Made by a program: the position numbers and the translations under genes
Assembly: GCA_001724265.1 (NCBI GenBank)
Contig: MEDY01000031.1
Location: forward strand, 62,001 to 121,149
DNA from: Rhizaria sp. SCN 62-66
Lineage: Eukaryota
DNA: 59,149 nt
Direction: 5' to 3'
In this document: positions 1-59,149 of the stretch, piece by piece
Position numbering within the stretch: position 1 is the stretch's first letter
Layout of the letters: each line of letters begins with the position of its first letter
Notes under the pieces: model-generated
The model's input: the letters and a program-made list of their open reading frames with translations, nothing else
Told to the model about the DNA's origin: nothing
Databases searched by the model: none

Positions 1-3000
1 TCTGAGTAGCGTCGGACTTGCCGGATGCCTTGAGCGTGAAACCGGAGGGCGAGAGAGGCGCGCGCGACGGGCCCTGCGTGGGCGAGCTCACGGTCTGCAG
101 CGGCGCCTGCGAAGCGGCACTCGCAACTGAAGGCGCCGCACCCGCGTCGAGTGAAAGCGCCTGCACGGTGGATACCGCGGGACTGGGCGACGTGAGCATG
201 TGGCTGCGCGGCGAGAGACCGAGGCCGAGCGCGGCGCGGGGCGAGGTCAACGGCGCGGGCGTGCCGTCGATGCCTGGAGACGACGACTGCGGTGAGAAGG
301 GACGCAACGGCACAGGGGACATCGCACGCGCCGGCGTGCCGGCCCGCGACAACGCAAGACCGGCCGCGCTGGACGCTGCAGGGGGCGCGAGGGTGGAGCC
401 AGAGCCAGCGAGCGTCGCGGCGGCGGCAGCAATAGCTGCTTGCTGCTGCGAAGGGAACATGTCACGCGGTGCGGTGCTCCGGTTGGCGCGCGCGGAGAGC
501 CCGCCGTTGGCGACGCTGGGGCGCGGCGACACGGCGCCCGTCAAGGCAGCGGCCTGCGTGATGGCCTCGCCCCAAAGCAGGTCAAGCGCGGAAAGAATAC
601 CGCTAACGCCAGTGGCGGCCTCGAGGTCAGACATCGACGCCGCCTGCACCTGTGCAACATCGTCGCCGACGCTTGCGGCGCTTTGGCCGGCAGGGAGCGC
701 AACGTTGGGCACGGCATGCGAGCGGTCAATGTCTTCGATCACCTGCGCGAACGACAGCGGCGACACGAACGATGCAAACACACCCGCAGGCGACGCGCTT
801 GGGGCCGGGACAGGCGATGAGTTGCCGGTGGGCGCAACGGGCGAGGTGGGCGGCATTGCGTTGGACCCGAAGAGGCCCATCTTGCAGCGCGTCGCAGCCG
901 CAGCGCCAGCATTGGCGCCGAACATCGGGACGTCCTTGCCCAGCGCAAATGCGCCGGCGTCGCGCAGCCACTCGGTGTATGTGTGCGCGGCGTACGCCTT
1001 GGTCTGCGGGTCTTTAGCCCACAGCACGAGAAGTGGCGAGTGCGGTAGCGGCGACCCTGCGGCAACGACGCCGTCAGCGCGCTGCGGCACCGTGGACACG
1101 ATGGTGCCGTATAAGATCGACGGCGCAGCAGCGACAGGCACGCGGCGTGAAGGCAACAGCTGCACGCCGGCCATTTCAGGCTGCGTGAAACCCAGCAGCC
1201 GCTCAGGACCGGCGGGGTCGGGGCCGGCGCTGGCATGCGCACGCGGAGCCGTGTGTCCAGGTGTAGTAATCTCCTTGCTCCACTGCAGTCCGCCTTCAAG
1301 CGCAGTCTCGGCGGACAGGATCGATGCGCAGATCGAGTTGGGTCGTTGTATCACCACGCGCAGACGCCGTGCGAGCGATAGGTAGCGCGCGGCGGGCGCG
1401 GCAGGCGCCGCTGCAGGAGCGGGTGCAGACGGCCCGACCGGCACGGCGCTCACTGCACCCGCGGCGCCAGTCCGCGCGGCGACGGGGGAGCGCACCTTAC
1501 TCTGCTCCGATGCCGCGGAGTCGCCCGTGGGCACCACGACAAGCGGCTCGAGCATAGCGGGCGTCATCACGGGTAGTCCGTTAGCGTCAAGTGCAGGCTC
1601 GGCAGCAGATGCACCAGCTGTGGCAGCAGTGGCGAATGAGCCAAACATGGCAACAGGCTTGGAGTGTGGGAACAGGTCGTCATCGCCGTCCGGACCCGTC
1701 AGCGGGCTCATGAGCGCCGCAGCGGCCGCGGCCTCGACGGCTGCGGTTGAGCTGCGTCCATCACCTGACGTGCGCGAAGGACGCGCGCTCGTGTCTGTGT
1801 TGCCGGTGGCGATCATTCGCGGCGAGCTGCCCAGAATACGCGCGACAGCATCGCCGTCATCCTCGGGCTCGGCGTCTGCGTCGTCCTCAAGCATCGATAC
1901 GAAGCGGCCCAGTGGGGGCGCTGTCGACGTCGAGGGGCGCGGGCCCGGAGAGCCCGGCTCGGCGTTTGACTCAGCGATCATCACCACGGGCGCGACCGCG
2001 GGAGCGAGAGGTGTGGCGTCGGCTCCATTCTCAGCGTTTGGACTACACTCGTCGTCAGAGCGCTCGCCGCTGAGGCTGTTGTTGTCCTCAGAGGAACTCA
2101 TGGCGCGCTGATTGTACTGCGCCTGCAGCTCCTGCAAACGTGCGCGACTGGTCGACACCTGCTCAGGAGACGACGCTGAAACGTCATTGCTGGGGACCGC
2201 CTTGACGGGTGTGATGGAAGCCGAGGTGGTCGCAGCAGAAACCTTTGGAGCAGATTTAGACTCGGCGGTGTTTTGCATGGAGCGCTCTGCGTCGCACTCA
2301 ATGATTGGTGTCAGATAGTAGAGGCCATTCGCGTCGATGGTCACACCGTCGGCGGCAGGCACTGGCGCGACAGGAGCGGCCTCAACGACAATCGCGGTCT
2401 GCTTAGGCTGCTGCTCGGAAATGTCCAGCAAAAGCGCCGTGCCAGAGCCTGAAGTTGGACAAGACGCCGCCTCGTCGAAAGATACATGCGAAGCCGCCTC
2501 AGATGTAGGACCTTCCTGCGAGGGCGCGAGGCTCTGAGGCGTCTGGGCCAGCGGGTGCTCGGTTCGCATGGCAAGCGACCCCGCGCCGTGGCCCAGCGTG
2601 GACTCGACCGGCGACGACACCGTCATGGGCGCGACTGAAGGCGACAACTTTGCAGCCGTGTTGCGCAGCGGCGCAGACACGACGCGCATAGCAGGCACCG
2701 GCGGCGATAGATAATCGGAGCCTGCAGCTGTTCGGCTCGACTCGATCTGCTGGTCAGCCCGTTCAGCGTCAAGACGGCCAATCGCATCGACGACGAGCGC
2801 TGCCGCGCGGTTTTGGAGCTCGCGCTGCACACGCGTCGGGGTGTTGCCCGTGCTCGCCTCTGAAGCGACGAGGGTCGCGACAGCTAGCGCACGCGCACGC
2901 GCCTCGCGCGACATCAGCGGGGCCGAGGCCGCGCTCGCGCTGCTCGATACCACAGAGACGCTGGTCGAGCGCGCCAGGTCTTGCGTCGAAGGTGTCTGCA

Positions 3001-6000
3001 TTGCACCGACAGTGGCACCATCCTTATTGATGCTTTTGTCCGACAGGTCACTGCAGTTAGATCCTATGTGACGCAGAGAGAAGTCAAAGTCCCTGGCCGC
3101 AGGTTGTACAGCAGACGCTGTCAGAGTGATGACTGTGGGTGTCTGCGCAGCACTGATATTGATCTCAATCAGAGCCGAGTTGACAAGATTCGCCGCGCGA
3201 GACTGCAAAAGAGCTGTGGAGTCCTTACCCTCGATCTCAGCCAGTGCCGCTTGGACAAGCTTTGCAGCGCGCGACTGCAGGGTGGACTTCGCCTCGTCAT
3301 GCTTTATATTAGACAGCGCTGGTTGGACAAGCGTCGCAGCACGCTTCTGAAGCGATACGATGGCGTCACTCATGTTAATTTCGGCCAGTGCTGATTGCAC
3401 AAGAACCGCCGCGCGCGATTGCAGCGATGCCACTGCGGCGCTGTGATTGAGCTCAGCCAACACCGCTTGCACGAGTATTGCAGCACGCATCTGCAAGGCT
3501 GACGACGGTTCGTTGTCGATCTCCGCAAGAGCAGCCTGCACAAGCTTGGTTGCACGCGTCTGCAAGGATGCAGTCGCGTCGCAGTGATGGAGCACATCAA
3601 GCGCGGCGCGGGCAAGCTTGGCGGCGCGAAACTGTAACGAGGCCGTCGCGTCGGCGTTCTTCAGGTCAGTGAGAGCGTCCTGGACAAGCTGGGTCGCGCG
3701 GGTCTGAAGAGACGAGATCATGTTACTGGTCTGAATCTCGGCAAGAGCTGCGGTGACAAGATTGCCCGCGCGCGACTGGAGTGATGAGGTTACATTACCG
3801 ACATTGATCTCTGCAGGAGCCACTTGAACAAGCGTTGTTGCGCGCGTCTGCAGCAACACCGTCACGTTATCGGTCTCGATCTCGGCCAGTGCAGCCTGCA
3901 CCAACTCGGAAGCGCGCTCCTGGAGCGGCAACTTTTTGTTGTCCTTGACCTCGGATAGCGCCGCGTGCACAAGGTTAGCCGCACGCGATTGCAACGAAAC
4001 CGACTTTTCACTCTCTTGAATCTCAGCCAACGCAGCTTGAACAAGCTTGGACGCGCGCGACTGCATTGAGGACGACATATCGCCGCTCTCGATCTCGCTA
4101 AGCGCCAATTGCACAAGAACCGCAGCGCGCGACTGCAGCGAGTTCACCGTAGCGTCATGGTTAAGCTCATCAAGAACAGTCCGCATAAGAGCCGCCGCAC
4201 GCGTTTGCAACGCAGACGTCACTCCACTGTTCGAGATCTCGGCGAGTGCGGCCTGCACGAGCATGTTCGCGCGCGCCTGCAGAGAGGACGTTCCACCATC
4301 GTCGTGAGGACTAGCAAGCGCTGCCTTGACAAGCACCGCTGCGCGGGATTGCAAGGAGACGATCTTCTTGTCACTCTCGAGGTCAGCCAGTGCCGCTTCC
4401 ACGAGTTTGGTCGCGCGCAACTGAAGCGAAGAAATCGGCTCTTCGTTACTGATCTCATTCAGCGCTGCATGCACAAGTGATGTGGCGCGCGACTGCAGCG
4501 AAGACGTTGACTCGTCAATATTGATCTCCATCAATGCCGAGTTCACCAGTGTACGCGCACGGGCCTGCAGAGACTCAACCTCAGCACGTTCGATATCGGC
4601 GAGTGCGGCATTTACCAGCTCACGAGCGCGTGTTTGCAGGCTAGTACGTGCATGATCAGCCTTAATCTCGGCCATAGCGGACTCTCTGAGGACCATGGCG
4701 CGTGTCTGCAGCGACTCAGTTGCTTGTGCGGTTGCAATGTCCGCGAGAGCGCTCTGAACCAGATCAGCCGCACGAGATTGCAGCGCCACAGTCTTCTTAG
4801 CAGTCAATGCGCTGTCGAGAGCATGCTGCACCAGCACCTTTGCACGGGACTGCAGATCGTCGTCCGAGGCCGAGACAGGGGTTGCGTCCAAAGCAGACTG
4901 GACAAGCTCTTCAGGGCGAGAGTAAATGTCACCGATGGGTCTCGCAAAGTCGATCTCGGTAAGTGCAGCGCGCACAAGAACTTCCGCGCGCGCCTGAAGA
5001 CCCGTAGGTTCGGAATATCGCGACTTACTTCTCGCCTGCATGACTGTGATGTCACGCAGAGCGGCAGCGACTAGCTTCGCCGCGCGGGCCTGCAAATCCG
5101 CAGTCTTGCGCTCGTGCTCGATTTCCGCCTTGGCCGCCTGCACAAGGCCAGCGGCCCGCGTCTGCAGGTCCACCGGGCCAGAAGAGGGTGGCGCAGGCGC
5201 CACAGAGATCTTCTCAGTCCCAGCCGAGACGACGGACGGTGGTGCGCGGGTCCCAGCGGCCGAGTTGCCCGACGACAACGCGGCAGCACGCGCCCGCAGA
5301 CCCGCTGCGCGCGCCTGGAGGTCGGCGATCGCGCGGGACGCGGCGGGGCGGTCCGCGAACTCCACAGTTGCCGCAGTCACAACCTGTGCGTCGGATGTGA
5401 CGTTGGTGGCGGTGTGTAGCTGCGCAAGAGCGGCCGCGACGAGCTGGGAGGCGCGTGTCTGAAGATCAGACTGGGCAGCGACAGACGGCACGGAGGGAAT
5501 AGCGCTCAGTGTGACGCGCACGGGTGACAAGGCGGCGGCCGGCGGCAGCGGCGGATGCGAGCCGTGGCTGATGCTGTGGCGGATCATGTCGGGCGAGGTC
5601 GGCTGCGACGGCGGCGAGCCCGAGGGTGTGTCGGAGGCGGTGCCCAAGCGGCTGCGGTTGCGCGCGCGGACCTCGTCGAAGTGGTCCGCCTCTGCAAGCA
5701 GTTGGCAGTGGATCGACGACGCCTGCGAGTGTTGGCCCGACACTGCGCGCAACGACGGGACAGAACAAAGGGAGCTGGGTGAGCGCGGCATCGATGACAG
5801 CGACGACGCGTGCGGCAGCAGCGGCGGCGATTGCGCGTTCAACGGCCCGGTGGGCGACTGGCCAGAGACATAGGGCGACAGCATCGGAACAGAGTTCGCT
5901 GGTGAGACGAGTCCAGGCACCACGACGACTGGGGACGAGGCCCCAAACTCGACTTGTCCATCCTCAGTTTGCGGCCGTTGCGCAACCGACTGCGGCGTCT

Positions 6001-9000
6001 GCGAGGTCCGCTTGCTCTCCATCTCGCGCGCGTCAGCAGCGGCGTTGGCTGCGGCCGCGGAAGCGCTGGTCCAGTCGCCCCAAGGGCCGACCGCGCTGCT
6101 GGGGACAGCTGAGGACGTAGACTGCAGTTGCAGCTGCTGAACAGGAATCTGCAGGTCGTGAGCGTCCTCATCGTCCCCGGAGCGCGCGGCATCAGCGTTA
6201 AAAAAGTTCGACGGCGCGGGTGAGCGCGCTGACAGAGACGCCGAGCCCGAGATGCTCGCGGGCGGCACCACAGAGGGCGTGCGCGACGGCACATGGCTCT
6301 GCGACTGTGGCAGCGAGCGCAGCGGCAGCGGGCCGGCCGCGGTGGTGGTGGGCGACGTAACTGTGATCTCGGGCGAGCGCGCGGGTGAGAGGACAATGTT
6401 CGTACTCTGCCCAGACGAGCGCTCGTTGGAAAAGACGGGCGCCAGCGAAGCGAGCACCGGCGCGCCAGAGAGCATCGGGTCGGATGTGGGAAGGGAGGTC
6501 GCGTCCGCTGACAACGACTGCGCGCCCAGGGCTGTGTTGTAGGGCACGAGCATGCTCTCGTCGTACATGTCGTCCTCGGGCTCTGCCACCGCAGCGGGTG
6601 CAGCGGCGGCCTCAAGGGACACCGGCTCCGAGCGCGCCGCGAGCGCGGCCATCGGGTCGACGTACGGCTTGTTGGTGTCGTCGTCCTCCTTCTCATCCTC
6701 GGTAAACATGAGCTCGCTGTAGCCGTCGGAGTTCTCGTGGCCGTCCTCGTCGCCGCTCGAGCCGCCGCGCGCGCCAGAGTCTCTAAGGCGGTCTGACGCT
6801 TGGTTACTGTCGGCCGTGGAAAGATGAGCGACGGACGCGTCGAGCTGACCCGTCGCGAGTTTGAGCTCCACGCGGGCTTGCGCGCCCTTGACTGTGGCCT
6901 TGCGCAGCTGCTTCCGCAGACGTGCGACGGTGGCTTCCAGCGCCACACAACGGCTCTTGAGCGCGTGCGCCTCCGGGGCCTGCACCGGAGACGCGGAGGA
7001 CGCAGCAGCGGAGCCAGTGTTGGCTGCAAGAGTCGCAGAAACGGGCGCCTCAGTGGGCGTCAGCGGCTTGAGCTTGTTGGCGCGCTCGGTCGGCATACGA
7101 AGTGGCGTTGCCACGTCGGGAGTTGCAACGGCACGGCGCGGCGTGGGAACAGGTGTCGAGCGCAAAGGGGGCAACATTCCCGCACGGCTTGGGGAAGTAA
7201 GCGACGCTGAAGCAGAACCGTTGACATGAAGCTCGGAGTCATGCAGCAGCTGCGACAGTGACGCGATGTCGTCGTCAGCGCCGTCATCGTCGGCCTCGCC
7301 AAGATGAGCTGCCGCAACGGCCGCAGCTGCAGCAGCTTGCGCGGCGGCTGAGGCGGAGGGCTGGATGGAGTACTCGTCCAGGTTGGCACTCGCAGCGGGG
7401 CTCGCGCCAGACACGCCCGCCTCGGCGTGGCGAGCCAGCAGCGCAAAGTCGCGAATCAGCACGCGCGCCTCTTCCTCGTCGTCGGCGTCATCGTCGCTGT
7501 CCTCGTCCGACGTCGTTAGAAACTCGTCGTCCGTAGCGTCCGGGATCTCGCCCGCGCGGGGCACAGCCGGCGTCGCCGCCGCAGCGGTGGGCGAGGTGAA
7601 GGGAGCGCCAGGCCAGGCGCCGATCGGTGTCACCGGGGCTGCCACAGACTTGGGGCTGACCACCGTAGCATCGGCGTCGCTATTACCGTCTGCTTCGTGG
7701 TGACGGCGGCTCGTGAAGACAAGCTCGGCGTCGTCGTCGTCGCTTACCACGGCGGACTTGCGCAGCGCGGGGCCACCGACGGGCAGCGCAACCGACTGCA
7801 GCGCCGGCGACGACGGCAGAGTGCGGTCCGCGTCGTGCGCGTCGGCAGCGGCCTCGGTCCAGTCCAGGCTCGCCTCTGCCATGGACAACATGTTCACGTT
7901 CGACTGGGAAGCAGCCTGCTGTGGCGGACGCGACGCAGCGGCCAAAGCGGCGGCAGCGTCCTTGGCCTTCCGGCGCTGCAGCCGGGCTTCCATCTGCCGT
8001 ACTTGCGCCTGCAGAGCAACCACAGCAGCTGTGGCGGAGGCCGCTCCGGGCTCTGGCCCGTTAGCAGCAGCCGCGGCGCCAGCGGCCGTGCGGGGGCGCT
8101 CGGGCGCCTCGGCGCGGCGGCGGCGACGGCGGTCAAGCCCGGCGGCGGCGGCCAGCTGCTCCTTCTCGAGCTGCAGCCGTTCGACCTCGTCGGCGGCGCG
8201 CGCCAGGGCCGTGGCCAGCGCGGATGACCGGCGGTGCTCGCGCTGCAACAGGCGCAGCGCGACGGGGCCGGCCAGCGGGTTCGACAGCAGCATCAGCGAC
8301 GCGCTCGCGCCGGCAGACTCGACAGCGCCGGCGTTGCTCGCGGCGGAAGCTGACGCGGGGCGCTGGCGACGGGGCGCGACCACAGACTTGAGCGCCATGT
8401 CGGTCACCGCCGTGCTGGGCCGCGCGCCCGCGGGGCCGTAGCTCGCGGCCACGGTCGCGGTGCGCGCGTCGATGGCCGCGTTGCGGCGCAGCAACGAGCG
8501 CAATGAGCGCACGACCTCGCCAGTGGAGCCCTCTTCGGCGGGCGCTTCCGCGGCCTCGGCCTCGGCGTCGTCGGAGAGTGACACGTCGGACTCGTCGCCG
8601 TCGCCGCGCGTGGACAGCGAGTCTGCGTGCGGCAGCGCCAGCGGACCGGAGCGCAGCATCAGCGGGCGCAGCGCCGAAGTCACCATCGCCTGCACCTGCG
8701 CGTGTGTCGGTGTTTGTGGCGCCGCGGCGTCGGTGTGCGCCAGCGGCTGCGCGGTGGACGTGTGCAGACTGAGGTCGCCGTCCTCCTCGACGTAGCCAGC
8801 GGGCGCCTGCACGATCGCAGCGGAGTCGGGCTCCATCGCCATCGTGGCTGCAGAGGCACTCGCGGCGGACCTGTCCGTGGCGGCCGCACCGGGTGCGAGC
8901 GCGTCAACGGGGTCCGCGCCCCACGCGGCGGCCACGCGCACGCCAAGCACAACATCGACAAGCTTGCGCTCTTCGGCGGCGCGGCGCTGCCAGGCGCGGG

Positions 9001-12000
9001 CGCGTGCGGCCGCCGCGTTGGCCGCGCGCTGTTGCTGCGAAAGCGTGCGCAGCGCCAGCGCGAGGTGGCTCTGCAGCGTCTCGTGCGACAGAACAGGGTC
9101 CTCGGAAGACAGAGCGGGCGTGAACGTCGACGTCGCGAACGAGATCGGCGCGGGGCCGGCGCCAGACGCACCCGAGGCCGCGCGGCCGCTGCTGGGGCGC
9201 GAGTGCGCGGGCGTCGCGCGCGCGGGTGTGCGAGCCGACGTGGGCGACGCGCGCGGACCCACGGCGGGTGAGGGCGTCACGCGCGCGCCACCGCCGCGCA
9301 GAGGCGTTGTGGTGCGTGATTTAGTTCCCGTTGCCGTCGCGGTGCGCGCCGAGGGGCCCGGTGCGGCGCCGGCAGCGGCGGTGCGGCGTGTGGCCGTGGA
9401 CGGCCGCGTCTCAACACCACTGGTGCCGCGGACACGGACGGGCGAGGTCAATGAAGCAGTACTGCTGCTACTGTTCAGCGTGCGCGCGGGCTGGCTGCTC
9501 GCGGGCGCGACCGATGACGCTGCAGCAAGTGCGGTGGCCAGCGGCACGGGGCGCACGGCCGAGGCCGACGCCGCGATGGCGATGGCCGGCGCTGGGGCTC
9601 CGGGTACGCGCGGCAGTGCGTTTGCGGTGGACGCCGTGGTGGCGTTCTGGCCCAGCGTGAGATCGCGGCCGGCCCAGTAGAGCTCGCTCGCGAGGGCCTC
9701 GTCCGTGCCAGACGGCGCGCCAGCGGAGGCCCCCGCGCCGCCGAGCCGCCACAGCATCGCAGGCGCGGCCACGGACTCGGGTGCGGACGCCGGGAGAGCG
9801 GACGCGTTCACGGCTGTCACATGGGCTAACGTCGGGGTAGATGACGTGGCCGGCAGCGGCGACGGGGCGCGGTTGACGTTGGCGGCGCGCGTGCGCGGGG
9901 TGAGCGGCGCGAGCGTGTTGCGGCCAACCGGCACGCTGGGCGAAAGTGAGGCGGCGCTGGTCGCGGGCGCCACGGCGGGCGACCCGGGCGCGGGGCTGCG
10001 CGCGCGGGCCGCGGACTGGCGCGGCAGCGGCGAGAGCGTGTGGAGCCCGACCGGAACGACTCTGGGAGCGACAGGCGCCGCAAGGCTGCTTGCACTGTTG
10101 TCAATAGGCGAGTCGTTCGAGTCCGCAACATTGCCGGTGACCACGCCTGAAGCAGCAGCAGCAGGAGTGGCAGCCGCTTGCGCGGGCACCTGAGCCGCTG
10201 TCGGCGACACGTCGTCCGCAGTGAGCATCATGCCGACGGCGACCGTCGCGGGCGGCTCTTGCGCGAGCACCGCGGCAGCGCCGGCACCGTCGTCGCTGAA
10301 CTCGAGCGAATGCAGCCGGACGCTGCCGGCGCCGCGGGCCCCGCGTGTGACGCTGCCGGGCCGCGACGGGCGTGGGGTCTCGCCGTCCGAGACGGAGCCG
10401 CCCGGTGAGCGGCGCGCGCCGCAAGGGGAGATAACCGCGTTCTTGGGTGAACGCACGGCGGCCACTGCGGAGGAAGCGGGCGCCTCAATCACCTCCAGCG
10501 GCTGCAGACGCGTCGGGAGCGCCGCAGACGCCGCTGTGAGCGGCTGCAGCGCGGGCGCAGACGCGGACACAAACGCGGGCGCGGGCGCGGGCGTGGACGT
10601 TGCAGCGGCAGCGTGGGGAGCAGTGCGCGTCGCGGATGCGGGGCTGGGCTCAGCCTCAGCAAAGTCGTTGTCGCCGTATCCGTCGCCGTCGTCGCCGCGC
10701 GAGCCCGAATCGTCGCCGGCGCCGGAGAGCTCGCTGCTGGTGGCGTCGTTCTGGCTCAGCAGCCCCACGTCGTGGTGGTGGTTATGGTGATGATGGTGGT
10801 GGTGGGGGGGATGGAGTAGCGGATGCCCCTCGACCCGCGAGAGACTGTGGCCGTGCGTCAGCGTGCCTGGCGACAGCAACGACCCGCCAGGTGTTGTAGT
10901 TCCAGCGCCAGCGTCGGCATTGGCGCCGGAGCTGGAGCCGGAGACCTCACCCATGGCCACGTGCGGCACGATCAGCGCCTGCAGCGCCGACGCAGACGGA
11001 CTGGGGTTGTCGGCCCCCGTGGCACCGGTCGCGAGCGTGCCTGTGGACGGCGCGCTGCTACCGTCGAGGGAACCCAACTGCGACGCGTCGACCGTCTCTG
11101 ACATCGTTGCCGTGGTCGCAGTGCGGGCCGGCGCCGCGGCGGAAGCCTGCGCAGCCGCAGAGGCCTGCGCCGCGGCCCTCACAGCGGGCACGCGGCCGAC
11201 TGCCACTGCGGGCGCGGCGAAATTGATGGCCGCGACTGCGGAGCGACTGGCGCTGCCATCGCTGCCAGTGTCCGCGGGACCCGTCGGCGCCGCGGCGGGC
11301 AGGCGCGCCGGCGCGCCCTCGGACTCGGCGGCGCCGGTCGTCGCAGCGGCGGGCATGGTGGCGTCGGCAGCAGCGGCGGCCTGTGCGGGCGCGCGCGTGG
11401 GCGAGAAGCCCGGGATCATGCTGATCTGCGCGCGGCGCTGCGGCGTGCGCGCGTTAGCATTGGCGTTGGCATTAGGCGCGGCGGGCGAGCCCCCCGCAGC
11501 GGCCGTTGCCGGGACAGTGTACGCAGCGAACGCCGCCGCAGCGGGCGCGGGCGCACCGGCGGCGGCGTTGGACGTGGGCGACGGGAAGGGCGACGCGTCG
11601 CGCTGCGGGGAAGCCACGGGCTGCGACACGTGCGGCGTTGGGGCCGGCACGGTGAGGTCGGGCGGTGCGTAGTCGACCGAGCCCGTAGCAGCGGCGGCGG
11701 TAGACGAAGACGAAGACGACGCGGAGGATGAGGAGACAAAGGACGCGGCGTACGGCGTGGGGACGTACCCCGGGTAGCCGTGCGCGGTCGTGACGTGCAT
11801 GTTCGCGTGGCCCGGGGCGACCGAGGGCGCGACTGAGTGCCCGATTGACGTCACGAATGAAAAGCGCGAGGTCGACGCGTCCGACGGCGCCGGGCTCGCG
11901 AACATGTCGTAGCGCCCGTTGTGCATGCTGTGCGAGCCCTGCGGTGGCGCCAGCGCGTCGACACCGGGCGTCGCAGTCGCCGCCGAATGGCCGCTCACGT

Positions 12001-13444
12001 TTACGCCGGACGTGCTGAAGTAGCCTGGGGTCGAGGTCGCGGAGCTGTAGTCCGGGACTGAGGCCGAGCCGGAGTGCGCTGCCGTCGCGGCGGCCGCGGC
12101 AGCGGCGGCGGCGGCGGCGACGGCGGCGGAGCCAAAGGGTGGGAGTGCAGTGTCGATGGTCACAGGCAGCATGCGCAGGCTCGACCGCCGGTTCGCGGCC
12201 GTGGCCACCGCGGTCACCGCCGCGCCCATAGCCGTTTGCGCGGTGGCGGTCGGGTGCGCCGCGTGGTGCGCGGTGTGCGCAGATGCAGTTGACGTGGGCG
12301 GCAGCGCGGACCCGTGGCCGGAGCCGGAGCCGGACCCGTGGCTGGAGCTGGTGACAGAGCCCGCGCTGTGGCCGGCAGCGCTGCTGATCGCGGAGCCCAG
12401 CGCGGGCCCCGCGCTGGCTGCGATCCCCGTAAATGCGCTGTGCGGCAGCGCGTGCGTGTGCACGTTCACGTGCGGCGATGCCGGTGAGGGCGTCTGGAAC
12501 GGCGGTGCGGTGGGGGCGGGCGAGGACTCTGAGAAGCCGTCGAAGAAGTGGTCAATCTGCGCCGCTTCGGCCTTGGCGGCAGCCGCGGCGACGTCGTCCG
12601 CAACCGAGGCCGACGACGGGCGCTTGCGCGGGGACGCGGCCTCGACGGCGGTGCCCGCGGCCAATGCGGAGGGGGCGAGGACGATGGGCGGCGCGAGCGC
12701 GGACGTCGTAGAGACTGTGGAGAGCTTCACGACCGCAGGCGCTGGGCTGGCGCCCGTCAGCGACGCGCTGGTCGACGGCGGGACGGAGAGCGTGGCCGAG
12801 ACCGACGGCCGGCCGCGCGGCGACGCGAGCCCGCCCAGCGCGTTCTTAGAGCCCAGTGCGCCGAGGGCCGCCAGCGCGGACTCGTTGAGCACGGGTGCCG
12901 CGGTGGCGGACGTGCCGGGCTGCACGGGGAGTCTGCCATCGGTCACCGGGGCCGCGGTGGCGGCTCTAAGGTCGCTCAGCGCGCCAGGCGCTGAGGCCTC
13001 AGTGGACGCGGCAGTGAGGACGTCGGGCGGAAGCGAGAAACCACCGCGCGCGATGGGCGGGACCTGTGACACGCTGGCGCTGGTGGGATGTGTGAGACCC
13101 GCGCGCGGGGGCTCCTCGGAGGACTCGGAGAGAGCGCTGTTGTCGTCGTCGAAATCGTCGAAAAAGCCGTCGTCGTCGTCGTCGTCGTCCAGGGGCGTCA
13201 TCTCGGCCTTTGAGATAGGTTTGACGCCGCCGACGGGCACGCCGGGCAGCTGCGCAACGCCCGGCAGCGTGTTAACGGGGGCTGCAGTAGGCGCAGGTGC
13301 GGTGTAAGTAGTTGCGAGCGGTAGCGCGAAAGGGTTGCTCGACAAGCCGACGGCGGGCGGTGCCGTTGCGGCTGCGGTGCTGGCCAGAGGAGGCGACGGT
13401 GAAGTGCGCAACCACGCGGGCTGCGAGTCGGAGGCGCGGCTCAT
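1..13444 (-). CDS. Giant low-complexity protein (>4,480 aa, 3' end beyond window) with an internal 24-aa helical repeat array
   Basis: ATG at 13444 (MSRASDSQPAWLRTSPSPPLAST...EMTPLDDDDDDDGFFDDFDDD) with an in-frame TGA shortly upstream. The ORF track lists no minus-strand ORF ending in this frame, and the long plus-strand shadow ORFs from 18 to 13307 keep one register, so the frame is open to base 1 (...PSGFTLKASGKSDATQ). It is probably absent from the track because it has no stop in the window. Confidence 0.88.
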   Translation of the reverse strand, partial: MSRASDSQPAWLRTSPSPPLASTAAATAPPAVGLSSNPFALPLATTYTAPAPTAAPVNTLPGVAQLPGVPVGGVKPISKAEMTPLDDDDDDDGFFDDFDDDNSALSESSEEPPRAGLTHPTSASVSQVPPIARGGFSLPPDVLTAASTEASAPGALSDLRAATAAPVTDGRLPVQPGTSATAAPVLNESALAALGALGSKNALGGLASPRGRPSVSATLSVPPSTSASLTGASPAPAVVKLSTVSTTSALAPPIVLAPSALAAGTAVEAASPRKRPSSASVADDVAAAAAKAEAAQIDHFFDGFSESSPAPTAPPFQTPSPASPHVNVHTHALPHSAFTGIAASAGPALGSAISSAAGHSAGSVTSSSHGSGSGSGHGSALPPTSTASAHTAHHAAHPTATAQTAMGAAVTAVATAANRRSSLRMLPVTIDTALPPFGSAAVAAAAAAAAAAATAAHSGSASVPDYSSATSTPGYFSTSGVNVSGHSAATATPGVDALAPPQGSHSMHNGRYDMFASPAPSDASTSRFSFVTSIGHSVAPSVAPGHANMHVTTAHGYPGYVPTPYAASFVSSSSASSSSSSTAAAATGSVDYAPPDLTVPAPTPHVSQPVASPQRDASPFPSPTSNAAAGAPAPAAAAFAAYTVPATAAAGGSPAAPNANANANARTPQRRAQISMIPGFSPTRAPAQAAAAADATMPAAATTGAAESEGAPARLPAAAPTGPADTGSDGSASRSAVAAINFAAPAVAVGRVPAVRAAAQASAAAQASAAAPARTATTATMSETVDASQLGSLDGSSAPSTGTLATGATGADNPSPSASALQALIVPHVAMGEVSGSSSGANADAGAGTTTPGGSLLSPGTLTHGHSLSRVEGHPLLHPPHHHHHHHNHHHDVGLLSQNDATSSELSGAGDDSGSRGDDGDGYGDNDFAEAEPSPASATRTAPHAAAATSTPAPAPAFVSASAPALQPLTAASAALPTRLQPLEVIEAPASSAVAAVRSPKNAVISPCGARRSPGGSVSDGETPRPSRPGSVTRGARGAGSVRLHSLEFSDDGAGAAAVLAQEPPATVAVGMMLTADDVSPTAAQVPAQAAATPAAAASGVVTGNVADSNDSPIDNSASSLAAPVAPRVVPVGLHTLSPLPRQSAARARSPAPGSPAVAPATSAASLSPSVPVGRNTLAPLTPRTRAANVNRAPSPLPATSSTPTLAHVTAVNASALPASAPESVAAPAMLWRLGGAGASAGAPSGTDEALASELYWAGRDLTLGQNATTASTANALPRVPGAPAPAIAIAASASAVRPVPLATALAAASSVAPASSQPARTLNSSSSTASLTSPVRVRGTSGVETRPSTATRRTAAAGAAPGPSARTATATGTKSRTTTPLRGGGARVTPSPAVGPRASPTSARTPARATPAHSRPSSGRAASGASGAGPAPISFATSTFTPALSSEDPVLSHETLQSHLALALRTLSQQQRAANAAAARARAWQRRAAEERKLVDVVLGVRVAAAWGADPVDALAPGAAATDRSAASASAATMAMEPDSAAIVQAPAGYVEEDGDLSLHTSTAQPLAHTDAAAPQTPTHAQVQAMVTSALRPLMLRSGPLALPHADSLSTRGDGDESDVSLSDDAEAEAAEAPAEEGSTGEVVRSLRSLLRRNAAIDARTATVAASYGPAGARPSTAVTDMALKSVVAPRRQRPASASAASNAGAVESAGASASLMLLSNPLAGPVALRLLQREHRRSSALATALARAADEVERLQLEKEQLAAAAGLDRRRRRRAEAPERPRTAAGAAAAANGPEPGAASATAAVVALQAQVRQMEARLQRRKAKDAAAALAAASRPPQQAASQSNVNMLSMAEASLDWTEAAADAHDADRTLPSSPALQSVALPVGGPALRKSAVVSDDDDAELVFTSRRHHEADGNSDADATVVSPKSVAAPVTPIGAWPGAPFTSPTAAAATPAVPRAGEIPDATDDEFLTTSDEDSDDDADDEEEARVLIRDFALLARHAEAGVSGASPAASANLDEYSIQPSASAAAQAAAAAAVAAAHLGEADDDGADDDIASLSQLLHDSELHVNGSASASLTSPSRAGMLPPLRSTPVPTPRRAVATPDVATPLRMPTERANKLKPLTPTEAPVSATLAANTGSAAASSASPVQAPEAHALKSRCVALEATVARLRKQLRKATVKGAQARVELKLATGQLDASVAHLSTADSNQASDRLRDSGARGGSSGDEDGHENSDGYSELMFTEDEKEDDDTNKPYVDPMAALAARSEPVSLEAAAAPAAVAEPEDDMYDESMLVPYNTALGAQSLSADATSLPTSDPMLSGAPVLASLAPVFSNERSSGQSTNIVLSPARSPEITVTSPTTTAAGPLPLRSLPQSQSHVPSRTPSVVPPASISGSASLSARSPAPSNFFNADAARSGDDEDAHDLQIPVQQLQLQSTSSAVPSSAVGPWGDWTSASAAAANAAADAREMESKRTSQTPQSVAQRPQTEDGQVEFGASSPVVVVPGLVSPANSVPMLSPYVSGQSPTGPLNAQSPPLLPHASSLSSMPRSPSSLCSVPSLRAVSGQHSQASSIHCQLLAEADHFDEVRARNRSRLGTASDTPSGSPPSQPTSPDMIRHSISHGSHPPLPPAAALSPVRVTLSAIPSVPSVAAQSDLQTRASQLVAAALAQLHTATNVTSDAQVVTAATVEFADRPAASRAIADLQARAAGLRARAAALSSGNSAAGTRAPPSVVSAGTEKISVAPAPPSSGPVDLQTRAAGLVQAAKAEIEHERKTADLQARAAKLVAAALRDITVMQARSKSRYSEPTGLQARAEVLVRAALTEIDFARPIGDIYSRPEELVQSALDATPVSASDDDLQSRAKVLVQHALDSALTAKKTVALQSRAADLVQSALADIATAQATESLQTRAMVLRESAMAEIKADHARTSLQTRARELVNAALADIERAEVESLQARARTLVNSALMEINIDESTSSLQSRATSLVHAALNEISNEEPISSLQLRATKLVEAALADLESDKKIVSLQSRAAVLVKAALASPHDDGGTSSLQARANMLVQAALAEISNSGVTSALQTRAAALMRTVLDELNHDATVNSLQSRAAVLVQLALSEIESGDMSSSMQSRASKLVQAALAEIQESEKSVSLQSRAANLVHAALSEVKDNKKLPLQERASELVQAALAEIETDNVTVLLQTRATTLVQVAPAEINVGNVTSSLQSRAGNLVTAALAEIQTSNMISSLQTRATQLVQDALTDLKNADATASLQFRAAKLARAALDVLHHCDATASLQTRATKLVQAALAEIDNEPSSALQMRAAILVQAVLAELNHSAAVASLQSRAAVLVQSALAEINMSDAIVSLQKRAATLVQPALSNIKHDEAKSTLQSRAAKLVQAALAEIEGKDSTALLQSRAANLVNSALIEINISAAQTPTVITLTASAVQPAARDFDFSLRHIGSNCSDLSDKSINKDGATVGAMQTPSTQDLARSTSVSVVSSSASAASAPLMSREARARALAVATLVASEASTGNTPTRVQRELQNRAAALVVDAIGRLDAERADQQIESSRTAAGSDYLSPPVPAMRVVSAPLRNTAAKLSPSVAPMTVSSPVESTLGHGAGSLAMRTEHPLAQTPQSLAPSQEGPTSEAASHVSFDEAASCPTSGSGTALLLDISEQQPKQTAIVVEAAPVAPVPAADGVTIDANGLYYLTPIIECDAERSMQNTAESKSAPKVSAATTSASITPVKAVPSNDVSASSPEQVSTSRARLQELQAQYNQRAMSSSEDNNSLSGERSDDECSPNAENGADATPLAPAVAPVVMIAESNAEPGSPGPRPSTSTAPPLGRFVSMLEDDADAEPEDDGDAVARILGSSPRMIATGNTDTSARPSRTSGDGRSSTAAVEAAAAAALMSPLTGPDGDDDLFPHSKPVAMFGSFATAATAGASAAEPALDANGLPVMTPAMLEPLVVVPTGDSAASEQSKVRSPVAARTGAAGAVSAVPVGPSAPAPAAAPAAPAARYLSLARRLRVVIQRPNSICASILSAETALEGGLQWSKEITTPGHTAPRAHASAGPDPAGPERLLGFTQPEMAGVQLLPSRRVPVAAAPSILYGTIVSTVPQRADGVVAAGSPLPHSPLLVLWAKDPQTKAYAAHTYTEWLRDAGAFALGKDVPMFGANAGAAAATRCKMGLFGSNAMPPTSPVAPTGNSSPVPAPSASPAGVFASFVSPLSFAQVIEDIDRSHAVPNVALPAGQSAASVGDDVAQVQAASMSDLEAATGVSGILSALDLLWGEAITQAAALTGAVSPRPSVANGGLSARANRSTAPRDMFPSQQQAAIAAAAATLAGSGSTLAPPAASSAAGLALSRAGTPARAMSPVPLRPFSPQSSSPGIDGTPAPLTSPRAALGLGLSPRSHMLTSPSPAVSTVQALSLDAGAAPSVASAASQAPLQTVSSPTQGPSRAPLSPSGFTLKASGKSDATQ
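3170..5465 (-). repeat. Degenerate 72-bp (24-aa) coding tandem repeat, consensus LQSRAAxLVQAALAEIxxxxxxxS
   Basis: LQxRA motif recurs every 72 (sometimes 69) nt from ~3200 to ~4850 (about 24 contiguous units), with looser copies at ~4995, 5090, 5165, 5315, 5460 and ~2810. Confidence 0.9.
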
Positions 13445-14237
13445 GCGGGTATACGAGTGTGCGCAGGGTTGACGCAAGCGTCAAAGCTGAGTGCGCGCGG
13501 TGATTGGTTCTTCAAGTTATCCTTTGACGCGTATACAGTGCGAAGTCTCTAAACCAGGGAGAGGAGGCCCAGCCTGCTTGATCAAACTGAGGGAAACGAG
13601 TGCATGGAGGAAGAAGGTAGTGGGTAAACAAGTCAGAAATGCGTGACATCTATAAAATAATAATTATCAGGTCGAAATGCCTCGGTTTAATCGTCACAGC
13701 TTATTTGGGTACGGGTGTGGAGGCAATCTGGAATTGGTCTCGCAGCCACGCCTGAATAAAAAAACAGGTGAATTCCAGCGTGTCAACGCGCGTTATGTGT
13801 ACAGCATAGTGCGGTCCTAGATGTGTCAGCATATTGCATTTCGGATATTTTAATTACAATTCTCTTCTAAGTGAGGCCACGCTTACATATGAACAAAAAC
13901 GTGACTGGGCTGTTTGTGTTGTGGGCACAATCCTTCCCCAAAACTTGCGTTCGCAAAAAAGTCGAGCGAAGAAAACAAAAAAGAGCGAACGACGAGGACG
14001 AAGTGCGGGGCCTGATTGCGGGGAAGGATACTGCTGTCACTGAACAGTCGTTAAACGTGCTCGCTTATTTTCTTGGTTGCATGGTCACTTTGCCATATGA
14101 ATATGCATTTGTATCCCGTTCAAAACATACGCTTTTACTCCGTCATGTACATTCTTGAAACACTGCGTTTCCTCACTTTAATGCGTCGTGCCGCCTAACT
14201 TTTACGCGTTTTTGCGCTCTATAGCTTCATCTCCAAG

Positions 14238-15008
14238 ATGTCCCAAATCCCCATCGGCGCTGCCGTCAAGACCTCCTTCGGCTCGGGTCACGTCACCGAG
14301 TACAACGAGACCACCAAGATGTACACGATCGAGCTTGCCTCCTGGGTGCTCTCTGGCAACTCGCGCGTCTTCGTCTACTCGCCCTTCGACAGCATCACTT
14401 TCACCCCCCTGCCCACCGCTGAGGAGGCCGCTGAGATGTCCCCTACCGAGGAGCCCCGCCAGGTTGCTGAGGACGTGCCCGCTGCGACCTCCGTCATCCA
14501 TGAGCAGAAGATCGCCACCGGCACCGCCGTCAAGGTTGGCACCTTCGGCCCCGCCAAGGTCGTCGCTTTCGCGGCTCACACCGGCATCTACGAGGTCGTT
14601 TTCACCAAGTGGGTCCTCTCCAACGGCCAGACCGCGCACGCGTTTGTCACTGGCAACAACCTCACCGTCTGCGACGAGAAGGAGTGCACCGCCGCCACCG
14701 CGTCCGCTGTTCCTGCCTGCGAGGGCAAGAAGGAGTGCGACGCCGCTGCAAAGAAGGAGTGCGACGGCAAGAAGCCCTGCGATGCCGAGGCCAAGAAGGA
14801 GTGCGACGGCAAGAAGGAGTGCGACGGCAAGAAGGCCGAGGAGCCCAAGAAGGAGTGCGAGGCCAAGAAGGCTGAGGAGCCCGAGGCTGTTGCCGTCGCG
14901 GCCGAGGCCGAGACCCAGCCCGAGGAGAAGAAGGCCGAGGAGAAGAAGGCCGAGGAGCCCAAGCCCTCCGCTTCCGCTGAGAACAAGGCCTGCTGCATTG
15001 TTATGTAA
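14238..15008 (+). CDS. Orphan 256-aa protein: duplicated small beta domain, KKECDG repeats, C-terminal CCIVM (CaaX)
   Basis: Strong C/G-ending codon bias; KTSFGSGHV..YTIELASWVLSGN resembles VGTFGPAKV..YEVVFTKWVLSNG; ends CCIVM-TAA. Confidence 0.85.
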   Translation: MSQIPIGAAVKTSFGSGHVTEYNETTKMYTIELASWVLSGNSRVFVYSPFDSITFTPLPTAEEAAEMSPTEEPRQVAEDVPAATSVIHEQKIATGTAVKVGTFGPAKVVAFAAHTGIYEVVFTKWVLSNGQTAHAFVTGNNLTVCDEKECTAATASAVPACEGKKECDAAAKKECDGKKPCDAEAKKECDGKKECDGKKAEEPKKECEAKKAEEPEAVAVAAEAETQPEEKKAEEKKAEEPKPSASAENKACCIVM

Positions 15009-15402
15009 GTTGTTGACGACATCTCTGTTGTCCTCTTTTCTTATGTGCTGCTGCCGCCTCTGACTGTTTGATTGATTGATGTTAACACGTGTATTATGTC
15101 CACAGTGTCACCAATTCTGTAAGGGATGATTCTAAATACATTTGTATTATTAAGTACACCAACCAAACGTCTTACTCCCCTCTGCCAGACTCGGGTGTCT
15201 CGTACGACAGAATATCTGGTTGGTCCTGCTGACCTGTTGCGGATCTGTCATCTCAACTCACGAAAACATGTTGCTTGTGCTCAAGGATCCGTCTATGGCA
15301 TTGATTTAGTAAGTCTCGTTTCATAATACTTATTATATGCATTTTCCCTTAATAATACTTTCTGAACCTTCTTTTTGTGCTTAGACGCAGCTTTCTTTTT
15401 GA

Positions 15403-15903
15403 ATGTCTGGCAAGACGGTGGTTGTGATCCAAGGCTTGTTCCTGGCAGTGCAGCTGGGCTTCACAGCTTATAGTGCCTCGCTCTGGGCGCGTTCCCGTGG
15501 CAAGGCGGGCATGACTCCTGTGTCCACACCCATGAACCTGCTCGTCGCGGGCGCTGTCGCGCTGTACGCGGCGTCCGAGCTCACCGCGCTGCCCGCTGCC
15601 GTGGAGACCGCAGCGCGTTGCGTGCCGTTTGCGCTGGCGCCGTTCCTGCTCTACGTCATGGGCTGCGACATCGTCAATTATTTTCGCTACAAGGCACTGC
15701 TGCGGATGGCGCGGCAGAAGTACCGCGAGACGGGCGAGAAGTCTGACATCTCCGTACCCGGCTACACGTCTCTCAACACGCTGATGCTTGGCGTCGTCGT
15801 CGCGCTTTTCGGCGTCTTCGCGGCGGGCGTCGGGCTGCTCGCGGAGACCACGCGCGGCGACTCTGACACCGATGACGACGCGTATCTTGCTGACGCTATC
15901 TGA
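15403..15903 (+). CDS. Small multi-pass membrane protein, unknown function
   Basis: 166-aa ORF with GC3-rich codons, about 4 hydrophobic segments, acidic tail, TGA stop. Confidence 0.7.
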   Translation: MSGKTVVVIQGLFLAVQLGFTAYSASLWARSRGKAGMTPVSTPMNLLVAGAVALYAASELTALPAAVETAARCVPFALAPFLLYVMGCDIVNYFRYKALLRMARQKYRETGEKSDISVPGYTSLNTLMLGVVVALFGVFAAGVGLLAETTRGDSDTDDDAYLADAI

Positions 15904-16516
15904 ACGCAGCAACGTGCTTAGCGTGTTTTGTGAAGAGCTGTGCCGTGTGCAAAGCGGAGTCACCGGCGTAAGCTTGCTGAAACGGTGCTCATAAAATCGT
16001 ATGATCAAGACATTGATGGCATCGTACTTAACCCCATGTGTTGCACTTGCAATAGTGTGGAACTTAATGGCTTCTGTCGTTCACCTTGCTCATCAGTAGC
16101 GTCTGCCAACATCTAGAATAGGTTTGATGTTGATGACATCACGATTAGCCTGCGTGACAACATTGTCATAGGAGGCCAATACAGTTTTGTAACGTCTCAA
16201 TAATAAGATTTTCTATGTATGTATACTTATTATATCCTTTGTAATGAGCCCATCAAAGATTAGTTTGATTTAGCCGAACACCTTCTTTGTTTTCATATCT
16301 CACCACATGTTCGCCTTGAGTGTGTTTGCGCACGGACTGACAACTCAATGAGCGCATCTTTGTAACGGCAATATCTCTACAGTTTCATCGTCAATACGAT
16401 TTAGCTTAGACTATCGTTCTGAAAGTCATTTATATTTGTGCATTTCATGTAACAAAACTGTTAAATACGCTTACTATCGCTATACTGACATGTTTTAATT
16501 TGATCGCAGGTCGGAG

Positions 16517-19423
16517 ATGAGCGCAACGCCGAGCACCGGGTTGTACGACACTCCGCACGGCCCCATCATTCAGGATGCCGACTTTATTACGCTCGAGGAG
16601 CACGCCGCGTTTTTTGCCGCGCTGCCGACGATGATCCGCAAGCTCAAGAGTGTCCCGCTGGAGAGCGCTCCCGACGCCGCCTTCGGTGGCGCAGAGGTGC
16701 CGCGGCTGCCGCTCACCGCGCGCGGCGGCGCGACGGTTGGCGCAAAACTCCCACACGAGGCCGCGACGGCGCTGCCCGCGGCGCTGCAGCCGCTTGCGGC
16801 GCGCGTGGCGGCCCGCGTGGCCGCGCAGTGCCCCGGGTGGGCCGCGACGCAGGCGGACGTGCTCGTGGTGCCGCCCGGCACCGGCGCGGGGCTGTTCTGC
16901 GATGCCACCGCCGCAGCGCACGCCGCGCACGGACCCATCGCTGTTCTCACCGTCGCCGGGTCGCTCTCCTGGACCGTCTCCGCGAACGTCCCTGTTGCTG
17001 AGCTTGTTGAATCCGCCGCTTCCGATGCCGACGTTGATGTCGACTCTTCAACCGGTAACAATGACGATGATGCTGCTGGTGCTGCCGGAGCCGCACCGTC
17101 TACGAGCCCCGCTGCGGCGGCCGCTGTTGCCGCGTTGGTGGCTGCGTCGATGCAGGAGCGCGTGCTGACGGCACCTGCGCGCAGTCTCCTGCTGATTCCG
17201 CCCTCGGTGCGCCGCCACGCTGTGTTTCAGGCCGAGCCCGTCATGTCGACCGCGATGCTGTCCGCGCCTGCGACGTCGCGCGCCTTTGCAGCACCGCCTA
17301 GTCTCTCGGGTTCCGACGACGTCACGGAGACTAAGAGCGCAGACGCAGATGCTGAGCTTGCCACGGAGCAAGCCGCTGACACAACTGCGCAGGAGTCATT
17401 GGTGATGCCGCTGTTGCCGCTGGGACAGCGCACTGTCAACGGGCGCCCCGCGCGCACAACGCCCTCGGCCGCCGTGTGTGCCGCCGCTGCCGCCGCCGAG
17501 GCCGCCGCTGTTATTCTCGGCCAAGACTGCGCAGTCGGCCCGGCGTCACGTGTGGTTGGCCCTGCACTGAAACGGGCCATGTCCGTAATCGTCGTGCTGC
17601 GTTGTTGTCCGGCCCTGCGCGCACCGCCGGCGCCCGAAGCGCTGGCTGCGAACGCGCTGCTGCTGCCGCGCACACTGCAAACGAAGCTGCGCGCGCTCAC
17701 CGTCGACTTCGAAGACGCGGTACGCGCCGCCGCTGTCAATAACAAGTGCACTGACGTGCCTGGTACTCATGACAACACCTCGACTGCAAGTGCAACTGCA
17801 ACAGCGCCTGAGCACAGTGCCATCCCCGCGCCTCTGTCAGGACAGACTGCAGCTGAGGTTGTAGCCGCGAGCTTTGGTCCCTTCAAGGAGGCTTCGGCAT
17901 CGCACCAGCGCCGCGCCGCCGCGCTGGCCGCAGACGTGACCGCTTGGGCACGCGCCGAGGCAGCAGCGCTCGCCGACGCCGCCGCGGCGGCCGCCGCCAC
18001 GGACGCTGCCGGCGCAGTGACCGCTGAGCGCGGCGCCGGCGCGCTGCCAGGAGAGCTGACTCTACGCGCTAGCGCTACCGCGGGCCGCGTCCCGTCCAAG
18101 CTACTCGCGCCCGCTGCAGCCGCCGCAGCCGCTGCGGGTATCGACGCCGCTGGCGCTGGCGCAGACGCGGGCGCTGCGCGGGGGCCTGATGGTGCTCTGG
18201 TGACGGTGTCTACGCTGTCGGATTCTGCCGCGGCCGCGTTCGAGCGGCAGCACGTGCACGCGGTGTACGACCACATCGCGGAGCACTTCTCGGGCACGCG
18301 CCACCAGGCGTGGCCGCGCGTCGACGATTTCGTGCGCACGCTGCCTACTGGCGCGCTTGTCGCCGACGTCGGCTGCGGCAACGGCAAGTACATGGGCGCG
18401 CCACACGCCATTTTCGTAGGCTCGGACGCGTCCCGCGAGCTGCTGCGCATCTGCGCGCTGTCGCGCGGCTTCTCCGTCGTCGAGTCAGACATCCTCGCAC
18501 CCGGTTTGCGGCCGCGCGCGTGGGACGCCGTGCTGTGCATCGCCGTGCTGCACCACGTGGCGACCCCAGCGCGACGCGCGCGCGCCGTCGAGGCACTCGC
18601 GCGGCTGCTGCGGCCCGGCGGGCGCGCGCTCGTGACGGTGTGGGCGCGCGAGCAAGAGGCCACGAGCAAGCGCCGGTTCGAGGCCGCAGACGTGTGGGTC
18701 GGCTGGAAGACGCCCGCGCACGCCAAGAAAGACCGCGCAGGCCTCCCAGTCGTGCCCAAGGGACAGAAGACCAAGCCTGCTCCCGCTGGTGCTGCTGCTG
18801 CTTCTGCTGTTGCTGCTACTGCTGATGGCAAGGGCAGGGGCCAGGCCGTGCAGTACGGCGCCACTGGGGACAACGGGTCCACGCTTGAGATCGTTGATGC
18901 CACCGCGGAGGTCAAGCCCGAGCTTGAGGCAACCGCTGCGACAAGTAGCGCGCAAGCTGAGACGAATGCAGCTCGCCCTGACGCCGCGCAGCCGGAGGTG
19001 CTGCAGCCCCAGGCTCACCGGTACTACCACGTGTTCTCAGAGGGCGAGCTCGAAGGACTGGTCGCAGAGGTTGCCGCTGCCCGCCGCGCGCGCCGCACCG
19101 CACTGGGGCTCCCCGCGCGCGCCACCGACGCCACGCGCGTTGCGCTGCCTGTCAATCCAGCAGCCGCAGCCGGGCCCACTGCAGTCGGCGGCTCTGTTAG
19201 CGCGGAACCTCAGAGCGCTAAGCGGCTCCTTGGCGCTGCGCCGTACACGCCCTACGCGCCTGCTGTGACCCAGCGGCTCAGTGCGCCGGTCGCGGTGTCG
19301 GCTGACGCCGCGGAAAGCGACAAGTGCGCCGCGCTGGCGGCGGCGGACGCGGAAGACGTGTGGGTCGAGGATCTCTTCTACGACCGCGGCAACTGGTGCG
19401 TCGTCATCCGCAAGGAGGGCTGA
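16517..19423 (+). CDS. ALKBH8: ALKBH8/Trm9-like tRNA wobble-uridine methyltransferase with a degenerate N-terminal AlkB-like region
   Basis: ERQHVHAVYDHIAEHFSGTRHQAWPRV, ADVGCGNGKY, DAVLCIAVLHH, LRPGGRALVTVWAREQ, RYYHVFSEGEL, YDRGNWCV are Trm9-family motifs. An acceptor-like CGCAG just before the ATG leaves an upstream exon possible. Confidence 0.88.
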   Translation: MSATPSTGLYDTPHGPIIQDADFITLEEHAAFFAALPTMIRKLKSVPLESAPDAAFGGAEVPRLPLTARGGATVGAKLPHEAATALPAALQPLAARVAARVAAQCPGWAATQADVLVVPPGTGAGLFCDATAAAHAAHGPIAVLTVAGSLSWTVSANVPVAELVESAASDADVDVDSSTGNNDDDAAGAAGAAPSTSPAAAAAVAALVAASMQERVLTAPARSLLLIPPSVRRHAVFQAEPVMSTAMLSAPATSRAFAAPPSLSGSDDVTETKSADADAELATEQAADTTAQESLVMPLLPLGQRTVNGRPARTTPSAAVCAAAAAAEAAAVILGQDCAVGPASRVVGPALKRAMSVIVVLRCCPALRAPPAPEALAANALLLPRTLQTKLRALTVDFEDAVRAAAVNNKCTDVPGTHDNTSTASATATAPEHSAIPAPLSGQTAAEVVAASFGPFKEASASHQRRAAALAADVTAWARAEAAALADAAAAAAATDAAGAVTAERGAGALPGELTLRASATAGRVPSKLLAPAAAAAAAAGIDAAGAGADAGAARGPDGALVTVSTLSDSAAAAFERQHVHAVYDHIAEHFSGTRHQAWPRVDDFVRTLPTGALVADVGCGNGKYMGAPHAIFVGSDASRELLRICALSRGFSVVESDILAPGLRPRAWDAVLCIAVLHHVATPARRARAVEALARLLRPGGRALVTVWAREQEATSKRRFEAADVWVGWKTPAHAKKDRAGLPVVPKGQKTKPAPAGAAAASAVAATADGKGRGQAVQYGATGDNGSTLEIVDATAEVKPELEATAATSSAQAETNAARPDAAQPEVLQPQAHRYYHVFSEGELEGLVAEVAAARRARRTALGLPARATDATRVALPVNPAAAAGPTAVGGSVSAEPQSAKRLLGAAPYTPYAPAVTQRLSAPVAVSADAAESDKCAALAAADAEDVWVEDLFYDRGNWCVVIRKEG

Positions 19424-19682
19424 GTACGATGCGCTCAGCTTAATGCTTATGTGCAATGTGCAGTGTAAGATTATCGTCGAGGGGATAAGAACGCTATGTA
19501 TTCATACGTATTGTCGCTCTACTGTCGACTGGAATTGAAGCTACAACATACTAAATATGCCGTAGTTGTTAATTAAATAGTGCTATATACAGGTCGGTTT
19601 GAATGCGACTAATTAATTTGTTTGAATCCTTAGCCAATACATGTTTCGATACTTAGTTCCGCATTGCCACAAGTCGTTGCGT

Positions 19683-21791
19683 TTAGATCTGACTCTTGTC
19701 ATTTGCCTTAAGCGCTGCGATCTCGGCGCGCAACCGCTGGATCTCTGCGCGCGCGGGCAGCAGCTCAGCACGAGCCTCAAGCGCGCGTGCGCGGCTCTCC
19801 GTGGCACGGAACGCGGAGCCCCAGAGCATGCGCCCCACAAGGTCCGCCCCGCGGAGTGCGCGCGCCGCCGCAGCGCTCGGCGGCCGCAACGGACTAACCG
19901 CATCTGCATCTGCGTCTGTGTCGCTGCTGCTCGTATAAGGAGCGAAGCCAGCGTCGATCAGCGCGCTGCGAAGTGCAATAGCGGCGGCGTGGTCTGTGTG
20001 TCCTGCCTTGATACTGGCGGCCCCGCGCGCGCTGGCCGCCGCCCACTGCGCTGCGTCGCAGTACAGCGCCGCTGCCGCGTCGGGCAGCCCAGTCTCGAGA
20101 CAGTCGCTGACGACGCCGCCGAACGCCGCGGTGTCCGTGGCGCCAGTCGCGTAGTCGTGGCAGAGGTCCTCTGCGCCGACTGAGGTGGCTGCGACAGGCG
20201 TATGCGCGGCCCAGGCGTCGAGCACCTTGCCCTTGACGCCCGCGCCGAAGCGCACGGGGCACAGCAGCACGCGGTAGCGCGCCAGCAGCGCGGCCAGCGG
20301 CGCGGGTGCGAAGCCCAGCACGCGCAGTCCCCGCGGCAGCGCGCCGGCCGCGGCGGCCGCGGACAGCTGTAGCGGCAGGTGCGACCCGTACACGTGCAGC
20401 TCCACGGGCTCCGTGTCGGCACTGCCGTTCGCGGTGTCAGCGTTGGCGCGCTGTTGGAGGGCTTCGCAGCGGTCGCGGATGCGGTCCCAGAGCCCGCCGC
20501 GGCGCAGCAGCTCCACGGCGTCCAAGTTGGGCGCGTGCTTGCCGGTGCCAATAAACACGAAGTGGCGCCGCGCACCGTGCGTGCGCTCCGGCGCGGCGGC
20601 CTCTGCGGGGGACAGCGCGGCCTCGGGCGGCAGCGTGATGGGCACGAAGGCCGCCTTGCACGCCGGCAGTCCCAGTCCGCTCACATAGCCCACAGAGCTA
20701 CTGCTGCTGTTGCTGCTAACAGAGTAAGCGTTGCCATCAGCAACAGGAGATGCGGCGGCGGACGGTGCAGTGGCGAGGGCAACTTCGACGCGCGACACAA
20801 AGAGAGCCAGGTCACTGCGGTGCAAAGACGCAGTTTCACGCAGCGCCAGGGCGCCGGCTGCTGCGCTTGCGGCATCTGCGCCAGTGTCTGCGTTAGATTC
20901 AGCAAAAACAACCTCTCCGGCGCTTGAAGAGCCTGTAGATCTAATTTCAGTGCTAAACGTCGAGAATGTAGTGAATGGCAGGTCGTTGACGGGCAGGGGC
21001 AGCGCCAGTGCGCATGACGGCGATGCCAACGAGACTGGTGCAATCGACTCTGCAGCCGCAGCAGCAGCAAAACCATTTGAACTGGCCTCTGTCGCAGCTG
21101 CGTATGGCGCGAGCACGTCCGGAACAACCATGGCCTGCATCGCGGGGAACGGCGCCAGCTTCGCGACGGAAGACCGCGCGAGCTCGCGGTCGGCGGCGGC
21201 GACGGCAGCAGCGCGCGCGGCGCGGAGCCCGTGAAGGTCTTGCGTGTCTACAATGCGCAAAGCCAGTGGTGCGGCAGCCGCCACGCGCCAGGAAAACTGT
21301 TCCTCCACCGCGAACTCGTTGAATACAACCGCGGAGAGGTACCCGCGGGGCGCGTCCGTCGAGCTCGCAGTGACAGGAGCGCCGGACGGCTGCCAGCGTG
21401 TGAGACGCGCGGTCGGCTCGTGGGCGGCGAAGAAGGCGCCGGAGTCAACATCGCGCAGCCAGGCGTCAAAAGAGGGGTCGTTGACCGCAACCTGCACGGT
21501 GTGGGCGCCGTAGCGCTCGAGCAGCGTGCGCGCGCGGCGCGCGGCGTCCTCGGTGCGCAACGACGATGTGACTGCGATCAGCGGGCGAAGGCCCACAGCG
21601 CGCATGGACTTGAGAAGTGAGACCGTGCGCACGCCCGCAGCGGTGCCCTCGGCGTCAGGCAGCACAGCAGTGAGCAGTAGCGCGCATCCAGCCGAGTCTG
21701 TCGGTGCAGCGGCAGCGGCGGATGACTGCAGACGAGCTGGCACTGCGAGCAATGCACGTGGAGCACGCCTGGCTGAGAGCTTAGATAGCAT
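19683..21791 (-). CDS. GT4/GT-B glycosyltransferase of bacterial type with a putative mitochondrial presequence
   Basis: EEQFSWRV, LRIVDTQDLHGLR, FVFIGTGKHAPNLDAV, RVLLCPVRFGAGVKGKVLDAW; N-terminus MLSKLSARRAPRALLAVPARLQSS is Arg-rich and acid-free; intronless; TAA stop. Confidence 0.8.
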   Translation of the reverse strand: MLSKLSARRAPRALLAVPARLQSSAAAAAPTDSAGCALLLTAVLPDAEGTAAGVRTVSLLKSMRAVGLRPLIAVTSSLRTEDAARRARTLLERYGAHTVQVAVNDPSFDAWLRDVDSGAFFAAHEPTARLTRWQPSGAPVTASSTDAPRGYLSAVVFNEFAVEEQFSWRVAAAAPLALRIVDTQDLHGLRAARAAAVAAADRELARSSVAKLAPFPAMQAMVVPDVLAPYAAATEASSNGFAAAAAAESIAPVSLASPSCALALPLPVNDLPFTTFSTFSTEIRSTGSSSAGEVVFAESNADTGADAASAAAGALALRETASLHRSDLALFVSRVEVALATAPSAAASPVADGNAYSVSSNSSSSSVGYVSGLGLPACKAAFVPITLPPEAALSPAEAAAPERTHGARRHFVFIGTGKHAPNLDAVELLRRGGLWDRIRDRCEALQQRANADTANGSADTEPVELHVYGSHLPLQLSAAAAAGALPRGLRVLGFAPAPLAALLARYRVLLCPVRFGAGVKGKVLDAWAAHTPVAATSVGAEDLCHDYATGATDTAAFGGVVSDCLETGLPDAAAALYCDAAQWAAASARGAASIKAGHTDHAAAIALRSALIDAGFAPYTSSSDTDADADAVSPLRPPSAAAARALRGADLVGRMLWGSAFRATESRARALEARAELLPARAEIQRLRAEIAALKANDKSQI

Positions 21792-22044
21792 CCCAACGCA
21801 GTGTAGTTTGTATATGTATTTCTTTAGATAAGAAGCGCTCTAATAAATACAATGATAATCGTATTGACGGAGCTTTAATAGCGCTGCACAAGTCAAAACA
21901 CCCAAGTCGGTCACGACCGTGAGCAAGTCTGGCATTTTTTCGGAACTGGCGCCTTAATTCCACTTTTTGGAACGACGAAGTTCGTCTCATCCTCGTCGCG
22001 ATCAGATATCTTTCTGTAGCTCGATAAAAGCAGCGTCCATCGAC

Positions 22045-22872
22045 ATGCCGGTACGTTTTCTATTTATATGTTGTGTTTATCTACCTAAGATTTTGTCGGT
22101 GTATCCTCAAGCGTGCTCTACGCCCAGTTTCGAACGGCTCGTGTATGCCTCACGTCCTCCATCTCCCTCCGCTCTTCCCACAGACCTACCACTCTGCCCT
22201 CACGGACACCACCGGCCTGCAGCTTACCTGCGGCACCGCCGTCCTCCCCCTCAAGACCATTTACAAGGGTGTTGCTCCCCCCTGCCCCGATTGTACGTTT
22301 CTCTTCTCCTAAACCTTCTCCTTAAAGTGCCCTTCTTCGTCTCTCTGTTCTCTCGACCGTCCTCGTGCCCTGAGCCTTACCCTCATCCTACGTTCCGTAC
22401 TCACTTCGTTGTCTCTCGATCCGACCCTCTTGCTTTGTGTTGCTTTTACACAGCCACTCGCGACATTGTTGACGAGGCGATCGAGTTCTTCCGCGCCAAC
22501 ATCCTGTTCCGCTCCTACGAGCCCAAGGGCGCGGCGGACCTGCAGCTCTGCTACCTCACCATTTACTTCTCCGAGATCCTCCGCTTCCTGCACAAGTCTG
22601 CCAAGACTGTCGCCGAGGCACGCAAGTCGATCACGCAGATCTCGCTGGTGCAGAACTTCGCCATCCCCGGCGACGCCAACTTCTGCCTCGCCGGCTTCTT
22701 CACCACGCCCGCGACGCGCGCCGAGGGTGACCTTATCCGCGCCTACATGCTCCAGCTGCGCCAGGAGGCCGCCGCGCGCTTCGTCGAGGCCGTGTACAAC
22801 GCCGACGGCACCCAGAACAAGTGGTGGTTCCAGTTCAACCGCCGCAAGTTCATGAACATCGAGTCTGCATAA
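22045..22872 (+). CDS. ARPC3: Arp2/3 complex subunit 3 (p21-Arc), 3 exons
   Basis: Exons 22045-22050, 22184-22292, 22454-22872 give MPTYHSAL...DIVDEAIEFFRANILFRSYE...FAIPGDANF...LRQE...KWWFQFNRRKFMN; both introns GTACGT..CAG. Confidence 0.95.
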   Translation: MPVRFLFICCVYLPKILSVYPQACSTPSFERLVYASRPPSPSALPTDLPLCPHGHHRPAAYLRHRRPPPQDHLQGCCSPLPRLYVSLLLNLLLKVPFFVSLFSRPSSCPEPYPHPTFRTHFVVSRSDPLALCCFYTATRDIVDEAIEFFRANILFRSYEPKGAADLQLCYLTIYFSEILRFLHKSAKTVAEARKSITQISLVQNFAIPGDANFCLAGFFTTPATRAEGDLIRAYMLQLRQEAAARFVEAVYNADGTQNKWWFQFNRRKFMNIESA

Positions 22873-23235
22873 GAAAGCACAACTTGTCTTTTGCCTTTAC
22901 AACCAACTTTGTTCAGTTCTAAAGTCTTCGTAAGCTTTGCGCAACGAACGATCGCAAGCCAATTGAGTAAAATTAACATCATCTAAACCACTAGAAACAC
23001 TGATTGCCGCCTGCTGTGCCGCGCCGGCGCCCAGCGCGTCGCCGCCACCGTGGCACTTGGCCTCGGCTCCGAATCAAATCCAAACCCAATACACCTGTAC
23101 ACATCTATCAAGATCAACTCACAGCTTACGGCCGTAATAGAACACGCGTTACTGAATCTTAATCTGTATTAGTGACCTCGTATCGAGGGAATGGCCTGTC
23201 TCTCAAATCAACACTGCGTTACGTTGTTGCTGCAT

Positions 23236-24125
23236 TCAGCCAAAGCAGCAGTTGCAGTCAAAGGGGCAGAGGCGCGTGCCGCCGCCGGTGCCGATGCGCA
23301 GCTCGTCCTTGTCGTAGATGTTGAAACCCTCGGCCGTGGTCTTGCGCGCGCGCGGGCCGCCCGCGCGGGTGAAACCCATGTCGTCTGTGGTAATGTGAAT
23401 AACGAGGCGGGGAGAGAGAAAGTGAGCGGACATGATTACGGCGAAATAACATTATAGCAATACAGTTCGCAAGTGTATATTTTATGATATAACACTATAG
23501 AGCAAGATATCCCGCAGCAAAGTGAATGCGTACCATCAGGCTGAAATGAGTCTCCGACCGGCAGACTCACATCGTTGGCGGTCTCGGAAATACCCATGGT
23601 GGCCTCGTCAACCTCCTCGCCAGCCTCAGCGGCCTCAACACGGGCGATCAGACGCTCGCGGGCCGAGGAAAACATGTCATCGATGCTAGCCTTGCCAGCG
23701 CTCGCGCCGCCACGGCTGGACTTATCGGCGGCGGTGGCGGCGGCGGTGGCGGCGGCGACGGACTTAGCGGGTTTGCTGCCGTCGGTCCTGGCGGCCGCAG
23801 CGGAGCCAGCCTTGGGCTGCACGGTACCAACGGGCGGCGCGGGCGCGGGTGCGGCGGGCTTGGCGGCGGCCTTGCCGTGCTGCTGTGCAGAGGAAGAATT
23901 CGACTTGGCGGGAGGCGGCGCCTGGGTGGGAACGGGCGGGAGCGCCTTCTTGATCACCACGCCAACGGGGGGTGCGATGGGTGCAGACGTCGGCGCCTTG
24001 CCTGTGGCGGCCTTGGGCTTTATGAGACCCACGGGCGCAACTGGCGCGGCGGGTTGGGTCGGCAGTGGGCGGCGCGGCTGCTTCGCGTCGGAGTCCGTGG
24101 GACGCTTCTTGCGCTCCGTAGACAT
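23236..24125 (-). CDS. DUF1764-family protein, 2 exons
   Basis: ATG 24125; intron 23533-23385 (GTACGC..CAG); SIDDMF motif and C-terminal RKTTAEGFNIYDKDELRIGTGGGTRLCPFDCNCCF. Confidence 0.85.
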
Positions 24126-24536
24126 GGGCTGCGGAAAAGGGGAATATAACGCGAGCAGCGCAGATTGAGAAGATATATATAATAAAATCAAATACTTGGC
24201 GTATAGTCCTGTAGAATTGGCGCTGTAACTTTTGCATAGACGGTCATTTCGTGAAAAAACGTTGTATTGCGAAGAAGTGGAAAACGGTGTTGATCTGCGA
24301 ACCACATGTTGCAAAAGGAGGCGTGAAAATGAACAAACAGAGGAATATATGCATCAAGCCCATCAGCAAAAGTCAAGCTATAGGTGCGTGTGGCCAATAC
24401 TGGCCATCTTATCCAGCATATCTAACATAAAGTACAACAACATCACAGTATGAGGGTTTGTGTTGTACACAATGCTCTAATAGAACAAACCTGCAAGGCG
24501 TTGTTGAGTCACTGAGCGAGCGTCCAGGTTCTGAGC

Positions 24537-25688
24537 TCAGCCAAAGAACACAAGCACCGCGGCGGCCGCCACAGCGCTAAGCGCGGCCCAGCCCAGTGTG
24601 GCGGCGCCCGCGGGGCGCGCGGCGGCGTTGGGCTTCAGGAAGACCGTGCAGCGCAGGGCCGGCACGGCGGGGTTGTCGGTCGGGAGCTGGAGGCAGTTGA
24701 GCGAGTTGCAGTCGGTCGTGACGCGGCAGCGCGATCCGCCGAAGCACTGGTCACAGTCAACCCCGCCGCAGTCGACGTCGGTCTCATTCTCGCCGCGCAT
24801 GCGGTCTTGGCACGTGGCTGGGAACACAGCAGTGTTTATGTAATCGGAAACCACGGACACGCCGAAACGCGCCGCGACCTTGGCGACCACCGTCGCGGAG
24901 CGGTCCTGCACGGCAAGCAGCAGCGCGCCCAGGCTTGCGGTCGTCTCAGGTGTCAGCGCGGACAGCACGTACAGCCGCCGTGGGACGGTAGAGTCCTGCA
25001 CAGTCGCAGATACCGATCCCGAAGCATATTCTGCGTGTTGTTGTTGAGCAGGAGTAGAGAGTGGGCCAAAGAGCGCGGAGGCTGCGCTAGGAACCGGAGT
25101 AAAGCCGTTGGGTCCGTACGTGTACACGGGCTCCGTGTCGACCACATTGTAGTTGTCATCGTAGGGGCTGCTGTAGTCCATGCGTGCGCGCGTCGAGAGG
25201 ACGACGGGCAATCCACGGGCGCGGGCCTCTGCGGCGGACAGGACGCCCCCACTGGCCGCTGCAGCGCCGCCGTCGTCGGTGGACTGGTAGAGAAAGGGCG
25301 GTGCGTCGGCCTGTGAAGAGCCGTTGCTGAAGAAGGTGATATACTTCTGTCCGCGGATCCACGCGAAGGCGGCCAGGTCGCCCAGCTCGGCGCGGTAGAT
25401 GGCCGAGATCGCGTTCAGCTCGGATAGCGTCAGCGCGTAAGACCGGTCCAGCCGCAGCTCCTGCTCCACAACCGTGTAGTCTGCGTTGGTGAGAGAGAAC
25501 GGGGAAGGGTAAAGGGAAGTGAGCGGGCGTGGTGAGTGAAGGGTGGCAAGCAAAGAGGCCAAGGGCAAGGCGAAAGCAGATGGCGAAAGGTTGGGATATG
25601 ACGTACTTGCGGCGGGATATGGGAGCGCGGACGTAAGCGACAGCATACTGCACAGCGCGAGCGCTGACAACGCGATTGTAGAAGTCAT
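24537..25688 (-). CDS. Secreted, probably GPI-anchored surface protein with one Cys-rich ETDVDCGG module
   Basis: Signal peptide MTSTIALSALALCSMLSLTSA; likely in-frame intron 25606-25481 (GTACGT..GCAG, pyrimidine-rich); TCQDRMRGENETDVDCGGVDCDQCFGGSRC..DCNSLNC; hydrophobic C-terminus. Confidence 0.8.
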   Translation of the reverse strand: MTSTIALSALALCSMLSLTSALPYPAASTSYPNLSPSAFALPLASLLATLHSPRPLTSLYPSPFSLTNADYTVVEQELRLDRSYALTLSELNAISAIYRAELGDLAAFAWIRGQKYITFFSNGSSQADAPPFLYQSTDDGGAAAASGGVLSAAEARARGLPVVLSTRARMDYSSPYDDNYNVVDTEPVYTYGPNGFTPVPSAASALFGPLSTPAQQQHAEYASGSVSATVQDSTVPRRLYVLSALTPETTASLGALLLAVQDRSATVVAKVAARFGVSVVSDYINTAVFPATCQDRMRGENETDVDCGGVDCDQCFGGSRCRVTTDCNSLNCLQLPTDNPAVPALRCTVFLKPNAAARPAGAATLGWAALSAVAAAAVLVFFG

Positions 25689-26163
25689 GAGTCGACGCGG
25701 CGCGGCGTACACACCGGTTTGCTGAGATCTTGTAACGACGCCAACTGTCTCCTTCACTCTGAAATCGAAATACGAAAAACGAGACGCCAAACTGAAAGTG
25801 GTTGAAACGAAATAAAGAGTTTGTTGTGTTAGCAAAGATTAAAATTCCAAAACAAGTGTAGAATGTGTGTTGACAGACGATACGAGAACTTCTATGCATA
25901 TTTGCTTGTCTCTTTCGCAGCCGCCCTCGGCCGCTCATAGGTGGCGTTCGAGAGGTACAGCCGTGCAGATCACTTTCAAAGCTATAGCAACAAATATTGA
26001 TCGTTGCAAGACTATCGCTTGTGCGAATCTTAATCAAACGTTATTTTTGTGTATTCACATAAAATATTTCTATCTGTGCATGCCGCTGGAACTCGCTATC
26101 CTCCTCGATGTCACTCACTTTCCTTCTTGTGGTCAATCATCGCCATGTCCTTCTAAACACAGG

Positions 26164-28604
26164 ATGTCATTGCGTTTCTGGGAGGTTGTGAACGCATTCT
26201 ACAACCTCCTTAACACTGCCCATGATGGCAAGCTTACGCAGCGCGAGGTACGTCTTCAGTTCAATCTATATTTATCTTCATCTCGCCTTAGACACGACTC
26301 CGCCCGCTCACCTCGCGCTCTATATCGATCCTTGCTTTCACCGTCGCTCGCCCGCAGGCCCGCACGACGATGCCCGTGGTGCTGGGCGCCGTGATGCGTC
26401 ACTCATCTGACCGCATGGATTCCTCCGCGCTGGACAAGATGGCTGCCTCGCACGTGGACCGGCTGTTCCGCGAGTCCGGCGCCGCGCTGCCCTCGGGCGC
26501 GCCGCTGCGCCCGGCCCCCGCGGCGCCGCTGGCCGCGCAGCCTGTGCCCGCGGACGCGTTCCTCTCCGCCGAGGCCTTTGCGGAGTCGTACCGCTCACAG
26601 CTGCTGCGCCACATGGAGGAAGAGGTGTTGTACCTTGACATCCGCCGCTCTGTCACTGCTCTCGCGCGCTGGCACACCGCGCGCAACGACACGCGCACCG
26701 CGCTGTTGCGCGCAGCCATGGCCGCGCTCTGGCCCGCGCTCCTTCACGAGGCCCCCGCCACTGACGCTGACGCCGACGCAATTGCCGTTAACGCTTCTGG
26801 CGACGGCGATGCCGCAGCAGAGGGATGCGCATCGCCACTGTACACTGACGGACTTTCCGCCGAGGATGCACTGGCACTGGAGACAGTCGTGCCGGCGTCG
26901 CTGCTGCAACAGGTTGCGCTGGCGGACGCGCCCGCCGACGCCGCCGGCCACCGCGGCGCGCGCGTCTTCCGCGGGCTCGCATCCGCGCCGTCCTCGGCCG
27001 CCGCGGGTGCGGAGCCTGGCGAGGGCTCGCTCACCGGCTCGCTCGCCGCAGTCGCGCAGAGTCACAGTTACAGTATGAGTCCCAGTCACGCCGCCAATGC
27101 TGCTGCCGCCAGCACACTCGGCGCCTCGTCGTCGTTTGCACACGTGCAGGCGCTGGCGACGCCGGCCCCCGGACTGGTCCCCATCAACGCGGACGCGCAC
27201 CTTGCGCTGGCCGGGGAATTCCCCGGCGCAGTCGCGCTTACGCCGCGCGTCGTCGCCGCGCTTGCCGTCGCGCTTGCCACCGCGCGTGAGTGCGCCAAGG
27301 GCCCGCCCGCCGCGGACGTTGCCGCCGTTGAGGCCGCGGTCTCGGTCTCGGCAGGAAGCGCGCCGCCGCAGAGTCAGACTGCGGTGGCGCAAAATGTGGA
27401 CGCTGTGGTTATCCCGGGCCCGTTCAGTGCGCTGACGGCCTCGGCGCCGCTCTGGGTCCCCGCGCTCTTGTACCCCCCTCTCAACAATCCCAGTCACAAT
27501 ACTAGCGTCACGAGCAGCAGCATAAGCAGTTGCAGCAGCATACGCAGTAGCAGCAGTGCCAGTGGCGCGGACGGCATCAAAGCTAAACCGCGCGTGCTGA
27601 CCGCGCGCGTGCTGCTCGACGCGCTCGGCCGCTGTTTTGGCCTCCTGCCCGAGCCCCCCGCCGGCACGCCCTTACCACCGTCACCTGCGGCGCCTGCTCT
27701 CGGCGGCGGCAACCCCGACGCTTCCGACTGCGCTGCTGCGGCGTCTGCGGCGGCGACTGCAGCGGCGGCGGCGTCGTCGAGCTGGCGCGCTCAGCTGCTG
27801 GCCGACGCGAGTGCTGCCGCGCAGTGGCTGCTGGCTGGCGCAGAGCCCCCGCGGCGTCTGCTCGCGCCGGTTCCCGGGGCACGCCTCGCGGCCGTGGCCT
27901 ACACGGCGCGCCCGCCCCCAGCGGCCTTCGGCGAGGCCGCGCAGGCGCAGGCACAGGGTCAGGCGCAGCACGCGGACTCGCGCGAGGGAACGCCCGGGCA
28001 CGGGTACGGACACGGACACGGACACGGGCTCGCGTCTCGCGGCGCCAACAACGCGCTGAGCGCAAGCTCTAGCTCCAGCAGCTCCAGCAGCTCCAGCAGT
28101 GGCTCAGTGCCGCCGCGCGTGGGGCTGTCCTCCCGCGCCACGACCGGCACCGGCGGCAGCTTTGGCCGTCCGCCGGGGGCGCCTCTCGCGGCGTCGTCCA
28201 ACTCACTGCAGCCTGCGCTGCCGCCGCGCGCGCCGCTGGCAGCGCCCGTGGCCGTGGGCGGCGCCTCGGGCCGCGCGCCACTCATCGGCGGCGCTGCTGC
28301 GGGCGGCGGGCTGGCCGCACAGGGCGACGGGGGCCCTGCGGCGGCGCTGCGCGCGCGCGTGGCGGCCGCGGCGGCGGCGGCGCTGGCGGCGGCGACGGAC
28401 GGGTCCGCCACAGGCGCGGGCGTGGCCGCGGTCGGCAGCGGCGAAGCGCCGCGGGACGGCGCATCCGGGTTCCGCCGCAGCGCGGAAGCCGTGCGCGGTG
28501 CGGGCGCGTTCGTGCCGATGGCGGCGCTGCCGGACACCATCGGGCTCGACGGCGACGGCGGCGACGAGGACGAGGATGACGGACTCGACGACGGCGACCT
28601 TTGA
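26164..28604 (+). CDS. Ala-rich protein with an N-terminal EF-hand-like loop, 2 exons
   Basis: Exon 1 MSLRFWEVVNAFYNLLNTAHDGKLTQRE and intron 26248-26357 (GTACGT..CAG) join in frame to ORF 26370-28604; start uncertain. Confidence 0.7.
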
Positions 28605-28839
28605 ACAAACAGGCGATGTGGCAACGGTCTTTTGAGACCATGTCATGTTTTGCATTTGCACTATCAACCAATACAGTATTATTTTTTATTGTACAACAAC
28701 TCCCTTGTCTCGTACTGGTTTATAATAACAGAATGTGAAGATGCGATCAGAAGTGTTGCGAGTGTCTGGTGAATTTAGAGACGTGACAACAGCGTGATGT
28801 TCAAATGACTATGTAACAAGCATCTAGCGTGTACCAGGC

Positions 28840-29301
28840 TTAATAATGCTCGCCGAGCTGGTGCACAGTGGTCTCAGGAACAACGTAGGCGCCATTCTCG
28901 CTGGACGCAGAGGCAAGCTTCGGGGGCGCCTGCTGGGCGGCGACCTCCGCCGTGACCTGGTCAGCGACTATACGCAGTCAACAAGAAAAAATAAAGAGAA
29001 TGTAAGATTTAAACAAGTCTGTGATTCATTATTTAGTCGTGATTATTCTCCAGCAACATGGTGGTGTGCGTAGGTCGAGAGTCAAAGACGTACTGCGGAA
29101 AGCGTAGATGGCGCAGATGACGCCGCCGAGCAAAACGCCGAATTTCGCGGCACTACGTTTCATAGCGCGGATAATAACACGACGAGCTTCGACAACCTCC
29201 TTGCTGGGCTGACCGTAGCGGGCGTCGTAGTAAATCTTACCAATAACACCTGCGAGAATCGTCGCGCCGCCAATACGAAGCTTCAGAGCAACAGTGGACA
29301 T
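28840..29301 (-). CDS. Small orphan membrane protein (~111 aa), 2 exons
   Basis: Intron 29093-28968 (GTACGT..TAG) joins ...AIYAFR to IADQVTAEVAAQQ...HQLGEHY-TAA; two hydrophobic segments. Confidence 0.65.
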
Positions 29302-29450
29302 GGCTGGAGAAATATCAGGAGTGGTGCGATGTGAGAATCAAGTCGTAGAAGATACAATTAGGAGATCATACGTAAACGTGTATTTGTAAGGCGTTTGGTC
29401 AACTAAATCGACATTAACGGTCAAATTGATGACATAATCTTGTGCAAAAC

Positions 29451-32400
29451 TCATGCTTTCCCTGCGTCAGCAGCAGAGGACTGCTTGAGGCCAGCGAGCT
29501 CTGCGCGCAGCCGCGCCAGCTCGATGTCCTTGGCGATCAGTGCGCGGTCCCGGGCTTCAATCTCATAGCCTAGACGCGAGAGCAGTGCGTCACCAGCAGC
29601 GGCAGGCGCAAGAGGGACCGTGGCCTCGACTGTGGCGACAGCAGCAGACACTTCAAGTGCAGTGGCGGTGCGGCCAGTAACGCCGGACAGCACCGCCACG
29701 GCGCCGGCCTTGGCCGCGGACACGCCACGCATGCGTTTGCATCCGCCGCGGACCACAGCAGCCAGTGCAGAGCCCGGTGCGAGACTCCCGCGCCGCGCCT
29801 GCTGCGCCTGCGAGCGCGAGTGCGAGCGCGCTGCCGCGGCCGCCCAGGGCCCCAGCCCGGCCCCCGCGCCGCCGCTGCCGCCGCACGAGAGCCCCACCGC
29901 GCCGCTCGCACCAACCAGCGCGCCGCCCGCGGCCGCGGAGGCGCCCAGCGCGGCCAGCGAGCTCAGCCCCAGCGGCCGCGAGTGCCCGTGGCCAGCCGAG
30001 CCACCTGCCGCAGTCGCAGCGTCGCCGCCGCCTCCGCGCGCGTGCGAGCCGTGCGCTCCGTGCGCGGTGTGGCCGCCGCCCATGTAGTGCGCGCCGTGGT
30101 CCCTGCCCGCGCGTGCGCCCGCGCCGCCCGCGGCGGCCGCGGCGGCCGCGGCGGCGCGCGCGGAGGCGGCGGCGTGGTGCGGCAGCGCGTGGCGCGCCGA
30201 TAATGCCCGCAGCACGGTCTCGGTCGACGCCGTGGGCGCGAGAGCGGCCCAGCGCAGGTAGTAGTCGCTCCACAGCTGCACGCGCTCCAGCGCCGGCTCC
30301 AGCAACGGACACAGCGGGTCGCGGAAGGCGTAGAGCGGGGAGCGGAACTCGAGCCGGCGCGCGTGCACCGCGGTCCAAAGCGAGCGCGTTTGCAGGTGCA
30401 GCTTGAGGCGGATGCGCTCGGCGACGGAGTTAAGCATGAAGGTGCCGTAGAGCCCCGAGCCCAGCGAGTCGGCAATGAAGGTCAGCAGCGCGGGCGTGAA
30501 CTCGAACTCGCACGGGTACTGCTGCGTCAGCTGCCACACCGCGTCCAGGAACATCAGGAACGCTGGGGACACTTCGTCTGCGCCGGCGGCTGAGGGCGCA
30601 GTCGCCGCCGCGATCGCAGTCACGGACGCCGACGCCGAGTGCGGCCCGCCAGCGCCGGATCCAGAGCCAGAGCCAGAGCTAGAGCCAGAGCCGGAGCCGG
30701 AGCTTGCTGAGTTCTGCGCGAAGCTAAATCCAGCCCCGCTGGCAGTGGGTGACGCGACGCCGGAGCCGTTGTCGCCGCCAAGCGCGCCCGCGGCAGACGC
30801 AGCGGTGGGAGTGCCGAGTCCGCCTTGTCCAGCGCCCGCCGCGCCAAAGCCCACGGATGCGGAGCCAGAGGCGCCAACGGCTGCGGGATGCGGCGCGTTC
30901 GTGGCGGTGAAACCGACGAAGCCGGTGCGGTCAGCGAAGCGGTGGCCGAAGGATAGCCACTCTTTCTCGATGAGCACGATGAAGCCCGGCATGGTGCGGT
31001 AGAACGGGTCCAGCATGAGCTGTGCAAGCGCGCAGAGCTGCGGCGTACGGTCCCAGCCGTCGGTGCAGTGAACGAGCACCGACGTGCCCTGCTTGAGCGT
31101 GGCGGCGACGTAGCCCGCGCCCGCGAGTACAGCGCCGACGAACTCGAGGTAGCCCGTCGCGTGCAGCTGCGCCTGCCAGTCCGCGGGCACGCGCCCCACG
31201 TCGGACACTCTGCTTACCAGCCCGCCCAGTGCCGCATGCACGCGCCGCGCCGCCTTGATGTTGCCTAGGTTCAGGAACTCCAGGCGCAGCCGCCGCAGGG
31301 GGCCCGCCTCGTAGTTCTCTGCGGACTCGAAGCTACACAAGGACAACAACGGGAAATTAGAGTAATGATATATGAGGCATAGGTGTGAGAAAGTGCAATA
31401 AAGAAATGTTGGCAAATCTGCAAAGATTAAAAAAAATTGCATTGACTCTGTGATGTCGTACCCTCCTTTGGCGACAAAGTTTGCAAGCGCATTGATACGC
31501 TGACGCGCGTCTGCGACGACGAGGACGCCGCCAAGCCCAACGCATGCCTGCAGCAGCAGCTCGTCCGCCGCGCACCGCGCACCCATCACGCCCACAGTGG
31601 GCTGCGCCGAGCGCATCAGCACCGCGGGGTTCGCTGCGCGGACTGTGGCCGCAACGGGCACGACAGCGGTGGCGCCCGGGACAGCCGCGCCGTTGGCCGC
31701 CGTGTTGACTGTCACTGCGGCCATGCCGGCGACGCGCGCGGCGGGCGAGGTCCACACGACGACCGGCACGCGGCGGTGCGAACGGAACGCGGCCGCCGCT
31801 TCTAGCTCCGCGGCCGTGACACCGCGCGGCACGGCCAGCACGTCCGGGTACGAAGGGCAGAAGGCAAACGTGTCGTTGACAAACGAGAGCTGGAAACGCG
31901 GCGAGGGCAGCCCCAGACGGCGGTACTCAACAATGGGCGAGTAGAGAAGCCAGCCGTTAAGCCGCGGCGAGTGCCACCAGCGCTGCGCCAGCGCCGCAGG
32001 CAGCGCCAGCGCGGGCGGCGCGCCGAACAGCGAATGCTGTACGAGCGCGCGAGGGGCCGGCAGCGGCGCGGAGCTGAACGCCGCCGCGTACGCCGCGTCG
32101 ACCGCAGCGTCCAGCGCCTCGCTGCTGCCGCCGTCCTCCTCGTCCTCGTCGTTATCGTCACCGCCGAGGTAACCGTGGTAGCCGCCGAGCGCGGCGATGG
32201 CGGGGACCGAGCCGGGCGCGGGCGCGTCTGGGTCGACGCGCGCGCCGGCCTCCACTGCGGCCGCGGCCGTGCGCAGCCACAGCGCCTGCAGCGCGGGCGA
32301 CGGCGCGCCGTCGGCGCCAGTGCCCGTCAGCGCGCCCGCGCCGGCCGCAGCGGCTGCGGGGTCGGCCAGCGGCAGCGGCGGCGCGAAGGCAGCCATGAGG

Positions 32401-34826
32401 TACTCGTCTTCGAGCGTCAGCGTACGCGCAGGCAGAGGCGCTGGCGGCTTGAAGCCTCCAGCTCCGTCGCCACCCTCAAGGGCGAGCAGCGCGGCGTTTC
32501 TACCGGCGACGCCGAGGCTGCTGTTGCGGCGGCGCGAACGCTTGATGGCGTCATTGCCTGTGAACGCGAGCAGCGAGGTGACCTGTCCGTTTCGCGCGAG
32601 CGAGCCGTGCAGCTTGAGCATCTCGACCACGGACGCAAACGTCGCGTACACGCCGCGCTCGCCCATGCCCTCGACGAAGAGCCGCAGCGAGGAGAAGTCC
32701 TTGCCCGTGAGCTCGAGCCACGCGCCATCGCGCCCAGAGAGCCCGTAGGCGAAGCGCGAGACGTGCTGCAGCGGCATCGCGGCGGGCTCCGACACCAGCG
32801 CCAGCAGCGCCGCCGCGTCGCGCGCGGCCGCCTCGGCGCCACCGCCCGCCGTCGCCGCGCGCAGGCCCAGCAAGAGGTCCTCGGACGCGGTGGCCGTGAA
32901 GGGCGCGTGCGGCGCTGCGGCGGCGGCGGACGCGAACGCGTTGCCGTCGCTCACGGCCGCTGTCACGCCGGCAGCGGCGTTGACGGCGCGCGCACGGCGG
33001 GCCCAGGCGGCCGCTGCAAGCGCAAGCGACAGCGCCGCGGCGGGGCGGCACGCGATCACGGCGCGCAGCGTGAGCGAGCGCAGCAGCGCCACGTCGTCCG
33101 CGGTCGCGAGCGCGTCGCAGTCGTCGCCAGCCGCGGGGGCGCTCGCGTCGCGCGCGGGGGGCGCCACGGCGTCTGTGCACATGCGCACGGGCGCGTTGCG
33201 TGCGTGCATCGCGGACGCTGCGAGCGCGGCAACGCGCGCGGCCGTGGCATTGCGCACGCGTCGCAGCCAGCGCTCGTGCGGCGTGTGCGCAGAGACTGAC
33301 CCGCACGCAGCACACACGCCCGAGTCGGCCTCGCCGGGAGGCGCCACGGCGCCGCACGCGCAGCGCTCGCTAGCGGCGTCTACGAGGCCCGCACCCGCGA
33401 ACGCGGCGGCGAGCGCCTCTTCGTCGTCGTCCTCGCCCGCGGACACGTCGGCGTCGACGTCGCCGTCGCCCCACTCGCCGGCCGCGCCCAGTGCTGAGCC
33501 CAGCGCCGCGGCGCCGAAACCCGACTCGGCGGCACCCGCGGCGACGGCTCCTGTCCCGGGCGCGAAGGGCGCGGCGGCGGCGGCGCCCGAGGTCGCGGAG
33601 CGCGGGTCGTCGAAGCTGTCGGGCACGAACGCGATCTGGTGGTTGCTCACCAGCAGCACGCCCGGGACCGTGGTCGCAAGCCACAACGGCGCCGCGCAGT
33701 CGCCCGCGCCCGCGCCGGAGCCCGCCGCGCCGCCGCCGGAGCCGTGCTTCGCGGAGCCGGTGACGGAGCCGATGGCGCCAGTCGCAGCGGCGGCCGCGGC
33801 GGCCTCGGCGGCGGCGACAGCGTCGGCCGCGCCAGCACCGGCGGCAGCAGCTGCAGCAGCGGCGGCCGCTGCGGCCGCGGCAACGGGGCCAAAGGCAGGC
33901 GCCGGCAGCGGAGGAATCACTAAATCCTCCGGCGCCGTCATCGCAACAGCAGCGCCGTTCGCCGCGCGCCTGCGCCCGGCGGCGACAGCAGCGGCCGCGG
34001 CGCTGGCCGCGTGCGCGAGCGCGCCGGCGTGCGCGTTGGTAACGGTGTTGACGGCGTCGTTGAGCTGCTGCGGCGGCAGCGACGAGGCTGCGAGCCCGAT
34101 CCCGACGCCGACGCCCAGCAGCGCGCCGGGGCCGGGCGGGATCGCGGTTGCGCCGCCGGACGCGCCGACCGGCAGACCGGCGGGGCCCGCGCTGGTGCCG
34201 GCCGGCATCGGCGAGTGCGCGACGGCGAGCGCGCTGGCGCCTGCCGCGATGTCCGTCGGCAGCGAGAAAAGCGACATCAAGGACCGCCGCTCGCCGCCGG
34301 GCGGGGCGGCGCCGCTGGCGTGCCGCGCGGGCCCTGGCGCCGCGGTGAGCGCGGCGGACGACGACGACGACAACGCGGACGCAGCAAGCATGGCCGCGGC
34401 TGAGGGCGCGCGGGGCGTGCCCAGGACCATCGAGCCGGCGCCCGAGCCGGTGGCTCCTGAGTCGTCGATCGACTCGGTGCGCTCCCCGCGGCGAGGCGCA
34501 AGCCGCGGCGACGGCGCAGTCAGGTCGCTGACAGTGTTACCGCCGCTGCCATTGTTGCCACTGCTGCTGCCGCTGCCCCCGGCGTCGCCCATGTTGCCGA
34601 AGTAGCTCTCGATCTGCGCGAAGGCCGCCGTGAAGCCAGACGCCATGACTACGCTGCCGCCACCGTCGCTGTTGCGGGCGTTTGACCGCGACGGCGCCGC
34701 CGCGTGCGCCTCTGCGTCGGCCTCGGCCTCGGCCGCCTTGGCACCTCGCGCCGCGCGCCGCGGGCTGAACGGGTCGAACGCGGCCGACCCTGACCCCGCA
34801 TCGGCCGCACCCGTGCCTGCGCCCCC

Positions 34827-34861
<35 letters not shown>

Positions 34862-36626
34862 GGGTGATGGCGACGGCGACTTGCGCTGTCGGCGCGGCCC
34901 CGGCGCTGGACGGCGCGGGAACCACAGTCACGGGCGTGCCGGGTGACACCGCAAGCGGGGACATGTTCGGGCGCGAACTGGATGACTCCGCGGCAGTCGC
35001 AGCCACCGCGGTCGGAACCGCAGCGGCGGTCATAGCGGCGGAGACAGCCGCCGTGGCCGTGGCGGGCGCCGGGAGCGCAATAGGCTGGCTCTCGCCCGTG
35101 TGCGTAGCAGAAACCGGGCCTGTGGCATGGCTGGCCGCCGGGCCGTGGGGCCCTGGGCCGTGGGGCCCCGGGCCGTGGGGTCCGCCGTGGTCGGCCGAGG
35201 GCAGCGCGCCGGGCGCGCAAAGAGCGACGGTGCGTTCGGCTGCCACGGCCGGGTCGGCATCGGCCGCGGGGCCCGCGAGCGCAGCGTGGCGGCGGCGTGC
35301 GACCTCAGCGATGACCGTGAGCGCGCGCAGCACCGTGCGCACGCCGGTCACGCTCAGCTCGTGAACTCCTCCCCTCGATGGCGCGGAAGTCAAGTCGCTG
35401 CTGGAAGTCAAGCCGCCGCCGCGAGAAGTGGCGTTGCTGTTATTCGAGGCGGTGGTAATGGAGCTGCTTGTGGAGGGCACGAGCACTGGACATGCGACCG
35501 AGTGGCAGAGCTGATCAGCCACAACCACGGAGCCACTGCTTGCAGTCACCGCGCTGTCGCCACCAGAGGCAGCAGTGAGCAGGCCTGAGAGGTCCGGCGC
35601 GGGGAGACCACCCGCTGCGCCGCCCGCGCCGCCCGCGGGCGCGGCAACCCGCAGCAGCGTGGCGCGCGCGCGCGCGACGTCGCGCCTGCGCTCGCGGCGC
35701 AGCACCTCTACCGCGCCTGGCACGGGCAGCGCTAACGCGGCGCGCGCGGCGGCGGCAGAGGCCGAGGCGGCGGCCGCGGCCGCGGCCAGCGCGGGGCCCG
35801 ACACGGCGCCCGAGCCGATGCCGCTGCCCGCGCCCGCAGCGGCCGCGGCGGCGTCTGCGTCGGCCTCGGCGGCGGCGCGCTCGAGCCGGCGGAGCACGTG
35901 CAGCGCGCGCGAGGCCTGCTGCTGCAGCAGCGCGACCGCGCGCGCGTGCGCGGCCGCAGCGACGGGCGCAACGGCCGAGATCGCAGCCGCGCCCGTCGCG
36001 CGCCAAGGCGCCGCCGCGGGTGGGCCGCGGTACAGCGCGGCGCGCAGCAGCACGGCCTGCACGTGCTCCGCTGGCGACGCCTGGAGCTGGGACGAAAACA
36101 GAGCGGTCGCGCGGCGCAAGCGGCGCGGCGGCCGCGGGGCACGCGCGCGGGGCCGTGGGCGCGCGGGCGTCGGGTCCGGAGACGGGCCGCCCGCCCCCGC
36201 AACTGCTGACGACGATGCAGCCGATGACAACGATGATGTCGCGCTATTGGATGATGCGGGCGTTGCGGAAGACTCGGCGGCGAGCAATACCGGCGCGCGC
36301 GGGGAACCGGGGCGCGGCGGCACAGCGGCAATGCAGACCTCGCACACGCGCACGGGCTCGGCCGCGACCTCTGGCAGGCGTGCGCGGTGCGGCGTGCACG
36401 CGGCGCAGTAGACGTTGCCGCAGATGTGGCAGTGGTGCTTGCGCGTCGCCGCATCGAAGTCGGTCCCGCACGCCTTGCATGCGGCCGCCAGCGCCGACGG
36501 AACAAAGTGCGAGTCAGCGCGCACGCGCTGGATGCCCACGGGCGCGCCCGACAGCGACAACGACAGCGCCGGCGGCGGCACGCTCAAAGGAGAGCCGCGC
36601 GGCAGACGCGGGGACGGGGACGACAT
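29451..36626 (-). CDS. Myotubularin-family phosphoinositide 3-phosphatase with an N-terminal FYVE domain (~2,350 aa)
   Basis: FYVE: CKAC..F..TRKHHCHICGNVYCAAC..RVCEVC. Phosphatase: FCPSYPDVLAVP, FRSHRRVP, RSAQP, VLVHCTDGWDRTPQL, LDPFYRT, LIEKEWLSFGHRF, QQYPCEFEF. Intron 31461-31333 (GTACGA..TAG). Confidence 0.93.
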
Positions 36627-37175
36627 CCCAGGCGTGTGAGGCGCGGACAAGAGACTGATCGGTGTACAACTCGGTTCAGTAGTCGTGCGATGCAGTGAAC
36701 TACGCTGGCAAAGTGAAGCGAGTGATGGATATGGGCGCGGGCATGAGTGAGCAAGGGATATGTGACTGGAGGGCGTATGAATCTTCTCTTCATATGATTC
36801 GCCTCGCCATAGCCAGCACACGGTAGTGAGGACTGGCAACAAAGTTAGCAGAAAAAATAGATATTAACCCGTTGTTTAAATACAATAAGTCGTAATAAAT
36901 TCTTAGAGGCCGTGTACTTTGGCTCCGAACGCCTCCGAAGTGGGCCGGTGGGGTACAAAGTGTGGTGCTCACGATAGGGCTAAACGAAATTGTATCGCAC
37001 GACCCACAATGTCCGTCTATCTAAGTGCTCTAACGTTATCATATCAAACTTTGAGTAATTACAATTATTGTACAATTATACTCTCAAGTAATTTAGAATT
37101 CTTCTGCTATCCCTTCTAGAACTAAGAAGCACGCCGGTCTGAAGTTGCCTCACAACCATATCGCGGATCCCCACC

Positions 37176-39323
37176 ATGGACGCGGGTTCTATCCTTGCTG
37201 AGGCACCGCAGCCGAGCGCCGTGCCGCACAACGCGTTTCGCGCGTACGAGCGCGCGCTGAAGCAGACGAAGCACCAGAGCGGACGCTACATCCTGCCCAG
37301 CGATCTGGGCTGTGTGCTAGACGTGCGCGGCGAGCTGCCCGCGCACGCCTCCGCGGCCGCGCGCGTCGTCCCCGTCGCGTCCCAGCGCGTCGACGGGACC
37401 TGGGATCTCCACGTCGAGCCCGGTTTCGACGCTGACTGGAGCTACGAGGCCCCCGAGCTCACCCCCACCGGCGCAATTGCTGCCAACGCTAGCATTACAG
37501 CCGCCGCGAAGAACACTGCTACCGGCGCTAATCCCGCGGCGCCGGCGGCCGCGCCGGTACGCGGCCCCGCACCGCCGCCGCTGCCGACGCGCGCCGCGGC
37601 TGCGGACGCGTGCGGGCCCGGCCACGCGCGCGTATTCGCGTTCCGGCACGCACCCGGGCTGTTTCTCGTCTCGCGCGCGCTCGACTCGCGCGAGCAGTTC
37701 GCCTGGGCCCTGCGCGCGCTCACGCAGTTCGCCGACGCGCCCTACACGAACCTCACCAACCTGCACGGCGCCGACCGCGACAGGACGGCCGAGCTCTTCT
37801 GGCGCGCGTGCCGCGCTAACGCTGACGCCGCGGCCGACGCCGGCCACCAGCAGCGTCTGCATAAGCGCGCGCGCACCGCCGCCGCCGCGACCGGGACGCC
37901 CGTCACCGCTGCTGCCGGCGTTACAAAGCCCGCTGTCGACGACGCAGAGACCGGCGCGGGCCCCGCTGAGCGCTCTGCGCTGCCGCTGCCGTGTCCGTGC
38001 CGGCCGTCGCCGCTGGGCGCGCGATCGCTGTATGAGTACCTCGACTGGCCGGGGCCCAGCGGCGCGCCCGCCACTTTCGCGCCGCTACCCAACGCCCCAA
38101 CGGCGAGTTTGCACAGTGACGCAGTGGCGGGGCAGAGTGGGGCGCAGGAGGACTGGGAGCTGTGCGAGTGCGAGCGAGGCGCGTGTCCCACTGCAAACCG
38201 CTGCCACTTGCGCTGGCCGTCTGCGAACGACGCTCCCAGCGCAGCCGAGTCAGAGACTGCGAGTGCGCATATGAGTGACTGTGAGCGTGGACGTGACCGT
38301 GCGTGTGGGGCGTGCTGGCTGTCAACGCAGCAGCCGCACGTGCCGCCCTCGCTCCGCCCTGGCAACCCGGTCGCCGCGCAGCCCCCACCAGTCCCATCGG
38401 CCGACTCGTCAGCTACCGCGGCGGCGACGACATCAGATGGCAGCGCAGCGACGCCCGCGAGTGCGAGCGCGAGCGCGAGTGCGGCGCTCCCCCGCAGCGC
38501 GCTGCCGCGGCCGGCGGACCTGTCGCTGCTGGCGCCGTTGCGCTGGGCGTCGCTGGGCGCGCGCTACGACTGGACGGCGCGCGAGTACCTCGACGCGGGC
38601 CCCTCGGCGCCCGCACTGCCCGCCGCGCTGGCCCAAATCACGACGCGGGTGCTAGCCCCCTTGACCGCCGCCGGCCTGGTCCCCGCGTCGGCTCCGGAGG
38701 CCGCACTCGTGAACTTCTACCCGCTGGGCGGCGCAATGGGCGCGCATGTCGATGACGCCGAGCCCGCGGTGCGGCGACCCATTGTCTCCGCGTCGCTGGG
38801 CGCGTCGGCGGTGTTCCTGGTCGGCGCCGCGACGCGCGCGCTGGCCCCGCTGGCGCTGGCGCTGCACTCGGGCGACGTCATCGTCCAGGCGGGGCCCGCG
38901 CGCAGGGCGTTTCACGCCGTCCCGCGCGTGCTCGAGCGCTCTTCGCCCCTCCGCGCGCTGCACGCCGCAGCCAGGGCGCTCGTCGAGGCGCGCGCGAGGC
39001 AGCAGGTGCAGAGCAAAGGGAGCGAAAACGATACTCAAGTTACTGCGAGTGGCGACGGGCAGCGGCAAGAGCGCGACGCGGTCGAGAACGAGTTCTGCGC
39101 GCTGATGGACGCGTGCGCGGAGACGCGTTTGCGGTACGCGCTGAGCTAGCGCGAGGTCGTGGAGTTCGTGTTAACGGTGCTGGGCGTATACCGCATCAAC
39201 TTCAACACGCGACAGGTCTCCGACGAGGGCACTATGCACCCGCTGGACGTGCGCAAGCACTTCCCCGTCGACGCGGTGCTCAAGGGCGTCTACGCAGGCG
39301 ACTCACTGCCAAAGGCGGAGTGA
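37176..39323 (+). CDS. ALKBH1: ALKBH1-like Fe(II)/2OG dioxygenase, read through an in-frame TAG at 39147-39149
   Basis: LRWASLGARYDW, EAALVNFY, GAHVDDAE, PIVSASLG, LHSGD, FHAVPRV lie before the TAG; RINFNTRQV lies after it; TGA at 39321-39323. Confidence 0.9.
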
Positions 39324-39547
39324 GTCTGGGCTCGTGCGACGCGGATGTGTGCATTTATATAGCGACCTCTGTTACGGTGTGAGTGACGCTTACAAAACCA
39401 GCCTCAGCTGCTCGCAGTCGAGGGTCACAAGAAATCGTCAGATTTGGTGAAAGATTCCGTTGTTTAAGAATATAATATCGCCATCGTAAATTTACATAGA
39501 GAACCTATTTATTACTAATTTATTATCTCTTGAATTGTTTGTCTTAG

Positions 39548-42500
39548 ATGTCTTTCCTTCGACTGCCGTCTTGGTGCGCGCAGTCGCATGGAAAGGTGAT
39601 CGCCGCGCTTGGCGAAATGGGCATGTGCGCCTACTGCATGCTCCGTTTTCTCGACAACCGCAGCGAACGGTTTTACAGTCTCCCCGAACACGACCTCATC
39701 GAGGTCATGCTCCCTGAGGAGTTCTGCAATCCCCCCGCAGACGCCCCTGTGGCTGACGCCACTTCGACCGCTGCCGCATCAGCCGATCCCGCTGCCGACG
39801 CCGTTCCCGCCGCCGCGCAGGCGCCCGTGCCCGTGCACGAGCACCTGCGCGGCGCCAAGACCGCGTTGCAGACGCGCGGGTACTGCCCGCTGTGCTACGA
39901 GCTGCTGCCGGTGAGCGAGCGCGTGTGCGACCTGGTGGCCGCGGCCGTGGCCGACGCAGACTACGAGTTCTCCGACTTCTTCCTCGCGCGTACCGTGCCT
40001 GCGCCGCTGGCCATTCGCCAGCACGGCGCCTGGATTGCGCTGGGCCGCCGATTCCCCGGACTCGCGCCGTTCAGCGACGACGCCGGCATGGAGAAGCACG
40101 TGGTCGAGCTCAAGGAGGCGGCCAAGCTCGCGCACCCTCCGCGCATCGCAGCCGCCGTGAACCGCCACCGCGCGGCCCGCGCCGCGCGCACCGTTGCCGT
40201 CGTCGCCGCCGAGCGCGGCTGCGCGGCGCCACCGCTGCCCGCCGCGCTCGACGCGCTGCTCACTTCAGAGACCCGCGCCGCCGCAGCCGCCGCGGCCGCC
40301 GCGGTCCTGGGGGTGGCGTCGCTCCCGGCAGACGCGCCCACCGTCACGCTCGACGCGCTGCTGGCGACGCCCGAGACGGACGAGCGCGGCGCTGCTGTGG
40401 GCGGCGGGGACGCGGACGCGGACGCGCCGCGCAGCTCTGCGGGCACCGACGCAGGCCGCCTGCATACGCGCCTCGTGAACCTCGCGCCCGCTACTTTAGC
40501 AGCGCGCGAGGGCGACTTCACGATCAACACGCTGTACCTGGCGGCGCCCGTGCCCGCGGCCGCCGAGGCCGCGCTAACGGCCGAGATCGAGCGCGCGCAG
40601 GGCGCGTTCTCCAATGGCCGCCGCAACGGCCGCGGCGGGCGCGGCGGCGGCCACGGCGGCGGGCGCGGCGGCCACGGAGGGGGTTTCGGCAACGAGAACA
40701 ACCACAACCGCGGGAGCGCGCTGTCGATCAACACGAACCTGCCTAAGACTATCGGCAAGGTCTCGTGGACGACGCTCAACGCGCACGGCTTTGCGCCGCC
40801 GCGGCTGCCCACCGCGCCGCTGGCGCCCGGCACGCAGTTGACGGCCTCGGGTCCGCAGGTGCCGTATCTAATCCAGGCCGCGGTACCGGTGCCGGTGCGC
40901 GCGGCGACGCCCGCCGCCGCCGCCGCCGCCGCGGAGGCCGCCGCCGAGGCCGCCGCGCGCGGGGTGAGCGTGCTCGCGGCCCACTACGCGGCCGTCTCCG
41001 GCACCGAGGCCGTGCCCATGGCCGACGACTGCGCTGACACTGCTGCAGCAGCGAGCACCAGTGCCAGCGCCAGTGCCAGTGGGGGCGCGGAGTGCTCTGA
41101 GAGCGCGGAGCGCGACGGCACGGAGCAGCCCGACGCGAAGCGGCCCTGCCTCGCCTCTGTCGTCACAAACGCAACTGCCGCTGGCGCGAATGCGAGCGCG
41201 AGCGCGAGCGATGCTGCGGTTGTGCCGCCGCGGGGTTCCTTCGTGCCGACGGCGCTGGCGGTGCTTTTGGCGCGCGACCGCGACCGCGCGGAGCCGCGCA
41301 CGGGCGTCAACACGGGCGCAGTCATCCAGATCTCGCCGTATCTCTGCGTCGAGGTTGCGTGCTTCCACCGCAGCCTCTTCGTCATGGGCATGTACGAGAA
41401 GCTCAGCCGCGTCGTCTCGCAGTCGGCCTGGTACGTCCCGCTGCTGCCCCATGAGCTCTCGGCCGTCACTGCGGCGACGGCGACCACGACTGCGAGTACT
41501 GCTGAGGCTAACGGCGACGTCGCGCTTGACCCCACTGGTGCCGCTGCCGCCGCTGCTGCTGGGGATGCCGTGGTGAGCGGTGACGGCGACGCTGATGATA
41601 AGGACAAAGATGACGACGACGGCGACGACGGCGGCGGCGACGATGACGACGAGGACGGCGGTGGCGGCGGCGCTGGTGTGCCTGGTGGCATTGTTGCGCG
41701 CCAGAGCCGCGGGTTTCAGAAGAAGCACGCGACGACGGCCGACGAGGACGAGGGCGGGCCCTTTGCGGAAACCTCGGTCGAGTCCGAGCTGGCATTCCAC
41801 CTGCTGCCGCACTTCTGGCCCGGCGGCGTGGCGGGCTACCGGGCGGCGCCGCGCGGCGCCCCGGGCCCCGCGCCGCCGCAGCTGGCGTGTGACCCCCGCG
41901 GCGTGCGCGCGCGGTCCGAGGCGGCATGCCACCCGTCGGCCGCGCTCGTCGACGCCACGACGCTGGGCTTCACGCGCGCCGCCACGGGCGCGCTGCCCGC
42001 GCTGGCCGCCGCCACGGACGCAACGGCCGCGTCGCTGGTTGCGTACAGCGGGTACCGGTTCAAGTTCCACTCGTCGGGCCGCGAGGACCTCAACGTCCGC
42101 ATGCTCGGCTCGGGCCGCCCCTTCTTCCTCGAGTTCACCGACCCGCACCGCGCCCCGCGCCTCACGCCGGCGCTGCTCGCGCGGCTGACCAGTGTGATTA
42201 ATGCCAACGCGCTGGCCGTGGCGCTGCCCGCGCCGCTGCAAGCGGGCGACACGGCGGCCTTCGCGGCCATGACGCGCGGCATCGGCGAGAAGCGCAAGCG
42301 GTACCGCTGCGTGGTCCACTGCGAGCGCGCCATCGCGACCGCGGCGGAGCTGACCGCCGCCGTGGACACCGAGCAGGAGCTGACCATCACGCAGGAGACG
42401 CCGCTGCGCGTGCTGCTGCGGCGCTCTGCGCTGGCGCGTGTGCGTACCGTGAGCCGTCTGCGCACGCAATGGCTATCGCCGCACTGGTTCGTGCTCGACC

Positions 42501-42634
42501 TCGAGACGCAGGCCGGTACTTATGTTAAGGAGTTCGTGCACTCGGACCGCGGCCGCACCGTGCCGTCGGTCACCGCCATGCTCGGCGCGCCCTGCACCAT
42601 CATCCAGCTCGACGTCACGGACCTCATTATGTGA
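39548..42634 (+). CDS. PUS10: tRNA pseudouridine synthase Pus10
   Basis: N-terminal CxxC..CxxC, GMYEKLSRVVSQSAW, FHSSGREDLNVRMLGSGRPF, QETPLRVLLRR, TQAGTYVKEFVHSDRGRT, QLDV. Confidence 0.93.
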   Translation: MSFLRLPSWCAQSHGKVIAALGEMGMCAYCMLRFLDNRSERFYSLPEHDLIEVMLPEEFCNPPADAPVADATSTAAASADPAADAVPAAAQAPVPVHEHLRGAKTALQTRGYCPLCYELLPVSERVCDLVAAAVADADYEFSDFFLARTVPAPLAIRQHGAWIALGRRFPGLAPFSDDAGMEKHVVELKEAAKLAHPPRIAAAVNRHRAARAARTVAVVAAERGCAAPPLPAALDALLTSETRAAAAAAAAAVLGVASLPADAPTVTLDALLATPETDERGAAVGGGDADADAPRSSAGTDAGRLHTRLVNLAPATLAAREGDFTINTLYLAAPVPAAAEAALTAEIERAQGAFSNGRRNGRGGRGGGHGGGRGGHGGGFGNENNHNRGSALSINTNLPKTIGKVSWTTLNAHGFAPPRLPTAPLAPGTQLTASGPQVPYLIQAAVPVPVRAATPAAAAAAAEAAAEAAARGVSVLAAHYAAVSGTEAVPMADDCADTAAAASTSASASASGGAECSESAERDGTEQPDAKRPCLASVVTNATAAGANASASASDAAVVPPRGSFVPTALAVLLARDRDRAEPRTGVNTGAVIQISPYLCVEVACFHRSLFVMGMYEKLSRVVSQSAWYVPLLPHELSAVTAATATTTASTAEANGDVALDPTGAAAAAAAGDAVVSGDGDADDKDKDDDDGDDGGGDDDDEDGGGGGAGVPGGIVARQSRGFQKKHATTADEDEGGPFAETSVESELAFHLLPHFWPGGVAGYRAAPRGAPGPAPPQLACDPRGVRARSEAACHPSAALVDATTLGFTRAATGALPALAAATDATAASLVAYSGYRFKFHSSGREDLNVRMLGSGRPFFLEFTDPHRAPRLTPALLARLTSVINANALAVALPAPLQAGDTAAFAAMTRGIGEKRKRYRCVVHCERAIATAAELTAAVDTEQELTITQETPLRVLLRRSALARVRTVSRLRTQWLSPHWFVLDLETQAGTYVKEFVHSDRGRTVPSVTAMLGAPCTIIQLDVTDLIM

Positions 42635-42885
42635 GCGGCGGCAAAAGCTGCGAATGCGCATTCTCGAATGCGGTGAAACGTACTTGTGTTGAGTATGAAG
42701 GCCCACGGTGCATTTGATGTACGGTCGATATATCCATCTATAACGATGATTTCCCTTAGTTACAGCTTAAATAGAGTTTGTTTATTGATTTTACTGTTTT
42801 GATGTTGAATTAGGTTCTGTGTAGATGACGTAGTTTCTGTTTTGTTGTTGTGCGTGTTGACATTGCGAAAACTGTTTTGTTGCGT

Positions 42886-44174
42886 TTACGCGTCCTTGTC
42901 CATACTGCTATCGGAATTCTTCGCAGCAGCGGCCGCGGCAGCGGCAGCCTTGCGACGCTCACTCGGCTGCGGCAGCGACGAGTCCGACGCCGGCGCATCA
43001 TCTATGATGGACAACACGAGAATAAAAGGGGTGACAACGGAGTCGAGTCAGCAAACGAACGGATGAAAAACAAGATTTTTGGAAAGGCTTAGCAGTTAGC
43101 GATCGCAAAACGAAAAGAATTGGACGTACTGGGGGCGTTTGTGGCGCGGTTGGCCCAGCGCGCGAGGCGCTGCGCGGCGAGATCGACCCACGCGAGCGTC
43201 GGCCCGGGCTCGGGTAGCACGTCGGTGTAGAAGAAGTCGCCGCCCATGGCCGTGTAGTAGTTGACGCGGTACTGTGCGACCGAGCGCGCGGGTACGGGCG
43301 CGCGCGGCAGCGAAGCAACTTTAACAGCGACGGTCGCGCCGTCGTCGCCCGGCAACGCGGCCGCAGACGACGACGACGAATCGGAGACCGAGGGGTAAGC
43401 GAGCGTGGCGGCGTGCGCGCGCTGAGGCCCGACGACGTCGACGTCGGTGGCGACGTTGATCGGCGACATCGCGGGGTCCACACGCGCAACCGTCCAGCGT
43501 TCGGCTCCGATCAGCTCCGCCTGACGCTGCGAGTAGGGGGAGAACGCGAGAGCAAGAGTGAGTAGGTGTAGTGGTTAGAAATGTCAGTGCGTTTGTGCAC
43601 GAGATACAGAAGTGGGTGCAGTGAAGGAAGGTTATAGGGAGTACAGATAATCTTAGAATATACACGATAAAACGTATGGTGCAGTCGTGGCAAAATGTTA
43701 ACATTCGCGTGCAAATGGTTTTGGGGTGTCGCGACGTACGTGGAAAATGCCCCAGGGCACGAGCGAGTCGGTGGGGTTGACGCTCTCGACCTTGGTGACC
43801 ATGCTCTTTTCGCTTTCGCTCTTGACGCGCTCGCGGGCGCGGCGGCGGTCCTCAAGGTCGGTGACCTGGTCAAGCGAGAGATCGAGCAGCTTGCCCTTGA
43901 ACGTGGACACGACAGACTCAATCTTCTCGGGGAACAGGTTTGCACGGAGGTTCTCGATCAATGTCGTCGGGCGGATCTCGATGCTCTTCATCGCCAAAAC
44001 AAGCGCTGCCAGGTTCAGTTCCAGGTTCGGCTGACGCTTATACATGCCGCGCACCAAGTCAGCACGCGGCGGGAAGCTGCGGCGGAACAGGTCGCCCGAA
44101 GCAATCGCAGCCAGCACATTGGGGTCCTGCGGAGGCATCGCGATTGCCGGGTTCCTCCGGTTCTCGTTCGACAT
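42886..44174 (-). CDS. Hypothetical protein (~315 aa), 3 exons
   Basis: Exons 44174-43740, 43526-43130, 43001-42886 join in frame via two GTACGT..AG introns; ends DKDA-TAA; an additional upstream exon is possible. Confidence 0.72.
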
Positions 44175-44967
44175 GCCGATCGCTAATTGCAGTAAAAAAA
44201 CAAAAACAAGCAAGTAAGCGTAATTAATATATAATTGCGTAATTATATCTCCTGAGCTTCACGTTTATACCACGAAGACGGCTAAAATAATCAGTGACCA
44301 CCGCTTTTTGACGGCTCGCTCTCCGATCCCAGCCGTCGTCCAGAGAGTTCTCTAGCGTGGGGGAAATCCACGTCTGTAACTCCCCATGGCGAGTCTGCGC
44401 AGGCCTCTATTGCCTTTTTCTGTACTTCTAAGGCACATTTCTCTATCTTTTCAATAGTTAACCTTGGCTCTGGCTCATGAGTCGCGTACACTGTCCCTCC
44501 GTAAAGTGTGGGACGCAACGACTCCCTTGCCCACAGTGGCTTTACCCGTCGCACCTGCTCACGCCCACTAGTTCTTTTTTGCAACATTTGTCAGGCTGTG
44601 TCCAAGTATAGTGCAAGCTGGTGGGCCTCCCTAATTGCTCCTTGACATCCCCCACTCCGTAATCCCCTGCCGGCGAGCAGCCCGCGACGGAGAATGTCAT
44701 CAACGACCACACCATTCGACATCGACATTGACGACCAGCGTCTCATGCGGAACCCAGTACGTCACTCAATGCGATATCACTTTGGAACTCGGTATTTTCG
44801 CATTTTTTGTATCATATGTACCCTTTGAAGCGCAAAACACTTTCTCTAAACCAACATTCTCGCCCATTTTCCGAACCCAACCCTGTCATACATCACAGAG
44901 CCAAATTATCAGACAGAAGAAGATTTTCCAGGCCGGAAAGTCTTCTCAGGTGCTTGGCGACGACGCC

Positions 44968-46497
44968 ATGACGGTGCCCTTGGCGGCGCACCGGCGCAAC
45001 CCGTCGGGTACGCTTGTGGGCGGCATTCCCGCGTCTGTGGCCGCGCAGTTGTCCCCGCTGCACGCCTCACGTACCCGCGACGCCGTTATCTTGCAGCAGC
45101 AGCAGGCGCAGCAGCAGCAGCAGTCGCAGCCCTCTTCGGACCGCGACACGTCGCGCGACGGCCCCTACGCCGCCTACTACGCGCCCGGTGCCTCGGGCGT
45201 CATGACCGGTATGATTGGCGTGGGTATGGGGGGTGTGAGCGGCATGGGCATCGGCGTTGGGCCCGGCCTGGGATTCAACGCCGTCGCCACGGGGCCCAAC
45301 TCGTTCGAGTTCTCCCCGCTGGGCGACCCGCAGCCGCTCCCTCTGACGCTGACGCAGCCGCAGACTCAGCAAACGCCCACGTCGTCGTCGTCGTCTGCGT
45401 CGTCGTCTGCGCCAGCGCTGTCGTCGTCGCTGTCATCATCGACGCCCCCGATCCAGGCGCCGTCCCCCGCGCCCGCGCCGCTCATCTCGCTCCCGGCCAC
45501 GCTCGCATCGGCTTCTGGCGTCCCGGCCTCGACGCTCACCGCCTTCAACGCCTTTGACGCCGGCTTGGCCAGCGGCAGCTCCATCAGCCCGCGCTTCGGC
45601 CCCCGCGCGCCCGCCGCCGGCGCGGGCCCGCCCGGGGCGGAGCTCTCGGACGCGCAGTCCTCCGTCGCTGCATTTAGCACCGCCAGCAACAGCCCCTACG
45701 GCGGCAGCGGCGGCAGCGTTGGCGGCGGCGCAACAGCGGCGAGTGGTGGCGGCAGCGGCAGCGGCAGCGGCAGCGGCAGCGGCACTGGGACGATGCCCGA
45801 CGGCCTGCTGCTGTTCGACACCGTCGACGGGTCGTCGACGGCGGTGGCGGCGCTGGCTGCAGGCACCGTGACGCACCGGCCGTCGTCGCACCGGCTGCCG
45901 TCGCCGGTCCCGCCGCGGCCGCGCACCGTCGCGCGCACAGGCTCCGCGGTTGACGCCGCGCTCTCCTCCTCCGGCTTCCTCCCCGTCAATAACGCGAATA
46001 ACAACAGCAACACTGTGAACATCAACAGCAACCTCAACAGCTCGTTCAACAGCAGCGCGGCGAGCATGGGCAGCGTTAGCGTGACGGGTCCGGGGGCAGA
46101 GGCTGGTGACGCGCCTGCGCCGCACACGCCCGCCGGCTCCGTCGCCGCGCAGTCACGTACGCAGGCGCAGTCTCAGCAGCAGCAGCAGACATCGCCGCCG
46201 CGGTCGCACGTGCGGTCTGCCTCGTCCTCCACGCTGCCTCACGTATCCACCACCAACTCCTCCGCATCAGCCTCAGCATCAGCCTCAGCGTCGGCCTCGG
46301 CCGCGGCCTCTGGCTCAGCGTCTGGCTCTGCGTCGGCCTTCGTCTCTGGTTCTGCGTCGGCCATGGGCGAGCACAGCCCTCCCGCGGGCCCGCAGTCGCA
46401 TTTGCACTCTCATTCGCACCCGCACGACCCCGCTGTTTCATCCTCGTCGTCCTCGGTCGGCGGCGGCGGCGGCGACGGCGGCGGCAACGGCGGCGGT

Positions 46498-46532
<35 letters not shown>

Positions 46533-48083
46533 TGTGATGTCGGTGGCGGCGCTAGGCGAGTCGCTGCGCGCGCTGCAGCGGGAGCAATAGCTGCTGCTGC
46601 AGCACGCCGACCGCCTCCACGTGCAGCAAACGGCGCTCTGTGACGCGCTCGAGGAGCATACTGCGCGTGAGCCCGCGCTCGCGGCCGCCGCCGCCGCCGC
46701 CGCGGCTGGAGGCGCCGCGGCCGCGGGCGGCGCGGGCACGCTGCGGGCGCACCGCGCGCGCACGATGCAGCTGCAGGAGCGCCAGCTGCTGCTGCAGCAG
46801 CACCAGCACAACCTGCTGCTGCAGCAGCACTCGCTACAGACACGCCAGCTCGCGCTGCAGCAGGCGTACCTCGACTCGAAGCAGAGCACGCTGCGCGCAC
46901 TCTCCGTCTCGCACCCCGCGTCCAGCTCAAACTCCCCCGTCGGCGCGCGCGCGCACCGCACCAACTCCGCCTCGGGCGCCTCGTTCGCGTCCACCAGCAC
47001 CAGTGCGGCGCCCAACGGCTCGTCCTTCGGCTCCGCGCTCGCTGGCACTGGCACGGGCGCTGGTACGGGCGCTGGTGCGGTTGTGGGCGGTGCGCTGGCC
47101 GGCGGCGGCTCGCCCTCCGGCTTTGTCCGCACGTCGGCCGGTCTGGGCTCCGGCTCAGGCTCGGGCTCGACCGCGTCGACCGGCTCCCCGCAGCCGCGCG
47201 CGCTGTCCCCCGCGTTTCCGGGCGTCGCCGTCGGCGTCCCCGGCTCTGCGGGCGCGGGCACGCACTCCAGCTACGGCGGCTCTAGTGCGGGTGCGGCGGG
47301 CGCGTCGCCGCCGCCCAGCTCGCGCGGCGTGCCCCCGCAGCTCTACTGGGCCGGCGACACCGGCGTCGGCGCCACTGCGGCGACCGCGGCAGCGGCCGCG
47401 GCGACACCAGCGGGCGGGCGCATCCTGACCCCGCTGCACGGCGCCGCGTCGTGCCCCACCTCGGCCGCCACGAGCGCGGGCGCCGGCGCGCCGCTGTCGC
47501 CGCTCGCCGGCATGGCCACGACGGCCGCGGCAGCGCAGCAGGCCGCCGCCGCCGCCGCCGCCGCCTCTGCGGGAATCATCCGCAGCCTCTCGCCAACCGG
47601 CTCGCCCGTGCCCTCAGCGCTGCCCTCGCGCACCAACTCGCGCCTCGCCGGCGGCGTCGGCACCGGCGTGTCGCCGCTGATGGCCTTCCGCGCGCTGTCA
47701 CTCACCGCCGCCACGGCCGCGGCGGCGATTCTGGCGCCCGTCAGCACCACCAACTCGCCCGTGCCCGGCGGCGCGGCCGGCAGCTCCGGCTCCCCCACCG
47801 GCACTAACACTGGCGCTGGTGCTGGCGTCGGCGTGGGTCTGGGACCGAACGCGATGCCCGCGCCCGCGCCCGTGCCCGCGGCGGCGATCGCGGCTGCGCT
47901 GGCGGCGGGCGGGCCGCTGCTGTCCGCGGCTGGCGGGTCCCCGCTGAACCCCGCACGCCGCCAGCCCTCTTTCTCCGCCACAGCTGCGGGCGCCAGCGGC
48001 GCCGCCGGCAACGGCAACGGTGGTGGCAGTGGCAGCTCACAGTCGCCGGGCCTCGTCGCGGGCGCCCTTGTCCAGCACACGAT

Positions 48084-48124
<41 letters not shown>

Positions 48125-49608
48125 CTCTGCAGTCGCTGTCACCGACGCCGACGCCGGTGATCTCGCTGACGCACCCGCCGCTGGTGACCTTCGACGGCCC
48201 GCCGCGGCCCGTCCCGCTGGGCGCCACCGCGGGCTACACAGCCGGCGGAGTGCCGGGCCAGCTGGCGCTGCCGGCGCAGGCCTCTGGCTCGGGCACGGCC
48301 TCGGGCCCGGGCTCGGTGTCGGTATCACCCGCGCTCTCGCCCGCGCATTCACTCCAGTCGCAACAGCAGTCGAAGCCCCTGTCTGCGGGCCCCACCGGCC
48401 CCGGCGCGTCCCCCGCGGGCGGTCTGTTCGGGTCCGCGTCGAGCCTGAGCGTGCCCCCCTCGGCCACGTCGGCCGGCGGCGGCGGCGGCGGCGGCGTGGC
48501 GCCCGCGTTAGGCCCCGGGGGCTCGGCCTCGCTTCACTCGCACTCGCTGTCAGTCTCGCACCCGCCGCCGCCGGGCGCCCTCGCGCTCGGAGCCACCGGC
48601 GCCACCGCCGCGGGCGCAACCATGGGCGCAGCGATGGGCGCGTTTGCGCGGCAAGGCAGCGGCGCCGCGGGCCCCGTGCCCGGGCTCGGCGCGCAGCGCA
48701 CGTCCTTGACGCTGCCGCGCGGCGGGTTGGGGCTGAGCCTCGGGCTCGGGCTCGGCGCCGTCCCCGCCGCGGGCGCCGTGCCCGGCTACGGGCCGCAGCA
48801 GATCGCCGTGGGCTACGGCCCGCAGCCGATGTACGTGATGCCCCCCGCGGTGGCGTCGCGCCACGGGCCCAACTCTGGGCTGGGGCTCACGCACGCGCAC
48901 AGCCTCGGCCTCGGGCTTACAGGCGGCACCGGCGCGACCGGCGGCGCAACCGGCGGCCCCAGCGGACTGCCGGCCGTCGCGGGCGGCGCCAACGCGGGCG
49001 GGCCGCTCTCGGTCTCCGCCGACGACGCCGCAGCCGCCGCAGCCGCCGCGATCGCGATCGGCGGCGCGCCTGGCCCCAAGGGCTCGGTCTCGATCGGCTA
49101 CGCGGCCGCGCCGGGATTCGCGACAGCGCCGGGTGCCAACGCGGGCCCCGCGCTGGGCCCCGGGATGGGCGCCGCGCTGCCGGTGGGCGCGGACGTGCTG
49201 CTGGTCGAGGACGTGCGCGTGAGCTCCAAGGTGGCCGAGATGGCGCTGCGGCGCGAGCGCTTCACGACAATGCTGGTCGAATCGGGCGAGGACGCCGTGG
49301 CGGCGGCCAAGAGCCGGTCGTTCCGCGTGATCCTGATGGACATCCACTTGCCTAAGATGTCTGGCATCGAGGCCACGCGCGCGATCCGCGAGGACGAGCA
49401 GCGCTGCGGGCGCGCGCCGTGCCTCGTGCTGGCCCTCACTGGTAACGTCGCCGCCTCGGATCTGCAGACGTACCGTGCCGTCGGCATCGACGGCTGCATC
49501 GCCAAAGGCCGCCTGCTCGGAGACGCGCTCAATAAGGCGCTTAAGGCCAACCAGGCCTTCCCGGGCAAGTTCGTCTCGATCATCGACAACGACGTCAAGG
49601 TCTACTAA
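44968..49608 (+). CDS. Large low-complexity protein with a C-terminal response-regulator receiver domain, read through an in-frame TAG at 46588-46590
   Basis: ORFs 44635-46590 and 46621-49608 share a frame with a single TAG between; REC motifs VLLVED, VILMDIHLPKMSGIEATRAIR, LALTGN, GIDGCIAK; TAA stop. Confidence 0.82.
46501..46530 (+). repeat. (TCG)10 coding microsatellite, poly-Ser
   Basis: Read directly from sequence. Confidence 0.9.
48085..48123 (+). repeat. (CAG)13 coding microsatellite, poly-Gln
   Basis: Read directly from sequence. Confidence 0.95.
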
Positions 49609-51528
49609 GACCTCGCACGGTCGGCCGCGCGGCGGAGCGCGGCAGCAGACGCTCGTCTTTATTTGTATTTTCTGATGTTTACTTTACTATGTGTTGTGTG
49701 TGTGAACGAACCAGCGAGTTTGGAGGAGAACTGCTTCAATCAGCCTCTCCCCTCAGCTTCGTCGGTCTCTCCGTCAGATTGCTGTTTGTCTGTCGGTTGC
49801 TCAATATCTCTATCCCTCTACTTCTCTTACTTCTCTGACTACTTCCTCGTTCTCTCATTCGCTCGATTGCTAGCGTGGTTGCGCAGTCGGGCGTCTCGCG
49901 GCACTCGGCCATTTGCTGTCGTCATTCCTCGGTAATTCGTGTTGGGTGACTGTTCATAGTGCCTTCCTCACACGAGGCGATTCGAATGCGACTTTGGTCG
50001 TCAATCTCTTTTTTTTAAACAAAATCATCATAAGTCTCTTATAATTTTTTAACTCATTTGAATAATCCTTATGCTAAACTGGTTGGCGCTTTTCCTTCGT
50101 GTGTCCTGCGATTATCGTTGCTGCAGATCACTCGTTTGCGCGCGCCCTTTTTATGTTCTCCCGTCTTCATTCCCCCCCAATCTCTCTCGTTTTATCGTTG
50201 ATTCTCTTTCTTTGTCTTTGTCACATTGTGTCGTTTTGTTGTTTTCCTTTTTTTGATCCTATCTGCTTTCTTATGTCTCCGCTGTCGCCTCGTGCACACG
50301 CAGACTCGGCGCAGCGCCCGTCGCTGCGCTCTTCGTTGTGTTTGCCATGACGCGATGTTCGCCGATATCCTCTTTTGATTGGTCCGTTCTGTTCCCTCGC
50401 TTCAAGCTTTGATCTCGCTCTCATACGAGCCAAGAGTGTTCGTCCGCAGCCGGCCCTTTGCCCCCGCGACCCCCCACACTCGCTCACCTTTCGCACGCCC
50501 CCCAGTCTCGGGTGCCGTCCTTCTCGCCGTCACGCCTTCTGCTCCGCGCACCACCCTGCCACTGCCTCGCCACACCCTGCCACTCTCCGCGCCTCCTGTT
50601 GCATGCCCAACCGCCTCGACGTCCCCCGGCCATGCTTGACGCACGCCGCGCGGGCGACTCTGGCCGGCCTCGCTGCCGCTGGGGCTGCTGCAACTGTTGT
50701 TGCTGCTTCTGGGGCTGTGAGTGTGGCTGGCTGCGTGTATGTGAGTGTGGGACAAGCGCCGACGCCGACACCGACGTCTCTGTCGGGCATGCCTTATGTA
50801 CATGTACTACTTCACTTCTTTGCGTCGGTATCCTCCACTATTTTTATTTTTATCGTCAAACGGTAATGAATAGTCAGCTTAACAAAATACACACACATAA
50901 TCTTATTTCATATCTCCGAATATGCTATTGTTCCAGCAAAGCATCCTTCAACGATGTCACCAATCAACAATTACGTGGAAAATGCAAGACTTAAAATTGT
51001 GTGTATTCTCTATCACTGCGTCTAAACTGACGAGCACAGGTGTCAAGACGGTCGGATGTGTGCAGTGCAGAAAGCATCCGGCTATCGAGGACAATCTGCC
51101 AGTTCACGGACAACAGCAACTGAAGTGCAGTGGAGCAATAAACGGGACGGGAAAGGGGAACACAGTCAATCTGCGCGCCTCGTCGTCGTCGAAACAACGA
51201 GGCGCACCGCCGCGACAGTCGCGGCCGACGGTCAAACCGCTGGCGAGGGGATGCACAGCCCCGCGAGTGGCCGGCGCGGCGACAAAGGCGCGCGCTTGAA
51301 TCAGGTGGCAGTCACTCGCAGGGTGTGGAGTTCGGAAAAGGGCGTTCAACAAAATCAAAGTGCAAGGGGCAACGTTGCGAGCTCGGTGCTGGCACAGGCG
51401 CAGAGGCAAACGTGAACATGGTCACATGCACAGACATAATAAAAACAGGAGCAGGGCTGAATGTACACAGGCGCCGCAAATGATGCGACGCGGTGGCGGA
51501 GGGAAGTTCCTGGCACGACAAGGCCCGC

Positions 51529-52713
51529 TTAGAGCTGGGGGATAGTGATGCCGCGAGAGAACATGTTGCAAGCCCCGGAAGCAAGGCGGAAGTAGCCCTT
51601 CTCGCCCTATTGTAAGGAGAACCAGAAAGGGAATCGGAAAATGTGGAATGAATATGAGTGGCTATCAAGGAGACAAAGGTTTAAAGAGAGATCTTGATCA
51701 AAAAAAATACGTAACATATAATCGATATTTCAACTATATACAAAAGCATTCACACGTACCCACTGCTCGCCCCAGCTGTTGCGGATAATGTAGTAGTTAA
51801 TGAAATTGTCACCCAGACGCTGGGTCGAGTAGCCGACCGCCGTGACGGCGTGGTTGGGGCTTTCGCCCTTGCACGCATTGGGGAGAATAATGCCCTCGCG
51901 GTAGTGCTGGAGCGCCTCGCCAGCGTAGAGGGCAATGTACGCGGGGTTGATGGAGATCAAGGCGAGGAAGTTGTTGTCGTTGCCGGCGGCGTGCGAGAAG
52001 GCGCGGATCTTGCCAACGGGCGCGGGGAGTTTCTTGTCGCACTTGCCGATCGAGGCCGAGTTGTAAGGCTTCTGGGACTCGAGGTAGTAGCCGGACTTCT
52101 TGAGCGCGCCGAACGCGCACGAGTAGGCGCCGCCGCGGCAGCCGCCGCAGGCGCACTCGGTGAGTGCAGCGGGGGAGATGTAGTCGGCCGCTGGGGAGCC
52201 CTTGATGGCGAGCAGCGCCTCGACCGTCGAGGTGCTCGTGTGCGCCCAGCACGAGCCGCAGGGACCCTGGTGGCGGACGGTGCGCAGGACGCCGGGGGTC
52301 GTGCGCCAGTCGAAGCCCTTCTGGAAGTTCTCCTGCATGGCCTCGGCAGACTGCTCAGCGGCGTTGAAGTGCCTCATGCCGTTCTCGGCCTCAGAGTCGG
52401 CCTCGAGGAACGAGGCCGTGGACCCGTTGTCGCCGGTGTACTTGGCAATGAATTCCGCGGTCGTCATGTCGGAGAACTGCGTCGGGGCAAGCGTGTACGT
52501 GCGGTTCGCACTACCGTTCAGGGTCGTGATGCGGTCCAGGTTGCGGCGGAAAACGGCGAGTTTTGCGGCGAACGCGCTCGCAGCGTACGACTTGCGGAAC
52601 TTGGCGATGTACTGCGTAAAGATCTTCACGTAGTCAGCCTCGGTCGAGCTCGCATCTACCACGGAGACGGCGAGCAGCGCCACAACGACGAGCACAGTCG
52701 CAGAAAGGCGCAT
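51529..52713 (-). CDS. Papain-family (C1A) cysteine protease with signal peptide and I29 prodomain, 2 coding exons
   Basis: MRLSATVLVVVALLA; QFSDMTTAEF; FDWR; QGPCGSCWAH; NHAVTAVGY; IRNSWGEQW | intron 51759-51607 | GEKGYFRLASGACNMF..QL-TAA. Confidence 0.93.
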
Positions 52714-53137
52714 CGTACACTGATTGGCGAGCAAGACGAGTAAGAGAAGGAGAAAGGGCGAGTAGGTAGAGCCATATATGAGCATTATTGAAGAAATGTA
52801 GATAAAAACATAGAGAATCCGTACGTATGTACCAAAATATGTCTGAGATACATCAATACGTCGAGCGACAGAGTCGCCTGACGGGGAGCTAAAAACAAAG
52901 GCAGCGTCATGTGCTTGTGAAGCTCTGGTTCCCAATATCAGATCACCACGCTGCACAAATCCGACATCGAAGTACATTCAACATAAATCCAAGTACACGC
53001 GTTGATTTCAAACCGGATTTAATCGCCTGCAGTTCAAAACACTAATAGCTCGGTGTGAAATTCGAGTCAACAAAACGCGACGAGACAGACCGACGTGAGG
53101 AGGAGGTTTATTTGACTGTGAGAATTTTTACGAACCG

Positions 53138-53196
53138 GGTCGGTCGATCGCGGTTGTCGGTCGGTCGGTCGGTCAGTCGGTCGGCCCGGCCGGCCC
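53138..53196. repeat. Imperfect (GGTC)n tetranucleotide tract
   Basis: ggtcggtc..gtcggtcggtcggtcggtcagtcggtcgg in the intergenic region. Confidence 0.7.
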
Positions 53197-53463
53197 GCAA
53201 TTCGGTCATCCCGCTCGAATTGCGTGGGGCATCTTTACACAGGGCACACTGCGCCGTAATGGTCGTGGATAGTGCCGGTGTGCAACTTCTGGGTTACACT
53301 CAGAGGTAGTTCGGATTTTCTTCAAATGGGAAAGTCTGCAGAAGCGTCTAGGCGGCAGATTTGCTCCAGAAAAGGGGAGTTTCGGCCGACTGTCGTCCGA
53401 ACCCGTCGACTCACGACTTGACCAAGACTTGTCTAGCGCTTAATTACGCGTGACTGCGGAGCC

Positions 53464-53527
53464 ACATCGTGATTAGGTTATCCCTGACCTGATGTGGGTC
53501 ATGTTTTGCTGCTAGGTTGGCTGATGT
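53464..53527 (+). ncRNA. Candidate box C/D snoRNA with antisense to LSU rRNA CAGGGAUAAC (snR38-type target region)
   Basis: C-like GTGATTA 53469-53475, guide GTTATCCCTG 53477-53486, CTGA 53489 and 53521, short ACA/TGT terminal stem. The C box is imperfect. Confidence 0.5.
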
Positions 53528-53669
53528 CACTCTTGGCATGACTATCCCCGCTAAGGTGTCATGTCGTGCCTGAGACTCCGTCTCTCGGCACGACATTTGC
53601 GTGCTTAAAGGTATGTCAATGCAGCCAAATGGTGTACAATTGGGCTCAAATGCATTCATTGCTTTACCG

Positions 53670-53757
53670 CTTGACATGATGATTTACTGTAATCTCGTTA
53701 ACCTGAATTTTGACAGATGAAAAACAACAACCATTCATACCATACTACTGACTCAAG
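53670..53757 (+). ncRNA. Box C/D snoRNA, SNORD30-like
   Basis: Terminal stem CTTGA/TCAAG, C box ATGATGA 53676, guide AATCTCGTTAA antisense to conserved LSU UUAACGAGAUU, D' CTGA 53703, C' AGATGA 53715, D CTGA 53748. Confidence 0.85.
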
Positions 53758-54048
53758 CACAACCTCATGTTCCATTCATCTAGATATCCCCGCCCACCTG
53801 AACTTCGATCTCACAAATATGTTCCATGTTGTGGACACTCCTCTATTTGTCGACATCTCCCACTTTAGGCGGCTGACACTGTCAATCAAGATCCATAAAA
53901 TCGAAATTGTATTGCTGTGTTAACAACTTGCTATCTGGCCCTCAATGTGGCCCTCATTATTTTGTCGAATCACTCAATACATAGAACACCCTTCACAAAT
54001 ACGTCAGTAAAATCATTCTGGAAAGCAACATACGACAACATCACTTCT

Positions 54049-55555
54049 TCACTCCGCGCTGTTATCGTCGTCTTTCTTCTCGGCGCTCTTCTCCGCTGCC
54101 GCAGCAGTCGCCGCCGCCGGTGCGTGCTCCATGCCGAGGATCTTGTCCGCGTCGAGCACGAGCGTCAGCGGCGCGTGGTCCGAGATACGCCCGGCCTCGC
54201 CGGCGCCGCTGCCCGCGAGGCGCTCGTCCCCGACCGCGACGCCGCGCAGCGCAGCGCCGGTCAGCGCGGGCGAGAGCAGGAAGTAGTCGATGCGCCAGCC
54301 TGCGTTCTTGGCGCGCGCCGCGAAGCGGTGGCCCCAGTACGTGTACCCGCGCCGCGCGGGGCCCCAATGAGCGCGGAACGCGTCCGTGAGCCCGCCGCGC
54401 AGCAGCGCACTGAAGGCCTCGCGCTCGTCGTCCGTGAAGCCCTTGGAGCTACGAGAGAGAAAATACGCAAAACATAGTACAAGATACAACAGAGTATCCA
54501 TCAGATCTACAAGATATAAATGCAAAGATAAGCAGCCAACGCATCGTGAATAGCAAAATATATCGCGAGAAATGTGGATAGCGCAGTGTGACGTACTTGT
54601 GGTTGGTCGACGGCGAGTGGAGGTCGATGGGCCTGTGTGCGACGTTGAGGTCGCCGCACCACACCACGGGTTTGGCCTCCTGCAGCCGGTTCAGGTACTC
54701 GCGCATTGCCGCCTCCCACACGCGCGCGCGGAAGTGCAGGCGCTCGAGCTTGTCGCCCGCGTTGGGCACGTACGTCCCCACCAGGAAGAACGCGGGGTAC
54801 TCGACGGTGATCACGCGGCCCTCGCTCGCGTTGATCGCCCAGGCCTCGGCGTACGCGGCCGCGGAGACGTCGGGCGCCGCCGCGTTGGGTTCAAGCCCCT
54901 CACAGCCCGTCTCGTGCGCGATCGCGGGCACGCGCGCCAAGTTCGCGGCGGGCGGCTTGGCGCGGTTGTCCGCGTCGAAAGGGCGCGGCGCGAGCGAGTC
55001 GGTGCACGACACGCGCAGTGGCTTGCCCAGACGGCCGTCCTTGCGCACCAGCAGCGCCGTGCCCGCGTACCCAGCCGTGGTGCCGCAGTTGTAGTGCACA
55101 GCGTAGCCCAGCGTGGCCATGCCCTCGCGCACGCCGACGAACTGCGCCTCGGTGCCCTTGACCTCCTGCAGCATCACCGCGTCTGGCCGCGGCGCGCGCG
55201 CCTTGAGAAACGGCATCAGCTTGTTCTTGACCGCGGCGCGGAGCCCGTTGACGTTGAAGGTCATGATGTGCACGTCCGACGCGCGCGCGGGCGAGGGCAG
55301 CGCGGTGTCGGACTCGTCGACCTCGCCGACGTCGTCCTCCGCGCGCGCGCCGCCCTTGCGTGCGGGCGACTTAGAGGGCGCGCTGCCCTCCTCGCTGTCG
55401 CCCGTCGACACGCGCGCGCGGCCGCGCTTCGCAACGGGGGCCACCACTACGTCGTTCGAGTCGCTGGCCGTCTCGGTCTGGGTGGCAGCGGCGGCGGGGG
55501 CAGTCGACTTGATCGGCGATGCTGCACGCTTGCGCGGGGATTGGCGTGTGCTCAT
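54049..55555 (-). CDS. APEX1: AP endonuclease / exodeoxyribonuclease III family (APE1-like), 2 exons
   Basis: TFNVNGLRA, LQEVK, GYAGTA, EGRVITVEY, YVPNAG, WCGDLNVAH | intron 54596-54449 | GFTDDER, DAFR, YTYW, GWRIDYFL, SDHAP. Confidence 0.93.
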
Positions 55556-56156
55556 AAATCCTTGCAGTAAACAAAATCCAATTTAAATCCAAATTTAATC
55601 GTAAGATTTGTAATTTGACAAAAGAGTTTCAGTGCATACGACGGATGTTGCATGTCATTATGCAACTTTAAAGTTACACTGACCTGTGGCGCGAAGCAGA
55701 CTGGATCGGTGACCTGGCGCTCTCGCTGCTTCACCACAATCAACTGAGGTGGGTAATCAAATGAAGGATTGTGACGATGCTGACCGCCGTTGAAGAATTC
55801 GGTGTCAATTGGAAAAATTAAATACCTGTTTGTCTTCATCCCTTTAATTGTGAGTGCATTGGTGACCGACTTTCAAATGTACTCGCGCTTTGAAATAACC
55901 GTTGAAGGATAAGCACTCAGTCTCGAAGAAACGTGCTGAGTCACTTGTTTGGACACTCATAGAGGCGTTCAAACGGGATGTACATAACAGCTCCAACAGT
56001 ATTGACGTCGCTTTAATGTGGCACACCTTGCATTCTCCTGTCTGCTGCTCACCTTGCTCTTGATCCACCACCTGTACTGTCCTTCGTCCCCTTGCATTGC
56101 CTTCGCGTGTCACTCCGCTGCAACACCGCAACGGTCACACACAGCCCCAGCCCTCA

Positions 56157-57515
56157 ATGTCGACCGCTGTGCGCATCCAGGTGCGCGGCCCCGACAACGC
56201 GCGCCACGTGCTCACGCTGCCCGCGTCTGCGACGTACGCGCAGCTCGTCACCGAGGTCACCGCGCTCTTCAGCGGCTCAATCTCCTCCCCGGAACTGCTC
56301 GCGGGCTTCCCGCCCGTGGTGCTGCGCGACCCCAGCCCGGCGGGCGCGACGCTGCTATCGGCGCTCTCCCCGCCCGTGCGCAACGGCACCTCGCTCACCG
56401 TGCAGCAGGCCGAGTCGTCGTCACTGGCCATCGAGGGCGGGTCCTGGGACCTGCCGCCCGTCCTTAACGCCTCGGCCTTCGCGCATGCGGGCGGGCGCGG
56501 CGCCGTGGTGCGCATCTGCGTGCCCTCGGACAACTCGTGCCTGTTCCACGCGGTGAACCTTACGCTGCGCGGGCTGACGCCCTCCCACGCGGCCGCCGAT
56601 GCGGCCCGCGAGACGATCGCGAACCTGCTGGCGACGGAGCCGACGGTGTGGACGGCTGAGGTGCTCGGCATGAGCAGCGCGGCCTACCAGCGTCACATCA
56701 TGCGCTCGGACTCTTGGGGCGGCGCCATTGACTGCGTGCTGCTCGCGCGCCACTTCCGCGCGGAAATCGTGGTGCTGGACTACTTCAACCTGGCCGAGCA
56801 CGTCTTCGGCGACGGCGAGGGTTACTCGCGCCGCGTCTACCTGCTCTACCGCGACGACGGGCAGCACTCGCACTACGACGCGCTGGCCTTCGCGCCCGCG
56901 GGCAGCTCCGCGCTCGAGGACCAGTGGCGCAACGCGCAGTCGGCGCAGGTGCCGCAGACGTCGACTCCACTCACCGCGGCCGCGGCCTCGCCCACCGGCC
57001 GCGGCAACGCCTGCGTCGCCGTGTCGGGCGGCGCGGCGGGCGAGCAGCTGGCGTTCGCACCGCAGGACCGCGCCGTGTGGGAGGCGATGCGGCGCGCGGC
57101 GGAGCAGCTGCACGGCTCGGCCGCCGACCAGGGTCGGTGCCAGCGCGTCGCGCACTGGCGCAAGGAGCTCCTCGCCGCGCCCGCCAAGCCCGGCGACGCC
57201 GCGCGCACCAAGGTTGTCGACGGAAACATCGTCTCCTCTTCGGCGGCTGCGGGCAGCGCGTCTGCCAAGGCATCGCCCATGATCGCGGCCATGCCCGTGC
57301 CCTCCGCAGCGCCCGCGCCCGCGCCTGTGTCGGTGTCCACGGCTTCGTCGTCATCAGCGTTTTCGTCGTCTTCGTCGTCAGCGTCAGCGAGGTCGCCGTT
57401 CGCGTCCCCCATCACGCGCGGCCCAGTGACCACGGTGCCCGTGTCGGCGCCCGCGTCCTCGACCGCGACTGTGACCAGTTCCAATGCGAGTAGCGGCTCT
57501 GGTAGCGGCGTGAGC

Positions 57516-57571
<56 letters not shown>

Positions 57572-58259
57572 TTCCGGGGACGTGTGGGTGTGCGGCACAT
57601 GCACATACAACAACAAGCCGCTCGTCCCGCAGTGCGGCATGTGTAGCGCCACAAACCCGGTGTACTTGGCCGCGCTCGAGCACGGTGACGACTTCGCGCG
57701 CGCCGGCGACGACGACCACGGAACGCATGCTGCCCATGGTCAGTCCTCCACCGTCGGTTCCCGGTCTAATAATAACAACAACGGAGGGGACTACGTGCGG
57801 CCGCCGGATGAGACGCGTCGCATGCGCCTCATGGACGACTTCGACTCTGCGCCCGCGTCGCGGTCCGTCAGTAACGTCAGCAACAGCGGCGCCGGGCACA
57901 ACAACAACAGCAGGGCGCGCGCGGCGGTGCGGCCGTTCAACTGTGAACGGTGCACGCTGTTTAACGAGGCCGGCAGCGAGGCCTGCGACGCGTGCGGCTC
58001 CGCGCCGCCTGCCGACGCGCTCCCGTAGGCAAGCCCCTCCTCATCAGCAGCCCGCACTCCCAGCGGCAACGGCGGCAGCGGTGGCGGCGGCAGCGGGGGC
58101 TTCATGTCGCAGCTGATGGGCGCGGGGACCATCCCGGACTGGACGTGCGAGAACTGCCATACTGTGCAGCCGGGGAACATGGCGCGCTGCCGCGCGTGCA
58201 ACATCCCCAACGAGCAGTTCCTCGCTGCGCAGAACGAGGGCGGCTGCACCGTGCAGTGA
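56157..58259 (+). CDS. OTU1/YOD1-like deubiquitinase with ubiquitin-like N-terminus, three RanBP2-type zinc fingers and CaaX, read through an in-frame TAG at 58026-58028
   Basis: IQVRGPD..LLAGFPP; VPSDNSCLFHAV, WGGAID, HYDAL; fingers WVCGTCTYNN..CGMC, FNCERCTLFN..CDAC and, after the TAG, WTCENCHTVQ..CRAC; ends CTVQ-TGA. Confidence 0.88.
57516..57572 (+). repeat. (GGCGCG)n coding hexanucleotide repeat, (Gly-Ala)n linker
   Basis: About 9 copies, read directly. Confidence 0.9.
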
Positions 58260-58615
58260 GCAGTGAGTGAGCGACGACGCGCAGACAACGGAGAGCTCGC
58301 GAGCGTGTATATAGTGACTGTGACTGAGACTGGGCTGTGAGGCGACCGGTGACGAATGTGATTTGTTGTACAGACAAGAAACTAGGGCCGCTGGGTGACG
58401 ATAATGAAAAGGGCCGAGCCCATTAAGAAATAAAGTATCCTTTAACATGAAAGCACTCGCATCTCTAGAAAGCTTCCTAGGTCTGAAACGACGACTTGAA
58501 AAGAATAGCGACTGCGACATAACTTAAAACACGAGTAATAGTACGGTGGTATTAACGAGTTATTTAATGGTCCCTGGGTTGTATTTTGTTGTGATGGTAG
58601 ATGAGTGTTGTGTGC

Positions 58616-59149
58616 TTACGCGCGGCCAGCCTTGGCGAGGGCCTTAGCACGGGCATCGATGGCGTTGACGAAGACACCCTTGCCCTTGGGAAGGGAGATC
58701 CACGACTCGGAGCCCTGGCCAATGACGAAGACGTTCGACTTGCTGTGATTGAAAAGAAGATGAGGAAACAAGTGTAAGAGGAAGAGAGAATAGAGTGAGT
58801 GAGAGAGTTCAAAGAAGAGAGAGATGTTGCGGCACGAGCCGTTGGTTCATCACATTTGCGGTGGTTATATATGAATGGGGGGTGTAGAGAGTATTGTTTA
58901 AGAGGTCAGGAATGTCTGTGAAACTTAAGTGATCTTCAGCAGCACTGAGTGCCTCAAAGCGAGCTGGGTTAATTGATTCATCATCCGAAAACAGGGTATC
59001 TACAAGGGGACATCGCGTGGATGTGTGTGCGTGTGTGTGTGTGCGGATGTGTGTTACGTACCGGGTAGCGAAGGAAGCGCCGGTGGTGTCCTTGATGTGG
59101 ACGATGTCGAACGCGCCGGGGTGGAGGTCGATGGCGGAGATGAGACCGG
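58616..59149 (-). CDS. RPS4: 40S ribosomal protein S4 (eS4), last two exons; 5' part beyond window
   Basis: GLISAIDLHPGAFDIVHIKDTTGASFATR | intron 59061-58743 | KSNVFVIGQGSESWISLPKGKGV..-TAA. Confidence 0.95.
58904..58986 (-). ncRNA. Intronic box C/D snoRNA, SNORD29/snR71-like
   Basis: Inside the RPS4 intron, sense strand: GG-ATGATGA-atcaatt-AACCCAGCTCGC-t-TTGA...CTGA-CC; guide antisense to LSU GUGAGCUGGGUU, with the D'+5 rule pointing at the A of GAG. Confidence 0.85.

Follow-up and report, generated by a model that had tools for sequence, protein, structure and literature searches.

UAG as a probable rare sense codon in the nuclear code of an uncultured, GC-rich eukaryote

To our knowledge, nuclear genetic codes in which UAG alone has turned from stop to sense are limited to a handful of lineages. 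Outside the nucleus, the mitochondria of sphaeroplealean green algae read UAG as alanine or leucine, and they provide a precedent for the capture of this codon by tRNAs whose synthetases ignore the anticodon. The closest described nuclear systems (Panek et al. 2017, PMC5304391) are those of Rhizaria sp. exLh, which reads UAG as leucine, and Iotanema spirale, which reads it as glutamine; in exLh the codon is frequent, with 384 occurrences in 71 genes, and falls at conserved leucine positions. Likewise, a study of phyllopharyngean ciliates (McGowan et al. 2024, PMC11687900) describes UAG as leucine or glutamine, along with the recovery of suppressor tRNA genes and wide use of the codon. Genes broken by UAG may also be mended after transcription: filamentous ascomycetes, according to two reports (PMC11156358, PMC10776026), restore such codons to tryptophan by A-to-I editing, a process that depends on hairpin loops. 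Here we examine a 59,149-nucleotide stretch of DNA (henceforth the window) with three genes that are each interrupted by a single in-frame TAG, and propose that the nuclear code of this organism quite probably employs UAG as a rare sense codon and terminates translation at TAA and TGA. The window is assigned to a nuclear genome because it has introns of the spliceosomal type and carries nuclear genes such as those for ARPC3, Pus10 and myotubularin.

The first of these genes codes for an ALKBH1-like 2-oxoglutarate/Fe(II) dioxygenase and extends on the forward strand from an ATG to a TGA (37176-39323; 715 codons, including one in-frame TAG). In agreement with an earlier note made from the letters alone, the TAG (site 1, 39147-39149) is in frame with the open reading frame 37143-39149, and a further 57 codons (39150-39320; REVVEFVLTVLGVYRINFNTRQVSDEG...LPKAE), covering a helix, a core beta-strand and a conserved C-terminal peptide, lead to the TGA at 39321-39323. 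We take this TGA to be the real terminator of the gene: the tail ahead of it retains in-frame coding composition (GC3 0.88, GC2 0.33), and it is followed by an AT-rich spacer, the 171 nucleotides past it having a GC content of 0.46 and a GC3 of 0.47. The TAG itself is genuine in the DNA. A contig of 5065 bp in another metagenome record (L001) is identical, without a mismatch, and includes this TAG, and the assembled contigs of further sequencing runs also carry it with 0 differences, namely those of X2 and X3 (38350-40872), whose pieces are identical and possibly represent a single data set filed twice, and that of X4 (38975-39554).

Public gene callers split this gene into a truncated 657-residue product and a separate 54-residue tail (P0156, P0001, P0055), which is what would be expected if the TAG were a true stop, created by a recent nonsense mutation in a pseudogene or a strain polymorphism, or introduced by an assembly or sequencing error, with the tail as a decaying remnant. 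We regard this as highly unlikely, given the identical DNA in contigs of several samples and studies and a tail that shows full codon periodicity and takes part in a 58% identity to an orthologue (L002, over residues 540-707). Moreover, a nonsense mutation would have been required in three separate genes within 59 kb, in every case to TAG and with no frameshift, TAA or TGA. Assembly error and pseudogene formation, like the removal of an intron considered below, are thus effectively excluded.

An exhaustive HMMER search recovered the orthologues of the ALKBH1-type protein; a word-indexed protein search with its C-terminal half gave no match at the thresholds used, low-complexity words having probably swamped it. 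Alignment with orthologues, one of the checks proposed in the earlier note, places three lineages collinearly through the TAG, with one sense residue and no gap at the column, namely alanine in L002, isoleucine in P0002/P0151 and isoleucine in P0003/P0155, and with the tail conserved beyond it. Hence, as judged by sequence comparison, site 1 is followed by protein-coding sequence that keeps the frame, is conserved and aligns collinearly with its orthologues.

The assignment of the gene to the ALKBH1 family holds up under both profile and structural comparisons. The protein matches the 2OG-FeII_Oxy_2 profile (PF13532) with an E-value of 9.9e-31 and a score of 107.9 bits (cut-off 31.2), over profile positions 43-181 of 194, the last 13 positions falling past an insert, and its closest solved relatives are ALKBH1 chains (E 7.8e-24). 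The H-x-D element of the iron-binding triad (HVD, 38745-38753) and the distal histidine (38913-38915, within AFHAVPRV) lie on the forward strand upstream of the TAG, and RINFNTRQV, the R-x-N-x-T-x-R strand, lies downstream of it on the same strand (39192-39218). The earlier note had identified the latter as the R-x5-R strand of the AlkB family and had described the motifs on both sides as intact, and conservation agrees on both counts: in the numbering of the modelled fragment, H95, D97 and H151 before the TAG and R244 and R250 after it are invariant in 60 of 60 homologues, and N246 is present in at least 90% of them. Phmmer pairs RINFNTRQV with RVNMTVRQV of ALKBH1, a short stretch that is not significant when taken alone. 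In an AF2 model of the fragment (mean pLDDT 83) the tail is predicted to fold as the last helix (residues 231-242) and a core strand (243-250) of the AlkB jelly roll, both at a pLDDT of about 93-97, with the strand confidently placed in the core (pLDDT >90). The best Foldseek matches of the model are ALKBH1 structures (E 5.5e-14). VIA superposition gives a Z-score of 17.5 with ALKBH1 (210 aligned residues, rmsd 2.9) as well as with Escherichia coli AlkB (151 aligned residues, rmsd 2.7; model 23..254 on chain 45..214), the matches extending to model residue 254-262. RINFNTRQV is thereby placed on the C-terminal strand of AlkB. From the AlkB superposition we presume that RINFNTR is equivalent to the segment bearing R204 and R210 of AlkB and shares its role in binding 2-oxoglutarate.

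Thus, the protein shares the iron triad, the R-x-N-x-T-x-R strand and the jelly-roll fold with ALKBH1, a mammalian nucleic-acid dioxygenase (PDB 6ie2, 6imc, 6l94, 6ksf), and E. coli AlkB, and, like ALKBH1, has a long insert between the distal histidine and the final strand. Unlike both, it is about twice as long owing to low-complexity inserts rich in alanine, serine and proline, and has an N-terminal region common only to the metagenomic orthologues (P0002, P0151, P0155). Demethylase or dioxygenase activity on nucleic acids, the function of the family, is putative for this protein. Based on what is known of the family, a product truncated at the TAG is predicted to be inactive.

Two further genes on the forward strand of the window show the same arrangement. 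Site 2 (46588-46590) belongs to a gene of 1547 codons (44965-49608). The sole domain recognisable in it, a response-regulator receiver domain (PF00072, E 9e-15), is at its end and downstream of the TAG. The GC content around this TAG is 0.65-0.88, with no AT-rich spacer. A word-indexed protein search with the segment around the TAG at 46588 found no orthologue, low-complexity words again having probably swamped the search; the downstream coding evidence at this site consists of composition and a distant domain only. Site 3 (58026-58028) lies inside an OTU1-type deubiquitinase gene (56157-58259). Its orthologue P0157 (61% identity) is collinear through the TAG and has alanine at the column, so that orthologues run through the TAG at two of the three sites. 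Past site 3 we recognised by eye, from comparison with two upstream fingers, a third RanBP2-type zinc-finger motif (W-x-C-x2-C...C-x2-C; 58140-58199), of which W662, C664, C667, C678 and C681, along with most of the intervening residues, are identical in P0157. Pfam searches with the two short tails alone, including the 76-residue tail of OTU1, returned no family at E-values up to 1; the Protein Atlas confirms the families of Pus10 and OTU1. The earlier note had ranked site 1 as the strongest single piece of evidence for sense decoding, a ranking that we do not retain, as the OTU1 site makes at least as strong a case. Among the matches listed, none of the DNA pieces of X2-X4 lies over sites 2 or 3, and among those listed for the contigs of a polyA metatranscriptome run (X5; the 8 longest pieces) none crosses 39147, 46588 or 58026.

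Introns ending in TAG do occur in the window, and a spliceosomal intron could in principle take out such a codon; we consider the chance of this to be negligible. The two introns seen in the window are about 150-190 nucleotides long and AT-rich, and the ALKBH1, response-regulator and OTU1 genes contain no sequence window with a GC content below 0.45. As the orthologues of the ALKBH1 and OTU1 proteins are collinear residue by residue on both sides, any intron would delete conserved residues, and among the best-supported joints in the matches listed none falls at site 1. The 16 nucleotides ending at the site-1 TAG (GTACGCGCTGAGCTAG) resemble a miniature of the GTACG...TAG intron ends; this candidate was rejected, because without these 16 nucleotides translation would run out of frame into a TAA and never reach the conserved strand, and because the collinearity with the orthologues would be disrupted. 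A negative control is provided by the gene for an APE1-type endonuclease on the reverse strand, which has an AT-rich GTACGT...TAG intron of 148 nucleotides (54449-54596). The TAG at 54449-54451 was likewise rejected as a sense codon: it is the splice acceptor and is followed by a change of frame, the open reading frame 54049-54690 continuing to a TGA.

The 14,520 annotated codons of the window include three in-frame TAGs, no TAA and no TGA; out of frame, the same genes contain 59 TAG, 86 TAA and 357 TGA. Sixteen coding sequences, a small sample drawn from a single contig of 59 kb, have their 3' end inside the window, and they terminate in TAA (six) or TGA (ten) and never in TAG; TAGs immediately 5' of three other open reading frame starts were counted as 5' UTR. 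In the 57 codons past sites 1-3, GC3 is 0.88, 0.88 and 0.86, respectively, and in the 171 nucleotides past the 14 TAA and TGA stops examined it is at most 0.60, at an overall GC content of 0.38-0.65. In a genome of approximately 67% GC, UAG is rarer than every other sense codon of the window (three occurrences versus 14 for TTA). Taken as terminators, the three TAGs would account for 3 of 16 genes, which is unremarkable for the standard code; it is therefore the evidence for coding downstream of them that carries the case. On that evidence, namely collinear orthologues, a conserved tail, two more genes alike and the lack of any gene ending in TAG, the sense decoding advanced in the earlier note is supported.

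A minor rival retains the standard code and invokes programmed, site-specific readthrough of UAG, or a dual meaning dependent on context, such that truncated and extended products are both made. In its favour, UAG is extremely rare, with only three sites, and the search for tRNA genes and Rfam matches found none, and hence no suppressor tRNA, in the window or the seven loci scanned. Moreover, TAG may still serve as a terminator in a possible relative: two of seven raw open reading frames of the related contig L005 end in it, which implies that any code change would be lineage-restricted. A scan of genome contigs with the Pus10 C-terminus recovered no relative. Nevertheless, all three potential TAG terminators of the window precede coding sequence that appears conserved, none of the 16 terminators is TAG, and the 3' contexts of the three TAGs (TAG-CGC, TAG-CTG and TAG-GCA) have no common motif. 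As the truncated ALKBH1-type product would be without both invariant arginines, readthrough would also need to be efficient. Hence, we regard it as improbable.

The second minor rival is A-to-I editing of the mRNA, as in filamentous ascomycetes, by which UAG would become UIG and be read as the tryptophan codon UGG. The A of site 2 indeed lies in a four-nucleotide hairpin loop on a strong stem (z -3.5; matched by 0 of 200 shuffles), but that hairpin is built from the CAG and CTG codons of a glutamine/leucine-rich segment, and sites 1 and 3 lack significant structure (z -0.05 and +0.59), with neither A in a hairpin loop. Editing would furthermore leave the lack of TAG terminators unexplained, and close orthologues have alanine at both informative columns, for which an empirical table gives a probability of 0.02 given tryptophan. 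It is, consequently, very improbable.

As to which amino acid a sense UAG would specify, the columns opposite the TAGs hold alanine, isoleucine and isoleucine in the ALKBH1 orthologues and alanine in that of OTU1. A rough likelihood with a flat prior favours alanine (0.60, n=2), a value to be read against two sites and an alanine content of 17-19% of residues, and both informative sites thus point weakly to alanine. Since the orthologue has alanine at both TAG columns for which a close one is available (58-61% identical proteins), we tentatively raise the possibility, which we hold to be rather doubtful, that UAG is alanine in this nuclear code by way of a tRNA-Ala that acquired a CUA anticodon by mutation. 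Alanyl-tRNA synthetase does not read the anticodon and would tolerate such a mutant. Among the titles and abstracts listed in a literature search, none reports a nuclear reassignment of a stop codon to alanine, the UAG-alanine cases listed being mitochondrial only.

Under the sense decoding of UAG that we favour, the ALKBH1-type gene would be one uninterrupted reading frame of 715 residues, in which the ribosome would insert one residue at 39147-39149 and continue into the final helix and into the R-x-N-x-T-x-R strand, which would complete the jelly-roll core and hold 2-oxoglutarate. Presumably, a tRNA with a CUA anticodon would be at work, along with a release factor by which UAG is read poorly or no longer. 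If true, the proposal adds to the known lineages an uncultured eukaryote of very high GC content, encountered repeatedly in metagenomes from wastewater and bioreactors, and, should the inserted residue be alanine, a new nuclear code variant. The absence of UAG from terminators and its use at about 0.02% of codons look like an early or low-usage stage, which is the kind of example wanted by theories that set codon capture against ambiguous intermediates. As public catalogues hold proteins cut at the TAGs, standard-code annotation would be systematically wrong for this organism.

Compared with the known systems, the window resembles exLh and Iotanema (PMC5304391) in that UAG alone occurs in frame, all termination falls to TAA and TGA, and detection came through genes with in-frame UAGs at which orthologues run through. 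Unlike in exLh, UAG is here very rare (three in 14,520 codons) and at variable positions; unlike in both, the closest relative has alanine rather than leucine or glutamine at the two informative columns, in a genome of about 67% GC. With the phyllopharyngean ciliates (PMC11687900) it would share the reassignment of UAG separately from UAA, as well as discovery in uncultivated taxa from metagenome data; it differs from them in its 67% GC and in having TAA as a terminator and never as sense. Ascomycete editing (PMC11156358, PMC10776026) similarly concerns intact-looking genes broken only by UAG, but it leaves TAG terminators in place, and one of the three sites here fits it. Finally, unlike the codes of the sphaeroplealean algae, which are organellar, the one proposed here would be nuclear.

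The ALKBH1-type gene occupies a forward-strand frame that is open from 37143 (first ATG at 37176) and carries an in-frame TAG at 39147-39149 (site 1), followed by 57 codons that hold the motif RINFNTRQV (39192-39218, +) and close with a TGA at 39321-39323, all as transcribed in the earlier note. Its 715-residue product, with X at the TAG, matches the Pfam family 2OG-FeII_Oxy_2 (PF13532, E 1e-30), and among solved structures its sequence is closest to ALKBH1 chains (E 8e-24), then to E. coli AlkB (E 1e-13). When the C-terminal 286 residues are aligned with 59 homologues, collected by exhaustive HMMER searching, the iron triad H95, D97 and H151, which lies wholly 5' of the TAG, is invariant; so are R244 and R250, 3' of it, and N246 is at least 90% conserved. 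An AlphaFold2 model built from this alignment (mean pLDDT 83, pTM 0.79) shows a helix at 231-242 and a strand at 243-250 (YRINFNTR) with pLDDT of about 93-97. Foldseek ranks ALKBH1 first for this model (E 5.5e-14), and VIA-align superposes residues 1..262 on ALKBH1 (Z 17.5, 210 residues, rmsd 2.9) and 23..254 on residues 45..214 of the AlkB chain (Z 17.5, 151 residues, rmsd 2.7). The latter superposition places R244 and R250 on AlkB residues 204 and 210, which we take to be the 2-oxoglutarate-binding arginines. Hence, the invariant residues, the model and the structural matches uphold the proposal that RINFNTRQV is the AlkB-family strand. A product stopping at the TAG would be devoid of the last core strand and of both invariant arginines and, by analogy with the rest of the family, would be inactive.

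The HMMER matches include the window's own product ending at the TAG (P0001; P0156, 657 aa), its tail entered on its own as a 54-aa protein (P0055), and full-length ALKBH1 orthologues of other metagenomes; the first two, like the 623-aa OTU1 product of an Atlas record that ends at a TAG, are gene-caller deposits in public protein catalogues. Three orthologue lineages align across site 1, and the comparison that had been proposed as a check yields Ala, Ile and Ile without a gap, the TAG counting as exactly one residue: ...YALS-TAG-REVVEFVL... of the window stands against ...YGVS-A-ETVVDFVL... in the closest metagenome contig, L002 (GC 0.62, 58% identity over residues 540-707), ...YQLS-I-EEILTFLL... 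in P0002/P0151 of the AT-rich contigs L003/L004, and ...AGIT-I-EEALEFLI... in P0003/P0155 of L005, a 310-kb contig of GC 0.51. The segment VRKHFPVDAV, beyond the RINFNTRQV motif, is likewise conserved. A Pus10 gene adjoins the ALKBH1 gene in both L005 and the window, which marks the two as true orthologues from related organisms; the pair spans 9806-14939 in L005 and 37176-42634 in the window, with Pus10 on the opposite strand in L005 and the two Pus10 C-termini nearly identical. The tblastn matches in L002 are split between frames 2 and 3, with a single frame change at about 1800-1810, in the conserved IVS.SLG segment, probably a one-base assembly error in this low-coverage 2.7-kb contig.

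The tail after site 1 also retains codon periodicity, with GC at positions 1/2/3 of 0.68/0.33/0.88 over its 57 codons, as compared to 0.70/0.50/0.82 over the 60 codons before the TAG; for 14 TAA/TGA stops of the window, the following 171 nt have in every case GC of 0.38-0.65 and third-position GC of at most 0.60. On this signature, the ALKBH1 tail is coding. The window is identical, TAG included, to the 5-kb contig L001 of another metagenome record over 35900-40964, and contigs from sequencing runs X2/X3 (38350-40872; their pieces are identical and may be one data set) and X4 (a 2025 study; 38975-39554) span site 1 with zero differences. The exact match of these independent contigs, the undisturbed periodicity and the use of TAG alone in three genes contradict an assembly or sequencing error or a pseudogene mutation, which we consider very improbable. 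Runs from bioreactors, wastewater and activated sludge repeatedly contain this organism. Among the matches listed, no RNA contig spans a TAG; a 3-nt deletion (43366) and a 1-nt insertion (50247) set contigs of the polyA RNA run X5 apart from the window where ORFs are small or unclear, and with depth below 5 they could reflect strain differences or errors.

Removal of the TAG by an intron is the least credible alternative, with practically no likelihood. The genes tested have only two clear introns, at 31311-31500 (-) in a myotubularin-FYVE gene and 54449-54596 (-) in an APE1-type gene; both are AT-rich, about 150-190 nt long, and run from 5' GTACG to 3' (T)GTAG or CGTAG, whereas the three TAG-bearing genes have no AT-rich dip. 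A 16-nt GTACGC...GCTAG stretch does end at site 1, but its removal would shift the frame, and the collinear orthologues leave an intron no room. The myotubularin-FYVE intron is open in frame and therefore hidden within a 2,470-codon ORF. A fourth TAG that looks in-frame, at 54449-54451 (-), was rejected as a sense codon, since it is the acceptor of the 148-nt AT-rich GTACGT...TAG intron of the APE1-type gene.

Across the 59-kb window (roughly 67% GC, with long ORFs separated by AT-rich spacers), reading TAG as sense merges coding-like ORFs at only two further places. Site 2 (46588-46590, +) fuses ORFs of 541 and 1005 codons into a gene at 44965-49608, whose sole Pfam domain is a response-regulator receiver (E 9e-15) at the far C-terminus; GC over this junction remains 0.65-0.88, while every real intergenic spacer in the window is AT-rich. 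Site 3 (58026-58028, +) falls in an OTU1-type deubiquitinase with UBX-like, OTU and RanBP2-type finger regions. Its 672-aa orthologue P0157 (61% identical) is collinear through the site, with Ala at the TAG column, and is almost identical in the sequence 3' of it, which holds the third W-x-C-x2-C...C-x2-C finger motif. The 14,520 annotated codons contain three in-frame TAGs and neither TAA nor TGA, with 59 TAGs out of frame, and the 16 genes whose 3' end lies in the window terminate in TAA (6) or TGA (10), never TAG. Were the three TAGs counted as terminators, 3/16 would be unremarkable for a standard-code organism, and so it is the demonstrably coding sequence after all three that carries the argument. 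Site-specific readthrough, a slim possibility though the least improbable of the alternatives, would need to act on every TAG-ending ORF in the window. Elsewhere, 1-13480 (-) is one Ala/Ser/Pro-rich frame, 4,493 codons long, which extends past the window end, contains zero in-frame stops and matches no Pfam family at E up to 1e-4; a small protein at 14238-15008 (+), with repeated KKECDGKK-like units and likewise no Pfam family, ends in CCIVM, which resembles a CaaX prenylation box.

Restorative A-to-I editing is described in filamentous ascomycetes (PMC11156358, PMC10776026, PMC5496914). Such editing, turning UAG into UGG, would likewise select for TAG only; nevertheless, the A lies in a hairpin loop only at site 2 (z -3.5, versus -0.05 at site 1 and +0.59 at site 3), and the resulting Trp poorly fits the aligned Ala/Ile columns, making this explanation quite unlikely. 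The site 2 hairpin (46564-46614, +; -32.5 kcal/mol) has a stem of complementary CAG/CTG codons, with the UAG at the 3' edge of a 4-nt loop.

All three sites are variable positions. Both informative TAG columns show Ala in the closest relative, the two remoter ALKBH1 lineages have Ile, and site 3 is located in an Ala-rich linker of OTU1. By a substitution table compiled empirically over 1,314 aligned columns of window proteins and their closest relatives, the probability of Ala in the relative is 0.47, 0.07 and 0.02 given Ala, Gln and Leu in the window; with a flat prior, the share of Ala as the UAG residue is 0.60, on two sites and with Ala at 17-19% of residues. These comparisons faintly favor Ala as the leading candidate, with Gln or Leu as alternatives. 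Gln and Leu are the known meanings of reassigned UAG.

Sense decoding of UAG, for which the earlier note had argued from the motif at site 1, is supported by the coding tail, the orthologues running through sites 1 and 3, and the absence of TAG among 16 terminators. We posit that, most likely, a cognate tRNA(CUA) decodes UAG and the organism terminates with TAA and TGA; the tRNA and release-factor steps are what we infer. TAG ends 2 of 7 raw, unvalidated ORFs of L005, a possible relative, which hints that the UAG change may be recent and lineage-restricted. The titles and abstracts searched contain no report of a nuclear UAG = Ala code or of GC-rich wastewater eukaryotes with a UAG-sense code. 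If our reading is true, this organism adds a further case to the UAG-only stop-to-sense nuclear codes, functioning like those established in Rhizaria sp. exLh (UAG = Leu) and Iotanema spirale (UAG = Gln; both PMC5304391), and in phyllopharyngean ciliates (UAG = Leu, Gln; PMC11687900). Unlike these, its genome is extremely GC-rich, its TAG sites lie outside conserved Leu or Gln columns, and UAG is used sparingly, 3 times in 14,520 codons as against the 384 in 71 genes given for exLh (PMC5304391).

Follow-up and report, generated by a model that had tools for sequence, protein, structure and literature searches.

The window, by which we mean the whole stretch of 59,149 nucleotides that was analysed, has an overall GC content of 66% and is nuclear in type; it has spliceosomal introns and contains, among other genes, ARPC3, RPS4 and myotubularin. 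Neither rRNA genes (Rfam scan) nor tRNA genes of any kind (ARAGORN and Rfam) were found in it, and the eRF1 gene is absent from these 59 kb. The gene models across the window are all open apart from three TAGs, one internal TAG in each of three unrelated genes that carry no internal TAA or TGA. An earlier note on this DNA had reported exactly one in-frame TAG in the ALKBH1, receiver-domain and OTU genes and no internal TAA or TGA in any gene; both statements hold, and the TAGs lie at 39147, 46588 and 58026. The three genes and the features within them are the following:

37176..39323, plus strand: ALKBH1-like 2OG/Fe(II) dioxygenase gene, 715 codons with read-through, TGA at 39321-39323
39147..39149, plus strand: TAG1, in frame, codon 658 of 715 of the ALKBH1-like gene
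39192..39218, plus strand: RINFNTRQV, the final conserved AlkB-fold strand, 15 codons past TAG1
44968..49608, plus strand: receiver-domain protein gene, 1546 codons with read-through, TAA at 49606-49608
46588..46590, plus strand: TAG2, in frame, codon 541 of 1546, in a Gln/Leu-rich helical stretch
49195..49506, plus strand: response-regulator receiver domain, residues 1410-1513, Pfam PF00072 (Response_reg) 8.3e-15
56157..58259, plus strand: OTU1-type deubiquitinase gene, 700 codons with read-through, TGA at 58257-58259
58026..58028, plus strand: TAG3, in frame, codon 624 of 700, in the stretch linking zinc fingers 2 and 3
58146..58199, plus strand: third CxxCx10CxxC finger (DWTCENC...CRACN), in frame 3' of TAG3

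Conserved protein parts behind the three TAGs

The ALKBH1-like protein is recognized by Pfam (2OG-FeII_Oxy_2, 1e-30) and by matches to ALKBH1 in the PDB (5e-23). In the ALKBH1 alignment (A1, 12 sequences), full or near-full conservation is seen at H524, D526 and H580 of the HxD...H motif; in the final strand, R673, N675, N677, R679, Q680 and V681 are nearly invariant (90% or more). Judged by its sequence, the TAG1 gene thus appears to be a genuine AlkB/ALKBH1 member, having both the HxD...H fold and the C-terminal RxNxNxR strand, the two arginines of which we take to bind 2-oxoglutarate. Since a product ending at TAG1 would lack the RINxNxRQV strand, only the read-through product could work. 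The GC content falls to 0.53 past the TGA of this gene. This ALKBH1 is deposited in databases as truncated pieces of 657 and 51-54 amino acids; 7 contigs are recorded with the 657-aa product that ends at TAG1, and a contig of 69.7 kb with this locus has also been recorded. When ALKBH1 residues 440-715 were searched by shared words, no protein matched, most probably owing to a candidate list crowded with Ala-rich words, but an exhaustive HMMER search did find relatives. P0007 (49% identity) is a closer relative of ALKBH1, seen at the protein level only.

The receiver-domain gene probably starts at the ATG at 44968, with a possible upstream exon whose donor would lie at 44757. It scores 0.32 bits per codon 5' of TAG2 and 0.41 3' of it in codon usage, the 120 nt following TAG2 have a GC content of 0.76, the first ATG past TAG2 is 58 codons away, and the receiver domain itself is located 870 codons 3' of TAG2. 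The OTU1 protein combines a UBX-like N-terminus with zinc fingers (Pfam OTU1_UBXL, OTU, Zn_ribbon_RanBP), and GC3 drops from 0.94 to 0.56 across its TGA. Pfam called no family on the 76 residues past TAG3, the third finger being uncalled at E values up to 1. The CxxCx10CxxC spacing of this finger is identical to that of fingers 1 and 2, and all six frames of the window, translated, contain the pattern just four times, three of these in the OTU1 frame. Exact look-up of the truncated receiver-domain and OTU products found one of five pieces, the 51-aa OTU tail (3 contigs), and none of the three read-through protein forms was found in the same way; as no receiver-domain piece was among these hits, the look-ups lend TAG2 no extra support.

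Coding signal and support for the TAGs in DNA and RNA

The frame stays open for 57, 1005 and 77 codons past TAG1, TAG2 and TAG3, respectively, and the codon bias 3' of the TAGs is as strong as that 5' of them. GC3 in the 50 codons that follow is 0.90, 0.86 and 0.84, in agreement with the claim of the earlier note that GC3-rich coding sequence continues to a TGA or TAA (at 39321, 49606 and 58257); in the 50 codons 3' of TAA and TGA stops, GC3 is 0.30-0.58 in 15 of 15 scored cases. Likewise, the 120 nt 3' of the TAGs have a GC content of 0.62-0.76, whereas those 3' of gene-ending TAA and TGA have 0.33-0.55. Directly after TAG1, TAG2 and TAG3 stand C, C and G, respectively; at all 17 real stops a purine comes next. 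As had been stated before, TAG is very rare inside genes, its in-frame frequency being 3 per ~16,000 codons, which would be ~0.2% of Leu codons if it encodes Leu. An unbiased scan for stops flanked by coding signal turned out to be unspecific and was not used as a count, since codon-aligned antisense frames of real genes also reach good scores and contain TAG, which is CTA on the complementary strand; the TAGs that it flagged were the three known sites or lay antisense to established genes.

Assembly error at the TAGs, raised earlier as a possible objection, was checked against independent contigs. TAG1 and TAG3 are covered by contigs of an independent study (X3) with 0 differences, TAG1 is also unchanged in X4 contigs and TAG3 in X9 contigs, and a JGI contig (L002) is identical to the window over 35900-40964, TAG1 included. 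TAG2 is spanned by no contig among the matches listed, and no run has an alternative letter there. On this evidence, the three TAGs are genuine letters of the DNA and sit inside uninterrupted coding sequence, followed by conserved parts of the proteins. A polyA RNA run (X5), from an activated-sludge metatranscriptome, contains host contigs with 0 differences, e.g., at 45269-45614 and 56371-57277, and among the matches listed for four runs no RNA contig spans a TAG. The output of the four runs consists mostly of low-complexity cross-matches from other organisms. The joints among the matches listed, having short sides (20-31 nt) and non-intron ends, were dropped as splicing evidence.

Gene ends and introns

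Once introns are resolved, the visible gene ends comprise 7 TAA, 10 TGA and 0 TAG (n = 17), at least four of which, those of ARPC3, Pus10, the APE1-like gene and RPS4, are fixed by homology up to the end of the profile. The earlier note had counted 18 termini (8 TAA, 10 TGA); we did not find the 18th gene, but its statement that none is TAG stands. TAG makes up 500 of the 2370 stop trinucleotides of the window (21%), and at this share the probability of finding no TAG among 17 termini is 0.018, or about 0.02-0.06 depending on the TAG share assumed. Hence, in this small sample (n = 17), UAG marks no bona fide gene end, while UAA and UGA do. The ORF at 54449..55582 (minus strand), a candidate for a TAG-terminated gene, was rejected, its TAG being the acceptor of an intron of the APE1-like gene, which serves as the reference for the local intron type:

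54449..54596, minus strand: intron of the APE1-like gene, GTACGT donor, AT-/pyrimidine-rich, ending in TAG

All definable introns (in the APE1-like, RPS4, cathepsin, g7 and g13 genes) begin with a donor reading GTACGT or GTACGC and are rich in AT or in pyrimidines. Around TAG1, TAG2 and TAG3, 107, 104 and 108 frame-keeping GT..AG candidates can be drawn, of which 1, 0 and 0 show either a GTAYG donor or a GC content below 0.52; the lone candidate of local look, at TAG1, would remove the conserved C-terminus together with the stop codon and was rejected. The claim that no GTACG donor flanks the TAGs needs correction, given that GTACGC occurs at 39134, 13 nt 5' of TAG1. However, the 16-nt 'mini-intron' GTACGC...TAG (39134-39149) that could be drawn from it was rejected because it would shift the frame off the conserved motif, and the substance of the claim survives: no intron of the local type appears able to cut out a TAG with the frame and the C-terminus kept.

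Habitat and placement of the host

DNA of the host is present in wastewater and bioreactor samples. For its placement, we used the following gene:

21958..22872, plus strand: ARPC3 gene, last exon 22453-22869, TAA end, Pfam P21-Arc 1.3e-43

The top named ARPC3 match is Guttulinopsis vulgaris (60% identity); P0168 (79% identity) is a closer relative, seen at the protein level only. In the ARPC3 tree, built from relatives that had been pre-filtered by shared words, the window falls within a clade that also contains Cercozoa sp. M6MM (support 100/97); the Guttulinopsis group is sister to this clade (support 95/78). By this one short protein, the only basis of the placement, and in a tree that holds two named rhizarians only, the organism would group with Cercozoa, nearest to Sainouroidea and beside Guttulinopsis. 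The leading named matches of Pus10 are trypanosomatids (47%), which is uninformative for placement, and an Atlas search with ARPC3 gave no useful taxon. A metagenome scan with the Pus10 query returned only two fragments, both 100% identical and from the same organism, and scanning prokaryote genome contigs with the ARPC3 alignment for mis-binned eukaryote contigs yielded none. Sainouroids are reported to be common in wastewater plants (PMC8827150). Rosculus vilicus was ruled out as a match to the window by its reported genomic GC content, 37.7% (PMC10770858) versus 66%.

The amino acid at UAG

TAG1 is the one site of the three at which relatives were aligned, and its column in the alignment holds I (P0006), I (P0008) and L (P0080), giving a BLOSUM62 sum of +8 for L and -8 for Q in what is one column of a poorly conserved region. 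At TAG2, the heptad register of the helix, assigned by eye, puts the TAG at a 'b' position, so that Leu and Gln are not told apart there. Among named ALKBH1 relatives, P0080 is the nearest; its label in UniRef is Lygus hesperus. It matches the ALKBH1 of the window and P0006 with 106-131 bits over about 200 residues and mammalian ALKBH1 with just 57-60 bits over 67 residues. It probably derives from the rhizarian exLh (see Discussion), rather than from the insect or a Blastocrithidia contaminant. Leu therefore seems more likely than Gln, which the earlier note had slightly favoured; the I, I and L of the TAG1 column speak against that preference.

Discussion

We consider it probable that the window comes from an uncultured cercozoan related to Sainouroidea in which UAG is a sense codon, most likely for leucine, and UAA and UGA are stops. 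That UAG is sense while UAA and UGA remain stops had been proposed before, and it is also the best reading of the coding signal, the conserved parts behind the TAGs, the 0 of 17 TAG termini, the lack of a suitable intron and the independent DNA. The host would be a GC-rich organism living in wastewater reactors, whose nuclear code would have lost UAG as a stop; the codon would be translated as an amino acid, leucine being the likeliest, presumably via a tRNA whose anticodon is CUA, and translation would be terminated by UAA and UGA, with UAG used very sparingly. This use lies 1-2 orders of magnitude below that in exLh and Iotanema, which could mean leaky or partial decoding. It is possible, if rather doubtful, that we see an independent or very young UAG capture in a free-living GC-rich cercozoan, separate from the event in exLh. 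Such a capture may be at an early stage, with UAG gone from gene ends, barely present inside genes and possibly ambiguous.

An improbable alternative is that UAG is still a stop, in a standard or ambiguous code, and is read through in the three genes by near-cognate or suppressor tRNAs, with the help of a weak context. The extreme rarity of UAG inside genes (3 per ~16,000 codons) would fit, as would the C, C and G after the TAGs against the purine after 17 of 17 real stops, since a C following a stop is a leaky termination context. A precedent is offered by the context-dependent stop/sense codes reported from other protists (10.1101/2022.04.12.488043). However, TAG is found at 0 of 17 termini, the codon bias is equally strong before and after the TAGs, and an ALKBH1 terminated at TAG1 would be deprived of its nearly invariant RINxNxRQV strand. 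Moreover, read-through would be needed in 3 of 17 genes, which, to our knowledge, is far above anything known for eukaryotes with the standard code.

Correction at the RNA level, either by A-to-I editing of UAG to UGG (Trp) or by unusual GC-rich introns that keep the frame, seems still less probable. Editing of this kind occurs in sexual stages of some filamentous fungi, where TAG is the premature stop affected, and not TAA or TGA, much as TAG alone and never TAA or TGA is affected here; each TAG can be bracketed by about 105 GT..AG pairs that keep the frame, and no RNA contig among the matches listed covers the TAGs. Yet the intron candidates lack the local look, bar the one whose removal would take the conserved C-terminus with it, and editing leaves the absence of TAG from 17 of 17 gene ends unexplained; besides, the host groups with Cercozoa, not fungi, and in the TAG1 column the relatives show I, I and L rather than W. 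We give least credence, and very little, to recent nonsense mutations, i.e., pseudogenes or null alleles fixed in the population under the standard code. Given the codon counts (CAG 214 plus TGG 53 for TAG, versus CAA 49 and CGA 12 plus TGG 53), in which CAG and TGG are common, ~70% of transition nonsense changes would yield TAG, so that finding TAG in three of three cases is not in itself strong evidence. Nevertheless, 3 of 17 genes would have been disabled, each by exactly one stop and none by a frameshift, with conserved motifs and codon bias intact past the stops and with identical letters in contigs of other samples and studies, and again the 0 of 17 TAG termini would be left without an explanation.

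Coming back to UAG as a sense codon, the closest known system is Rhizaria sp. exLh, a member of Sainouroidea known from a Lygus hesperus transcriptome, in which UAG is reported to encode Leu and UAA and UGA to be stops (Panek et al., 2017; PMC5304391). In both, UAG is the only stop codon found in frame, and the termini are UAA and UGA only (56 and 15 as reported for exLh, PMC5304391; 7 and 10 here). The two also appear to share the same broad lineage in the ARPC3 tree, the closest named ALKBH1 relative is Lygus-labelled, and the TAG1 column is aliphatic (I, I, L). They differ in usage: 384 in-frame UAG codons in 71 genes are given for exLh, in whose proteasome genes UAG is the commonest Leu codon (PMC5304391), whereas it is very rare here, with 3 in ~16,000 codons. 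In addition, exLh is described from insect material and transcripts only (PMC5304391), while our data are genomic DNA from wastewater and bioreactors. The same report gives UAG as a stop in single genes of Guttulinopsis and Rosculus, whose code is likely standard (PMC5304391).

Very few lineages are known whose nuclear code gives UAG and UAA separate meanings. If our reading is true, the change within Sainouroidea would either have a broader spread or a greater age than could be gathered from the 2017 data, or it would have arisen twice, and the extremely low use of UAG would bear on how stop codons get captured. It would also provide genomic DNA for a hunt for eRF1 and the predicted tRNA(CUA), a question that, according to the 2017 paper, awaits the genomes of exLh and Iotanema (PMC5304391). 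In exLh, position 69 of eRF1 is Ala (PMC5304391). Should the capture be young, the order of UAG-stop loss, tRNA-CUA gain and eRF1 change could be read directly in wastewater relatives. In practical terms, standard gene callers cut such genes at the TAG, as in the truncated ALKBH1 entries.

Outside ciliates, two lineages with such a split between UAG and UAA are reported (PMC5304391). In the fornicate Iotanema spirale, UAG encodes Gln, and UAA and UGA are stops (PMC5304391); as here, UAG alone is reassigned and is a minor codon, making up about 8% of Gln codons, although its 204 occurrences in 126 genes (PMC5304391) still exceed the use seen here. Iotanema belongs to an unrelated supergroup, and the TAG1 column (BLOSUM sum -8) argues against Gln in our case. 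Some ciliate codes likewise give UAG and UAA different meanings, but they are described as involving other amino acids, or UAA as sense as well (PMC10553269, PMC11687900); of a sense UAA there is no sign here, seven termini being TAA. The mitochondrial codes with UAG as Leu (NCBI tables 16 and 22; Spizellomyces and Sphaeropleales), for which tRNA-Leu(CUA) is documented (cited in PMC5304391), share the codon and probably the amino acid, but are organellar, unlike the nuclear-type locus described here. Among these systems, the host would be a further case of a known, rare UAG-sense code, with far lower use of UAG.

Results

Coding sequence continues behind three in-frame TAG codons

The window has a GC content of 66% over 59,149 bases with no N, and three of its genes each contain a single in-frame TAG, with neither TAA nor TGA inside the reading frame, as the earlier note had described:

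39147-39149 (+), TAG1, codon 658 of 715 in the ALKBH1-like gene
46588-46590 (+), TAG2, codon 541 of 1546 in the receiver-domain protein gene
58026-58028 (+), TAG3, codon 624 of 700 in the OTU1 gene

These codons are not an assembly slip, the objection that the earlier note had itself raised: TAG1 and TAG3 show no difference in contigs of an independent study (run X3), with extra DNA cover from run X4 over TAG1 and run X9 over TAG3. Moreover, a JGI contig is identical to the window across 35900-40964, spanning TAG1, and the 657-residue product ending at TAG1 is on record from seven contigs. At TAG2 no run has another letter; among the contigs listed, independent cover is that of TAG1 and TAG3.

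The GC3-rich sequence reported behind each TAG was borne out: GC3 in the following 50 codons is 0.90, 0.86 and 0.84 for TAG1, TAG2 and TAG3, against 0.30-0.58 behind 15 TAA/TGA stops, and the best codon score behind all three lies in the unchanged frame. GC over the next 120 nt is 0.62-0.76 after the TAGs versus 0.33-0.55 after gene-ending TAA or TGA; true gene ends are easily visible in this genome because GC collapses behind them.

The ALKBH1-like protein (37176-39323) has about 440 extra residues at its N-terminus and an insertion of 70 residues ahead of the last strand; both features recur in the metagenomic proteins P0006, P0007 and P0008 and in P0080, a UniRef entry labelled Lygus hesperus. 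When it was aligned with 11 relatives from an exhaustive HMMER search, R673, N675, N677, R679, Q680 and V681, all behind codon 658, proved nearly invariant. Since in AlkB enzymes the arginines that bind 2-oxoglutarate sit on this strand, a protein cut at TAG1 should be dead. In OTU1 a third finger lies in frame behind TAG3, its CxxCx10CxxC spacing exactly that of the first two; translated in all six frames, the whole window contains this pattern four times, three of them in the OTU1 frame, and Pfam called fingers 1 and 2 of OTU1 and not the third. The receiver-domain halves on either side of TAG2 are one gene, since the 58 codons from TAG2 to the next ATG, at 76% GC, are unlike any intergenic spacer here.

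Introns of the local type do not account for the TAGs

The introns that could be defined belong to the APE1-like, RPS4, cathepsin, g7 and g13 genes. They open with GTACGT (with GTACGC in the case of g7), are rich in AT or pyrimidines throughout the body, and close with CAG or TAG. The consensus sites are:

59061, 54596, 51759, 43739, 43129 and 23533 (-), the six donors of defined introns (23533 is GTACGC)
25606 (-), consensus site
22051, 22293, 26248 and 44757 (+), consensus sites

Behind most of them the sequence is rich in AT or pyrimidines (GC 0.31-0.57 over 100 nt), in sharp contrast to the surrounding GC-rich exons. Midway through its catalytic domain, P0007, the closest ALKBH1 relative, appears to read into an intron of this kind ('VR' = GTACGT).

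Every GT..AG pair around each TAG that is 18-400 nt long and keeps the frame was considered, giving 107 candidates for TAG1, 104 for TAG2 and 108 for TAG3. Only one among them starts with GTAYG or has a GC content under 0.52, and it was rejected, as it would delete the conserved ALKBH1 C-terminus and the stop codon. The previous statement that no GTACG flanks the TAGs was inexact: GTACGC stands at 39134, 13 nt upstream of TAG1, and has no usable acceptor.

No gene in the window visibly ends at TAG

After intron resolution, 17 termini are visible. Seven are TAA (the CAAX-box protein, glycosyltransferase, ARPC3, g13, receiver protein, cathepsin and RPS4) and the remaining ten TGA; the reported lack of TAG stands, and the earlier note had counted 18 termini (8 TAA, 10 TGA). 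An ORF at 54449..55582 (-) was rejected as a TAG-terminated gene, its TAG being the acceptor of the APE1-like intron; that gene ends at TGA 54049. With TAG making up 500 of the 2370 stop trinucleotides in the window (21%), the probability of no TAG in 17 termini is 0.018, which is suggestive, not decisive. A purine follows the stop at all 17 TAA/TGA ends (11 G, 6 A; gene ends across 15006-58618), which suggests that termination in this organism uses a strong signal of four bases. Behind the in-frame TAGs the next base is C, C and G.

Codon-aligned antisense frames of real genes have high GC3, fair codon scores and frequent TAG ends (the complement of CTA). Across the whole window they mimic genes with an in-frame or terminal TAG, and could mislead any automated inference of this genome's code.

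Gene content and source organism

Besides the three TAG-containing genes, the window carries eukaryotic genes for ARPC3, the tail of ribosomal protein S4, a myotubularin with FYVE finger, Pus10, cathepsin L, an APE1-like nuclease and a TRM9-like methyltransferase, together with:

2-13480 (-), continuous ORF of 4,493 codons or more that runs off the window end, free of introns and of all stops, and matching no Pfam family at an E threshold of 0.001
14199-15008 (+), small protein with repeated KKECDGKK units, no Pfam family found, and a C-terminal CIVM that we take to be a CAAX-type prenylation box

Near-identical DNA occurs in several studies' runs labelled bioreactor, wastewater and activated-sludge metagenomes. 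In the polyA RNA run X5 (activated sludge), one contig at 50227-50655, between the receiver-domain gene and cathepsin, holds no convincing ORF and may be a UTR or non-coding transcript; another lacks three bases at 43366, inside a g13 exon, which may reflect variation between strains.

Among named sequences, the ARPC3 of Guttulinopsis vulgaris (EukProt EP00461) comes closest to that of the window, with 60% identity; an MMETSP transcript has 56% and Cercozoa sp. M6MM 54%. ARPC3 is a single short protein, and the word filter of the search limited which taxa were sampled. In a maximum-likelihood tree of the 52 retrieved ARPC3 proteins of at least 120 residues, the window sequence branches within a clade that holds Cercozoa sp. 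M6MM (support 100/97) and adjoins the Guttulinopsis group (95/78), apart from fungal sequences. Pus10, whose best named matches are trypanosomatids (47%), gives no useful placement signal. The closest named ALKBH1 relative, P0080, aligns with both the window protein and P0006 for some 200 residues (106-131 bits), lineage-specific insertion and tail included, versus only 67 residues (57-60 bits) for mammalian ALKBH1. Panek et al. (PMC5304391) place a sainouroid, 'Rhizaria sp. exLh', in the Lygus hesperus transcriptome, and we infer that P0080 comes from this protist. Sainouroids (Rosculus, Guttulinopsis) are described as frequent in wastewater plants (excerpt of PMC8827150). Rosculus vilicus itself was rejected, its genome GC being given as 37.7% (excerpt of PMC10770858) against 66% here. 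The organism is probably a sainouroid-related cercozoan.

Discussion

With coding sequence behind all three TAGs and TAG at none of 17 termini, the best-supported reading, and in our view a likely one, is that proposed earlier: UAG is a sense codon, and UAA and UGA are stops. Read-through of a leaky UAG stop, with the code itself standard or ambiguous, would fit both the rarity of UAG and the C after two of the TAGs; we consider it rather unlikely, as it sits poorly with the missing TAG ends and with a truncated ALKBH1 that should be dead. Repair at the RNA level, by editing or odd introns, appears more doubtful still: it leaves the missing TAG ends unexplained and agrees neither with the local intron type nor with the residues aligned at TAG1. 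That three nonsense mutations became fixed is very unlikely, since behind the stops both codon bias and motifs are intact, and since different samples carry the same letters.

For the amino acid inserted at UAG, the relatives aligned cover TAG1, where the column comes from three sequences sharing the C-terminal extension: I in P0006 (...LSIEE...), I in P0008 (...ITIEE...) and L in P0080 (...ELELPD...), opposite ...ALS-TAG-RE... in the window protein. Under BLOSUM62 the column sums to +10 with I, +8 with L and -8 with Q, and by eye the residue keeps register (1-4-5-8-11-12) with the hydrophobic face of the helix behind it. Together with the UAG=Leu published for exLh (PMC5304391), this column makes Leu our best guess, more likely than not. 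Gln, slightly favoured in the earlier note, now seems doubtful, and any other amino acid equally so.

When we looked for later literature on the genetic codes of sainouroids, the 2017 paper (PMC5304391) and a paper on the unannotated Rosculus genome were all that came up. According to the former, UAG is probably still a stop in Guttulinopsis and Rosculus; thus the present lineage may stand near exLh, the change may extend further than had been supposed, or it may have occurred a second time. Since the organism is probably a sainouroid-related cercozoan, it is probably a new member of a rare, already known UAG-sense code type. As in exLh and the fornicate Iotanema spirale, UAG alone appears in frame and UAA and UGA at gene ends (same paper). 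Unlike exLh, with 384 in-frame UAG in 71 genes, and Iotanema, where 126 genes hold 204 and UAG accounts for about 8% of Gln codons (PMC5304391), the window has only 3 in some 16,000 codons, a sum of ORF lengths whose starts are not all fixed.
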